This document shows positions 1 to 64,000 of a stretch of DNA of 64,000 nt, in pieces. The number at the start of each line of letters is the position of its first letter. The stretch's first letter is position 1. Made by a program: the position numbers and the translations under genes. Origin of the DNA: Catajapyx aquilonaris (Eukaryota); NCBI GenBank assembly GCA_000934665.2, contig JYFJ02000417.1:62001-126000 (forward strand). The letters are read 5' to 3'. The notes below the pieces were generated by a model. That model made no database searches. It saw only the letters and a program-made list of their open reading frames with translations, and was not told where the DNA came from.

Positions 1-578
1 CGCCGCGTAATTCGTCGATAAGGACGACGTCAACAGTTTCGCACAACATTCGCTGAAATCTGGCGAAACGTAATCTAGATTTAAAAAAGCAATGTTTTTC
101 GCAACTTCAAGTATTTAAAAAAAACAACTGACATGTGCGATCAGTTGTAGTACACACTGTACGGAGTGCTTAAGAAATCGCAAATTGCTCGTGAATAGTT
201 TAATAGCCCTGTGCTATATTTACGTGCGGTTAACCACCCTGCTGTAATCACACGCATTACAATCGGTCTAAGTACTGCGCAGAGTGCGCGAGGTCAGTGC
301 AGACATTTCATGAACAAAAGAAATGAAAATAAACCACTAGTGAATGGTATTCACATATTGGTGAACTAAATTACAATACAATAACTTGGTTAATGAAAAG
401 TAAGTATTTTTATTCAAACGTTGCCAGAGTGAACAATTCGCTCGCCTGCGCATATATTTTTTTGCGTGTATCTCTCTGCTGGTAATTAGCATAACCGGTT
501 GGAAGGGAGAGAGAGTTTAATTGGAAATGAGTGTGTATAAGTGTACTTCCTGCACACCATTGTGGGACTTATTCTTAC

Positions 579-726
579 CCAGCACAGTGGTGATGTTGAA
601 GCCTTCGAAGAGGAGGTTGGGGACTTTGAAGTCGACCCAGAAGTACTCGTGCATGCCGCCCATGTCCATCATCATCATCGTCATCCCTCCTCCTCTTCCA
701 GTCTTGTTCATCTCCTGCTGGTCCAT
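579..726 (-). CDS. SLC31A: First coding exon of a Ctr/SLC31-family copper transporter (rest of gene lies beyond the left edge of the window)
   Basis: MDQQEMNKTGRGGGMTMMMMDMGGMHEYFWVDFKVPNLLFEGFNITTVLG has a Met-rich copper-binding N-terminus followed by the Ctr M-x-x-x-F...LLF-x-x-W/F-x-I signature. It ends at a G|GTAAGA donor (intron starts at 578). No further exon was recognised in 1-578. Confidence 0.8.
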
Positions 727-954
727 TTGATGAGACGAGTCTTTTGCCAGGAGGAAACCCACCACCACCAGCAGCCTCGACCGAACCCTGCCGTTCGACT
801 GATCCAATCTTGTTGGCTCCGGGGGGAAAATCCAAAAGGGACGAAGGTCGGGCTCTAAGAGAGGATCGACAGATGGCCCCACTGGCGCCGGCGCCTCTCT
901 CTCTCTAGCTATAATGAATGGGGAGGAAAAAAAATTGCACGTGCCATAAAAAGG

Positions 955-1045
955 GGAAAACAACAAAAGTGCATAATACGTCACACTTCCGGTCACGTTT
1001 CGGGTGTGACAACATTGCCATCAAATCACCGCATCACGTGCCCCC
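955..1045. promoter_or_regulatory. Probable Ctr promoter region
   Basis: ETS-like CACTTCCGG (~984), CRE-like ACGTCA and E-box CACGTG (~1036) lie about 250-300 bp upstream of the Ctr ATG. Motif matches only. Confidence 0.35.
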
Positions 1046-1184
1046 AAAGCCTCATTAATAATAAACCCAAATGGTGCATGACTCACGATGACAATTGGGA
1101 GGATAAGTCATACACTTCGCGATTCTTATTGGCAGTCACTTATTTGCATTACATATGGAAAGTTACGAAAATCTATATACAGTT

Positions 1185-1960
1185 AGTCACGGAAAACAGT
1201 TATGGAAATAGTTAAGAGGTTATGAATAAAAACAGATGCTAAAGCTAGTTATGGAAAAGTAGTTATAAAAAAGTTAAAGCTAGTTATGGAAAAGTTAAAG
1301 CTAGTTATGGAAAAATAGTTATGAAGACTGAAGAGTTAATAAAGCTAGTTAATTATGGAAAAGTAGTTATGGAAAGTTAGAGCTAGTTATGGAAAAATGG
1401 TGATGGAAAATAGTTATGAAGACTGAAGAGTTAAAGCTAGTTAATTATGGAAAATAGTTATGAAGACTGAAGAGTTAAAGCTAGTTAATTATGGAAAATA
1501 GTTATGAAGACTGAAGAGTTAATAAAGCTAGTTAATTATGGAAAATAGTTATGAAGACTGAAGAGTTAAAGCTAGTTAATTATGGAAAATAGTTATGAAG
1601 ACTGAAGAGTTAATAAAGCTAGTTAATTATGGAAAATAGTTATGAAGACTGAAGAGTTAATTATGGAAAAGTAGTTATGGAAAGTTAGAGCGAGTTATGG
1701 AAAAATAGTGATGGAAAATAGTTATGAAGACTGAAGAGTTAAAGCTAGTTAATTATGGAAAAGTAGTTATGAAAAGTTAGAGCTATAGTCATAGAAAAAT
1801 AGTTATGAAAAGTTAAAGCTATATAGTCATGGATAAATAGTTATGGAAAGTTAAAGCTATAGTTATGGAAAATAGTTACGAAGAGTTAAAGCTAGTTAAT
1901 TATGGAAAAGTAGTTACGAAAAGTTAAAGCTATAGTTATGGAAAAGTAGTTATGGAAATT
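1185..1960. repeat. AT-rich minisatellite built from (AAAGCT)AGTTATGGAAAA(T) / AGTTATGAAGACTGAAGAGTT units
   Basis: Dozens of degenerate TAGTTATGGAAAA subunits with a ~42-45 bp higher-order period in 1400-1660. Confidence 0.95.
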
Positions 1961-3532
1961 TACAAAAATATTTTCTGATGCCATGCCTTTCTCTGCACTA
2001 ATTTTTTTTTTAAAATAATGCTGATTTCATAAACATATATCCGCAAATATTAGCCTACAGCATCAGCTTATATATTATTTGAAAAAAAATTCTCTCGATA
2101 TCCTCTTAACAAGTTGTACCAATGCAATTATTATTATAATAAGCAGCGCGATGGCTGGGGAACTTATTTAGGCGTGTCCGCTGTATTTATTTGTATGACG
2201 ATTGACCCCATTTTCGACATAGTCTATTTTTTTTACATGATGTATTATTCATTGCGTTTGTTGTGCCAAACACCTGCGGAGGCCAGACCAGGATGGGGGT
2301 TGATAAATAGAAATATTCTGCAACACCTGTCCCCCTATAGCTCTTTCTTTCATAAACAAATTACATAAAACTTGATCGCGAATTTCATCGTGATAGAAAT
2401 GTACGTTTTCCACTTACATATATTGTTGGTCCAATATGTTCAGATGTGTCGATACCAATTATTTAAAGTACGCGTCGTCATGACGTCGAAAAAAAACTGT
2501 TCAAACTGCATATTAAACACTTTCATTTAAAAAAAAGTACGCACTTGTCAGCGTCAATCCCGGTTGCAATATCCATTGAGACATGTTATTCGAAAGTGGA
2601 AATAAATGGATATTATTCCTACTCGTCGGTTACAAGGTGTTACATTTACTTTGCCAATCGTGTGCGCAATCAATGTACTTGATCAGAGGATTGCAATGAA
2701 GATAATAACCCGCTGGAGAATAATGGCCGAAATTTTGATACTTGAGGGATTGCATTTATATAGAGAGCCAGATATTCGCAATATTCATATTGTATAACAG
2801 CTTTCGTCTCTGAATAGTCCATAATATTACGTATATCACATTCTATAGCAAGGACGTGTTGCCTCCCCCGATCCCATCATGCCTCGCATTACCAAAGGGG
2901 CAGTGTTACGTCGCTCAGCATCTTATTACTGCTCTACACTTCCCATGTATCGTTTGATTGTTGCGAAAATTAATAAAAACGATAAATGGCATTTAAACTA
3001 TTGTTGAAACTGTTTACTCCCCCCGCCCATTGTTGCGGTCCGTGATTTCGTCCATGGAAACGTACAACATGAATACATCAGGTGTACAAATAAATCGAGC
3101 TGTTCCAAACAGCAACCTTATTGACTTATCTTTTTTTTTTTCACCCCCCGGAATAATCTACACGTCACCGGGTGCCGCAGACATTGAACAGCCCGGTTTA
3201 TATTAAATATATCATTCAAAACATGATTTATCGTGCCAGAATGATTGGCACACTTATAGCAATAAACTAACGGTAATATTGTGTGTGTGCAAAGTATGCG
3301 ACGAAAGTTGAGTGACGCCTTCTCTAAAACAATGCAACACCCTCACCTTGCACCTACCTTCTTGCACGGAACACGCACCAGCAACAATCAAAGCAGCAGA
3401 AACAACAATAAACAAATCGGATACCAACTGGAACGTTCGAAAGTTCGCGGGCAACTGGCGGCCATCTTTGAAAACTTCAGCTGGTAACCCTGGCGTACTT
3501 TTTTTTTGAATCTGGCAACACTGGTTTCCAAG

Positions 3533-4005
3533 ATGGCGTCGTACCGATGCCGGTTGTGGACAGAGTTCGAACGGTTTTTGCCACGGGCAGGACCCGGGGC
3601 GGACCCCTGGGCGAGGGCGGACTCGGGGCCGGATAGTGCGGGAGATGATGAGTCAGTGACGGGTATCAGTTCGGATGTCAAAGGTCAGGGGGGCGACCCA
3701 GGGACAGCCCATTTTCAGTGACAGTTACTGAATATTCCAACAGTAAAAATGTCAGCGGATGATCTAGTGTCTAGTGATGTCCTGGAGGAGATAAACCTGC
3801 TGAAACGGGAGGTAAGGTCACAACGAGGTCACCTAAAAAATGACCTCAGGTCAATCTGTGGTTGTGACTTAACACAATGTATTTTTCCAGCTCCGTAAGG
3901 CCGAGAGGAAGATTCGTCGGTCCAGCAGAACTGACCTTTTGGAACTGGACCTATCTGAATCGCTGAGCAGAAACAGTGCGACCCAGGTCATCCACCGGGC
4001 TGCAG
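3533..4005 (+). CDS. CEP350: Three 5' coding exons (MASYRCRLWTEFERFLP...EEINLLKRELRKAERKIRR...), inferred N-terminus of the CEP350-like gene
   Basis: ATG in CAAGATGGCG context. Short introns at 3684-3743 and 3812-3890 have canonical ends. The open frame contains a coiled-coil segment and ends on a phase-1 donor CAG|GTAAAA; the downstream CEP350 exons begin in phase 1. Confidence 0.6.
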
Positions 4006-7000
4006 GTAAAAGGGTCAACGCGAAAGAAAAACAAACAATTTTTTAAAAATCTCCTGGGGATGGGAACACTGTACAGAGGAGTTCATTTTTTTATTATTTT
4101 CATGCCACTCTGGGGCGGGATGGGCGGGAGCTGTACAGGCTTGTTTACAAAAAAAAAAATCATTCGCGGGGGTCGTAGCCTGCTCAATACAAAAAAAAAT
4201 TGGACCTGACATCGCAGGTAATTGGGTCGTTAACTGGCCGCAATTTGACGAGGGATAAGATAAGGAGAAAATGGCGTAAAATTTGGCAAGCGGTTAACAA
4301 AAAGATTTCCCTTTTCTGGTGGCCCTGTTTTTCGTTCTCTTCAAAAAGTGAAAAGTAATAAATAGGACAATTTTTCTGTACGACGAGAATTCAAATTGAT
4401 TGGTAGGAATTTGGACAGGTGGGGACAAAAGGTCGGGGAGGGCCAATATTTTACTGTGTCTTTTCCTTGATCTTGAGTAAGTGACGGGGCTTGATCATCA
4501 TGACTGACCTCTTCAGAGTGTAATCCCAGCCACGCCAGCGGAACCAAACAATGCCTGCAACATGGGATTTGTTAGCATGTGGCTCTATTGTTCAATCACC
4601 GAGATCGTACCTTGTCTAGCGGTGAGGTCCTGAGGATCGGTGAGGTAGAGCCCGTTGAGTCCTCGTCCGCATGACTTCCACCACCAGCCGCCCTTGAGCA
4701 TGGAAGCGCAGTTGAGCGAGGATCGGTCGTTGTCCCGGTCGAACGTCGAGAAGGGGCTCATGTGTGAGCCATACCAAGGGTCGCTCAGGGAGTCTCCGGC
4801 TGTCCCGTTGTAGCCTCCAACCTCAAGCCGGTAGTTGTCAGACTCCGGTCCAAGTCGGAAGTGCGTATACAAAGCAGACCTGCATAGAAACAGCAATTGT
4901 TAAGTCTCCATCGTTAACTCAAATGGGACATGCAGACCTTTTGTTGCCTTCAAAGTCCTCAAGCTCCACTCGAAGCGCGTACTCTTCCTGGTTCGTCAGC
5001 ATATGCAGGTTCTCATTACCCAACCACAGCTCACGTCTAGGGTCACCAAACCCTTGCTTGTAGTCATTCCAGTCGCGATTGAAGTTCTCATGAGGATCGC
5101 CAAATTCGTCTCGTCGTTGGACCACCTGCCATACACACACGTTGCATCATTTCCAGGATTAATTAATAACTAATGAACTTACAATCCATCCGCCGCCTGC
5201 TTCTTCCTGCTGGCAGTAGACCTGCAGGAACCAGTACGCTGTCCCTCGGAGTTGCAGGTAATATACGCCGGACTTGGTCATGCCTTGCTGCAACAGGTCG
5301 TGGCATGAGTAGCCCTTAACATGCGCGGCATGGAGACCTGAGAGGTCACCCGACGCAATCAAGACGGAGAATGACGTGTTGCCCTGCAGCACCGGCTTGT
5401 TCTTGACCGACGGGAAGACCACGCTTGGTCCACGTGTGGAGGCTGCGGACTTGCTTGGAGGCCTGGGAGACGTCGTTCCTGTGCCTGAAGGACTGCCGGT
5501 GGAGTTGTTGACAACGTTGCTGGTGGAGTTGTCTGGCGGCGGCAGAGATGGAACTGGAGGCGGCTCAGTGTTTAGATGCAACGGTGGAGGAGGAAACGAG
5601 CGGAAAAAGTCCTCGGGAAGCCCGCCTTGTCTGAGCGCCTCAAATTCCAATGACCGGTCAATGGTTGGGTCGAGAAGAAGCTGCGCCGGGATGGCTCTAG
5701 CACCCAGCACCTGCAGATCCCCGCCACCTCCATCGCTTGCCTGTCGGTAAAGGTAGCAATTGTTAATAACATTGATGATTTATCGTTTGCATATAATGAC
5801 CTGTCGATAGGTGAGCCGCTGCTCGAGGTCACCCAGGTTATTGAGGATAGCCTCAGCTTTGGACTTGAGGTCTGCGTGGACATCCGAGATGGCTCGTTCC
5901 TGCCGCCTGGTCTGGCTCAGAAGCGCATCTGACTTTGGCACAAGGTGGTCCACCGAGCTCTTGGTTCCAACGACAACGTCCCAGACCTCGTCCATCTTGG
6001 CACTGACGCTGACTACCGGCGCAAGCTGCCCCAGCACAATGTCCAGCTTACTCATGGACCCATTGATGTACGGAGCAGGCGTGGTTGTGGTGGTCGATGA
6101 GTGTTGCTCGACGTCGTTGGGACTAAGCAACGCCAGCTTCAGGTCGGCCAGCATATCAGCCAGTTTGCCTAGAGCCGCCTCTGCCCTAGCCGCATGCTCA
6201 ACCAAGGCGGTGGCCACTACTCCTTCATCGCCCCGCTCTTTCTCCTGCCGTTGAAGCGAAGCCAGACGACCATCCAGAAGCTGTCGGATAATATCAATGA
6301 GCAATGTACCGGTATGTAACATAACAACGTACCTGTAGCTGATGGTCAAGTGCGGCCATTCGCCTGTCCAGCCTCTGTCCGGCCCTCTGCTCTGCCTGCC
6401 TCAGCTGCGATAGGACATCATCCGCTCTGGCCAGACTCTGCTCCAGCCTTGCATCCACGGACTCGATCCTCCTCATCAGATGCTCCACGGCCCTATCCAG
6501 GTTCTCAACCCGCCTCAGCTTAGCCTCAAGCGTGGCCACGATTGCTTCAAACACAGACACCAGCTGCGGGGAAACACCTCGTGGCGGAGAGGGCGCACCG
6601 GCAGACGGGGACGATGCAACAGGAGGAGAGGTGAGGCCTTCAGACGCAGCAGACGCTTCCTTGCTGCCAGTCCCAACATCATTGCCCAGGTTGGAGTTGG
6701 CCGAGTTCAGAACCGAAGTGCTGTTGGAGAAAACAATACGCTCAACAACTTGGATACCACTATGCAAATTGGTTCAGGGGAGGTCAAAAGGTGATAACGA
6801 GCTAGTCACGTTCACACCTGGATTTATTTACCTACCCCCATTTTCTCTAGCTATGCGCACAATGAAAGTTCGACAACCTATCCCAATCACCTCAAAATGA
6901 CAATGCAATTAGTGTCATAATAGTTAATCACTTGGAAAAGCGTTTCAGGCCAAAAAGGTCATAAGTGACAAATTATCCTGGTAATTTCGTTATGTTAAAT

Positions 7001-10000
7001 GTGTAATTGGCCAAACACTTTTCCTGGCAACCAGAAAGTTGTAGCAATGTCGCTCTAATGCAATTTGCAGATTTCAGGAACCCGCCATTAACCTCCGACC
7101 AGGCTCTAAATGCCAACTGGGTTTTGAGAGTTATGGAGCTCGAGTTAAGTGCATTTTGCCAGCCTAAAATGTCCTTCGAGTGAGCAGCCAGAAAATGAGC
7201 AAAACGTCACTCAGGAGAAGAAAAAAAACCCCCCAGAAGGAGTGGACATCCTTGGACTGTAAACGCGGATGTGTACCTTGCTGTGTGTGCGAGATGTTTG
7301 GACATATCTCCTGAAGGAGGCTGCCAAACTGGACCCTTGAGAGGGTTTAGAGTGGTCCATTCAATGGACGTCGAATGAGGACGAGATCGTGTGAAGGACC
7401 TTCCAACAGCTGATGTGCAATTCGTTTTTAAAATTAAATCACGATTTCAATTCACAGCTCAAAAATTTGGCAACGCTGCCCGGCCCGCTTGGACAACCAG
7501 TTGGCGCATAGGCTCCTCCCACTCCACCACATGCACCTAGGTCGTGCAGGGACAGAGTCAACGCCTAGCCAATTCTATATGTGATAATAACGCCAAAGTA
7601 AAAGAAAATGTTTACCTGTGGCGACATTCACATTTTTGCTAATGGGACACCTGCGGGTTGGACACTTTCGAAAAGCGGGTCGTAAAAAGCCCTGCCTTCA
7701 TTAGTACCTAATTAATGAGTAATTTGGAAGTACTAGTAGTAGCTCTTGAGGCATTGCTACTTCAGAAAAAGTGTTTACGACTAGGTGAACAGCCGCATTT
7801 TGAGCAAAGGGAACTGTATGTGGCAAAACGCTTTTATGAATAGCCAGTAAGCAGAAATTAATTGGACATTCCCACAGTATGTTCATTGCTGATATGCACA
7901 CACAAACGTTGGTATAATTAATCCTATGAGCCTAACCAATTGTTCTGGATTTACCTATGGTTTATACAACCGGTCCTTAGTTGGCAGATAAAATTACTCT
8001 TGTCTGTTACAGTTTTTTTTTCTCCCCCCTGGCCATGATAGACCTTGACGTCATTAGTGGCTTAATATCTCTTCGTGTCTCTTACCCATCAGAGGAGTTG
8101 AGAAGAAGGTGTGTGACAGTCCTTGATTGGGCAAGCTCGTTAGGAGGGGGGGCTTATTTAATTGCGAGATGCCAGAAGACGAAGAAGATCTGAAGGGAAG
8201 GGAGTCTGGCCTGGATCTGGTAAATGGTGGCGCGCCTTTCTTGAAGAGATGATGCCTGCTCATCCCTCCTCTCTCAGGACCACCTGACCTCCATCAACAG
8301 CGTGAAAGCTTGGCAATAATTCGAGTGGGGGACACCTTGCAGTATGACCATGCCGTCTAAGGATCATCTTTTTCCTAATTATTTGTCTGATGTTTGTCCA
8401 ACCTGATAGTGTCGCCATCGACATGAAGGTGGCAGGAGTGTGCAGACAGGGTGCGCCATCTATACGTGAAGGATAGAACTGCGTGGTAAATCTGCGGGAC
8501 ATCTCACCAAATTGCTTCGGACTTCTCGCCCCTGCCGTTTAGCCCCCGGCGTATTCGCCCCCGTGACATATTCGTCGTTGCCAGGCTACACACAAGGCCA
8601 GGCCAGGGAGCATATACGACATAAGAGGCGCTAACTTCTGTCGGCGCCTTTGATGTTCGCGTCTCTCTGTTTGGGGCCGTTGCCAAGGCTGGCGGCCATT
8701 TTGAAGTGTGGGCAACGCCAACGAGGTATAAATAGGGTACATGCTAAAATAGGGTCCGCCATCTTTGATGGTTTTGGCGGCCATGGCAACTACACGGCAA
8801 GAACACGCGCGAATCAAAGATGGCGGACCCTATTTTTGCCTGTACCCAATTTATACCTCGTTGGCGTTGCCCACACTTCAAGATGGCCGCCAGTCTTGGC
8901 AACGGCCCACACAGAGAGACGCGGAAATCGAATGTTTGCGCCTCTTATGCAGTATATGCTCCCTGGCCAGGCCTAGAAATGCTCAGCCGAATGATTCAAA
9001 GTGGAATGTGCCACGGGGGCGAATACGCCGGGGGCGAAAAGTCCGGATGCTGATTGTAAGTTTTGACAAAACTTTGGCAACGAATTCACTAGTTCATAGT
9101 ACACAATCGAGGGAACCAGACCTGGACCAGAAAAGTGTGAACAATACGTCACATTTCATGTCAACAAGGAAGAATGAGCAACATTTTGACTCGATTACGA
9201 AGATCATGTTGTGTGAACCTAACCTAACCACCTTAAGTTATGAGTCCAATGTTGGAGCCGATTACGTCGAGATTTATTGCTTCGTGTAACCTGCTGCGTA
9301 TCGGCAGAATCGCACAACAAATTTTTTGGGGATTATTTACCGTCAAGTGTGTGTAACTTTCTCTAGTGGCGGCAGCGGTTTCGCAACCACAGAAAACTGG
9401 AAATACTGTAATAAGTCTTTTGCTTGGTGATGCTGGAGGAGGTTAGTGGAGGGGAGGGGGTTAGGGATTTGAATAATCGACTGATAGCTCCTGACAAGAC
9501 TGACAACAACGAGTTTTTAAATGCTGAGCGGTGGAAGGTTTTCGTGCACTTGTCATGATACGATCATCAACGCGTCTCTAATGCAATTTCATTAGGCCCA
9601 CAAAAAAAACACTTTTCTGATACGGATTTCCCAACTATTTCAAAAAAATCGGCGAAACATATTTATCTTCCGGGTTTTTGCCTCCAGAGCGAGTGTAACC
9701 GTGGTGTACCTGCACTTTGCGAGACCATGTCACATTCGGACAGGTTACAAGGCTTTCCAATAAACCTGCAGTAGTCACGTACCGTCTTAAATTTTTTTTT
9801 GGCTTTGGCTGGAAGCCTAAGACTGGTTCCTGTACAGGGTGAGCCAGCTTGAATCTCATGTGAAGTACCAGTCTATTGCTCCATTTATGGTCAAAAAAAA
9901 CTATAGTTGGACTGATGTAGACATCTGATAGTACAAAGTCGATTTGTGTAATGATATTGGACATGTTCAGTGGACGAAGGCTGTCGCTTTTAATAAAGGA

Positions 10001-13000
10001 AATGTATGGATAAGGAAAACTGTTTCCCATCTGATTGTCTTAATTGTATTGTTATATACCCTTGAATGATGTGCGTCCAGGGTCAGTTACTCAACCAGTG
10101 CGAATATGGCTTATGGCAATTTAAAAAACAAAACAAAAAAACAAAGAGGATTTCGTGCATGTTGCCCAAACGAGTTAATTGCATGGTGTCAGCCGATTAA
10201 ATCCCGCGAGTGTGCGCTTCGTATAAACATCCGTAACCCTACCGAGGTCAGCGATAAACCAGCCTGGAGCAATGGACCAGACGAAAATCCACGCCCTTTC
10301 ATAGAAAGCAATGGGGGATCTCGCTCGAATTGCAGCATATGAGATAGCCATCAATCGTGGGCAAGGTCAACCAAAACACACTCTTTCTCCTCCCCATGAA
10401 AAACAGTTTCCTCAACATAAGTCCCAGGGACATTTGCAGCTCACTTTGCTCCAATTGCTGTGGTAATGGTTATTGGGATTTAGTGTCGAAGGTGCGGGAA
10501 AAGAGACTGCACTAAACCCATATCAAATGGAGGACGTTGGAGGAAACTTATCTTATGCAAACACTGGCCTCGCAGGCCAGGAGATAAACTATAAGCGAAA
10601 CCTGTCTGCAGCGGACATGTTTCCGCAATATACAGTGTCATTTGGACTATGTTCAGTACGCCAAAATATTTGCGGAAGGAAGCGTTTCAATAGTAAAAGA
10701 GAATTATATGAATTACATTGAAGTGTCAGTTTGCTTCTGTAATTACGATTAGCTGCTAATATTAGGTGAATTAGACTCACATTTTTCTTTAAATGAAACA
10801 AAAAGGCACCTCTTGAAGGGTGTGGCCAGGTTACAAGTTAACTAGTGAATATCTAATTTTTTACCTTGTTCTATCTATAGGAAAGAAAAGTTCCCAGTCG
10901 CTGACCTTGAGGTGCCAGTGATTAAAAATGGGTCACGTGAATGATTAATTATTTTTTTCTCCGATTGAAGGACTGATTTTGTTCGATCTATAATGTTAGC
11001 ATTTTACATTTTTCAATGCCTCTGAAAAATCACAGTTTTGAAGTAAGCTGACCATAAAAAGCGCAGTTTTGCCAGAAATATGTTTAATATGGATACGATA
11101 AAATGTCCGGCCGAAGGTTTATCGGTAGTATAATGTCTTCAGCAATTAATAAGCAATATTAATGGGCCTAATGAGAAACATCACTAGTAAAATGTTACTG
11201 GTTGCACAGGAATAATGAACAGTTCTCAGACAGTAGAAAAGTCGCTGTTTCATTGGATGAATTGTAATTGAATAATTAATTGATTTGAAGAGTAACAAAT
11301 TGATGCTGAATCAGATCTGTTTAGTGTACGATACATATTTTTTGAAAGGTTGCTGTTAGTGTTACTACCAGACCCAAGGTTTCATAGGCTGTAACGTATC
11401 GGGGCCAATTAATAGTATCCACTAATATCTTGGCATAAAAGCATTACAGTGCATATTAATAGCCTGTATTGGAATTAGGCCAGGATTGGAAATACCTGTA
11501 CTATACACACAGTCTGAATGTAATAAACGTGCGACCGGCCCCAGCCCGCTTTTAATAATTTGCATTTATATTGCCCTTCCTCTAATTGCACACGAGATAC
11601 TTAGAGCCGATATGTTGGCTGCGAAACAAACATCCGGGTGCAATAATACCAATTAAGTATTAGTACTACAAACGGGGGAGGGAGGTAAATAATAATATAC
11701 GACGCTTGATGGGAACTTGCCTGGAGCCCTCGGGCTGGTTGTGCAGTCATTGCGAAATGTACCGACAAAGTGTGTGACAGGATGCCAAATCGTGTTTGGA
11801 GGCGACGAAAAATAAATGGCAGGAAATTTGCTCAAGTCGAAATAGTTCAAGACTGAGATGCCAGGATTTTTTATATCGAATATTGGTGGTCTAAATATCG
11901 ATTATCGTTCGATTTAACGAAGTATTGCTAACCGTCCGTTTTATCGATATATTATTTATTGTCCAATTTATCGAAGTAGGCCATATCGGCAATTCGATTT
12001 ATTGAACCATCACTTATCGTTCGATTTATCGGTATATGTTATTGTCCGATATAGCGATATATTGTTTATTGTCCGATTTATCGAAGTATCGCTTATTTGA
12101 TTTATCAAAATCTCGTATCGTTCGATTATCGATATTGTTTATTGTCCGATTTATCGAAGTATCGCTTATTTGATTTATCGAAGCATAACTTATCGTTCGA
12201 TTTTTCGATATATTGTTACGGTTCAATTTATCGAAATATTGCATATTTGATTTATCGTAATATCGATTGGCGTTCGATATATCGTAATATGGATTATCGT
12301 TCGATATATCGCAATATGGATTATAGGTATATATTGAAGTATCGATTATTGTTAGATATATCGTAATATGGATTATCGTTCGATATATCGCAATATGGAT
12401 TATAGGTATATATTGAAGTATCGATTATTGTTAGATATATCGTAATATCGATTATCGTTAGCTAAATCCAGGTATCGATTATCGTTAGATATATTGAAGT
12501 ATCGATTATCGTTAGATATATTGAGGTGTCGATTATCGTTCGATATATCGAAGTATCGCCAGTCGCAATCGAGAATGCGATACATCGACATTCAACATCT
12601 TTCCCATATCTTCTGAGAGGAATTTCTCGTCCCTTTTGGATGGACGGACGGAGTGCAAAGCGATAATAATTGACGATATGGCACCGTTTTCTTCTCACTT
12701 GAACATCGCGCCATTGGAAAGCTTCATCACGGATTTGATAGCCTGTCCCTGATGACTAATGATGTTGACAGTCGTACAATGAAACGCGTTGCGTTTGGTT
12801 GCGCAAAAGGTCGCTTTCTATTCCCCATAATCTCTCATTGAACTTCCCCCCCCCCCCNCCCCCCTGGCAGCCAGCTGCAGCTCTGACCTACCGCATCCTT
12901 GGCCATCGGGAATCCAGCATCAATGCCTTCCTGATTGAGCTGAGGTCGGAGTGAGAAATTGGCTGACGGTCGACAAGGGCAACGTGTGTTGCCTCCGATG

Positions 13001-16000
13001 TTTACCAGCTGATCCGTCGTGACGGCTCAAATTAATAAACATCATCGACAGAGTGGAGACAGATAAACCGGGTTCAGGGACTCTGCTGTACTACACAACC
13101 GATGGCGATGGTATCTGGGCGTTGGGTGTACCGCCACCAGACAAACAACTGTTTACTTCTCGCTCCAGATCTACAGTTGGTGTTGCTGCTGGGGCTGCAT
13201 TCCTCGCCGGTTCGTCCTTCTCCCCAGCTCCACCACAACCCACAGCTTTTACCTGCTGCCCCTCCCCACACTGTGTGCTCACTCCAGATAAAAAAGCTCA
13301 TGTGTTGCCTTGTGAAGGCTGACACGAGTGACATTCGACCTTACAAGGACATTTGAGGGAAGGAAACTTCCCACAGCCAACAACAAACACCGGGTGGGAA
13401 GTGGCCACACCTTGTTGTAAGACCATTAAATCCCGTAATGTTCGTGACATTGCTCTCGTCACCTCATGTTACGTGAGCGTATATTCCCTCGGGGAGATCT
13501 TCTAGAGAAAAATAATTGCAAATGGCGAGTGAACTGCAACTTTTGTCCTGACCCTTCACACTTCGGGATGAGTTCATGGGAAGAGCGACCTTTTTCAAAT
13601 TGAGTTTTGCGGGCTCATCTGGCGTAACAGAAAAGCCTCCATGTAAATTGGTTATCTGGGTGATCAATCTTATCGCGTGCTGTGCCGATTGGAGTAGTCG
13701 CCCGTTAGCTTCTTCAAGGAATCTCTACGAAAACGAAACTTGGGGGCAGGGCATATCTCATTACGATCCTGACTGTAACTAAGCTGGTTGTGTGACAAAG
13801 TGATCCAGCTGGAGACTAGATGGAAGAGAATAAGAAAAAAAAAATTAAAAAAGAAAGCAGCTGCGGTATACAACAAAATTGTTGTAAGGAGGTCGAGCAG
13901 GGCTGCTGATGGCGAAATATGTTTCGAACCAGATCTCGGCGTTTTCTGTCGGCGTGTGAAAAAAAAGAAGCAAGATGATACTCAGCCAGGTGACCAGCAC
14001 GTGCCGGGAAGGTCATCCAGTTACAGGGAGAACCTATTAAGGCATCAGACGCAAATGAAACCGATAGATGGCAGCACATGGTGTTGGCACTTTCGCAGAT
14101 TCGCCCGCCAGGAACCGCCTTAGGAAATATGGAGCGACACCAGCGCCATATCGGAAACCCCACCTCGACGGGGTGGGAGCAACTAAGGCTTGAGATGTCC
14201 GGATAATTTATATCGAATATAGATATATCCGAAATATCACTTCTCTTCCGGTTTATCGAAATATCGCTTATTCGATTTATCTAAATATTGTTCACTCTCC
14301 GATTGATCTGCCTATCACGTTTGATTTATCCGAGTATCGCTTATCGTTCGATTTATCGACATATCTTGTCCGATTTATCAAAGTATCTCTTATTAGATTT
14401 ATCGCTAATCTGTCGATGTATTGTTTCTTGTCCGATTTATTACAGTATCGCATATAGATTTCTCTAAATATTGCTTATCGATCGATATATCGAAATATCA
14501 CTTACAGTTCGATTGATTGTGTTATTCGATATATCGCAGTACCGCTTCGATCTCATTCGATATATCGAAGTATCTTCGATCTTTTATCCGATATATCGAA
14601 GTATCTTCGATCTTTTATCCGATATATCGCAGTATCGTCGATCTTTTATCCGATATATCGAAGAATCTCTTATTAGATATATCGAAATATCACGTATAGT
14701 TCGATTTATCGATAGGAGTGTCAGGGGGGGTTGTCTGGGACTGTTGTGAAGGTGGCAAATTTGAGCGCCATGAAGGTTGCTATGTGAACTTAGAGCTTGG
14801 CAAAGCCACAATATCGTTCGTTGGCCTTCGGTGCACGATCAGGACCGCGTTGTTGGCGGATCAAAAAAAAAACCCACAGTATAAGCTATAGCTCGCTGTG
14901 AGAGGAAACTGGAGACAATTTTTTTCCCCCTCCCGTGACGATACACCCTGTGAACCGAGGCCGTTTGTTGGAAGGGACGTGTGGGTGGGTGGGTGGCTGC
15001 TCTAGATCTATTCTCACCCCCCTCCTTGCCATATACCCACCACCACCTACCTACCCTTACACTATGCACGCCAGCCGGCCTTTTTCCTTCGGACTGGTTC
15101 GCCTTGGCTCCATTGCGCCAGTTTGCTGGGGGTGTGTGGTCTACTATATGCATTTTTTTTCGTGTGCTTTATTCACCCCCACCTCATCCCCCCCTGAAAT
15201 TTTTTAAAGGGGGGGGTGGTTAGCTGTACCTACCTAGCAGACCTTTTCTTTCTCTAGTCCAGAGTCTGCTTTCACGCGGAAGAGCTCGGCCCATGTTACG
15301 TCACCTTGTCCATTTTTTTCTCTCTCTTTCATTCTCTCTCTGTCGCCTCTGGTTTATGCCCGTTTATCATTATCCACTTCCCCCCCCCCCTTTTTTTTCT
15401 TCTTCTAAATAACCCCCCCACCTGTGGACACGTGCGGAATTGTATGGTTAGGATCAACTGTCCAGCAAACATTATTTTTGATGGGTGCTGATAGATTCGA
15501 GCAAATTGTGCAGGGGACGGTGGTCCCTAGATATAAAAGTTGAGTGACATTTCCCCCAAGCCTCGCCGTTACCATTCGATTCCGACCACTTTCTCTTTCT
15601 GCTGGATCCGCCAGACATCATTGCGCGCATTACCTTATTTGAAACATGGGGCCACACACACGCACTGGAAGTAACTCCAGTGCAATAATTCCGCACATAA
15701 CTTTGATCCAGATTTGGAACGGAGGGGAAAAAAGTAACGGTAGAAATGTATCATCCTGCGAGATAGGCAAGACAAATTTTGAACGCCTGCCAAAAAAAAA
15801 CCCTTCATGAGGTCGAATCCAGGGTCGCGAGCCTTTTAATTCTCCCTTGGAATCTGCTCGTGATAATTCGCGAGCCTGAGAAAATAAGTTGTTACTACCG
15901 GTATATCGATGCACGTAAATTCCTCAGGGTCGTTACCAGGATTTAACATCATGAGGAGCCTTCATTTCCATGGAAGGAATGTGTAGCAGCTGAGAAAACC

Positions 16001-19000
16001 CAGCATCGTAATAAAATAGCATAACCCGCATTACCAGAAATGCACACATTACAATGACCTGGAGGCCTTTTAAATTTATTTTTATTTTAAAAAAATTTAG
16101 CTTGCAATATTAGCATTTTTTGAAAGCCGAAAAATTTCGGAACTGCCAGACCCCCTACGACGAGGTTTGATTTCAAATAATAGCTTTGCCTGGATATTAT
16201 AATAGCTTCGTGATCCAACTTGTAATTGGCAATCTACACGATCTGACGTCATCATCGCAATGCCTTCATGTTTCGCGAATTTTACGCTCGAATTGTTTTT
16301 TTGTTCCAACGCTGGAGAAAACTCCCGGAGTTTGGGATATGCAATTTTATCTGCCCCTCAAAGATTGGAAGTTTGTCAGCCCTAGCAACCAGTTCACAGT
16401 AACTCACCATACAGTGTGTACTGTACATATTTTTTTTTTTCGTAAACATCACTAAACAATGTGACAGCTCCACTTTTGTGATCGACCTTGTTCTCATCTA
16501 GGCATCCCAACAACAATCCATATATATATATTTTTTTGCAATATGTGGATTTCGCGAAAGTGCTCCATTCATTGTTTGTACGTGACTTGAATTCCGGATA
16601 GAACCATACAGGCTAAATAATACCCCCCCAAACGTAAGTAGGGATTTGGAGTAAGTAAAAGGGTGTATTATACATTGTGGGGGGGGGGGGGTGTTGCATT
16701 TGTCCCTGGACTGGGCCAACCAGCACACCAAGGCTGTAAGGAGTCATGCAAAAAGAAGAAAAAAAAATAAGGGAAGGTCGGCAGCCAACCTTTCCCTTCC
16801 ACTTCCTCTACTACCCACACACACACATGCATCCACACACATAGCTGGCCCATTTGCTGGGGGTAACAACACAAAATTCCGCATCAGCTTGCATTATAAA
16901 TTTGCACAGTTTTCTCCACCCAAGTTAGACTCGGTTTTTATAACACGAGTGGCGTAACTAAATGCAACAGAAACTGCATTTCTCTACGCCACTTTTATAT
17001 GTTATATTATCGGAACCGGGGGGAAAAAAAGGGTTGTCCAATGCTCACACTCACACACATGACGTCATGTATGTAATCTAGAGCATGAAGGTGCTAAAGA
17101 AATCGCCAAGTTCATGACCATATCCATATAGGATGACGTCATATGTTTTTTTGGAACGTGGCTTAATTTTTGGGGGAGTGATCTCTCTCTCTATATCTCT
17201 CCAGGAGATTCGTTTCCAATGGGAGGTGTCGATTGCCTGTCAAACCTCCCCAACGTAATGATTACTTATCACGACCGGTGCTGACTTAACCCTTTCTTGT
17301 TCCGGATTTTGCTTTTATGACTTGTTTCCTGGTAGTGAGTCGGCCATTTTTTTCTTTCTTTCTCTTCTTTCTTTTTCCTTCCACCCCCCCCCCCCTGCCC
17401 ATTTGGCTGGACTCTCTCTTTTACCTCGTTTTCTTGACCACTCGATTCTTCGGGAGCAAATAAATCGATCTCAATTGCGGATTGGCGGATTCAGCAGGTG
17501 GTCGGCCATGCTGCCATCATTTACCATATGTTGGGTGGTCCACGAAGCACAGCAGCTTCTGCATAATTCAGTTTTGTCACCTATTACGCCAAGTTGCGCA
17601 CTTTCTGCTAAAAATTCGCGACATCCCGCTAATGAGTAAACTGTACCGAGAGCAGCGTGCAATTAGTTTTTCCCCCCTGCAAAACTGCGCGTGACATGAG
17701 CGGCATAAATGCAATGAAAGTAAAAGGGCGTATGTTGCTTTTCCTTTTAAATTTTTTTTTCCGGCAATGTACAGAGTGTGAACTTGGGGAAGCAGTGCAC
17801 CGACCCTATAGTGACAGCCTCACCCTTTTGTATAATGTAACTAATATGTGTCAGCCAGCGCAGGTGTTCGAGCCATTGAAAAGCAATTAAGAAAAAGAAA
17901 AAGCGAGTAGTGAGTGTGCAAAGTGGACAAGTGGGCCGAGTCGGACACAGGCTTTTGAAGGAATAAAAAGGAGGGGGGGCAATATAAGTTGAGTCCCCCC
18001 CCCCCCCTTCAAACCCCACCTTTTGGTACGACGGGGGGTAGCAGCTTTCGCCTACAGCCCGGCCCAGATAACACATTACGCAAAGGTATAGGCTGCACAG
18101 AGGCACACACAAAAAAAGTCTTATTCATTGGGTGCACAATGCGCCAACTCATGCCACGTTATTTCGCACCCTGTACCTAAGAGTTAATGCAGAAGTCGTG
18201 CCACCGACATTTTCAGGTCCATCTACTCTATACATGGTTGGTTTGTCTACAAAGGGAGTGTGGGTGAAATATTATGGTCCGTTTGTGCCCTGTCAGTGCC
18301 AAGGCTGAACTCACAGGTTGCAGAAAGTTGCAAAATTTTGTTAGAAATGATATTATTTCTGCAAAATATTGCTGGTAAATGCTTTGACAGAATGACATCA
18401 GGATCCATGAAATATCAGGATCAATGAGACATCCTATAGAGACACCCATGAGACATCAGGCTCTTTGAGACCTCCTAGAGACATTCATGAGACATCCATA
18501 GGACATCCATGAGACATCTCTTTGAGACATCCTAGAGACATTCATGAGACATCCATAGGACATCCATGAGACATCTCTTTGAGACATCCTAGAGACATTC
18601 ATGAGACATACATAGGACATCCATGAGACATCTCTTTGAGACCTCCTAGAGACATTCATGAGACATCCATGAGACATCTCTTTGAGACATCCTAGAGACA
18701 TCCATGAGACTTACATAGGACATCCATGAGACATCTCTTTGAGACCTCCTAGAGACATTCATGAGACATCCATAGGACCTCCTAGAGACATTCATGAGGC
18801 ATCCATAGGACATCCATGAGACATCAGGGTCTATGAGAATAAATGGAGTAGACCGGATACACTCGAGTCTAACACGTGATTGCGAAGACTTATCGAAAAA
18901 AGCCATGGGCGATATTGCCGGATAAGTGTGTGCGAAAAGTCTGCGGGGGAAAAAAATTGCGAGCGGGGGGGAAAAAAAAACCTCCAGAGGAGAAGGGCGG

Positions 19001-22000
19001 AACCCGCTAGGCGACCTTCAGTTTGCCAAATTCATTCTTCGATATACTCGACACATTCGGTTGGCCTCCGCAGAACCCACTTTATGCCAATTACTGTGCC
19101 AACTTCTCTCTCTTTCGCAATTTTTTATTATTATTCTAACCCCCCTACCTGCGTACATAGTCCCCATAGAGAGCAATAATTGTGGGAAATGAGCCCTCCC
19201 TTTGATGTTTGAGATTATTTAGTGCACTTGGCCCAAGGACTGTCAATTGTGTTGGTAATTAAAAAGAGTGGAGGGAAATAGCACATTGGACTGTGGAAAT
19301 GAGGATTTTTCCAAGTACAATGCGATAGATAGTTGGTAGATAGTTTCTGAGATCAGGTTTCGGTGCAGGTGCCTCAAACGATAACAAACCAAGGCTGATG
19401 ATCTAAGACACGTGGATATCAGGTCATACGTTAGTATTAGTCACGTACGCCTGCTGAAGCTCAAATTAGCCTCCAAAAGAAGCTCTCCGTATGACCACCT
19501 CTTGATCAAAGAGAAGGTGGTTCTGGAAGTCACTGTACTATAACCCGCAAAAAGATTGTCGCACTGTATCCGTGTTGTGTCCGCGACTTTGGGTGAACGA
19601 AAAGTCGCGGACACCACACGGATACAGTGCGACAATCTTTTTGCGGGTTGTAGTACACCCGCTAAATTTTTCGCAACGCATGATCCGAACCGATTATTTA
19701 CTCATTAGCCTCCAAAGTCGTGACGTCATGAACGGCACTTTAGACCCATTATGGACTTTACATGAAATTTTCACGGCCTGATGAACACACATCCTTGTTG
19801 TCCCAGTGTTACTGCGGGTACCATTTTGTAGGGAAGGTGGATTAATTAATAACGTGATAAAACCGACCTTGGCGTCCATTTTAAAGGGGCCATTATCCAC
19901 GCACGCTGGACGACATTTCGAGACTTGGGTAAAGGACCCTTGTGAAGCTCTTTTGAAGGTTCTACCAGCATGCTGGGAGAGAGAGAGATTTAGGGGACAG
20001 TGGCATGAGTGATGTATTCGTGACAGGGGAGGCAGCCTGCGATTAAATCAGAAGGTGCCAGTTAGAAAATATACAAAGTGTTTTTAAAAGGCCCTCACTT
20101 GCTCAAGTGGGACGCATTCTTGATGTGAAAATGATCGTGCAAACTGCCTGCCTGACAGCTGCTGGTATTGTGCCTTCTGAACCAGCGTCTGTCCATCTTT
20201 CAAGTCAAATTATCGGGCCAGGAAATCAGCCAGGTTTCACCTAACATTTGACAGCCTGTTATAAGAGGATTTTTTTTTTGACAAACGCAACCGAGTGCGC
20301 GGGATAGTTTGCGCAGATTGTCCAATGGAGCTGCGCGCGCACTCGTAAATAAAGTTCAGCTCCACTCGATCACAGTTCTGCCGTCAGATGTGAGAGGACC
20401 GTAACTCAATATCCACTTCCCTTGCGGGAGAAAAGAAATCAAGTGTTGCCGAAAGCATCCAAGAGGTGGCGTTGGGGGAAGGGGGAAAAAGGAACGGCAC
20501 CCCAACTCCACCTGTTGGGTGCTTTTGGTACCACTGCTTTTTTTTTCTCGCCGCAAGGGGAAGTTGACATTGAGTTACGGTCTTTTCATATCTGACGGCA
20601 GAGTTTACGACAGCCTTGACCTGTTGCCGCTCGTTCTGTATTCGGCCACAAAATGGCCAATTAAAACACGCGTCCCTGATTCTATTGCGGAAAAATTTGG
20701 GGTTTCGCAACAAGTGCTCCCGCGCGGTTGGTGATTTATTACCCTCACGACTTGAGCGGATAAAAACCTTATGGTGCCGAAATCATTACAATCGTATGGT
20801 ATTTGCGAACCGATCGGCAAAATACACTTTCACCTGGCAGAAATCGTAAAAATGGAGCCACAATTTTCGCCAGCGAATTGTATACCAATTGCCTCTATGC
20901 TGATGGGGATGATTTATTTAAAATAATAATAAGCTGACCAGTAGCTGTTATTCGCAATATTGGCTATGTTGCAAAATTTACGCACAGGATTGTGCGAATT
21001 TTTTATTTAAAAAAGGCGAGGTCAACGGAGAATGAGGCGATGGACAACATTGCTTACAATATAAGAAGCGCCTCCTCCTCTTCTTCTTCTTTGAAGTGTT
21101 TCCACGCTCTGTTTCGCTCGCAAATTACTGTGCAAAACTATTGTCCGAGGTTATTGTCCAAGCGGTCTGCTGTCCATTGTTTTTGCGGGAGGATAAATGG
21201 CCAGAGGGACGTCCCTTTTATTTACATTTTTCGGCTGCAAATCATGGTCACTATGACTCGGAAATTTTTATGACCTTGTTCCTACCTGTGAAACTACCTT
21301 GGTTTTGTCGTTTTAAAAGAAATTGCAAAATAAATTATTCTTTCGCCCCTTTCGTATATGGAATTTCCCCGTGTCAGGTTTCATGTCCGTCTAACAATTT
21401 ATCAATTTAAAAACTTTTTCGATAGGTCGTTAACCGACGGCAGTGTTGGAAACAGTAGCTCTCTCCAGATGGTGTCAAAAATATATTTATTTTTTTATAA
21501 AAAAAAAGTAGAAAGGGCTAGTTAGCTGTTATTTTACAGCTTATCTTAACAGCTGAGCTCATATTTATAGCTATTATTTACTAGCTGGAATTGGGCCAAT
21601 GGTTGTAAAATTCTGGCCCGATTGGTGCCTATAACTCTTGGGGCGCCAAACGGATAGTGATAGGCTTTATTTTTTTATATCTCTCTCGCTTCCACACATA
21701 CACTAGTTTTATGAAACGAGAAACTCTGGACCAAACAGCCCGGAACTGTTTCCATATCGCAGAAAAATTCCGCACACTTTCGCGACTTTTATCTCTTTGT
21801 ATCCTTTAGGCTATCAGGTGACACCTGGGCCCCATGTGTGAGTATATACGTTCTAGAGGACATTTGCAAGAGAAAGATAAGGAAGAAGGGTGTGGATTGT
21901 TTGTGTGTGTGTGTGGTGCAAAAGCCTACTTATTGGGCAGGCCCCATTAGAAAGTTTGGGTTCGATTGTCGAGGAAATTTTGTGCTCTTGCCCATTATTG

Positions 22001-25000
22001 TATCGTCCCGATTGTCGTCATGGACACGGATTTTATGCCTTCCTTCTTCTTCTTCTTCTTCTTCTTCTTCTTTTTTTTATTGTTAATATTTCTGGGGAGA
22101 GGATTGCGAAGGACTCGGTTGCACAAAGGTGATTGGACGTATGTAGTGTATAAGAAGCCAAAATAACGCCATCGGTTCCGCAGCTGGAGCTAATTGCAAC
22201 AATGCCAGTTTTTTTTTCTTCATTTTCGGAACACGTGGCAATCGCTCTGACCTATTTCCAATCCTGTAGCAGTTTATACACCTTCGCGGGAGTCCGGTAG
22301 TTTTAACTCGCCGCAACCGGTTTTTATTATTAACAGTTCGATTGATAATTAGAGTACATTCTCCACCCGAAAGGTAGTTGGTGACAAGCAGTTTTTTTTT
22401 AAAGAAATGATAATCATGGCAGGTGAATGTGGCCCTAATTGTTGCAACAGTGCACTGTTGGCATTACCAATGATAGCTGGTAAATAATAGCAGGGAGCAT
22501 ATACTACATAAGAGTCGCAAACTTTGATGTTCGCGTCTCTCTGTTTGGAGCCGTTGCCAAGGCTGGCGGCCATCTTGAAGTGTGGGGAACGCCAACGAGG
22601 TATAAATAGGGTACAGGCAAAAATAGGGTCCGCCATCTTTGATGGTTTTGGCGGCCATGGCAAGAACACGCGCGAATCAAAGATGGCGGACCCTATTTTT
22701 GCATGTACCCTATTTATACCTCGTTGGCGTTCCCCACACTTCAAGATGGCCGCCAGCCTTGGCAACGCCCAAACAGAGAGACGCGAAAATCGAATGTTTG
22801 CGCCTCTTATGTAGTATATGCTCCCTGATAATAGGGTGGAATATTATTTTCGTCGGACTACTAGTTACTGCTAAGTTAGCAGTTAGTAGTAAGGTTAGCA
22901 GTTAGGAAGAGTGTTACCAACATCTGATGTAACTTCGTCTCTGATTGGCTGGGGTAGTAGCAGGCCTTCTGGCTCCACCCAATCGGAGTCGACCGTGACG
23001 TCAGAGCCGGCCACTTTTTTTCCCCCATAGAAACGCAAGATGGCGGCCTCCATAGTCCAAAATTGCTCCAGCCAGAGACTTATTTCCAACGCTACGGTTT
23101 GGGAGTGGGAAACAAAATGGCCGACGTTTGCGACTTTACCAAGGGCTTGATCTGCGCGAGTGTGGGTGCGTACTAACTGAATGGCATTAACCGGACCTGT
23201 ATGGACAATGTTAGCTGGTACGCTCTCTGCGTAGTGGGTGTGCTTATTTCCAACGATACGCTTGGGAGGAGGAGGGCGACGTTGCCAAAGTTCTGGAGCG
23301 AACCTCTACGAGTGTGAATATTTGTGCTCTGGCAAAGTTGAAGCTGCGCGAATGTGGGTGCGCACTCGTTGAAAAACCTAAAATATATAGATTTTAACTG
23401 AATCTCATTAACCGGTACTTTTAACCGAGCCTAACTTGAACTGTGGACGTAGTACAATCTCTCTCACATAGATAGCGCATCCTGATGACTCACTGCGGAC
23501 AGACAGAGGCGCATGAAGGCAATTCTATATATACATACGATGAGGTCAATCCCGGAGAGAAGCGGCCGTTTCTCTAATGGGCGATAATGATTGCAATTTC
23601 CGTGATGAATACCTAATTAGCAGGCCTGTAATTAGGAGGTTTTCCATACGATGCGGAACAGAGAGAGACTAGCCCGAGTGTGTGCCGCTTTCTTTGGCGG
23701 CTCTTTTTTCTCTCTCTCTCTCTCTTTAGGTTTGCTGAAGGAGATAGTCCGGTTCCACCTGGGCGACAACCCCCCTTCTTTTTTAACCCCCTCCTCCTCT
23801 CCCCACAACCTCCTTCAACATTATATTTCACTCCCATATAGGCCAAACACATCGACACAAACATCGGTCCCTATAGTGATGACAGCCCCCAATTAGCAAC
23901 CGGTAATGTCCACTCAACCGAGTACTTCATATTGAAGTAATAGGTATGACTTGTGTACAAGTGGGACACAATTTTTGATGGTTACGGTCGTGCCAACGTG
24001 CACATCACCTCTTGTGAATAGAGTCGTCTCAATTTTTTTTTTGCTCAACATGTTACAGTTGGACGAGCACGTGTATACTTATGGGTGACATAAAAAGTGG
24101 CCGGATCATTCATGCGGTTATTCCGTAATGGAAAATGTTACACTTATTGCTATATCCTCGTACCGGCATACAAAATGTAACATTGTTATGTGCGGCCTTG
24201 GTGCGACTAAGGAGTAAAGTAGCAGGTACGTGAAGATCAAAATAGACTCCAACGTGAGGCTATTTTGCGCTTCATGTCTGCTTGCTCCTGGAAGTGACTG
24301 TACACACTCTTAAAAGAGTAAGGTAGCAGACCTGAATCTCAAAAAAGCTCCTCTCATAGAGACTATTTTGAGCTTCAGGTCTGCTACCGTACTCATTTAC
24401 TCGACGAAACATTGAGTAAGGTAGCAGACCTGAAGCTCAAAACAGCTATACTCTCACACGGGCTATTTTGAGCAGTCATTTCCTCGACTCGACATTCAAT
24501 TAGTAAATCAGCAGACCTGAAGCTCAAAATAGCCTCTAAGAGAGGCTCTTCTCTGTTGAGGCTATTTTGAGCTTCAGGTCTGCTACTTTACTCATTTCCT
24601 CGACTATAAACATTAAGTGAGTAAGGTTCAAAATATCTTCAACATAAAATCTCCTCTCTGAGAGGCTATTTTGAGCTTCAGGTCTGCTACCTTACTCATT
24701 TACTCGACGAAACATTGAGTAAGGTAGCAGACCTGAAGCTCAAAATAGCTTCAACAGAGAAGCACCTCTCTTGGAGGCTAATTTGAGCTTCAGGTCTACT
24801 GCTTTTACTCATTTCCTCGACTCTACATTAAATGAGTATAGCAGACCTGATGCTCAAAGTAGCCTCCAAGAGAGGTGCTTCTCTGTTGAAGCTATTTTGA
24901 GCTTCAGGTTTGCTACCTTAATGTTTCGTCGAGGAAATGAGTAAAGTAGCAGACCTGATGCTGAAAATAGCCTCCAAGAGAGGTGCTTGTCAGTTGAAGT

Positions 25001-28000
25001 TATTTTGAACCTTACTCACTTAATGTTTAGTCGAGGAAATGAGTAAGGTAGCAGACCTGAAGCTCAAAATCGCCTCAACAAAGAAGAGTCTCTCTTAGAG
25101 GCTATTTTGAGCTTCAGGTCTGCTACCTTACTCATTTCCTCGACGAAACATTGAGTAAGGTAGCAGACCTGAAGCTTTTATTTATTTATTTATTTATTTT
25201 ATTTTAAAATTTTTATTGTTATTTAGAAATAAACAAAAAATAAATAAAAGCTTCAGGTCTGCTACCTTACGCAATGTTTCGTCGGGGAAATGAGTAAGGT
25301 AGCAGACCTGAAGCTCAAATTAGCTTACTTGAGAGAGAGGTATGACCACCTTCATTTGATCAAGAGGAGGTGGTCATCATGGAGGCTAATTTGAGCTTCA
25401 GGTCTGCTACCTTACTCCTGGAAGTGACTGTACATATTGTAAATTGAATTGAGGCTAATCCTGTGTTCACGTTTCGTATAGTCTCCCGAGCTATATTTGC
25501 ACTCTTTGCATTGTATATGATGTGTAAACAGACGCTTTCTCGAATCCGATGCTTTGAGCATCAACAAATGTTTCCGGAATAAAAAAAAAGTAAGAGGAAA
25601 ATTCAATTTCGCACGTGCGCTGGATCAGGAAAAAAAAAAAAAAAGCGGTACTATTATTGCACAGAGTCATGATCATAAAAATGTTCATAATTGCCCTCTG
25701 CCAAGACTGGTCCTCAGCAGACACTGTTGGGGGGGTTATGAAGATGAAAAAAGAAATAGCACGATGTGCCCGTTAGCAATGGGCAATGCCCCCGGCTCGG
25801 CGGCTGTCCATCTCCAAGCAACCACCTCATCATCATCTTCTGATGAGAGGAAGAGACGAGTTGAAGAACCTGACATTTCACCGCCGCAAAATTTTTCATT
25901 ACGGAATTTTCTCTCTCAAGAATTATTCGAAAATTGAGGCATAATCAATAGGGAAGCTGACAAAAGGGACTTAAATTATCAGGCTTTTGGCACGAAACTA
26001 GTAGCTCGTGTTATGGAAAAGAAACAGAAAAATGTGGTCACGCACTACTGCCTACCGCAATATCCGCGGAAAAATTTTTTTGGGCGAATTTTTTTTGAAA
26101 GTTTGCATGATCGCAGAAAAAGAAGATCGTGGAAGTAACAAGCTTCTGATTTGTGTGCCGGAAATTGCATCAATTCGCTAAAATTCGCAGAGGAAATTTT
26201 CGGTATATGTGAAACCAGTGTGACTGATTACTCGAAATGCACCGAGGTCTTGCGAAAATTTAAAAAAACAAAAATCCGCTGCACCCACCTGCCTTTGGGT
26301 GTGTGTATAATCCATGGAAAGGGTTATCTTGGTGCCAAGTATTAACTTGGTTGCGAAACCGTCTCCAATTTTGCAAGTTATCGGAGCGGATAAGTAGATG
26401 GTGCACTAGAGGGGGTTTTTACAAAGTACTTTCAGTCCTTACCTGCCGATAATACGAGGGGAGAAATCGTGATGTTTATGACAATTTGTAAACAAGGTTG
26501 TAATTTCACTTTCGGTTTTTTTTTCGTATCTGATACTTTATCTTTTTTTTGCGAATTTATGTGCATTGTCGGAACTTGCACTTTTGATATCAGTTTACAG
26601 TCACATTGTTGAAAGTAATTTTTGCGACCTCCAAGTTGAACCTTCAACTTCCGAAAAAAAAAATTTCCTTTTTGCCAAATTTCAAAAGACGTCTTGCGAA
26701 TCTTCCGGATTCCCCTTTTCGTATAGCCGATTTTTCTTCCTGTACGTGCCGCGATTTTCTAATTCCTTGTTGGTGTATAATCGAGAGTGTTAATCAAAGC
26801 TCACAACCAAGCGGAAAAACTGTACATGACTACTGCACACAAGCAACGGTAAATTTTGCGATTCATATATTTTTTTTTGCACATTTCGACGCATTGGTGC
26901 GGAAATCCATTTGTCACAATTTTTTTGAAGGATCCTTCTATAGGTATAATAAACTAATATATATAAAAAATTGTAACGGAAGTTGGGCTGGTTAGAGAAA
27001 ATGGGCAAAAATCTTGGAATTCGCCTGGCCCCGTTATTCGCAATGCGAAAAAATGGGCTTGTAAAGCCTTTGCTTTACATCTCGCGCAACGTGCTACATC
27101 AGATTTTTCCTTTTGTTGGCCAAAATGTTCGAGGCTGCAGCCATTTTGCAAAAAATTTGTGCCAGGTTTGGTACAGGCTAACAAAAGTGTACTGCAAATA
27201 ATGACCTTGCTCTCAGGTTAGCTCCATTACTAACAAATAAGTGTGAAACAACCATAAATTTTTGCAAATTATACGTTTTCAGCCCCCGGAAGTTTTACGG
27301 TGCTAAAATTATTGTTTTGCGTGTAAACCGGGCCCATATCGCGAAAGTTATGTTTTTGCCAACGTCAATTTTGTCACACCTTTTTAGCATGCAAAAACTG
27401 CACGTTTACCGTTTTGGGTCTAAATTGCAAACGGAGACGGTCTGCCCTTGCATTTAAAATGCGAAATTCGCTAATTTTTTTAGCCATCCAGTTATGATGA
27501 TTTTCTAATAACGGTGTGATGTTGAACGTGATATAAAAATTTCGCGTGCATTACCGCAGCACAATTCATCGGTGAATACTGTGCGAAATTATATCATTTG
27601 GCAAGCGTAAATTTCGCGATGTCGATATACATCTAATATGGTACAAATCTGCCAAATTTCTCCGGAAATATGGCCTAGTGCATAAATTTCTCGATGTCGA
27701 TAATATGGTGCAAAAAAAAATCGCAGTTTCTCCGGAAATATCCGCACAGTTTGGGCATATCTTCCTCGACAATGACCATGAAATTGCGACACTAATCCTG
27801 ACCTGGACCTACCCCATGTGGAAGAAGGAAGTGTCTGCTCTTCCTTATAAAAATTTGCAAAGGAATATAAAAAAATTGCAAAATATCCTCCCCCCTCCGA
27901 TAGCTCCCGGAGAAATCCACTGTACAATACAGAATTTTTAGCGTGAAATTTGCGAAGGAAGTCTCGTAATCTGTACGTGACAACTTTTGAAAATTCAGCA

Positions 28001-31000
28001 TCGACTGGTTTTAAATAAATGGAACCAGACCACGAGTGTACTCCACCTCCAGGAAGTACATATCGGAATTTTGCACATATTTTTTTTTGGGAGAGATTTT
28101 GTAGTGTACTTACCCATTCCTAAGTGAATGTCTGGCGAGTCGTGCGAGCCTAAGGGACGATGTGGTGTATGTTGATGAGGACGATGAGGACGATGAGGAT
28201 GACTTGGAGGATGCTGCGAGGCACGTCGGAATGGCCAAGAGGAAGATGAGGAGTATGGACCAGATGGTGCTGGTCCACTGAGGCCTCCTCGACCTCATGC
28301 TGCTTCCTCCTGCCCCACTGGTCACCACCGACAACTGCTCACGATCACTGTAGTTCATCGACAAACTGCTTGGTGTTGTCCTTTGGGCTTTTTTTTCTGC
28401 GAAGACAATTTGGGAACCGCCACTGGCACTCACTGCTGCTGCTGGACTGTTGGCTGCCGAATCGCCCGCCTCTCTTAGGAAAGAGAGAGACTTGCTGTGA
28501 AGCCTAACTCTCAGGAGCAGAAATCCCAAGTGGGTCACTTAAGAGCAGCACACATGCAGAGGGGGGTGCTGCTTTGGGTAGGCGAAAGTGTACGTGCTGC
28601 CTGCAAGTTACCCCCACCAAAGCCTGGCTGGCCAACCCGCCTCTTTTATTTCGCCCATTTTCTCTCTCGGCACTTTGCTTTCTCTGCACACATTTGGGGG
28701 CAACAGGGTGTTCAGACTACTCTAATAGTCTGCTGGTTCAAGTGATTCGCTACACACGGGCTCAGAGAAGAACGAGTCGGCCTCGGATCGGTCAAGGTCC
28801 GATAAAGGCACCCGAAATGTGCTGGGTAATAAATAAAATAAATACAATCGCAGTGAGAAACTACAAACAAATACATATACATAAACAAATAAATAAATGA
28901 TAATTTCGTAGTGAGAAATTGTGCCCGACCCGGGGATCGAACTCAGGACCTCTGAATTGGAAGGATGTGGCGATAACCACTACCCCACCGCCTGCAGTGG
29001 CAGAATCCATGGTATTAAAATCGTATAGTGGGCGTGTTTTGGTCATGCCTTCTGATTGGTCCCACTCATATTGTCACTGCGACGTTTGCGATTGGCCCCC
29101 GTCCCGCGCATGCGCAATGGGGTGGAGACAACGCCTCTTGGTGTGTGGGAGGGGGAACTATCAATTCATTCGCTAACAGCTTCAAGTGAGCGAAGCGAGT
29201 GGCTTTCTATAAGCTTGATGTTCATCCCTATAGAAAATGTGAGCGAAGCGAGTAGCTTTTTTAAGCTTGATGTCATCTAGAAAAATGTGAGCGAAGCGAG
29301 TGGCTTTTTAAGCTTCATGTTCCCTATAGAAAAATAGGTTTTTCTATGGCAAATAAATTTAAATGGCATTCATAAGTGCATGGCGAAAACAAAGCCCTGA
29401 TTTGCAGGGCTGTCATGCCGCGTCTGGCACGATCCAGAAGCCGGCTTGTAACCTGCGTGAGGTCAGCGCTTGTGACTTGACCTGCCCTAAGCGGTGCGGT
29501 TTTATTCCCATAATTCGCGGCCGCACGACAGCATCCTGCCCTGCTGGTCGTAAGATTTCTGCAATAATTTTGTGACCTTTGCTGACATTACAATTCGCCA
29601 AACGACCACATCAAAGCCCACACACACACACACGTATACTGTACGTGTATGTAATAAGTGTGGCAACCATGGCTTTCTGCACACAAGTCATGCGCGGATT
29701 GTTAATTACCCTTCGCTCGTATTTCTGGATCTCTCTCCTATACGAACAGGTGTCTCTCTTCTGATAACTGTTGTGACTTGCAGACAGTTAAGAATGTCGT
29801 AACTTTGGGAAAACCTTACATTTTCATCGAAAGTGCTTCTACAGTGCTATACAGGGTGGCCACAAAAAGTGCGAAATTCCATGCAGATTTCAGGTTAAAT
29901 GCGAATTTCTCATCCGAAATTGCCTCTGTAGTTACATTTGGCAGTTTCTACTTAATAATTATGGAGATGTTTTGGCAATCAGGCTTATCATGCGTGTCAG
30001 GCTGCTAACGTGCAGGTTGATTCCATTGCGAGTAGCGGTTTAACAAGCTATTATCTTCACAATTAAATAGTTATGAGAACAAACGAGCAGTTTGATGCAC
30101 TTGCGGGAATTCCCCGTTAGCTGCCATCATAGAGAAAGCGCGGCTATATTATAATTACGTGATGTGTGTTATCTCTGTCCTTTCAGGTGCTGCTTCTTCT
30201 GGTGTCCCGAATGACTCGCGTCCGTCCACAACTGATGCTGCTTCTTCCAGAGATGAAAGAGACGACCGCTCCTCACGTGGAAGCCACCCAACATTTAAAG
30301 GTCAGCATTGAGTCGTATATTATTTTGTGCAGCAGCAGCCGGTTTTCTTGTTTGTCAGTCGTACACCTTCCTCGTCATCTTCTTCATAAACCCCCTGAGC
30401 CATCATTTGATGAGAGATCCGTTGCTGATTAATGGTCGGAGTCATTCAAAATATATTGGCCCTATTCGTTGGGTGGGTGGGCACCATGTTCCGCTTCCGC
30501 CATCTCCACATCAGCCAACCAGAAGTGAGCTTGAAGACTTCTTGGCGGCGGTGGTGGTGGTGGTGGTGGTGGTGGTGGTTGTTGTTTGACCCCCACTCCA
30601 CCCAACATTACAACTGGCCAACCCCCCGGCAGCATGAAAAGAAGTCGGCCTGGTCTGGTTGCGCCCAAAAGGAAGCCAGAAAGTGGATCGACATCCTCAC
30701 ACTGCTAACCTAACAAGCAGCTCAAACCAACTGATTGAAAACAAGCAGCTGAAACTATAACTGGTCGAAACAAGCAGCTTAAACTAACCAGTTTAAAGAA
30801 GCAGGTTAAACTAACTGGTCGAAACAAGCAGCTTGAACTAAACAGTTTAAAGAAGCAGCTTAAACTATAACCAGTTTAAAGAAGCAGCTTGAACTATAAC
30901 TGGCCGCAACAAGCAGCTTGAACTAACCTATTTAAAGAAGCAGCTTGAACTATAACTGGTCGAAACAAGCAGCTTGAACTAGCCTATTTAAAGAAGCATC

Positions 31001-34000
31001 TGAAACTAACTGGTCGAAACAAGCAGCTTAATCTAACCTATTTAAAGAAGCAGCTTAAACTATAACTGGTCGAAACAAGCAGCTTAATCTAACCTATTTA
31101 AAGAAGCAGCTTAAACTAACTGGTCGAAACAAGCAGCTTGAACTAACCTATTAAAAGAAGCAGCTTAAACTAACTGGTCGAAACAAGCAGCTTAAACTAA
31201 CCAGCTTAAAGAAGCAGCTTAAACTAACCAGCTTAAAGAAGCAACTTACACTAACCAGTTCAAAGAAGCAGCTTAAACTAACCAGTTCAAAGAAGCAGCT
31301 TACACTATTTTTTAAACAAGCAGCTTACACTAATATCTTAAAGAAGCAGCTTAAGCTGATTAAAACAAGGAGCTTAAGCTACAAGGTACTTGGAATAGCT
31401 TAAACTAACTTGTTAAGAGTGGCTGCTTAAAACTAACTGGTTAAAACACAGAAGAAGCATAAACTGCTTAAAAGAAGAAGCATAAACTGATTAAAACAAG
31501 GATCTTAAACTAACTGGTTAAAACTAGCAGCTTAAAATAACTGGTCACAATAAGCAGCGCAAACAAACTGGTTAAAACTAACTGCTTAAAGTAACTGATT
31601 AAAACGAACAGATTTAACTGGTTAAAACATGCCCCTTGGCTAATTGAAGTGGACAGATTGCCCGTTTAAAAAAAAAAATGCGTGATGATATGGAATCAAG
31701 CGTGATCTTATGCGTGATGTGGAGTCACGCGTGATTTTATGCGTGAAGAGGCTGATCATATGATTGTGTGATCGTTGTGTGTGGGCATGTTTGTGCCAGG
31801 TGTGTGGAGCATGTGAGTGTGAGAAAGAGTTGTTGCTGTTGTTGTGTGTGTCCTTATATGCTTTGGGAGCAAGTACCCCCGGTCTGCTCGGAACCAAATG
31901 AAAGTTTGAGCCAGTCCTTCTTCCGGGAAGCCACCGCGAGAGATATCATTACGTGTGGCTGTTGGATCGGGCCTTGTCTCTACACTCTCTAGACCTCGAC
32001 TCTACAGAAGACACTCCCCCAACCACCACCACCCAAATCCACACCCACACTCTCTCAACCAGATCTTGTGAATGAAGCCGTCTTACTTTCGGCTCTTGTA
32101 GTCTGACCGGAATACACAAGCAGTCTTGTATACTGCTGCTAAGTAGTTTCGACAACGGGCCGAAATGACGGTTTAATTCGGCCTAAATATTATATAGGTG
32201 GATTTCTTTTTACGAGCGCAACCGAGTGCGCACCACAGTTCACGCATCTTGCAGGGTTGGAATTATCATCAATGATACCCGTCAAACGTGGTGCGTTAGT
32301 TTTTTTTTTTTTAAATCATCTTATAGCACCTAATATTTGTGCTAATCACTGACAGCAGCTGTTGAAAAACAAGCCGCTAAGTTCATTTGAACGTCTTACA
32401 GATAGAAGAGAAAACGAGTTATTTTTTCCAGTCAGAAATTATTACTTTCGATCAATCGGATTAATCTGCCATATAGGTAATGATAAGGAAAATATTGCAC
32501 AGTAATTCAGGTCATACCCGTACTTTATTCTTGGAATTTGACGTAATGTATTCGCACCATGCGCGTTACAAATTTATAAGCACCATTTTTTTTCACAGCC
32601 TGATTTTTTTTTTAAAAAAAAGGCCCGGGGTCATATAGTGTGTGACCGATGACCTTATCAGCCGAATGGGCATCTACTGGTAGTTAACCGGTGCTTTAAA
32701 CTTGATCTGGCGTGAAATCAACCGTGTCTCTTCCACAGCTCGCTCGTTAAGTGACGTCACAAACGAAATTCGATCGTGTCACTCACCGTGACACCCGAAT
32801 CTGAAAATAATAGACCCGGAAGTGATTAACTACAAGTTGGGTACAGCAACATGTACTCTACAATATGACATAACACCCTGAATATTATTCCATGGACGTG
32901 AATTAGCCACCTTTATCTTATACCCAGGGAGCATATACTACATAAGAGGCGCGTCTCTCTGTTTGGGGCCGTTGACAAGGCTGGCGGCCATTTCGGAGTG
33001 TGGGCAACGCCAAGGAGGTATACTATACATAGGGTACAGGCAAAATTAGGGTCCGCCATCTTTGATGGTTTTGGCGGCCATGGCAAGAACACGCGCGAAT
33101 CAAAGATGGCGGATCCTATTTTTTTTGCCTGCACTCTATTTATACCTCGTTGGCATTCCCCACACTTCAAAATGGCCGCCAGCCTTGACAACGCCCCAAA
33201 CAGAGAGACGCGGAAATCGAGTATTTGCGCCTCTTATGTAGTGTATGCTCCCTGCTTATACCTTTACCTTTTGCATCACCTTTTATTGGTCACCTTTCAA
33301 CAGGGAAGTGATGCTGCTGTGATGACCGATACATCAGATTGGCCAACATCACAAGAGCCGACGACATTTTTAATAGCATAATTTTAAAACCATTAAAAAT
33401 CGAGAAATCGGCCCCGTTGCGGAATTTAAACAAAAAAAAATCCGGACAGGTCGGGGGATAGTGTTGACCTGGTGACCTCCGGTGACCCCCCCCTGGTCCA
33501 AACTGTATTATTGATGGACCTATAAGGACCTATCCGACCGGTACACAGGCGCCTGCTTTCCTCCCAAACACTTCTGAAATATTTGGGTCAAATTAGTTGC
33601 ACTAATGACTGATAAGTCAGCAGGCTTGCGGAGAAACTTGGCAACGATGCTGGATTAAAATCCTGGGAGCACATATTTGAGGGGGACAATTTTATTGCCA
33701 TTTAATGACATTTTTTTTTGCGCAAGAAAGGTGGTATATGGACTTGTGTCCTGTCGATTGGACTCGGCCTCTTTGTGACAAGGCAAACGAGCAGGTCTTT
33801 TGTCACGATTGCGTAATCTGGTTGACCGCAAGTCTCGCAAAAAAAAAGAAGAAGAAAATTCGCAATGTCAGTGGGAATATCTCCCACGCTTCTTTACGGA
33901 CTTGATTTTACACGGAGTTGTAGCTATGACACTTTTTTATATAAAAAAACAAACCGACGTCTCCGAAAAATTCTTTTGTACATTTCACCTGCCAACTATC

Positions 34001-37000
34001 GCAAAAAAATTATTGCACAAAAATTGCAATATTTGTGATCACGTTCGGTTGCGAATTCTTTTGGCGATAACATTATTATTTAGTTTTGATTCAGTATTTG
34101 GAGCTGAGTTCCGAACCGTGCAAATTTTTTTAAAAATGGTTTTAATTTAATTGACACTTGCTGCGTGAAGAAAATTGCACTGAAGCATTTAAGCATGATT
34201 CGCAGGGGGGAAAAAGAGTGAGAGAATAAAAATTACTTCCGGAAATTTGCGCTTGAGCAATTGAACGAGTCCATCAGATAAATTATCCATCCGATATAAG
34301 TACTTTTTTTTAAAGTTTGTGCAAAACAGCAGGAAATATTATATTGGCGGAATAAAAAAATTTGCGAAGTGGAACAGGAAGAGGGTAAACCCACTTTCGA
34401 CTTATTCAGTATGTCATAGCCGATCCAGTGTAGGCTCTCTCTCTCTCTCTCGCCAATTTTTTTAAAATATTAATTCGCAATATGATCACATATCGTTTAA
34501 CATATACACGTGATGGGCTTGGTCGTGTAAAGGAAGGAATAAAAAAAAATGGCGTGCAATTTTGCACTGTGGACATTTCAAGGACAGGTTATTGTACAGC
34601 GGCTAATTAACGGTGTAGGAGTTCATGTACGGCGTGTAGTCTGATATAGTAGGTGCCAAAAAAAATGTGGCGAATTCCAGTTTTTTCGCAACTAAACATG
34701 CGAAACCTTGCTTCATGCAAAAATTCACTAAATACTTACCATGTGTAATTTGTGCACAAGTTGTTTTTTTACATGCGTCAAAATATTGCTGATTGCAAAT
34801 TCTGTATGTGTAGTACGACACATACAAAAATTTGCGCTGTCATTCAGCAATATTTTGGCACCATGTAAAAATGTGTGCAAATTTGTTTTAAATTTAAACA
34901 CACGACCCAGCGTTACTGCCTGCTAAAAATTCGGCCATATATTTATCCGTAGAATTTGCAATCTTATTCGCGAGTGCCTCAGAAATGATTTTTTTAAAAA
35001 TATATTTAATATTAATGCACGGTATCCACACTTTCACTCATAAATGTATGACTTGAAGTCTAAAGTTTCAATTGCTCTCATTTTTGGAATTATTATTGTT
35101 TCAGTATGTGTTGTGAATAATTGTACTTTAATAACTTTTATTATTTCCGAAGCAGATGATGCTCCAAAGGATGATGTCGTTTGGAGGAAAGCGACTCCTC
35201 GTCGTCCCCGTCAGCCGAAGAAGGAGGTCCATCATCCCGCGATGGTACGGAAGGTGTGTGCACATGTGGGACACGGACCCCAGTCGTACCCTGGGTTCAG
35301 AAACGTGCACGACCTGCACCGTGCAGATCCTCCTCCGAAGAAAGTGCAAAGCAAGACAGACATGCCTCGCAAGGTCGCCTCTTCTACGTCCACAGGTATA
35401 ACAAACCGCTACCTTTTTTTCTATATTTATATTTATAAATTGTTTTGTGCACGACTTTTTTTTTTGTGTGTGTGTATGTCATACGGTCAGTTAAAAATAA
35501 AAAGGTGGTCGAGGCACCCACGTGTGGTCATCCAGTTCTGACTTGACAGCTTAACGGTGGATTCTCCCTCATTGTTTATCGGGCCTGATGATAATAGAGG
35601 TGGAAATTGGTCAGAAAACACTCCGGAATTTATTAATAAGCATTGCGGCTGAGTATTAAGCGTCAACATATTTTTTGATCGTTGGCCATCATGTAAACAT
35701 ATTTTGACCATGTTCAGGCCTCGGGATTTTCATAAGCTATATATTAAATAGGTCAGGTAATTGTTCTATAGGCTAGAGAAAACAATCTGACGTCATCGTT
35801 TCTCTTCCATTGTTGCCTTTTTGTTGACACTGTCTGCTCATCATATTGTTCAGTGAGGGTGTTTCCGCGGAAACCTTGATGACGTCAGGTCGTTCTCTCA
35901 TTCTCCGTACATTAGTCAAGTCAAGTCAAGGTTAGTCTAGATTTAGTCAAGTTTAGGTTAGTCGAGGTTAGTCAAGGTTACTCGAGGGTAGTCTAGTCAA
36001 GGTTAGTCGAAGTTTAGTCTACTGTGGGTTAGTCTAGATCAGTCCAGTCTAGTTGGGGTTAGTCGAGTCTAGTGTGGGTTAGTCTGGGTCAGTCTAGGTT
36101 TAGTCTAGTGTGGGTTAGTTCAGTCTAGGTCAGTTCAGTCTAGTTGGGGTTAGTCTGGGTTAGTCGAGTCTAGTGTGGGTTAGTCTAGATCAGTCCAGTC
36201 TAGTTGGGGTTAGTCTGGGTTAGTCGAGTCTAGTGTGGGTTAGTCTGGGTTAGTCGAGTCTAGCGTGGGTTAGTCTGGGTCAGTCTAGGTTTAGTCTAGT
36301 GTGGGTTAGTCCAGTCTAGTGTGGGTTAGTCCAGTCCAGTGTGGGTTAGTCTAGTCTAGTGTGGGTTAGTCTGGTGTGGGTTAGTCCAGTCTAGGTCAGT
36401 TCAGTCTATAGTTGGGGTTAGTCGAGTCTAGTGTGGGTTAGTCTGGGTCAGTCTAGGTTTAGTCTAGTGTGGGTTTGTCTAGTGTGGGTTAGTCCAGTCT
36501 AGGTCAGTTCAGTCTAGTTGGGGTTAGTCTGGGTTAGTCGAGTCTAGTTTGGGTTAGTCTAGGTTAGTCAAGTCTAGTGTGGGTTAGTCTGGGTTAGTCG
36601 AGTCTAGTGTCGGTTATTAGTCTAGGTTTAGTCGAGGTTAGTCGAGTCTCGTCTATGCTAGTCTGCATTAATCTAGGATTAGTCTAGTCTGTATTAATCT
36701 AGGTATAGTCTAGTTCAGATTAGTGCAGGTTAGGTTAGCGCAAATTCGCGTAGATGTCTGGTTATTTCTGCTTTTTTTCGATTGGAGGTCGGCACAGGAG
36801 TGTCCTCAACCAAGGCCTCCAGACGATGGTTTTCCTTGGTCTCTTCCAGTCCAAATATTCAATCTAAATTTTCCTGTTCCCTCACTTGCAGAAAATAGCA
36901 GTGAATCCATCGGAGTAACGGTCCAGAGTGTTGACTTCTTATCTGGATATATCACCTCTCGAGGTCACATCAAAAGAAACCTGTTGGAGGGGGGGGCAAT

Positions 37001-40000
37001 ATGACCCATTTTGATGGAGGAAACTGATTGTATGAGAAGCGAGCAGCTACTGTGGGAATTATTTTTACACAAAAAAAGAAATAAAAAATGTTTGTATATA
37101 CTCTTCGCCCTTGGCCTGGTGGAGCCTTTTAAAAAATTGGGGTCGCAGTGCACTTGCACTAATTGCTCATGGTCATTACTTGAGGGCACCTTTTCCCTCC
37201 CATTCTTCGCTCATACACATTCTAATTCACTTTTGAATTACTTGCTCGTGCCGACTGACCTTCAGTGTGAACATGGCTTGTCGCTGACCTTGCAAAGTAT
37301 GCGAACAGTGCACACGACTAGTTACATGCGGTCGACAAGTATAATAATAATTATAATACCCTGTAAATGATACTAATTATTAAATTAATTGCAGGAAGCG
37401 TTGGATCTGCAGGCGCATGGAGAGAAGGCCTGGCGTTGGCTCGGGAGGTGCTGGGACCACGCAGGGTACCATCAGCTGAAGACCGAGCCTCAAAGAAGAG
37501 GAGCTCATCGGCTGGGTCGGATCCTCGGTCGTCTGAGAAGCCGCAGCCACCTCCAACGACAGAGTCCACCGAACACAGAAGCACACAGCCGCACACTGAG
37601 AAAAGAGTCAGCTTCTCACCGCCAACTAAGGAAGTCAGGTCTGCGTCGGCTAAGAAGGCACGAGGCGATGGGGTCGCTTCGCCTAGACGTTCTGCCCCTG
37701 AAAAGAAGACATCGCCCAAGAAGAAGCTGTCACCGAAGAAGCCATCACCACAGAAGGATTCGCCTAAGAAGGACCCGAAGCGACAGTATGACTTCAAGAC
37801 AATACAGGAATTCATCCACAAGCAGAAGATGCAGCGGAAGCAGCAGAAGGAGCAGGAGGAAATGGACAGGAAGGTTCAGCAGGAGATACGCCTTCAGCGG
37901 CTGAAGGAGCTGCATCAGAAGTGTCGGCAGCTGGTTCCGCCACCTGTCGTTCGGGTAACGCACTCGTTTATTACATTTGCAATGCTGTGTATTAATATGA
38001 GATCTTTCCGCAGTCTCCACCGCCACCGATGCGTCACCAGCGGTTGTCCAAATCAATTCCGGTTGCGGAGAAGCCGGCTGTTGACCCTCCGCATGCTGAA
38101 GAGAGACGAGTCGCATGGACCGCACCGCCAACGACAAAGCCCTCGCTTGTGAAATCCAGATCCGATCCGAACCTGGCGATCACACACCAGATTGTCCTGG
38201 AGCGTTGGGCCTCACCCAGACAACCGGAGAAGCCAGACAAAATGGTGCAGACTAGTCCTCCTCCTGTCGCAGTCCCGAGCATACCAATCCTCACTGAACC
38301 ATCTCCAGCTCCAATCACATTCTTCCGGGTCGACCCAGCCGACGTCCAGCTGCCAAAAGCCCCGATCCCACCGCACCTTTTTGGAATCCCGGACATAGAC
38401 TCGTCTCTGTTTGGCGGCGAGTTGCCAGGAGTTGGCAACCTGCATCGGGTCGCTTGGACTGCGGTTCAGAACCGGAAGGAAAGGGCGGCCGCGACTAAGA
38501 TTCAGGCCGCATTTCGAGGGTACATGTTGCGAAAGAGCTTCCCGCTTATGAATAAGCAGGCAGCGGAAGAGCCGGAAGAAGAAATACCGGAAGAGATTGA
38601 ACAGGCGAAGTCGGACCATTCTTCGGAGCCGGTCAGCAGCCGGTCGTCCGAACCAGTTCGGAGTCAGAGTTCGCATCGTCTGGAGAGGCCACAAACTGCC
38701 AGAGTTGATCCGCCGTGGAGGAAGATTCCGCAACTGCAGCTCCCTCCGCCTGACTTATTCAACTTCATGGCCAGCCTCCGACGGAAGCGGCTTGTTTTGA
38801 ACGGCGGAAGCAGCAAAGGGACGTCTGAAAGGGCGGAGGATGAGTACAGCAGCAACTTCGACACTGACACGGAAAGTCCACCCAAGTCCGTAGAGTCCGC
38901 CAGTGTCTCACACACTGCGGGTGGCAAAGCTGACTCGGCTGGTTATGAACCCACCAGCAAAGCTGACGACTCCGCTGGTTGTCAGCCAACTGACACGACA
39001 ACTGCCTCAATAACCGATGAGGACTTTGTGCCGCCACTGCCATCTCCAGCTCGTAGCGACTCATCCTCTTCCAGCAGCTCGTCCACCATAACCCTGGAGT
39101 CGCAATCGGTTGTGAATCAGACCACGTCGGAAACTCTAGCCGAGGAGATGAGCATCAGCCTGGTCATGTCTTCCAACAGAATCGAGTTGAGCCACGTTCC
39201 CCGCTTGGCTCCGGCTGCGTTGAAGCTCCAGTTCCAGGCGGAGCTGCACCGTTTGATGGCTGCGGACGATGCGTTTCACAGCCTGAGGAGCAGCGAGACC
39301 CAAGGACTGCTGCTCTCCAATGAGATCCACCATAGGGAGGCGCTGAAGAAGGCGGAAGAGCAGGAAGTGCTGCAGGTCATAGTTCAAGCCATGGACAGCG
39401 AGACACTTCCTCCGCTAGTGCCTCCGATGCTTCCGCACACTTCAGACGCAATGGATTCCAGCGATGTTCCGACCGAGTCAATCCCTGAAATAATGCCGTC
39501 CGACTGTTCTGAAGGTCCGCTCAGTCCGACCGCGTCCGTTGTCGAAGAAGGTCCGGCCGCTTCGGCGGTGCATGCCAGCAGAAGCATCGAACGGACAGCC
39601 GCTGACCAGTTGGAAGGCCGCTCATCTCCGCAGTCGTACTCCAGCAAGTTCGACTCCTACTCCGATTCATCCTCATCCGTAACGCCTACAGGTTAGTCGC
39701 AATCTTTTCACGCCCCAACTGGTAGCTAACCTTCAATGTTCCAGGCGATGTCGAATGGAGCCGAGCTGGATCGAACTTGGGCGTCCAACAGCTCATTGGC
39801 CTACAGTCAGTAGCGCAAACACTAGCCGTCGAGGAAACATACTCACGACTACTACGAACCCATCTTCGCCAGCAACGACAAGCTTTACTGAACGGAGCAG
39901 AGGCACGACTGGCCGCACTGGAAAAGAAAAGAAGGTGCTGCGTTTTCCCCATTCGTGCCATCCGCATGTACTCAATATTTTTCTCGCACAGAGCGCTGCT

Positions 40001-42707
40001 GAAGGTCGGGAAGAACGAGCATGCGGAGAAGCTGGACCGTGAGAAGGATGAAGTTCGGGTTGCGGTACGTCGTCAGGCGGCGGACATCCAGAGGATGCTG
40101 GAGCAGCAGAAGAAGGAATCGAGATCAAGGCAGGCAAAGCTGAAGCAGCAACAAGTGCTTCTAAGGGCATCGAAGGTACGTATCGCCAGGGAATTAGCTT
40201 CGGTAGTACTGATTTCATGTAATTTCAGAAGACGAGGCGGTTGCTAAGTACGAGCAGCACCAGTACAAGCAGTGAAGCGGACCATCCGTTGGAGTCGACA
40301 AGGACCGATTCGGCTCCTCCTGCGATCCCGGCCGGATCCATGTCTGAAGTGTCGCCTATTCACACGGTCGGATCCGAACCTGAAGTCGAAGAGGAGCTGG
40401 AGAGTACGGCCAAGAGCGTACCGGAAGAAAGCAGCGCAACTCTAGTCGAAAGCGTGATTGAACGGAGCATCCCCGAGGAGTACAGCAAGGTTGCGGAGGA
40501 GTCAAGCACTGCGGCTAAAAGCATTCCGGAGGACACCAACAGCGGAAAGTCCGAGTCCATCAAAGTTACGAGAAAGAGTCGGGACCAGGAGCGGATCGAG
40601 AAGAAGCGCAGGCAGCTGCTGGCTCGGGAGCAGGCACTGGACAAGCGGAAAGCGGAACTGGAGGAGCTGTTGGCGCGGCGGAGACGACTGGACAAGAAGG
40701 AGAAGGCTCTAAGGCAGCTGGAGAGGCTGGTCATGGCGTCGTCCACGTCCGGCGGGGTAGCGGACGACAGCATGGCCACCACCGCTCCGCATCTGTCCAC
40801 TCCGCATGCTTCGTCGGATAAACCAGCCAGCAGTGCGGCTCAGGAGGTTCCGGAAGAAGACGAGGACATGCGGTCAAAGGTCAGCAGCATAGCCACCGAA
40901 GTAGTGTCGGAAGTGAGCTGGGCCGATCCGGAGTCGGACACTAAAGTGTCCATAAAAGAGCCGCTTGCGCCTCGACACAACCGCCGCCGCCGCCATTCAA
41001 GCGAATCGGATGAATCGATCGCGGCTCAGGTGGACACCACGACTGTCTCGGACGCAAGCGACGCCGAGGGACGTCTCCAGGCGCTTACGGAGGAGCTGAA
41101 GCGTCGTAAGGCACAGGCGGACAGGCTGCGGAAGGACTTGGGACGGAAGAGAGCGGACCGCGTCCGGGCACAGGAGCAAGCGCTTCGGAAGCAGCTGCAA
41201 TCATTGGACACCGTAATCGACGGGCTGCAGCAGGATCTGGAAAAAGAGCGTGCGCTAAGTACGGTCATGCTTCCAGGCGTTACCAAACCGCAGATTAAAG
41301 TGCCGGTACGCAGAAAGAGCGAGGAGGAGATGCCCACACCCACGGTGAGGTCAGTCGAGGTGACATCCGAGGCGGAGACGGTTCCGGAAGAGTACGCGTC
41401 CATGGAAGGCTCGGTCCTGATTGAAGAGGACTATTCGGACGACTTCATGTCAACAACATCGGACTCATCGCAGGTGAAGGAACCGGAATTAAAAGCAGCG
41501 TTGCCTGTACCCGAGCCGGTTGTTCCGCCACCCGATGCGTCCAAAACGGCACAGCGGCAAGCCAAAGCCGCCTCGTTAGCCCAGACCATACTTAAAGGCC
41601 TTCTAGGCGAATCGGTCAGCTCCATCCAGACCCTGAAGTCCAAACGGACCGCCCTCGGTGTCCGAGAACGTGTGGCGCAAGTGATCCAGCGGACGTCCGC
41701 AAAATCCGGCACAGGAGCCACTCCGCATGAGATGCTGGTCATCACGACTCTGGGAAACAGTCCGGATCACTCGCCGCTTCCAGGTACGTCCAGCAGATGA
41801 GCCATTTTTGTGCTGTACTAATGCGGCTTTTGCAGGCTCACCGACTAAGGATGAGGAGGAGGCGGCTGGCGGGGAGGAGCCGGAGTGGTGCGACGACGAC
41901 TTGGGCTTGCTGAGCTGTCGACGGGAAGCGGAGGAGCTTCGGAAGCAGCAGCTGAGAATAGAGCAGGAGATACGCGAACTGGAGCGGCTGCAGGATCCAG
42001 AGCGGCCCAAACCAGCCGCATCCAAGCCGGACGTTGAGGACGAGGAGGTGCCGACAAAGCCGCCACCGCCATACACCCCGCCGCAACCAGTGAGCCAACT
42101 GGCTCCTCCGCCACTCCCGCCGCCTCCGCCAGTTCCGCTAATCGAGGAATCAAAAGCGGTGGAAATCGCATCAAGAGCGGCATTGCAAGTGTGGCTTGAG
42201 TTTAACCCGGACGATTCAGCGCCGGACGCGATTGATCCGCCAGACGACGACGTCCCGTTACTTGTGAGCCACCTGGCACGGGAGCTGGCCACCGCGGTTA
42301 TGCTGGAGAAGAAGGAAGCGGCGGAGGAGGAGACGCGGCTCCAGGAGTCGCCCTGGCAGCGTCCGGCGTACCTCTGCAGGCGGCTGTCGCCTCAGAGCCA
42401 CCAGGAGTTGTCCAGCATCGTTTGGGAGCAGGCGGCAAAGCTGCTTGGGTTCAGACGAGGCGGCGGGAAGGCCAAAGCGCGCAATGGAGCCGCCAAGGGC
42501 AAAGGCGGCACGAGGAAGGACCACGTGGACCAGGTTCTGGCGCAGGAGCTAGTGACGGACGACAAGCACTGGAGCCACTTTGAGCCGGAAGAGACCGCGG
42601 TGAAGTTCCAGGTGGCCGAGAGTGTCTGGAGACAGTTGGTGGCTGAGGCGGTTGACACTTTCGAAGCCACATTCGAGAGGAAAATGCTATCAGTGGGTTG
42701 CACATAA
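3533..42707 (+). CDS. CEP350: Centrosome-associated protein 350 (CEP350/CAP350)-like, about 1,908 aa. Exons 3533-3683, 3744-3811, 3891-4005, 30187-30300, 35156-35395, 37395-37954, 38014-39691, 39745-39934, 39992-40175, 40229-41783, 41836-42707
   Basis: CEP350-type motifs: VRKV...SYPGF, AWREGLALAREVLGP, RQYDFKTIQEFIHKQKMQRK, SDAEGRLQALTEELKRRKAQADRLRK, TKPPPPY and the C-terminal DHVDQVLAQEL...W..FEPEETAVKFQVAESVWRQLVAEAV (DUF4378-like). An IQ motif (AATKIQAAFRGYMLRK) is present. All introns are GT-AG with compatible phases and the summed CDS (5727 nt) is a multiple of 3. Exons from 35156 onward are well supported. Linking the 3533-4005 and 30187 exons is inferred from splice phase. Confidence 0.8.
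4451..28358 (-). CDS. Secreted coiled-coil + C-terminal fibrinogen-related domain (FReD) protein, angiopoietin-like architecture, about 756 aa. Exons 28358-28114, 6759-6333, 6280-5801, 5740-5183, 5125-4938, 4879-4611, 4554-4451
   Basis: FReD motifs YSCHDL...SGVY, GGGWIVVQRR, FNRDWNDYKQGFGD, WLGNENLH, YALRVELEDFEG, FSTFDRDND, GGWWWKSCGRGLNG, GIVWFRWRGWDYTLK. Exon 1 encodes a hydrophobic signal peptide (IWSILLIFLLAIPTCLA) and ends GG|GTAAGT, phase 2, matching the acceptor at 6760. The start may be 28358 or 28298. Confidence 0.88.
8517..9047. mobile_element. Small inverted-repeat element (MITE-like) interrupted by a younger MITE
   Basis: Left end CGGACTTCTCGCCCC...CCCCCGGCGTATTCGCCCCCGTGACATATTC is the reverse complement of the right end GAATGTGCCACGGGGGCGAATACGCCGGGGGCGAAAAGTCCG. 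Confidence 0.65.
8604..8965. mobile_element. Palindromic MITE family A, copy 1
   Basis: Termini CAGGGAGCATATAC...GTATATGCTCCCTG. Almost the whole element is an inverted repeat. 7-bp TSD GCCAGGC. Confidence 0.92.
11855..12600. repeat. TATCGAT/ATCGAA-rich ~20-21 bp minisatellite, probably internal to a non-autonomous DNA transposon
   Basis: Tandem degenerate TTATCGTTCGATATATCGAAGTATCG units. Starts GAGATGCCAGGAT..ATATCGAA and ends ...CGACATTCAACATCT (AGATG...CATCT ends). Confidence 0.85.
14190..14715. repeat. Second copy of the TATCGAT-rich minisatellite element
   Basis: Same start (TGAGATGTCCGGATAATTTATATCGAA) and same unit as 11855-12600, in the same orientation. Confidence 0.85.
18395..18840. 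repeat. GAGACAT-based minisatellite with a ~60-bp higher-order period
   Basis: Near-identical 60-bp blocks such as GAGACATCCATAGGACATCCATGAGACATCTCTTTGAGACATCCTAGAGACATTCAT. Confidence 0.95.
19534..19657. repeat. Near-perfect ~124-bp hairpin (MITE-like)
   Basis: TGTACTATAACCCGCAAAAAGATTGTCGCACTGTATCCGTGTTGTGTCCGCGACTTT, a short loop, then AAAGTCGCGGACACCACACGGATACAGTGCGACAATCTTTTTGCGGGTTGTAGTACA. Confidence 0.9.
20375..20605. repeat. Diverged ~105-bp inverted repeat pair (old MITE/hairpin)
   Basis: CTGCCGTCAGATGTGAGAGGACCGTAACTCAAT...GGTGGCGTTGGGG pairs with CCCCAACTCCACC...ATTGAGTTACGGTCTTTTCATATCTGACGGCAG. Confidence 0.8.
22491..22827. mobile_element. Palindromic MITE family A, copy 2
   Basis: Same termini CAGGGAGCATATACTACATAAGAG...CTCTTATGTAGTATATGCTCCCTG. 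7-bp TSD ATAATAG. Confidence 0.92.
23081..23365. repeat. Diverged direct repeat pair
   Basis: TTATTTCCAACG(C/A)TACG(G/C)TT...GGGAG...CGACGTT...CTGCGCGA(G/A)TGTGGGTGCG occurs at ~23081 and ~23244. Confidence 0.6.
24285..25432. repeat. Array of about 20 copies of a ~33-bp unit in alternating orientation (multi-hairpin/foldback array)
   Basis: GAGTAAGGTAGCAGACCTGAAGCTCAAAATAGC and its reverse complement alternate. The array is flanked by the direct repeat CTCCTGGAAGTGACTGTACA. Confidence 0.92.
28921..28995 (-). pseudogene. Degenerate tRNA-Gly(TCC)-like sequence (tRNA pseudogene or SINE head)
   Basis: Minus strand GCAGGCGGTGGGGTAGTGGTTATCGCCACATCCTTCCAATTCAGAGGTCCTGAGTTCGATCCCCGGGTCGGGCAC contains an A box, a CT-TCC-AA anticodon loop and a B box GAGTTCGATCC. 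The acceptor and anticodon stems pair poorly. Confidence 0.6.
29180..29350. repeat. Short tandem GTGAGCGAAGCGAGT units, probable transposon-end relic
   Basis: Three copies of GTGAGCGAAGCGAGT(G/A)GCTTT...AAGCTT.ATGT. Confidence 0.55.
30712..31628. repeat. ~23-25 bp minisatellite AAGCAGCTTAAACTAAC(TGGTCGAAAC/CAGTTTAAAG)
   Basis: About 35 degenerate tandem copies. Confidence 0.95.
32925..33254. mobile_element. Palindromic MITE family A, copy 3
   Basis: Same termini as copies 1 and 2. 8-bp TSD CTTATACC. Confidence 0.92.
35912..36738. repeat. Pentamer-based satellite (TAGTC / GTTAG / GTGGG) in a CEP350 intron
   Basis: Continuous 5-bp periodic GGGTTAGTCTAGTGTGGGTTAGTC variants. Confidence 0.95.
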
Positions 42708-43116
42708 GACTTCGCTTTCACTTGGACAACAATCGCATTTCTATGTGCGCTAGTTTTAATTGTGCTCTTCGCATCGTGACTAAGTGTTCGGCAGAATAAG
42801 CCGCAAGTATTGTTGCGGCTTTAATGACAATTTTAAACGTACGAGTGTCGGTTCAAATGAAGTGTACCATTGTTGCGACTTTAATGACAACAATACATTT
42901 TGAACTGGTAGATGAATTTCCCCGTCAAATTAAAAAAATTATTTCCAAACAAATCGTTCTTGTCATTAGCGCAAATAATTGCATGTGTTATGATTTTTTT
43001 TGCACATTTTTTTTGTGACTAATCCCGCACGTGTCGGGATTGAGATAACTGGTTTCGATTGGCTGGCTCAGAGATTGGAATTTTTATTACCACACTTGCT
43101 GCCGCCAGAAGCTGCG

Positions 43117-46100
43117 ATGATGAAGCTGGCTGCGTTTGCCGGGAAGGTAAGCCAATTAATATGCCGCATCTGCATTGTTGATATGGACTGATTGTTGCGA
43201 TTTATTTCGCAGGCCAAGCTGCGATGGAATTTGCGGCGGTACTCGTCAGCGACTAAAGGACATGGCCCGCCGAAAGTGGACTCGGCGGGAAAGCCAGTGG
43301 ACATTCCAAGCCAAGCGGACGTCGTGGTCGTAGGTATGCCGAGGGATTAGGTGGCGGCACAAAAAGTGCGGTTGTTGAACCTGTTATGCAAATCGGGCTT
43401 GATTTGAATGGTCCAAAGGGTCAGCTTCTCAAGGCCAGGCTGTTGCTAGGCTGATATCTTATCAACTGTACATGGTGTCACACAATTTCTGTTGGATGCG
43501 CAGGTGGCGGAAGCGTAGGATGCAACACCTTGTACCACCTGGTGAAGCGGGGCGCCACAAATGCGGTGCTGCTGGAATCGCATCGCCTGACCGCAGGCAC
43601 CACGTGGCACACCGCCGGACTGGTCTGGCGGCTCAGGCCAAACGACGTGGAGATCCAGCTTCTGAACCACACCAGGCAGCTGCTGATGACGCTGGAGGAC
43701 GAGACGGGCATCAACTCCGGATGGATCAACAACGGTGGGCTGTTCGTCGCGTCCACGAAGGTAACCGGTACGCTTGATCGCAACGGCGGACATAACCGCA
43801 ACTATTTACAGGAGCGGCTGGATGAGTACAAACGGCTGATGACAATCGGACGCGTATTCGGCGTCGACTCGCAGGTGTTAACCCCGTCCGAGACCAAGCA
43901 GCTGTACCCGCTAATGAACACGGACGATGTGTACGGGACACTGTACAGCCCCGGAGACGGAACAGTCGATCCGGCCGGATTCTGCTCTGCGCTAACCCGA
44001 TCTGCGACCCGTAACGGCGCAAAGGTGATTGAAAACTGCCCCGTAACCGGTATCAACTATGAGGAATCAGCGGGATGCAAACGTGTCACCGGAGTGCGGA
44101 CGCCGTTCGGCGAGATCAGAACTGGGAAGGTGGTCAACTGCACCGGGGCATGGTCGCCTCGTGTGGCCGCAATGATCGGATTGGAGATCCCGCTGGTGGC
44201 CATGAAGCACGCGTATGTCGTAACCGAGGGCGTACCGGGCGTACAGAACACGCCGAATGTACGCGACCACGACCTGAGCCTCTACTTGCGACTACAAGGC
44301 GACTCCCTGTGTATCGGCGGGTACGAATCAGATCCGGTCATACTCGACTCGGAGATGGATCCGGACTTTGCGTTTGGACTGTACGAACTGGATTGGGACG
44401 TGTTTGGTCCGCACTTGGAACGCGCTTGCCACCGTGTTCCGTCCCTGTCCGCTACCGGTGTCCGCAGCACCGTTTGCGGCCCCGAGAGCTTCACCCCGGA
44501 TCACAAGCCGCTAATGGGCGAGGATCCAGCCACATCTGGGTTCTTCCACGGATGCGGATTCAACTCGGCTGGAATGATGCTTGGCGGCGGATGCGGCTGG
44601 CAGCTTGCGGACTGGGTGTTGGACGGGCGGCCATCGCTGGATATGTACGGCTACGATATTGTCCGGTTCAGCCCCGGTCTGTTCGGACGCCGCGATTGGT
44701 GCCGTGAGCGCAGCCACGAGTCATACGCTAAGAATTACTCAACCGTGTTCGCTCACGACGAGCCGTTAGCTGGTCGTAAGATGCGGCTTGCGCCACTGTA
44801 CCATCTGCTGGAACAGGAAGGATGCGTGTACCAAGAGCGGCTGGGATGGGAACGTCCCGGTTGGTTCTCATCCGACGGACCGGCTCCTCTGCTACCGTAC
44901 GACTACTACGGAAGCTACGGACACACAAAGCATGCCGAGTACCCATACCGGGACAGACTAGCGGACGACTACTCGTTCGACTTCCCAGCGAATCATAAAC
45001 AGGTAATGTCAACTCATTGTGCCGCCTGCACAGCTCTAATTATTTCTGCCGACAGATCGAATCCGAGTGTATGTCCTGCCGTGAAGCCGCAGCCATTTTC
45101 GATATGTCCTACTTCGGCAAGTTTTACATGAGCGGACCGGACGCACAAGCGGCAGCCGATTGGATCTTCTCGAATCGGATGGACGGCCAACCCGGGTTGA
45201 CCGTCTACACATGTATGCTGAACCGCAACGGCGGAGTCGAATCGGATTTGACCGTATCGCTAATGGACCACGACTCGGCCCGTATGGACTGCGAACCGCA
45301 CTTCAAGGTACGCCCGTTCAAACCAGTGTAATCGCTGCCTAATTAACGAACATTGCAGGGTCGTACGTTCTACTTGGCCGCCGGTGGAGCCGCTGCCATG
45401 CAAAACTGGGCGCACGTCATGCGAACCGTCCGTGCCAAGGGCTTCCAGGTGGAGCTAACGGACATGAGCGAACAAATGGGGATGCTCTCGCTTCAAGGGC
45501 CGATGAGCCGGACGATCCTGGAGATCGCATGTCCGGATCAGGATTGGAGCAACGAAGCATTCCCGTTCTCAACGCACAGGCTGGTCAACATCAACGGACA
45601 TTGCTGCCGCGCATTGCGGCTCAGCTTTGTCGGCGAGCTTGGTTGGGAGCTGCACATTCCGTCCGAAAGCTGCGTGGATGTGTACAAATCGGTATGGACA
45701 GCCGGACGTCCGCTGGGGTTGAAAAACGCAGGGTACAGAGCAATCGACTCGCTCTCGTTGGAGAAAGGCTACCGCCACTGGCACGCGGACGTCCGACCTG
45801 ATGACAACCCGTACGAGGCCGGATTGGGCTTCACCTGCAAGATGAAAGTGGACACCCCGTTTTTAGGACGTACCGCACTGGAGAACCGGACGATGCGGAA
45901 GCGACTGGTTTGTCTGACGCTGGACAAAAAGGTGCCGCTGTGGGGACTGGAGTCGATCGTTCGCAACGGACAGATCGTCGGGTACTTGCGACGAGGCGAC
46001 TTTGGATTCGCAATCGGGAAGAGCTTAGGACACGGGTACATATCGAACGGCGGACAGGTCGTCACTGCGGAGTACCTGAAGTCGGGGCAGTACGAAGTGG

Positions 46101-46189
46101 AAGTAATGGGAGAGCGGTTCGCGGCTCGGTTGCATCTGAAGAGCCCGTTCGATCCAGCCGGAAACAGGCTTAAAGGGATTTACAATTAA
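43117..46189 (+). CDS. SARDH: Mitochondrial sarcosine dehydrogenase, about 893 aa. Exons 43117-43146, 43213-43333, 43504-43760, 43812-45002, 45056-45307, 45359-46189
   Basis: ADVVVVGGGSVG FAD-binding motif, [12 protein letters not shown] (covalent-FAD His, SARDH-type), [27 protein letters not shown], GcvT-like C-terminal half ([34 protein letters not shown]). Basic mitochondrial transit peptide. Phases are consistent. Confidence 0.95.
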
Positions 46190-46482
46190 CGTCCCAATTA
46201 TTCTCACCGTGTACATACGCAACCAGCGATTTAACGAGCCATTGTGACACCCACTGTAACGACCGGCCATAATTTTTTTAATAGCACCCATTTACAATTG
46301 TTACGCGAAAATAAAAAAGTTTGTCCATATCATAATTTATGTCAATCTTTTAATAGTGTAGTATGTACACACTTTTCAAATAAACCAAATTTGCACTTTT
46401 CATCCCTGGAATGTGCTGAGATTCCAGACGGTGTAAATGCAACGGAATTGTATATGGGACAATTAGCTGCCTGGAAAAGTTG

Positions 46483-48887
46483 TTACTCGTAATTGGCTAT
46501 GAGGAACATCATTCCCACGCCCAGAAGGAGAGCCACGATTTCTTTGACCGACTGCGAGAACTTTGTGTCCTCGAGCAGCTCCGGGATTACGGAGACGGTT
46601 GCGACGTATATGAATCCGCCCGCTGTGAACGGAAGGATCCAGGCGGTTGCGGCTCCCCCGACGCCCTCGGCTAATAAGGAAACGGTCGTGCCGGCCAGCG
46701 CGCCCAGAGCCGTCGTCAGCTGCAGCAGCATCGCCTTCCGTTTGCTACATCCGGACTGGATCAGTATTGCGAAGTCGCCGATCTCATGCGGAACCTCATG
46801 AAGCAGCACGGTTGCCGTCGTGGCCATCCCGACCTTGTTGCCAGCCAGATACGACGCACCAATGGCCAGTCCGTCCGTAAAGTTGTGCGCGAAATCGGCA
46901 GCCAGGTTGAGATATCCAGCCACCTTCATATCGCCGCCACCTCCACCTGTAAGCCATGTTAGAACAAAAGAATTGGCATCGCAAACATTGTTTGTAATAA
47001 TACTAAGCTGAATGAAACCAGCGGATCGTACCGGCTTTCTTGTTGTTCCCGCCGCTTTTCTTTCCCTTTCCATCTCCGCCGCCTTTCGCCGATTGCGACT
47101 GTGAATGCGAGTGGGCATGTCCGCCCTTCATGATCCGCACCAGCTTTTCCACAGTCAGGAAAGCGACGACCCCGCTCAGCACATACAATCCGACGCTCAT
47201 ATCGTGCGGTCCGCCCTCATGCGAATGCGAGTGCGTATGGCCGCCTTTCCCGCCCGACTCCTGCAGCGCATGTGGGATCAGATGAAGGAAAGCGTCTCCG
47301 AGCAACCCGCCGGATGCGAAGCTCAGCAGGATCTTCAAAAAGGGCCGCTTCTCCTTCGTGTTGTCCAACGGAACCAGAAACAGTACCATGAACGGTGCGG
47401 CACTGATCAGTACGGTCGACACATACGCCTGGATCCACATACTGTTGGTGTCCGCCTCGCTCCGAGTGGCCTAAGAAAGTGGCATTACATTAAACACATG
47501 TCACCGCATCTGGGGGTTACATATTATATCAAGATGTATGTCTGTACGTTCTCAATGCAAATCAATACGGAGGCCTCCACATATGCCTAATGGTGATCAT
47601 TAGGGGTAGTTTTCAACAGGGAAGGTTTGTGCCCCAGGGTGGTCATTAGGGGTAGTTTTTAAAGGGGAAGGTTTTTGCCCAAGGGTGGTCATTAGGGGTA
47701 GTTTTTAAAGGGGAAGGTTTTTGCCCAAGGGTGATCATTAGGGGTAGTTTTTAATGGGGACGGTTTTTGCCCGATGGTGGTCATTAGGGGTAGTTTTTAA
47801 TGGGGAAGGTTTTTGACCAAGGGTGTTCATTAGGGGTAGTTTTCACCCTTGGGCATCTGTGGAGTCCTCCGTATTGATTTGTATCGACAACGTACATAGT
47901 GTATTTCATAACCAGAGCAACGCCGGGTATACTTCTAGTTACACAAATAAAATGATATAAAGTTAATTAATTATTTAAATAAACACATGTCATTTCCCAA
48001 TCACCTTTTCCTGTTTGGTGTCATGCGGTGCCTCATTTGCCTGCCTGCTGTACTTGAACGAGGGGTTCTCATCGTGTTCCTCCGCGTCGTGCGAGTGACC
48101 GTGACCTCCGTGCGACCTGCAGAGGGAGGGCAAGGTCAGCAGGATGACCAGGAAGAGGANGTAGTTTTTAATGGGGAAGGTTTTTGACCAAGGGTGTTCA
48201 TTAGGGGTAGTTTTTAACGGGGAAGGTTTTTAGCTCATTGGATTTGACCTCCGAGGTCATCCTAGGTCGCAGTAAGCGAATAGGCAGAAAAGCAGGCCTA
48301 CCCTGTGACATCAATGAGTCACTCTCATAATTAATTGATGTGACAGAGTAACTTGTTGATATCACAGTGTCACCAATGACTGCATTTCCATGAACAATAA
48401 AGGGTAGGCCTGCTTTTCTGCCTTGTCGCCTGCTGCGGCCAAGGATGACCTCAGAGGTTAAGTCCAATGTGCTTAAAAACTTCCCCGTTAAAAACTACCC
48501 CTACAGGGGTAGTTTTCACCCTTGGGCATCTGTGGAGTCCTCCGTATTGATTTGTATCGACAACGTACATAGTGTATTTCATAACCAGAGCAACGCCGGG
48601 TATACTTCTAGTTACACAAATAAAATGATATAAAGTTAATTAATTATTTAAATAAACACATGTCATTTCCCAATCACCTTTTCCTGTTTGGTGTCATGCG
48701 GTGCCTCATTTGCCTGCCTGCTGTACTTGAACGAGGGGTTCTCATCGTGTTCCTCCGCGTCGTGCGAGTGACCGTGACCTCCGTGCGACCTGCAGAGGGA
48801 GGGCAAGGTCAGCAGGATGACCAGGAAGAGGAGGACCGAGGCCAGAAGGCGACGGGCACTCGGACTCAACACAATGGGCGCCGCCAT
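46483..48887 (-). CDS. SLC39A7: LIV-1-type zinc transporter ZIP7 (SLC39A7/KE4/Catsup), about 370 aa. Exons 48887-48678, 47470-47032, 46946-46483
   Basis: Signal peptide, His-rich [102 protein letters not shown]. Confidence 0.96.
47541..47897. mobile_element. Inverted-repeat element in ZIP7 intron 1 enclosing a 43-bp tandem array
   Basis: GTACGTTCTCAATGCAAATCAATACGGAGGCCTCCACATATGCC is inverted against GGCATCTGTGGAGTCCTCCGTATTGATTTGTATCGACAACGTAC. The interior holds about 6 copies of GGTGGTCATTAGGGGTAGTTTTTAAAGGGGAAGGTTTTTGCCCAA. Confidence 0.7.
47832..48832. other. 328-bp identical duplication (47832-48159 = 48505-48832) including most of ZIP7 exon 1, abutting an N
   Basis: The first copy stops exactly at the N at 48160. 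The two copies look identical by eye. Confidence 0.85.
48202..48503. mobile_element. ~300-bp MITE with ~100-bp TIRs
   Basis: TAGGGGTAGTTTTTAACGGGGAAG...GACCTCCGAGGTCATCCT...GGCAGAAAAGCAGGCCTACCCT versus AGGGTAGGCCTGCTTTTCTGCC...AGGATGACCTCAGAGGT...CTTCCCCGTTAAAAACTACCCCTA. Confidence 0.8.
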
Positions 48888-49300
48888 CTTTGGACACGTA
48901 ATCCGGCGGGCCGAATAAAGCATTAGCAGCTTACAAACATGTCAGAAGTCCGGGCCGAATGCAACCGAAGCTGCTTGGTGACGTCACAACATGCGAATTC
49001 GGACGCTGCGTAACGGTTTTTTTTCGCTAAAAATTAATTCCGGCAAATTTTAACAATTTGCATAGTACATCCTGCCGTTTCGCACCATTTAACGTGGCAT
49101 CGTTGCAACCCTGCAGTTAATCCCCATTTAGTTTGTTAATCAACAGTGGGTGCGTATTCGACAGCAGCCCAACAATTCAAAAAGGCGGCGACTGTTGAAA
49201 AGAAAAAACAAAAAAGGAAAACCGGTCCTCTCTTTATCCGGCTTTTTTGCGATTTTTTGGCGTGAATTCGCGACTCTCGGACCCGGATTCGGACAACAGG
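48888..49300. promoter_or_regulatory. Bidirectional promoter shared by ZIP7 and the KIF14-like gene
   Basis: Divergent ATGs are separated by 413 bp. A palindromic CRE TGACGTCA lies at 48979-48986 and a YY1-type AAGATGGCGG overlaps the ZIP7 start. Confidence 0.6.
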
Positions 49301-52300
49301 ATGATGCCCGGATCGGCAGGTAAACAACCACCACTTCAAAACCCGTTCTATTATTGAAATAATTGCAAAACAAATCAGTGACGTCATACGCAATTGACAG
49401 TTAATTGCGAAAATTTTGGCAATTTTTTTTAAGCAAATTGAGGCCAAGTACATACAGTGTGTACATGCACATAATATGTACATGACATTCATGTTGGTCT
49501 TGTACGAACGTACTTGTGCTGTACGTAACAATGCTCTTGAACAATCCTTGAACGCAATTAATTCATTTTATGTGTAATTGTTGATAATTCATTTCAGGAC
49601 CTTGCACTGTACTTGCACTGTACGTAACATTGCGCTTGAACAATAATTGTCCATACATATTTGTTCTGTACGTAGCACTGCGCTTATTGCACAATAATTG
49701 TACGTACATACTTGTAGTGTATGTCACACTGCGCTTGAACCGTACTTATACTGTACGTAACACTTCGCTTGTGCAATAATTGTACGTACGTACTTGTACT
49801 GTACGTCACACTGCACATGAACTGTACTTGTACTGTAGGTAACACTGCGCTTGAACAATAATTGTACGCAATTAATTCATTTTATGTGTATTTGTTGATC
49901 ATTCATTTTAGGACCTTGTACTGTACGTAACATTGCGCTTGAACAATAATTGTCCAGACTCACTTGTGTTGTACGTAACAATGCACTTGAACAATAATTG
50001 TATGCACGTACTTGTACTGTACGTCTCACTGCCCTTGAACAATAATTGTCTGTAGGTACTTGTACTGTACGTCGCACTGCGCTTGAACAATAATTGTGTG
50101 TACTTAATTGTACTGTACGTCCCACCGCACTTGAACAATAATTGTCCGCAATTAATTCATTTTATATACAATTATTGTTGATAATTCATTTTAGGACCTT
50201 ACACTGTACTTGAAGTGTACTTAACATTGCGCTTGAACAATAATTGTACGTACATATTTGTACTGTACGTAGCACTGTGCTTGAATAATAATTGTACGGA
50301 CTTGTAATGTACGTAACAATGCATTTGCACAATATATGTATGTACGTATTTGTACTGTACTTAACGCTGTCCATGAATAATAATTGTACAGACTGGTACT
50401 GTATGCAACAATGCGCTTGCACAATAATTGTCTGTACGTACTTGTACTGTACGTAACACTGCGCTTGAATAATAATTGTATGCAATTGTAGGAGCTGAGG
50501 ATGACCTGCCCCGTGCCAGCCACAACCGGGAGTCAACCCGGGTACGTGTTGCAGTACGGGTACGGCCGCCATCTCACGATGCAGGGCCCGATGCGGTGCG
50601 GGTACGGACCAAGAAAGAGCTGGGCGTGCACATACCGTCAGCCGGATCAGAGCTGCGGTTCCACTTTGACCTCTGCTTGACCCCCGACACGACCCAGGCG
50701 CAGACGCACGCACTGTTGGGGCGGCCGTTGCTGGAAGCCGCGTTTGCAGGGTACGACTCGTGTATGTTCGCATACGGTCAGACGGGATCAGGCAAGACGT
50801 ACAGTATGACCGGCGTGCACGGTAACGACGGGGTCGTACCCAGGCTGTGCCAGGAAGTGGCCGCACAAATCGTAGAATCAGACGAGGACGTGCAGGTTGA
50901 GGTCAGCCATTTGGAGGTGTACCGAGAGCGTATCCGTGACCTTCTGGCGGCTCCAAGTCCGGTCAAGCCTCGCACGCCCAAGACCCCAAGCTACAAAGGT
51001 ACGCCGCTATCGAAAACACCGACGGCACCCAGAACACCCGGGTTGAGAATCCGGGAGCATCCGGAGCTTGGCCCGTACGTCGCAAACCTGACCCGACACA
51101 AGGTCGCAGATTTTGTCGAAACACAGGTACATATATGTTCATAATTTATTTGCATTCTTGATACATAATTGCGGTTTACATTAAGAGTCTGCTGGCGACT
51201 GGGGAGCGACGAAGGGCGACCGCAGCGACCGGGATGAACGACAAGAGCTCACGATCGCACTCCCTGTTCACTATTCATCTCACCATGGCGCATGTACGTT
51301 CACTTGCGTAATTAACAGTACAGGGTGTAACACGATGCGGTTTTTCCCAGGACGAGATGATCGACAGCAAGTGGCACAAGGTGGTCCGGAAGAGCCGGAT
51401 CAACCTGGTCGACCTGGCAGGGAGCGAACGGGTCGATCGTGCGGACATGGATCCGGACAGACTCGAGGAAGGGATCAGCACGAACAAGTCGCTGCTGACC
51501 TTAGGAAAGGTCATCACATGTTTGGCCGAGCAGAAGTCGAATTCGAGGCGGAAAGTGTTCATTCCCTACAGAGACTCGGTCCTCACCTGGCTCCTGAAGG
51601 TCAGTTCTAGGATGGGTCAGTCTTTTTTTTTGCAGGGGGTCAAAAGGTCAGTTCATGAAGGAGGTGAAGTAGTTGAAGAAAGCCGGAAGCAGCAGGATAA
51701 CATGTCCGCCACACTTTCCGCACCGATGTTTCGGCTGCGTCTTCTTAACCAGCGGCTCCATCTCGTATAGGGCTGCCCCTGTTGCTTCCTGCCCCACCTC
51801 TGCCCCTAGCACAATACGGCCTCCGACCATCCCATGAATCTTCTCTCCGGCCGCCACAAACGAAAGCATATTAACGTGGGAAAAAATCGTGGCGTACTAA
51901 TCAAGTTTTGCAACTTTGTAAGCATTTTTGCGCACGTCCCATTCATATCTTATCTAATGTGACCTTCACTTTTTTGTTGTTGCGCTTTCATAAATTGCAA
52001 TGGTGTGTATAAAAAGGGGTAGAAAAATATATGCAAAGCAATGCGCATCAGGTGTCCTTATCGTGCAGCGTTATCCGGCTTATCGCTTTGCACACAGTCT
52101 TTTATCTCGTGAGAAGCTGGCCGATTCACGAGGCCGCCTCCGGGTTGGGTTTGCTGTCTGGGGGCTGCCCCTGGGCCGGGGGACTCTGCCCCAGGGCCGG
52201 ATCCTCCTCGGGTATGGCCATCCTGCAGGCCTTCGTGTTGCAGCGTAACAGCGAACGGTGCAGACGTGTTATCTTCCGTGGTCGCCCCCGGCCCAGGACA

Positions 52301-53820
52301 TGCTCCCAGTTCGGCCCCTTCTTCTGCCCCTGGGCCGGCTTCGGAGTTGTCCGCTCATCCTCGTACTCGACCTCTGCACATTACATTATTAGAATAACCG
52401 CTGAGATGTTCGAACATAACGACTCACCGGGACAGTAGACGTAAAAGTATCCCTGCACCTCCGAGATCCAGGACAGATGTGGGTACGACATGGTTCGATC
52501 CCGCAATTGAAAAGCTGCGTACCCTTCCAGCCTATTTTATCCCGAGGTTTATCTGAGGCCTTGTGTTGCTACGTGCGATACAGTGCGATGGGCGGTGTAT
52601 GTACAGTACAAGTGGGAGGCGGGGATCGAACCAACCCCCTCGAGAGAGCCCCGAGATTAGACAAAAGGATCAAACTCTCTTCCCGGTTCCCAGCTAATCG
52701 GGACTAGACAGGACCCCGTATAGAGAGAGGCACTTGACCTTTAACCCCGCTCTACTGTTCGATATCACTGGTTTTTGCATCGAGGATGGGGCAGCTCGGA
52801 GGTCGCGCCCTTAATTTAATCATTGCGACCAAGGAGATGAGCCTCAATGTTGTGATTGTGCGAATGACATCATGACGAGAGGGTCGTTCTGCTGTAATTA
52901 TGTCAACGGCTGCGTACTTTCCCACAGTAAAGCGATGTCGTTGGGCAAACGAGTTGCTCGCACTGAATGAGCGCAAAAACTATCCCGAAACAACTCATCA
53001 GCGATTGGTCGTTACATCATTGTTCGCTGCATCTTACAATGACGAACAAGATAATCTCATTATCTGATCACATGTTGTCTACTGATCTCGTCGCATGTAA
53101 ATGTTAGCACGTGCTTTCCATACACATGTTGCTGTCCGGTGACGAAGGTGCCGTCAAAACGAGGACGACTCGTGACTAAATATTTATCGGAAAAGTTCCA
53201 TCAATTTCGCAGGTTCATACCGGTACGAAAGGTACACATTTTTTTCTCCCCCATCACTGTACGTCTCCCATTTGTACATACAATGCTGAACTTCCCTATT
53301 GTTGCAGGAGAGCCTTGGGGGCAACTCCAGGACGACGATGCTGGCGACGGTGAGCCCCTGTGCGGCCCATGTCGAAGAGACGCTGTCGACGCTGCGGTAT
53401 GCGAACCTGGCCAGAAGCGTCGTGAACAGAGTGTGCGTCAACGAGGATCCCAACGCGAGACTCATAAGGTTCGTTACTTGCACCGGTTAATTGCGCATTC
53501 GTTAACACCATGCTTTTTTTTCCAGGGAGCTGAGGCGCGAAATTGAGGAGCTGAAGCTTGCCAATCACGTGCCGAGCAACGTGTCGCTTTTGCAGACAAA
53601 GGAGAAGGAGATGGAGGAACTGCAGGGGCGGATGGAGTCGGATGCCGCTGAGGAACCGGCGGCTGAGGGAACGAGGCGGCCCAGGCGGCGGATCAGCTCG
53701 TACAAGCGGTCGTCCCCGCCTCTGTACAGCTCCAACTTCCTGGAGGCCATCATGGCATGCCAGTTGGACCAAGGCGAAGTCGGGTTCAGAGTCTCAAGCG
53801 CACTACGGATCGACAGTTAA
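49301..53820 (+). CDS. KIF14: Kinesin-3, KIF14-like, short form of about 488 aa. Exons 49301-49319, 50492-51126, 51186-51293, 51351-51599, 53308-53468, 53526-53820
   Basis: [24 protein letters not shown] (P-loop), [23 protein letters not shown] (switch I), [11 protein letters not shown] (switch II), [48 protein letters not shown]...[29 protein letters not shown] and RYAN.AR are KIF14-like. Exon 1 is inferred from phase. Confidence 0.82.
49500..50490. repeat. ~44-bp minisatellite filling kinesin intron 1
   Basis: TACTTGTACTGTACGTAACACTGCGCTTGAACAATAATTGTACG units with a ~300-bp higher-order repeat (GCAATTAATTCATTTTAT at ~49555, 49869, 50148). Confidence 0.95.
52126..52491 (-). CDS. Putative two-exon orphan gene (103 aa, AT-hook-like GRGRPRK) nested antisense in kinesin intron 4. 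Exons 52491-52428, 52373-52126
   Basis: ACCATG start, G|GTGAGT donor, a 54-bp intron with CTAAT branch and TGCAG acceptor, phase match, and a GC-rich open frame ending in TGA. Confidence 0.5.
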
Positions 53821-53826
53821 CTTTAT

Positions 53827-54746
53827 TTATTCGCCCAACTTATAGTACTCGGAATAATCATAAGTGCGGGGCGGTACGTCGAACGAGAGCTTCCCGCTGT
53901 CTCGAGCCTTGTCGATTGCCACCAGCAGCTGGCGGTGCTTCATCTGGCACAGCCCCGTCTTGCTGCGGAAAAGACACACATTTCAGTATATCCAGTAAAC
54001 GGCTTTATCATGTACGGCTGTACCTGTAGCTGAGTACTTGTCCGTCATGCGGACTTATGAACTGTTTCAGCAAGTCCACGTTTGTGTGGTCCAGCACTAG
54101 GTACTCGTCCCTGCAGATCGGACAGGGGCTGCCCGTGGAGATCATGCCGCCTCGCTGTAATTTGTCGTTGTCATGTGTTTATAATGATTTCAATAAAAAT
54201 GTACTTACAACGCATGTTTTCCTTGTTTTGATGGGTGGAAATGCGCCTTTGTGGTTACGTCGGTACAGCGTCCACACCGGGTCGTCCCCGTACGTTTCCT
54301 TGTACGCTGTGGGCTGGTGTTACATCAAGCGTAATTGTTTGCAAATGTGATACGTACCTTTACTCTTCAAGTACGTCATGCTCGTTTCGACCGGTATGAC
54401 TTTAGTGCGATCCTTCGACGCATCACGAGCTGTGGTCTCCGGGTCAGGGTCAGCCGCTGGAGCCGCTTCCTCCTCTGCACGCAGGCATCCAGTTGTGCTG
54501 ATTGGTGCCACCTAGGTCAAAGGTCAACCCCAAAAAAAATGTTTCTCCCACATATTTCATCAAACAAATCCGGATTTTTCAGTCCCCCACTCATCCGGAC
54601 TGTCCTACAAATGCTGCCATATTCACCTGGATTGTCCATCTTGCCGTGTCCAAGCCGCGGGCAGAACCCGGGGCCAACAGGGGTGTCCTAAAAGCCCAAA
54701 ATTTCGTAAATTTTGAAGCCACCACGCTTAATCTGAGCGCCGCCAT
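53827..54746 (-). CDS. MRPS18B: Mitochondrial ribosomal protein S18B, about 212 aa. Exons 54746-54627, 54511-54358, 54306-54209, 54154-54024, 53962-53827
   Basis: Manual translation: MAALRLS...[139 protein letters not shown]. These are characteristic mS18b motifs and all phases are consistent. Confidence 0.95.
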
Positions 54747-55390
54747 TTTTTTAATTTAAAAAAAAAAAACGACGCCATCTTTAACTAAAATTTATTAAAT
54801 AATTTTAACAACCCGAACATACTGGAAGATACATTCGCCATAAAAATGTAATTAGCAAATGTGCATCACATTTATAATTAATTTGGAACCGAAAATTAGG
54901 CCATTCAAGGTCAACGCCCCGGTATTGGAACGCACTAAAACCTGATGTAGATTACACGGCGATTGTAGAGTGGCTGGCAATGAGGTCATATACGGCTTTA
55001 GTGTGCGCAGACACTGGGGAAAACCTGGTGCAAACATGGCCGCCAGATCTGACGTCACTACACATCATACGGACATCGTGTGGACCAACGGGCGTCAGGT
55101 TTTAGCGTACTGAAACGTCATCAGAGAACCGGATGTGATATCCGGTTGTAAATCCGAATCCGGAATGTACATTCCGTATTGTACAGCCATGTGTGTTCCA
55201 ACTTTACTTTACAATACGTAATAAAAGTCGTGTATGATATTAATGTGTAGGTGACTGTGCCGTTAATGCGTACAGTGACGTGATGTTCCGATTCCGATTC
55301 CGCCCCACCCACTCCCACCCCGTCGAGTCCCTGCGACTAGTCGTGTGGACCCCAAATCGAACGCTTCGTCATTCGGAGGAGAAAATAGGT
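54747..55390. promoter_or_regulatory. Bidirectional promoter MRPS18B / PNUTS, with a probable non-coding PNUTS exon ending at ~55388
   Basis: YY1-type CGCCATNTT / AACATGGC motifs (54741, 54773, 55033), CRE TGACGTCA at 55050-55057, and a strong donor AG|GTAAGT at 55389. Confidence 0.55.
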
Positions 55391-56113
55391 AAGTTGCAGA
55401 CCTCTGTGCGGATAATTCCCGGGAAAAATATTAATTTTTCCTCCCCCCCCCCCTTCAAAAAGTGTGTATTAGTGTGCAAAATTGTGGTTGTGTGACATTT
55501 TTCTTTATAACACCCTCCCCCATATTGCAACGACACTCACCGATGGAAATCCTTCCATTGCAGATGCGAGAGGAGGATTAAAAGAAAAAAAAAGGCAGAT
55601 CAACTCGTTCCCAACACTGCGTTTGTGTTCGACACCATAAAGAGGACTTGAGACGGGGGATACCAACCCAGCATAAACCCCCAAATTATTTATTTCTCAC
55701 TATTGTTTATATATAATATATATAAAAGGAAAAAAAAAGAAAAATAATAAGGCTGGACCCTACCCTCTTTATATAAACCAGAAACAAAAGGAAACAGGAG
55801 CATAAAGTGGTTTTTACATGTAAGTCATAAGTTTACTGGGTCCTATTCTTTAAATTTACAGATTTGGCATACACTTATTACATAAAAAGGCAGTTTTAGT
55901 AGCTTAAGTGCGACGCAATGCGTTTTTTTTCCATACATATAAATTGAAGGACGTACTATTCATAGAACAAGTAGGCAGGGTTGTAATGTCCGTTTTTTTT
56001 TTTTTCTTCTCCGTCCCTTTCCCCCCACCCTCTCCCCCACCCATTTTTTTCCGCCATTTTTCTATGGCAGGAGGCGCCCCTTGTGACAACCAACAAGACT
56101 GGCGGCCAAGAAA

Positions 56114-59100
56114 ATGGTAATTCAATGCGCTTCCCCCTTCTCCTGTTCCGCCTCCCCCCCCTTTCCCTTAAGGTCGTGACGTGGCAGCAGGAGGCGACGC
56201 CCCACCGCCCTGACGCCGCCTCCCCCAACCGACGCCGCGGACGCCACCCACCGGGCGGGGGATCAAATCCATACGTGGGCCGCCCTCTAGTTCCTGTGGT
56301 CGCGGGCAGGCGGCGCTGGCCCCTCCTCCACCACTCGTTCTCCTGTCGCTCCACAGATGGCGTCCACATGCCCCTTTCCCCACTTTATCATCAAAAGAGC
56401 CCTTCATGTCCTCTTGAAGGGAAAAAATGGACTTTGAAATTTTTTTGCTCACAGTATGATGATGATGGCACAATTGCCCAATTGAGAGCACTCGACATGA
56501 AATTAGCTCAAAATTTAATTGGACATTGGGCTGAAATTTACATGGATTGGGGGATTAAACCAATGTAAATCGTTGAAGGTGATGCAGTTTATTTCTGATG
56601 CATCATCCTCTAAAGATATTTATTTCTTTTTAAAATTATTGCATAATCTATAATGCAATTTTAACAATTTAATCATTTCTGATGCATCCTATAAAGATGT
56701 TTATTTTTTAAAACTATCCCATAACTTAAGACTGAAATTTTAATCATTTCTGATGCATCATCCTCTAAAGATATTTATTTATTTTTGCAAAATTGTTGCA
56801 TAATCTAAATGAAATTTTAACGATTTAATCATTTCTGATGCATCCTATAAAGAAGTTTATTTATTTTTAAAACTATCACATAATTTAAGACTGAATTTTT
56901 AATCATTTCTGATACATCATCCTATAAAGATGTTTATTTATTTTTAACTGTTGCATAATCCGGAATTAAATTTTTAGCAATTTAATCATTTCTGATACAT
57001 CATCCTATAGATGTTGAATTTTTTTTTTTAACTAGTGCATAATCTAGAATGATAATTTCATCATTTCCATTAAGATGTTTTATTTATTTTTTAAGTATTG
57101 CATAATTTAGACTGAAATTTTAACCGTCAGTTGCAAATGTGAATTGAAATGATGAGCCAATTGTTTTTTAAATGGTTCAGATAGTTATGAGCTAATTATC
57201 TATTAAGACATAATAATATTTCTAATGGGTAACATTCATTTCCTAATGGCTATTAGATTTAAGGATGTGCGCATTTAAAAAATTGCACTTTGAGGAATTT
57301 GTCCACTTTTTTACATCCTTGGGAGTCTGTTATTACTCGAATGGATTTTTTGGCTTAATTTAACTGGATAATGAATTGAGATGGTTTTTATGTGAGTTCA
57401 GGCCCTATTCATCCCAAGTATTTACGTAGCGGCACGTAATTGTATTGTCGGTTATCCACCAACAATACAATTACCTGTTGTTGATTATCAACCAACAATG
57501 CAATTACCCATGTGTCCGGACTTTAGCGTCACCCTGTATATTGCCTGGATTACTTTTATATCGTAAGCAGAAAGGGACTAATAGCATTCTGCTCTGGGCA
57601 ATTAAAATTTTGCCAGTGTAGTAGAATTTTAAATGCATAACGATCCCTTGTAGGAGAGCAGCAAGTTAATTACTTTTGTTTTGAGGAAAAGTGAGCAGGC
57701 TCATGCTGCATTACTGTGTGGCCTTTCAATCTGTTCTAGTGTCACATTGGTTGAAATCTAATTGATGCAATGCACATAATCAACCAGTGCAGTGAATAAT
57801 TCCATGACATTGACATTTACTGCATGTTGCAGTCGTTTCTGTGGTGCCAGTTGCCATCATCATCCGTCTGTTCTAGTCCATCGTACGCTGTCCCCATCCG
57901 CCCATTTTTGGCTGTCCAGCAACCCCTTCCTCATACCGTTCCGCCTGGCTTGGCTTGTGCCACTCTCCACATTCCGATCTCTCAATTTTTCATTTACTCT
58001 TGAGGAGTAACTGTAACTACACCTCGGGGTCTTCTCTCTTTCTATGTGTGTCCAAGCAGCCACGGATTGACCCGTGGCAACTCTTGAAGTGCTTGAGCGT
58101 CCTCCTCTCGCCGGAAGGAGGGATCAAGACACATCAGGAGGTGCCTCGGTTAGTCAGTCTGATGACCAAGTTCAGCAAGAAGCTGGTCAGCAAGTGCATA
58201 TATGTGCAGATACTCAAAGCCTCTAAGCTGGATCTGCTGGACCAGTAAGTTCCACCGATCTCTTTGAACGGACCGCAACCCCTGCCCTGTAAACAGTGCA
58301 TGCCAAATCTGTAGCTAGGCAACCCCCAGTTGTGTAAACATTCCGTTGTTTATAATAGAGACAGCAGAAGCAGCATTCCAGGACAGAACTGACAAGTCGC
58401 TCTCTTTTGTGTGGACGTACTTTCTTGGCTTTCAAAGCTTTGAACAATCGACCATACCGTTTTAATTGTAGGTGTATGCGTTTCATGAAGCGCAATAACG
58501 GACAGTTTGGAATTTCAGTGCCGTGAGGACCTGAAGTATTCCGTGATTCCGAGGCGTACACATCGTGCGTTGGATAACGCCGGGTACATAGGATCCAGGG
58601 TTGCGCAACTGCAGAAAGATTAGTTATCCCAAGGCTGATCGATCAGTCGTCGATTAATTGTTGCCAACAATCCTCTTGAGAACAATTTGCCTGTTTTACA
58701 CAAGTTCGCTCGGAGATTAAAGCCATTGTGTTACTTTCACGCAGTTGTTAGTCTTTAAGATAGCAGCAGTACGTCTCAGTGGATACAAAGCTTGGCATGA
58801 CTCATCGCACATGAATATGACTTCCAGCTTCTAAGAGATTAGTCATCCGAAATTTCAGACATTCCCTGTCACATTTGGTGCAGAAATTAATCGAATTGAA
58901 AGCGTAGGACATCAAACATGTAGAGTATGCCATTAATTTTATTGTAAACAAAGATAACAGTAATTTAAATAATGCAAGTTATGTGGTAGTGGTATAGATT
59001 ATGTTTTCTGTTTTCCTGTGTTGTTTTTGGCAGTGTCTTAATCCGCGGCTTTAATTTCTTCCCGACAGGTTTATGGGCTCTGGTGGCTGGGCATTAGTAC

Positions 59101-62100
59101 ACGCTTGGATGACTGACGCTCTCGCATACCAGAACTGGGCCTTGACCATGGAGCTTCTGGAACTCCTGAGGGACTGTCCCGTGGGTGTGGACCGGCTCAA
59201 AGAGAATGGGCTCCCCAAGGACATCAGGGCCCTCTCCAAGGAATGCCCCGATCCAAGTGAGTTCTTACCAGCCAATTCTCAATGACTAGTTGTTGTTTTT
59301 TTTGCATGTAATGTTCATGATACCTAATGCGACATGCTTAGAAATAATGAGCAAAGTAGTAAACAAAGAAGTATGGCCCATGTTATTTCTGCCGATATTG
59401 AATTGTTAACGAGCATTTCCTGACAGTCTGGCTGTTGAGTAGAAAGCTTCGTTTCAAATAATATTTTTGTCGTTTATTTGTGAAATGGGCATTCTCCTCG
59501 GGATTTTACAACCTCTGCTACAACCTCAACTAAAAATTCACAGGCTTTCTAGCAAGAGTAGATCGACAACAAGCGGTATTTATCTAAGTCGTGCGTAAGA
59601 TAAGGCGGTGGGTGGGGATCGGCCTTATACCTCGGGATACAGAATACTACTTGTGTAACATGGATTGCAAGTCGAGGTGAAGCAATCTCTGCGATTTTAT
59701 CTATGGCTTTGAACGTCTGGTATTGAAGGACTTTTTAATAGCAATTTTGGAGAATCTGCTTCAGTCAACCATCCAGACGCATTTCTACAGAATAATTGCA
59801 AATAATGTTGCTGTACTGTACATAAAGGCTCGCAAAATATGTTGCTTGAATTTTTGCGATTTTACTGATGCATTCTCATGAGGCGTCAGAGCAGAACATA
59901 TTTTACTCCTCGCTGAGAATGAATTTTAGCATAGTACTATTATGTACTGTCCTTAATCGTGTCGCATATTAATTTGCTGTGAGCAAACAAGTACCAAAAC
60001 CTATGTTTCTTGATAATTTTAGAAGTGAAGAGCGCAGCTGCTTTGGTAGTGAGCAAGTGGATGCAGGCTGTCAGGGAGGAGGAGGGAGGAAGCAGCACCT
60101 CGCAGGCCGAATCAGCTGCGAAAGATGCGGAGGACGACGGGGCGGAGGAGCAGGAAGAGGAGAAGGTGGAGTCCAGTCCTTCCCCGACTGAATCCCATCC
60201 TGACAGTGGAGAATCCTCCATGGCAATGGAGGCGGATGGAGCAGCAGCGGCTGAGCCTGTAGACGAGGCTGCTGGTGGACAAAAGCCTCTGGGTGAGAAG
60301 CGACAAACGAGGTCCCAGAAGTTGACTGCCGAGTCCGTGGCGGAGCAGCTGGACAAGGAGGAAGCTAGAGAAGGGAGCGAGGAAGAGGAGGATGACGATG
60401 ATGAATCAGGCTCCTCGACCGTCCCAGTGTTCAAGATCACAATACGTGATGGAAAGCACCTCCTGTCGAAGCTGGACAAGACTGTGTCAAAGAGGAAGCT
60501 GCCTCCACTTGAGAAGCCGCAGGCGAGGAGGAAGGCCATCATGGTGGAGCCCAGGCCTGAGAAGGACATGATTGGAGACGTGAAGGAGCGGGAGAAGAAG
60601 GGGAAGGGTGCTGCCAGCAAGAGGGCAGCGGATGAGGCCAAAGAGGAGACCAAGAGGGTGAAGAAGGAAAAGGAGAAGGAGAAGGAGAAAGAGCGGGAGA
60701 GGAAAGGCCAGGAGAAGAAGGACAGGGAGACGCTTCAGAAGCTGAAGCTGTTGAATGAACCTGCCGAGAAACCTGGACGGATCTCAGGCCTTCCCAGCAT
60801 CTCCAAGCTGGGGAAGATCCCGAAGAAGCCACGACCTCCAGAGACCAACCCGTCAACCTCCTCCGCCCCAGCTTCCTCAGGGTCCAGCACGTCCTCCAAC
60901 TCATCTTCTAGTTCGTCCTCATCCTTGCTTGACAAGCCGCGTCCAAAGACTGTTAAGATGTTCAATTCAAAGTTCCGCTCCGTGGGCCTTGAGGAGGAGA
61001 TCAAGCCTCCTCCGCCACCATCTACCAGATCCAACAAGGCCGCGTTAGACAAGCGGCTCAGCAAACCTTCCCATAACCTGAAGCGAGGCACATCCAAAGC
61101 ACAATCCCCACCGCACACCCCTACCTTTAAGGAACAGCCGGCCGGCTCGTCCTCTCCTTCGGCCGAGAAAAAGGAAAAGGACAAGAAGGTAGCGTCTTCC
61201 CCTCCGCAGTCAGACTCTAGCTCGTCACCGACTCAGAATCATCACGGCGAGTCAGGGAGGAGATCATCAGTCACCAGCCGATCGTCCAAATCGAAACGTA
61301 AGTGGGTCTGTTGCAGGTGGTGCCACGTTAGCTGCTCTTCTAGTAGCTATAGGTTGTAGATCGCAAACTGGAAACTATGAAAATAAGGAGCATTATAAAA
61401 ATACATATACGGAGTTGGAGGCTTCCAGTGAGACGTTTATCAGGTCGGCACAGAGTTCAGGCTAAAGCAAGATTTGGGGGTTCAAATAGATTTAGTTTTA
61501 TCGCTGGGGTTACTTGGTAGATTGCAAAATGGGGGATCCTTTTCGGACCTGCAAACAGGTAGCGAAATCCGCGTCTGGTTCAAAGTACAAAAAAACGTGC
61601 ATGCAAACATGACAGTAAAGTTGACACTGTTATATGCCAAAGAAAGTGGAACAATAAAATATGTTTCGATTACTTGTGGGTTTTTATTATACTCCTAATG
61701 CGCCACGAACTTACTAAACAGCAATGAAATAGCACCAATGATGCTGGATAAATAAAACGGATATTATTTTCCAAATGGCTATTCAGACAACAGGCGTTTG
61801 TCATGTTTGCATACACAATTCAGCGCTAATTATATCGGTAATTAACCTGCCCATTGTCTTCCGCAGAGGGCCACCAGATCCAGGAGAGCAACATGTTCAT
61901 GGACGCCCTGCTGGCCGGTTCGTACGAGCCGAGGAAGAGGAAGAGGAGAAACAGCACAAGCACCGGGAAGGAAGTACCCGAGCCAAAGAAGGAAGCAGGG
62001 GTCAAAGTGGAAAAAGAGGAGGCGAAGGGAGGCGGAAGCAGTCCTCTCTCGTCACCCACGTCCACCAAGCCCACACTCAAGGTGAGCTCGAAAATTGTTG

Positions 62101-64000
62101 CATTGGACCGACTACGAGTCATTGGCGGAAAGGAAATCATAACCACATGTTGTTTGTTGCAGTTTTACCAAGATACTCTTGAAACGAAGGAGGAGGAGGA
62201 GGATTCTGATGTCAAGATGGAGGACGAGGGCAGCAGGACTCCTCCACATGAGGATGTCCTGGAGGATATGGAGGCTGAGGATGAGAGTGAAAAGGGTGTA
62301 AAAGAGGAGGAGGAGGAGGAGGAGGAGGAGGACAGCAACAAGGAGGAGGATGAAGCGGAAGATGACGACGAGGATGAGGCAAAGAAATCTAAATCAAAGG
62401 TGGAGAAGACCAAGTCCAAGGCGTCATTGCCGCCTGCGAAAGGCGGCCTGAAGAAGCCCCTGAAGAGCGTCCTGGTTGTCCTCCGCTCCGTGACTGCCAA
62501 CAGGACCAAGAAGACCGTCCACTGGAAGGCCGAATCCAAGCTGAAGGAGGTGCACTATTTCGAGCTGGACGAGACCGAGAGGGCCAACGTCACCAAGAGC
62601 TTCCTGGACATGAAGCAGAATGAGCACATGCTTGAGAGGCAGACCCTTCTGATGGCCAGGAAGATCGGTCAGTGTTTTTAAATTGCTAGCTAGAAAATTA
62701 TCAGATCTGAACTAACATGTTGGCATGAATCGTTCTGCACTAACTGCTAATGAATTGGGATTCTTTTTTTTTGTTTTGTCTTCAGTTCCGGATGATAGCA
62801 TGGAGGAGAAGATATCCTGGCGCGTCCCCATGGAGCTGGAGCTTCCGGCCGCTTTGGTGGCTCCAGCCAGCCTCAGCAAGGAGAAAGAGGTCCAGTCCGC
62901 TCGCGAGAAGGGAATCCTCCAGGCGATATACTTCAGCCGCGACATGATTCCGCCTTCGCCTGGAGAGCCCCCGCTTGAAGCTCTTCTGCAGCAGGCCCCC
63001 GGTGCTCCTCCGTCGACCGAACAGGCCAAGAGCATACCGCTAGAGGACACCACCGGCAACCCTGAGAACGTCAACGACTTCCGTAACACCCCATGGCCCG
63101 ATCCCAAATCCTCGCAGATCCCGCCAGTGTCGCCATCGCAAGGGACTGTCGGAAGTGCCGCAAGCTCCGTCCCACTTGCTAGCGGAAATGGTGCCGCCCC
63201 CGGAATGGCAGGGGCGGCCATGCCGCAGGCGGTCGGAGCGGTGGGATCGCAGCAGTACCAGTACCCCGCACAACAGCAGTACCAGGGCGGGTATCAGATG
63301 CAGCAAATGGGCGGGATGGGGCCGTACCAAGGAGCACCCATGGGGTACCCACCACCAGGTGGATCCATGGAGGGCCCTCCGCCACAGATGGGAGCAGGAG
63401 CCGCAGCAGGAGGATGGAGAGTACGTATCTGCATTGTTGTTGGGTTGATTATCTTGAATGCAACGTGTACTGGGTGCATGAATTGAAAATGGCGATGAAT
63501 TCCCATGGACAGAAAAAAAATTTGTTGCATAGTGTTACTATTTCGGGCGGTTTGCTGCATGGCCACATTTTCAGGTATTTGCGCTTAGGAGTACATGAAA
63601 GAAGCTGCTCCACTGGAATCACGGCTGGATAAGTACCTATTCGCTTAAAGATGCGTATCGTAAAATAAGTGCAGGAATTTCAACCGCTAGGAAATCGGAA
63701 TGGAAAGGTGTTTGCTTTGGCAGTCACTAACGCTGTTCTTTCTTCTGGTTTGGTGTTTTTGCAGGCTGGAGATGGAACGGTGTATCCGGACATGTCGTCG
63801 CAGTCCATGGGAGGCTACAGGGGAGGTCCGGGGTCGGCACCTCCGCCTGGAGCGTACGGGGCAGGAGGCAACGGAGAAGATATGAGCGGAGCCGGAAGTG
63901 GGGAATACGTGGCTCCCCCGTACATGGGCCCTCCTGGGATGGGTCCCCCGGGATACGGACCTGGGATGGGTCCCCCCGGAATGGTGCCCCCTCCGCACAT
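56114..64000 (+). CDS. PPP1R10: PNUTS / protein phosphatase 1 regulatory subunit 10 (3' end beyond the window). Exons 56114-56116, 58060-58244, 59069-59256, 60023-61297, 61867-62081, 62163-62667, 62786-63420, 63765->64000
   Basis: MPRIDPWQLLKCLSVLLSPEGGIK...LVSLMTKFSKKLVSKCIYVQILKAS, a TFIIS-N-like domain, RPKTVKMFNSKFRSVGLEEE, ESNMFMDAL, PP1-docking KKTVHW followed by YFELDETERANV, EKEVQSAREKGILQAIYF...PPSPGEP, and a Gly/Pro/Met-rich tail. Confidence 0.93.
56588..57125. repeat. ~65-75 bp AT-rich tandem repeat in a PNUTS intron
   Basis: About 7 copies of AATCATTTCTGATGCATCATCCTATAAAGATGTTTATTT...GCATAAT. Confidence 0.9.

Follow-up and report, generated by a model that had tools for sequence, protein, structure and literature searches.

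Genes with MHC-region orthologues in a 64-kb window: probable macrosynteny with small remnants of microsynteny

Described proto-MHC systems

The proto-MHC concept holds that four human paralogous regions go back to one region predating duplication, and its classical anchors are summarised as RXR, NOTCH, PBX, BRD, PSMB and C3 in the accessible part of one account (PMC10751288). A broad "proto-MHC chromosome", separated into a number of proto-vertebrate chromosomes, was described by Nakatani et al. 2021. In the accessible part of a 2026 study, one amphioxus chromosome is matched to human 1, 6, 9 and 19, with 432 of its genes having orthologues on these four chromosomes and 55 MHC-related genes scattered over its full length (PMC13012124). 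A published discussion passage places MHC compaction after the amphioxus–vertebrate split. For bilaterian ancestral linkage groups in general, the available sections of Simakov et al. 2022 report that chromosome sharing is conserved across phyla irrespective of order, that gene order inside a group is largely scrambled between phyla, and that centipede scaffolds retain intact groups (PMC8809688).

The window studied here is the whole 64-kb stretch of DNA. It shares linkage of SLC31A, SARDH, SLC39A7/13 and MRPS18B with the proto-MHC chromosome of amphioxus (chromosome 7 of A. lucayanum and the corresponding chromosomes in Branchiostoma, as far as the available data go); however, the orthologues there are spread over 127–1024 gene numbers with many intervening genes. 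Compared with the classical anchor set, the window holds housekeeping "framework" genes, and members of the RXR, NOTCH, PBX, BRD, PSMB, C3 and tenascin families were absent from the 64 kb. We read the window as ordinary macrosynteny plus small microsynteny remnants, i.e. chromosome-wide ancient linkage and no specially preserved block, with a probability of about 0.68.

Gene content of the window

Seven genes and one partial exon were found (Table 1), and the gene list of an earlier note on this DNA was largely genuine. The genes had been called contiguous there; they do share 64 kb, but with a long repeat-rich tract in their midst. This tract contains minisatellites with 11-nt and 27-nt periods, nested palindromes at 24.3–25.3 kb and a palindromic MITE-like element that occurs three times, and a Pfam scan of 213 of its 219 ORFs of at least 60 aa gave six sub-threshold matches and none above the curated cut-off.

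Table 1. Features of the 64-kb window (strand as + or -).
Feature	Position	Strand	Remarks
Putative Ctr-type copper transporter, first coding exon (partial)	565..729 (approximate)	-	remainder of gene before window start
FReD gene with coiled-coil-like N-terminal exons	4454..6773	-	Fibrinogen_C
Repeat-rich tract	6900..37300		~30 kb, without detectable gene
CEP350-like gene, large, mostly disordered/coiled-coil protein	37367..42704	+	CEP350 likeness at C-terminal end only
SARDH (sarcosine dehydrogenase)	43455..46189	+	DAO (E 9.9e-67), FAO_M, GCV_T, GCV_T_C; presequence exon not placed
SLC39A7 / ZIP7 / Catsup zinc transporter	46486..48803	-	Zip domain in two ORFs
KIF14-type kinesin, motor and neck only	50476..53817	+	Kinesin profile in four ORFs
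MRPS18B (mitoribosomal mS40)	53830..54511	-	Ribosomal_S18; start codon not placed
Spacer between MRPS18B and PPP1R10 coding exons	54512..58059		~3.5 kb between first recognisable coding exons
PPP1R10 / PNUTS	58060 (approximate)..64000	+	continues past window end

The identities of SARDH, SLC39A7, MRPS18B and PPP1R10 are solid, resting on domain profiles and protein or PDB matches. SARDH had 2120 matches; among the 120 listed, identity was 59–65% and all named proteins were sarcosine dehydrogenases except for two tick and one gecko UniRef names. Vertebrate SARDH is ~60% identical, and the window gene covers residues 63–912 of tick SARDH (tblastn). SLC39A7 is convergent with SARDH, their stop codons lying ~300 bp apart, and its exons were placed by tblastn at 46486–46932 and 47102–47470, with His-rich N-terminal pieces at 48008–48208 and 48681–48803. 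All informative names among the 120 SLC39A7 matches listed were Catsup, SLC39A7, zipt-7.2 or KE4; ZIP13 did not occur among these 120. For MRPS18B, the Ribosomal_S18 profile falls in ORFs 53830–53982 and 54011–54178, and the PDB comparison gave 37 bits for S18b (S18a 16, S18c 14). For PPP1R10, all four PDB matches of a TFIIS-N-type exon (59055–59282) were PPP1R10, and the PP1-binding stretch with its TVHW motif (ORF 61842–62678) matches PDB 4moy; an upstream exon near 58060–58245 and a Gly/Pro-rich tail were read directly.

The kinesin, oriented away from ZIP7 and towards MRPS18B, has a KIF14-type motor. In the PDB, two exons scored highest against KIF14 (99 vs 89 bits and 84 vs 72 bits), and the protein falls, on a very long branch, in a clade (SH-aLRT 98) holding all 10 proteins that carry 4HB_KIF14. 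The KIF14-like label thus stands for the motor, but FHA, Kinesin_assoc and 4HB_KIF14 were not found in the scanned sequence, and eight KIF14-type proteins align to the window at 50575–53694 only.

Three calls were looser. The partial exon at the window start had been named Ctr; direct reading showed a run rich in methionine and then a hydrophobic stretch, presumably Ctr1-like, whereas the tools did not confirm the name for this single partial exon (no Pfam match, no PDB relative, the sole match, at E 0.23, being to an unrelated flap endonuclease). The FReD gene is real, with Fibrinogen_C split across ORFs 4454–4591, 4588–4899, 4922–5146 and 5162–5779 (profile positions 4–221) and coiled-coil-like ORFs upstream reaching 6773. 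Its PDB matches (ANGPTL6, tenascin-R, FGL1, angiopoietins and ficolins) are nearly equal at 57–65 bits, hence no human orthologue can be named. The CEP350-like gene consists of long GC-rich ORFs (37367–38149, 37996–39693, 39726–40244, 40223–41797 and 41685–42704) with an IQ motif (E 3.8e-6). Two of its three matches are beetle proteins with the UniRef name centrosome-associated protein 350 (E 2e-13 and 1e-10), and they support the name over 42408–42698, the C-terminal 60–97 residues; however, the CAP-Gly signature was absent from all frames and a DUF4378 match fell under its cut-off.

Since the paralogon regions cover much of the human genome map and some of the eight calls are loose, the pattern may have been built in part by selection. 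Chance combined with generous orthology calls would draw on the Ctr exon, the short CEP350 match, the unassignable FReD gene and the truncated kinesin, and 1q32 may itself stem from a different ancestral chromosome. This explanation is nevertheless improbable, because the four firm genes map to the MHC and to 9q34, which we take to be the position of human SARDH, as we also take the 9q and 1q positions of the other window genes; moreover, SARDH, ZIP7 and MRPS18B co-locate in amphioxus (PPP1R10 being absent from the amphioxus table), which is hard to obtain by chance.

Linkage in human and amphioxus

A table of human MHC genes, in the part available, lists PPP1R10, MRPS18B and SLC39A7 in this order, in agreement with the earlier placement of the first two in class I and of the third in extended class II, and gives chromosome 19 for all three zebrafish orthologues (PMC1309616). 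The MHC locus proper thereby accounts for three of the seven assignable window genes, against ~11% expected (47/432), a nominal P of 0.03 that becomes 0.13 when the MRPS18B/PPP1R10 pair is counted once; these and the following P values are post hoc and depend on assumed numbers of chromosomes and genes.

Four of the eight genes have amphioxus orthologues within a single gene-number run in the available Dataset S2 (PMC13012124): SLC31A1/2 (Bfl_015597/8), SARDH (Bfl_015767), SLC39A7/13 (Bfl_015825) and MRPS18B (Bfl_015832). The B. belcheri numbers are 013295–013422, with spans of similar magnitude in B. lanceolatum and B. japonicum. Across four Branchiostoma species the span is 127–239 gene numbers (rough P 0.002–0.015, post hoc), and in Asymmetron it is 1024 (P about 0.25, post hoc). 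Together, the nominal MHC-locus excess and the Branchiostoma clustering hint at more than random scatter. The amphioxus neighbourhood of the four genes, as given there, consists of orthologues of human 6p21/9q34/19p13/1q genes, including NFKBIL1, LSM2, EDF1, COQ4, DNLZ, PKN1/2/3, BRINP1/2/3, SLC27A1/4, ASS1 and POMT1, with NFKBIL1 and LSM2 in the same block as SARDH. NFKBIL1 and LSM2 are human MHC class III genes, and several other genes of that block presumably lie at 9q34. The run fits the single chromosome matched to human 1, 6, 9 and 19.

Shared ancestral linkage, which the earlier note had claimed for the segment, is thus supported for these four genes, but the available amphioxus table (Dataset S2, PMC13012124) does not contain PPP1R10, KIF14 or CEP350. 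We take DDX59 to be the human neighbour of KIF14. Its orthologue lies elsewhere in amphioxus (Dataset S2 of PMC13012124, as available), therefore KIF14 may belong to a different linkage group from its window neighbours.

Local arrangement and chromosome-wide linkage

Two local features are conserved, the divergent MRPS18B/PPP1R10 pair and the proximity of ZIP7 to MRPS18B. In the window MRPS18B(-) and PPP1R10(+) are adjacent and head-to-head. The pair is likewise adjacent in the human order ABCF1-PPP1R10-MRPS18B (PMC1309616, table as available) and, as PPP1R10(-)/MRPS18B(+), adjacent and divergent in the available bat MHC class I map (PMC4753418), so that adjacency, opposite strands and facing 5' ends are shared with the mammalian class I region. 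The window coding exons, however, are separated by a spacer which may act as a shared promoter. This spacer has a GC-rich low-complexity stretch at 55.9–56.6 kb; ORFs of at least 40 aa in 54512–55336 (-) and 56519–58059 (+) gave no Pfam matches, and 53850–56500 (+) was read by eye. A 2009 paper reportedly mentions PPP1R10, MRPS18B and "bidirectional".

ZIP7 lies one gene away from MRPS18B here, and both belong to a 7-gene block that five amphioxus species retain (available Dataset S2, PMC13012124). The distance to SARDH is 58–65 gene numbers in Branchiostoma and 77 in Asymmetron. With the divergent pair and the nominal MHC-locus excess, this could point to a true proto-MHC core, in which SARDH, ZIP7, KIF14, MRPS18B and PPP1R10 would have been tightly linked under shared regulation since the protostome–deuterostome ancestor, later seeding the vertebrate MHC framework. 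We regard such a core as unlikely. In amphioxus GTPBP6, BCKDHA and DGLUCY intervene between ZIP7 and MRPS18B, and dozens of genes separate these from SARDH; PPP1R10 and KIF14 are missing from the available table, the statistics are post hoc and the excess vanishes with the pair counted once. The lack of the classical anchor families and the published dating of MHC compaction, in the passage available, also argue against it.

Ordinary macrosynteny accommodates the same observations. The window would be a piece of an arthropod-like chromosome descended from one bilaterian linkage group. Among chordates, this group would correspond to one amphioxus chromosome and, following two genome duplications, to segments of human 1q, 6p21.3 (MHC), 9q32-34 and 19p13. 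As genes rarely change chromosome, the human orthologues of neighbouring genes would for the most part fall within these four regions, while inversions would have scrambled their order and left the head-to-head pair, possibly held together by a shared promoter region, and ZIP7 near MRPS18B. We infer that the window's whole chromosome keeps the linkage group, its purity being assumed. With order scrambled within linkage groups, similar windows are expected on any chromosome keeping this group; the earlier description of a block preserved at "unusually fine scale" is therefore not sustained, given also the 432 chromosome-wide matches and the scatter of the 55 MHC-related genes in the available amphioxus data. 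Nothing in the macrosynteny reading is specific to the MHC or immunity. As rough odds, a chromosome assumed to derive 70–90% from one group would have all seven assignable genes agreeing in 8–48% of windows.

Gene content and arrangement

The DNA of the window is eukaryotic: its genes are split, its introns are short and its G+C content is 38-59%. All gene models were built from homology alone. ORFs from a six-frame translation were scanned against Pfam in three sets. The first comprised 64 ORFs of ≥120 aa from the whole window. The second covered 6.4-37.4 kb with 213 of the 219 ORFs that reach ≥60 aa there (scanned as 132 + 81); two that contain an N were omitted, as were four near 37.35 kb at the edge of that interval, two of which are in the first set. 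The third, of 150 ORFs of ≥40 aa, took in the coding strands wherever genes lie. No tRNA genes or Rfam families were found in the window. Judged from its sequence, the organism looks like an arthropod whose close relatives are absent from the searched protein collection, because the best SARDH matches are 59-65% identical (with ticks, branchiopods, horseshoe crab, decapods and a millipede at the top) and the best local alignments of ZIP7 span 69-73% of the query at 75-84% identity to proteins of insects, springtails, chelicerates, molluscs and vertebrates alike.

Features of the window, in order along the forward strand
Feature	Position (nt)	Strand	Content
Ctr-like exon, partial	~565-729	-	methionine-rich run; remainder of gene outside the window
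FReD gene	4454-6773	-	fibrinogen-related domain split in four pieces
Repeat-rich tract	6.9-37.3 kb		many repeats, between the FReD and CEP350-like genes
CEP350-like gene	37367-42704	+	large, GC-rich, mostly low-complexity
SARDH	43455-46189	+	DAO + FAO_M + GCV_T + GCV_T_C
ZIP7/Catsup (SLC39A7)	46486-48803	-	Zip domain
KIF14-type kinesin	50476-53817	+	motor and neck only
MRPS18B	53830-54511	-	between kinesin and PPP1R10
PPP1R10 (PNUTS)	~58060 to window end	+	N-terminal TFIIS-N-type domain + PP1-binding stretch

The earlier note had listed eight genes here, and this observation was mostly right. SARDH shows the expected four-domain architecture and its closest named relatives among the 120 matches listed are SARDH, not DMGDH; the named entries in that list, including vertebrate ones at ~60% identity, are SARDH with three exceptions (two tick entries and one gecko entry, named in UniRef as dimethylglycine dehydrogenase or "L-amino-acid..."). 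SLC39A7, with its Zip domain, is closest to ZIP7 and not ZIP13, since each of the 120 matches listed that has an informative name is called Catsup, SLC39A7, zipt-7.2 or KE4, and vertebrate SLC39A7 is 75-81% identical to it across the C-terminal 150 aa. The identity and strand of MRPS18B were confirmed, and PPP1R10 has both the TFIIS-N-type domain and an RVxF-type PP1-binding stretch, while its C-terminal zinc finger would fall past the window end.

SARDH and ZIP7 form a convergent pair, ~300 bp lying between their stop codons. ZIP7 diverges from the kinesin, and the kinesin converges on MRPS18B, the kinesin reading frame ending at 53817, 12 bp from the MRPS18B stop. MRPS18B and PPP1R10 are divergent, ~3.5 kb separating their first recognisable coding exons; both are reportedly mentioned, with the word "bidirectional", in a 2009 paper.

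Within ZIP7, on the minus strand, two similar histidine-rich N-terminal coding pieces (48008-48208, which contains a single N at 48160, and 48681-48803) match the same residues of relatives, as would be expected either of alternative first exons or of a local duplication. One match in the ZIP7 search, a leafhopper transcriptome entry (P0124), scored much higher than the others but was rejected as a close relative: an internal duplication of ~90 residues, probably a misassembly in the public entry, had inflated its score.

For the copper transporter Ctr (SLC31), the Ctr Pfam domain with its three membrane helices was not found. One partial exon lies within the window; the earlier note took it for Ctr, and its methionine-rich motif makes it a putative Ctr exon. 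Pfam gave no match to this exon at thresholds up to E 10, and the PDB gave no relative, the sole match there being an unrelated flap endonuclease (E 0.23). The FReD gene is real, but it cannot be assigned to a paralogon: no human orthologue can be named because its PDB matches (ANGPTL6, tenascin-R, FGL1, angiopoietins and ficolins) are near-tied, and tenascin-type EGF/FN3 repeats were not found in the ORFs scanned (64, 132, 81 and 150). A search for longer relatives of the CEP350-like gene gave three matches, two of them from beetles and entered in UniRef as centrosome-associated protein 350; the similarity to these beetle proteins is confined to the C-terminal 60-97 aa. The gene showed no CAP-Gly signature and no CAP-Gly Pfam match, and the two beetle proteins are likewise without a precomputed Pfam domain. 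An IQ calmodulin-binding motif was detected above cut-off at 37996-39696 (E 3.8e-6); this motif is not known as a feature of CEP350.

The kinesin gene

KIF14 was the best PDB match for two separate kinesin exons (99 vs 89 bits and 84 vs 72 bits). Relatives were gathered by a full-library search, and Pfam scans of 49 of the best 150 matches detected 4HB_KIF14, the KIF14-specific four-helical bundle, in 10 proteins. In a quick maximum-likelihood tree of 44 rows (43 matches plus the window motor, leaving out five matches with several motor stretches and one partial match), the window motor fell inside a clade with SH-aLRT 98 containing all 10 of these proteins, while PX-bearing and DUF3694/PH-bearing kinesin-3 groups lay outside. 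Within the clade its branch, sister to the 17 remaining members, is very long (1.52, the median being 0.32). The alignments of eight KIF14-type proteins are confined to 50575-53694, the motor and neck, and FHA, Kinesin_assoc and 4HB_KIF14 domains were not found in the kinesin-region ORFs scanned.

The motor type proposed in the earlier note is thus upheld by the PDB matches and the tree, but the FHA domain and the four-helical bundle after the motor are missing from the ORFs scanned. Because of these matches, the tree, the alignment to motor and neck only and the missing tail domains, we read the gene at sequence level as belonging to the KIF14 group, of which it is a divergent member with a motor only. 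It may be the KIF14 orthologue, or else a copy that is truncated and evolving fast while the main KIF14 gene lies elsewhere. An in-frame stop at 51309-51311 was considered as a sign of a pseudogene and this was rejected, as the stop falls in ~67 nt of additional sequence separating matched profile positions, as a short intron would.

Orthologue positions and ancestral linkage

In human, we take SARDH to lie at 9q34, SLC31A1/2 at 9q32, CEP350 at 1q25 and KIF14 at 1q32; NFKBIL1 and LSM2 we take to be MHC class III genes, and DDX59 is presumably the neighbour of KIF14. The human MHC gene table of PMC1309616 lists PPP1R10 and MRPS18B, with ABCF1, in the class I region and SLC39A7, with RXRB and HSD17B8, in the extended class II region, and the zebrafish orthologues of all three window genes are given there on chromosome 19. 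The proposal that nearly every gene here has a human orthologue in the MHC or its paralogons is supported by this table for PPP1R10, MRPS18B and SLC39A7; the FReD gene cannot be assigned.

Ren et al. 2026 (PMC13012124) equate one amphioxus chromosome with human 1, 6, 9 and 19 through 432 genes, find 55 MHC-related orthologues scattered along its whole length and conclude that the earlier "en bloc" picture fails. Dataset S2 of that paper, a table of blocks common to five amphioxus species, gives SLC31A1/2 as Bfl_015597/8, adjoining FKBP15 and SMG7, and SARDH as Bfl_015767, in a 16-gene block which also holds NFKBIL1, EDF1, COQ4, DNLZ, LSM2, PSMB1, PKN, BRINP, SLC27A1/4 and TMEM141; SLC39A7/13 (Bfl_015825) and MRPS18B (Bfl_015832) share a 7-gene block. 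Four of the eight window genes are therefore co-located in this table, as read from consecutive gene numbers and neighbours, with the numbers assumed to follow chromosome order, as the blocks suggest. The four span 127 gene numbers in B. belcheri, 179 in B. lanceolatum, 235 in B. floridae, 239 in B. japonicum and 1024 in Asymmetron (PMC13012124). A second SLC39A7/13 copy lies elsewhere in the table, DDX59 (Bfl_005480) is far from the run of four, and PPP1R10, KIF14 and CEP350 are absent from the three supplementary files of PMC13012124. The SARDH block and the block of SLC39A7/13 and MRPS18B (blocks 46 and 385) are kept in 5/5 species in Dataset S2, where SARDH lies directly beside the NFKBIL1 and LSM2 orthologues.

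The reading of the window as part of an ancestral linkage group is supported in kind for at least four genes by this amphioxus run. Nakatani et al. 2021 split the broad "proto-MHC chromosome" into several proto-vertebrate chromosomes, and the 1q genes are therefore in doubt; neither the gene names nor the Ensembl identifiers searched for were found in the supplement of that paper. The linkage-group table of Simakov et al. 2022, as available, carries gene identifiers of other species only, and nothing was found in the literature joining the MHC paralogon to a bilaterian ALG or to a chordate linkage group. The classical proto-MHC anchor families (RXR, NOTCH, PBX, BRD, PSMB, C3 and tenascin) gave no Pfam domain in the ORFs scanned (64, 132, 81 and 150).

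The further claim, of a block preserved at unusually fine scale, is not supported, given the scattered MHC orthologues in amphioxus (PMC13012124) and the gene order within linkage groups, which Simakov et al. 2022 describe as largely scrambled between phyla, with collinear runs rare, centipede scaffolds keeping intact groups and flies weak associations only. By a rough binomial, agreement of all seven of seven assignable genes is expected in 8-48% of windows if 70-90% of the genes on a chromosome are of one group. MHC-locus orthologues number 3/7 vs 47/432 expected, with P nominally 0.03 and rising to 0.13 when the MRPS18B-PPP1R10 pair is counted once. For the clustering of the four mapped orthologues, P is roughly 0.002-0.015 in Branchiostoma and ~0.25 in Asymmetron. 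These linkage P values assume chromosome numbers and mean gene counts and are all post hoc. At face value the window would be a protostome "proto-MHC block"; the evidence fits instead the current view that the proto-MHC was a whole ancestral chromosome, its genes compacted into the MHC only in vertebrates, and the window adds an arthropod-like example of that linkage group.

Two local arrangements stand out against this background. In the bat MHC class I map of PMC4753418, PPP1R10 (minus) and MRPS18B (plus) are neighbours and hence divergent, so that in both the window and the bat MHC the pair is adjacent, on opposite strands and with 5' ends facing, a divergent pair common to the window and mammals. 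ZIP7 is next but one to MRPS18B, echoing the small amphioxus block. Both arrangements may be ancient microsynteny, and they are possible anchors for tracing how the MHC framework was assembled; the literature found did not name the MRPS18B-PPP1R10 pair with microsynteny. A bolder reading, to which we give a probability of about 0.2, is that ZIP7, the KIF14-type kinesin, MRPS18B and PPP1R10 form a small core, next to SARDH, left over from the local gene order of the bilaterian ancestor. An arthropod would have retained this core and amphioxus a part of it (the 7-gene block of ZIP7 and MRPS18B), and in vertebrates its genes would persist in the framework of the MHC class I and extended class II regions. 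If true, tight linkage of part of the MHC framework is older than the protostome-deuterostome split.

The repeat-rich tract

The 213 ORFs of ≥60 aa scanned across the tract gave no Pfam family at cut-off and six sub-threshold matches. Much of this gene-free 30 kb is taken up by minisatellites (27-nt, 11-nt and ~10-15-nt period) and a 1-kb inverted-repeat nest, with repeat sites at 11881-12573, 18410-18843, 24325-25336, 30732-31646 and 36020-36620. A palindromic element of ~300 nt occurs in three copies (8648-8965, 22522-22827 and 33024-33254), with arms of ~100 nt that are 92-97% complementary and ORFs in which the same peptide recurs in both orientations; it looks like a MITE-type transposon.
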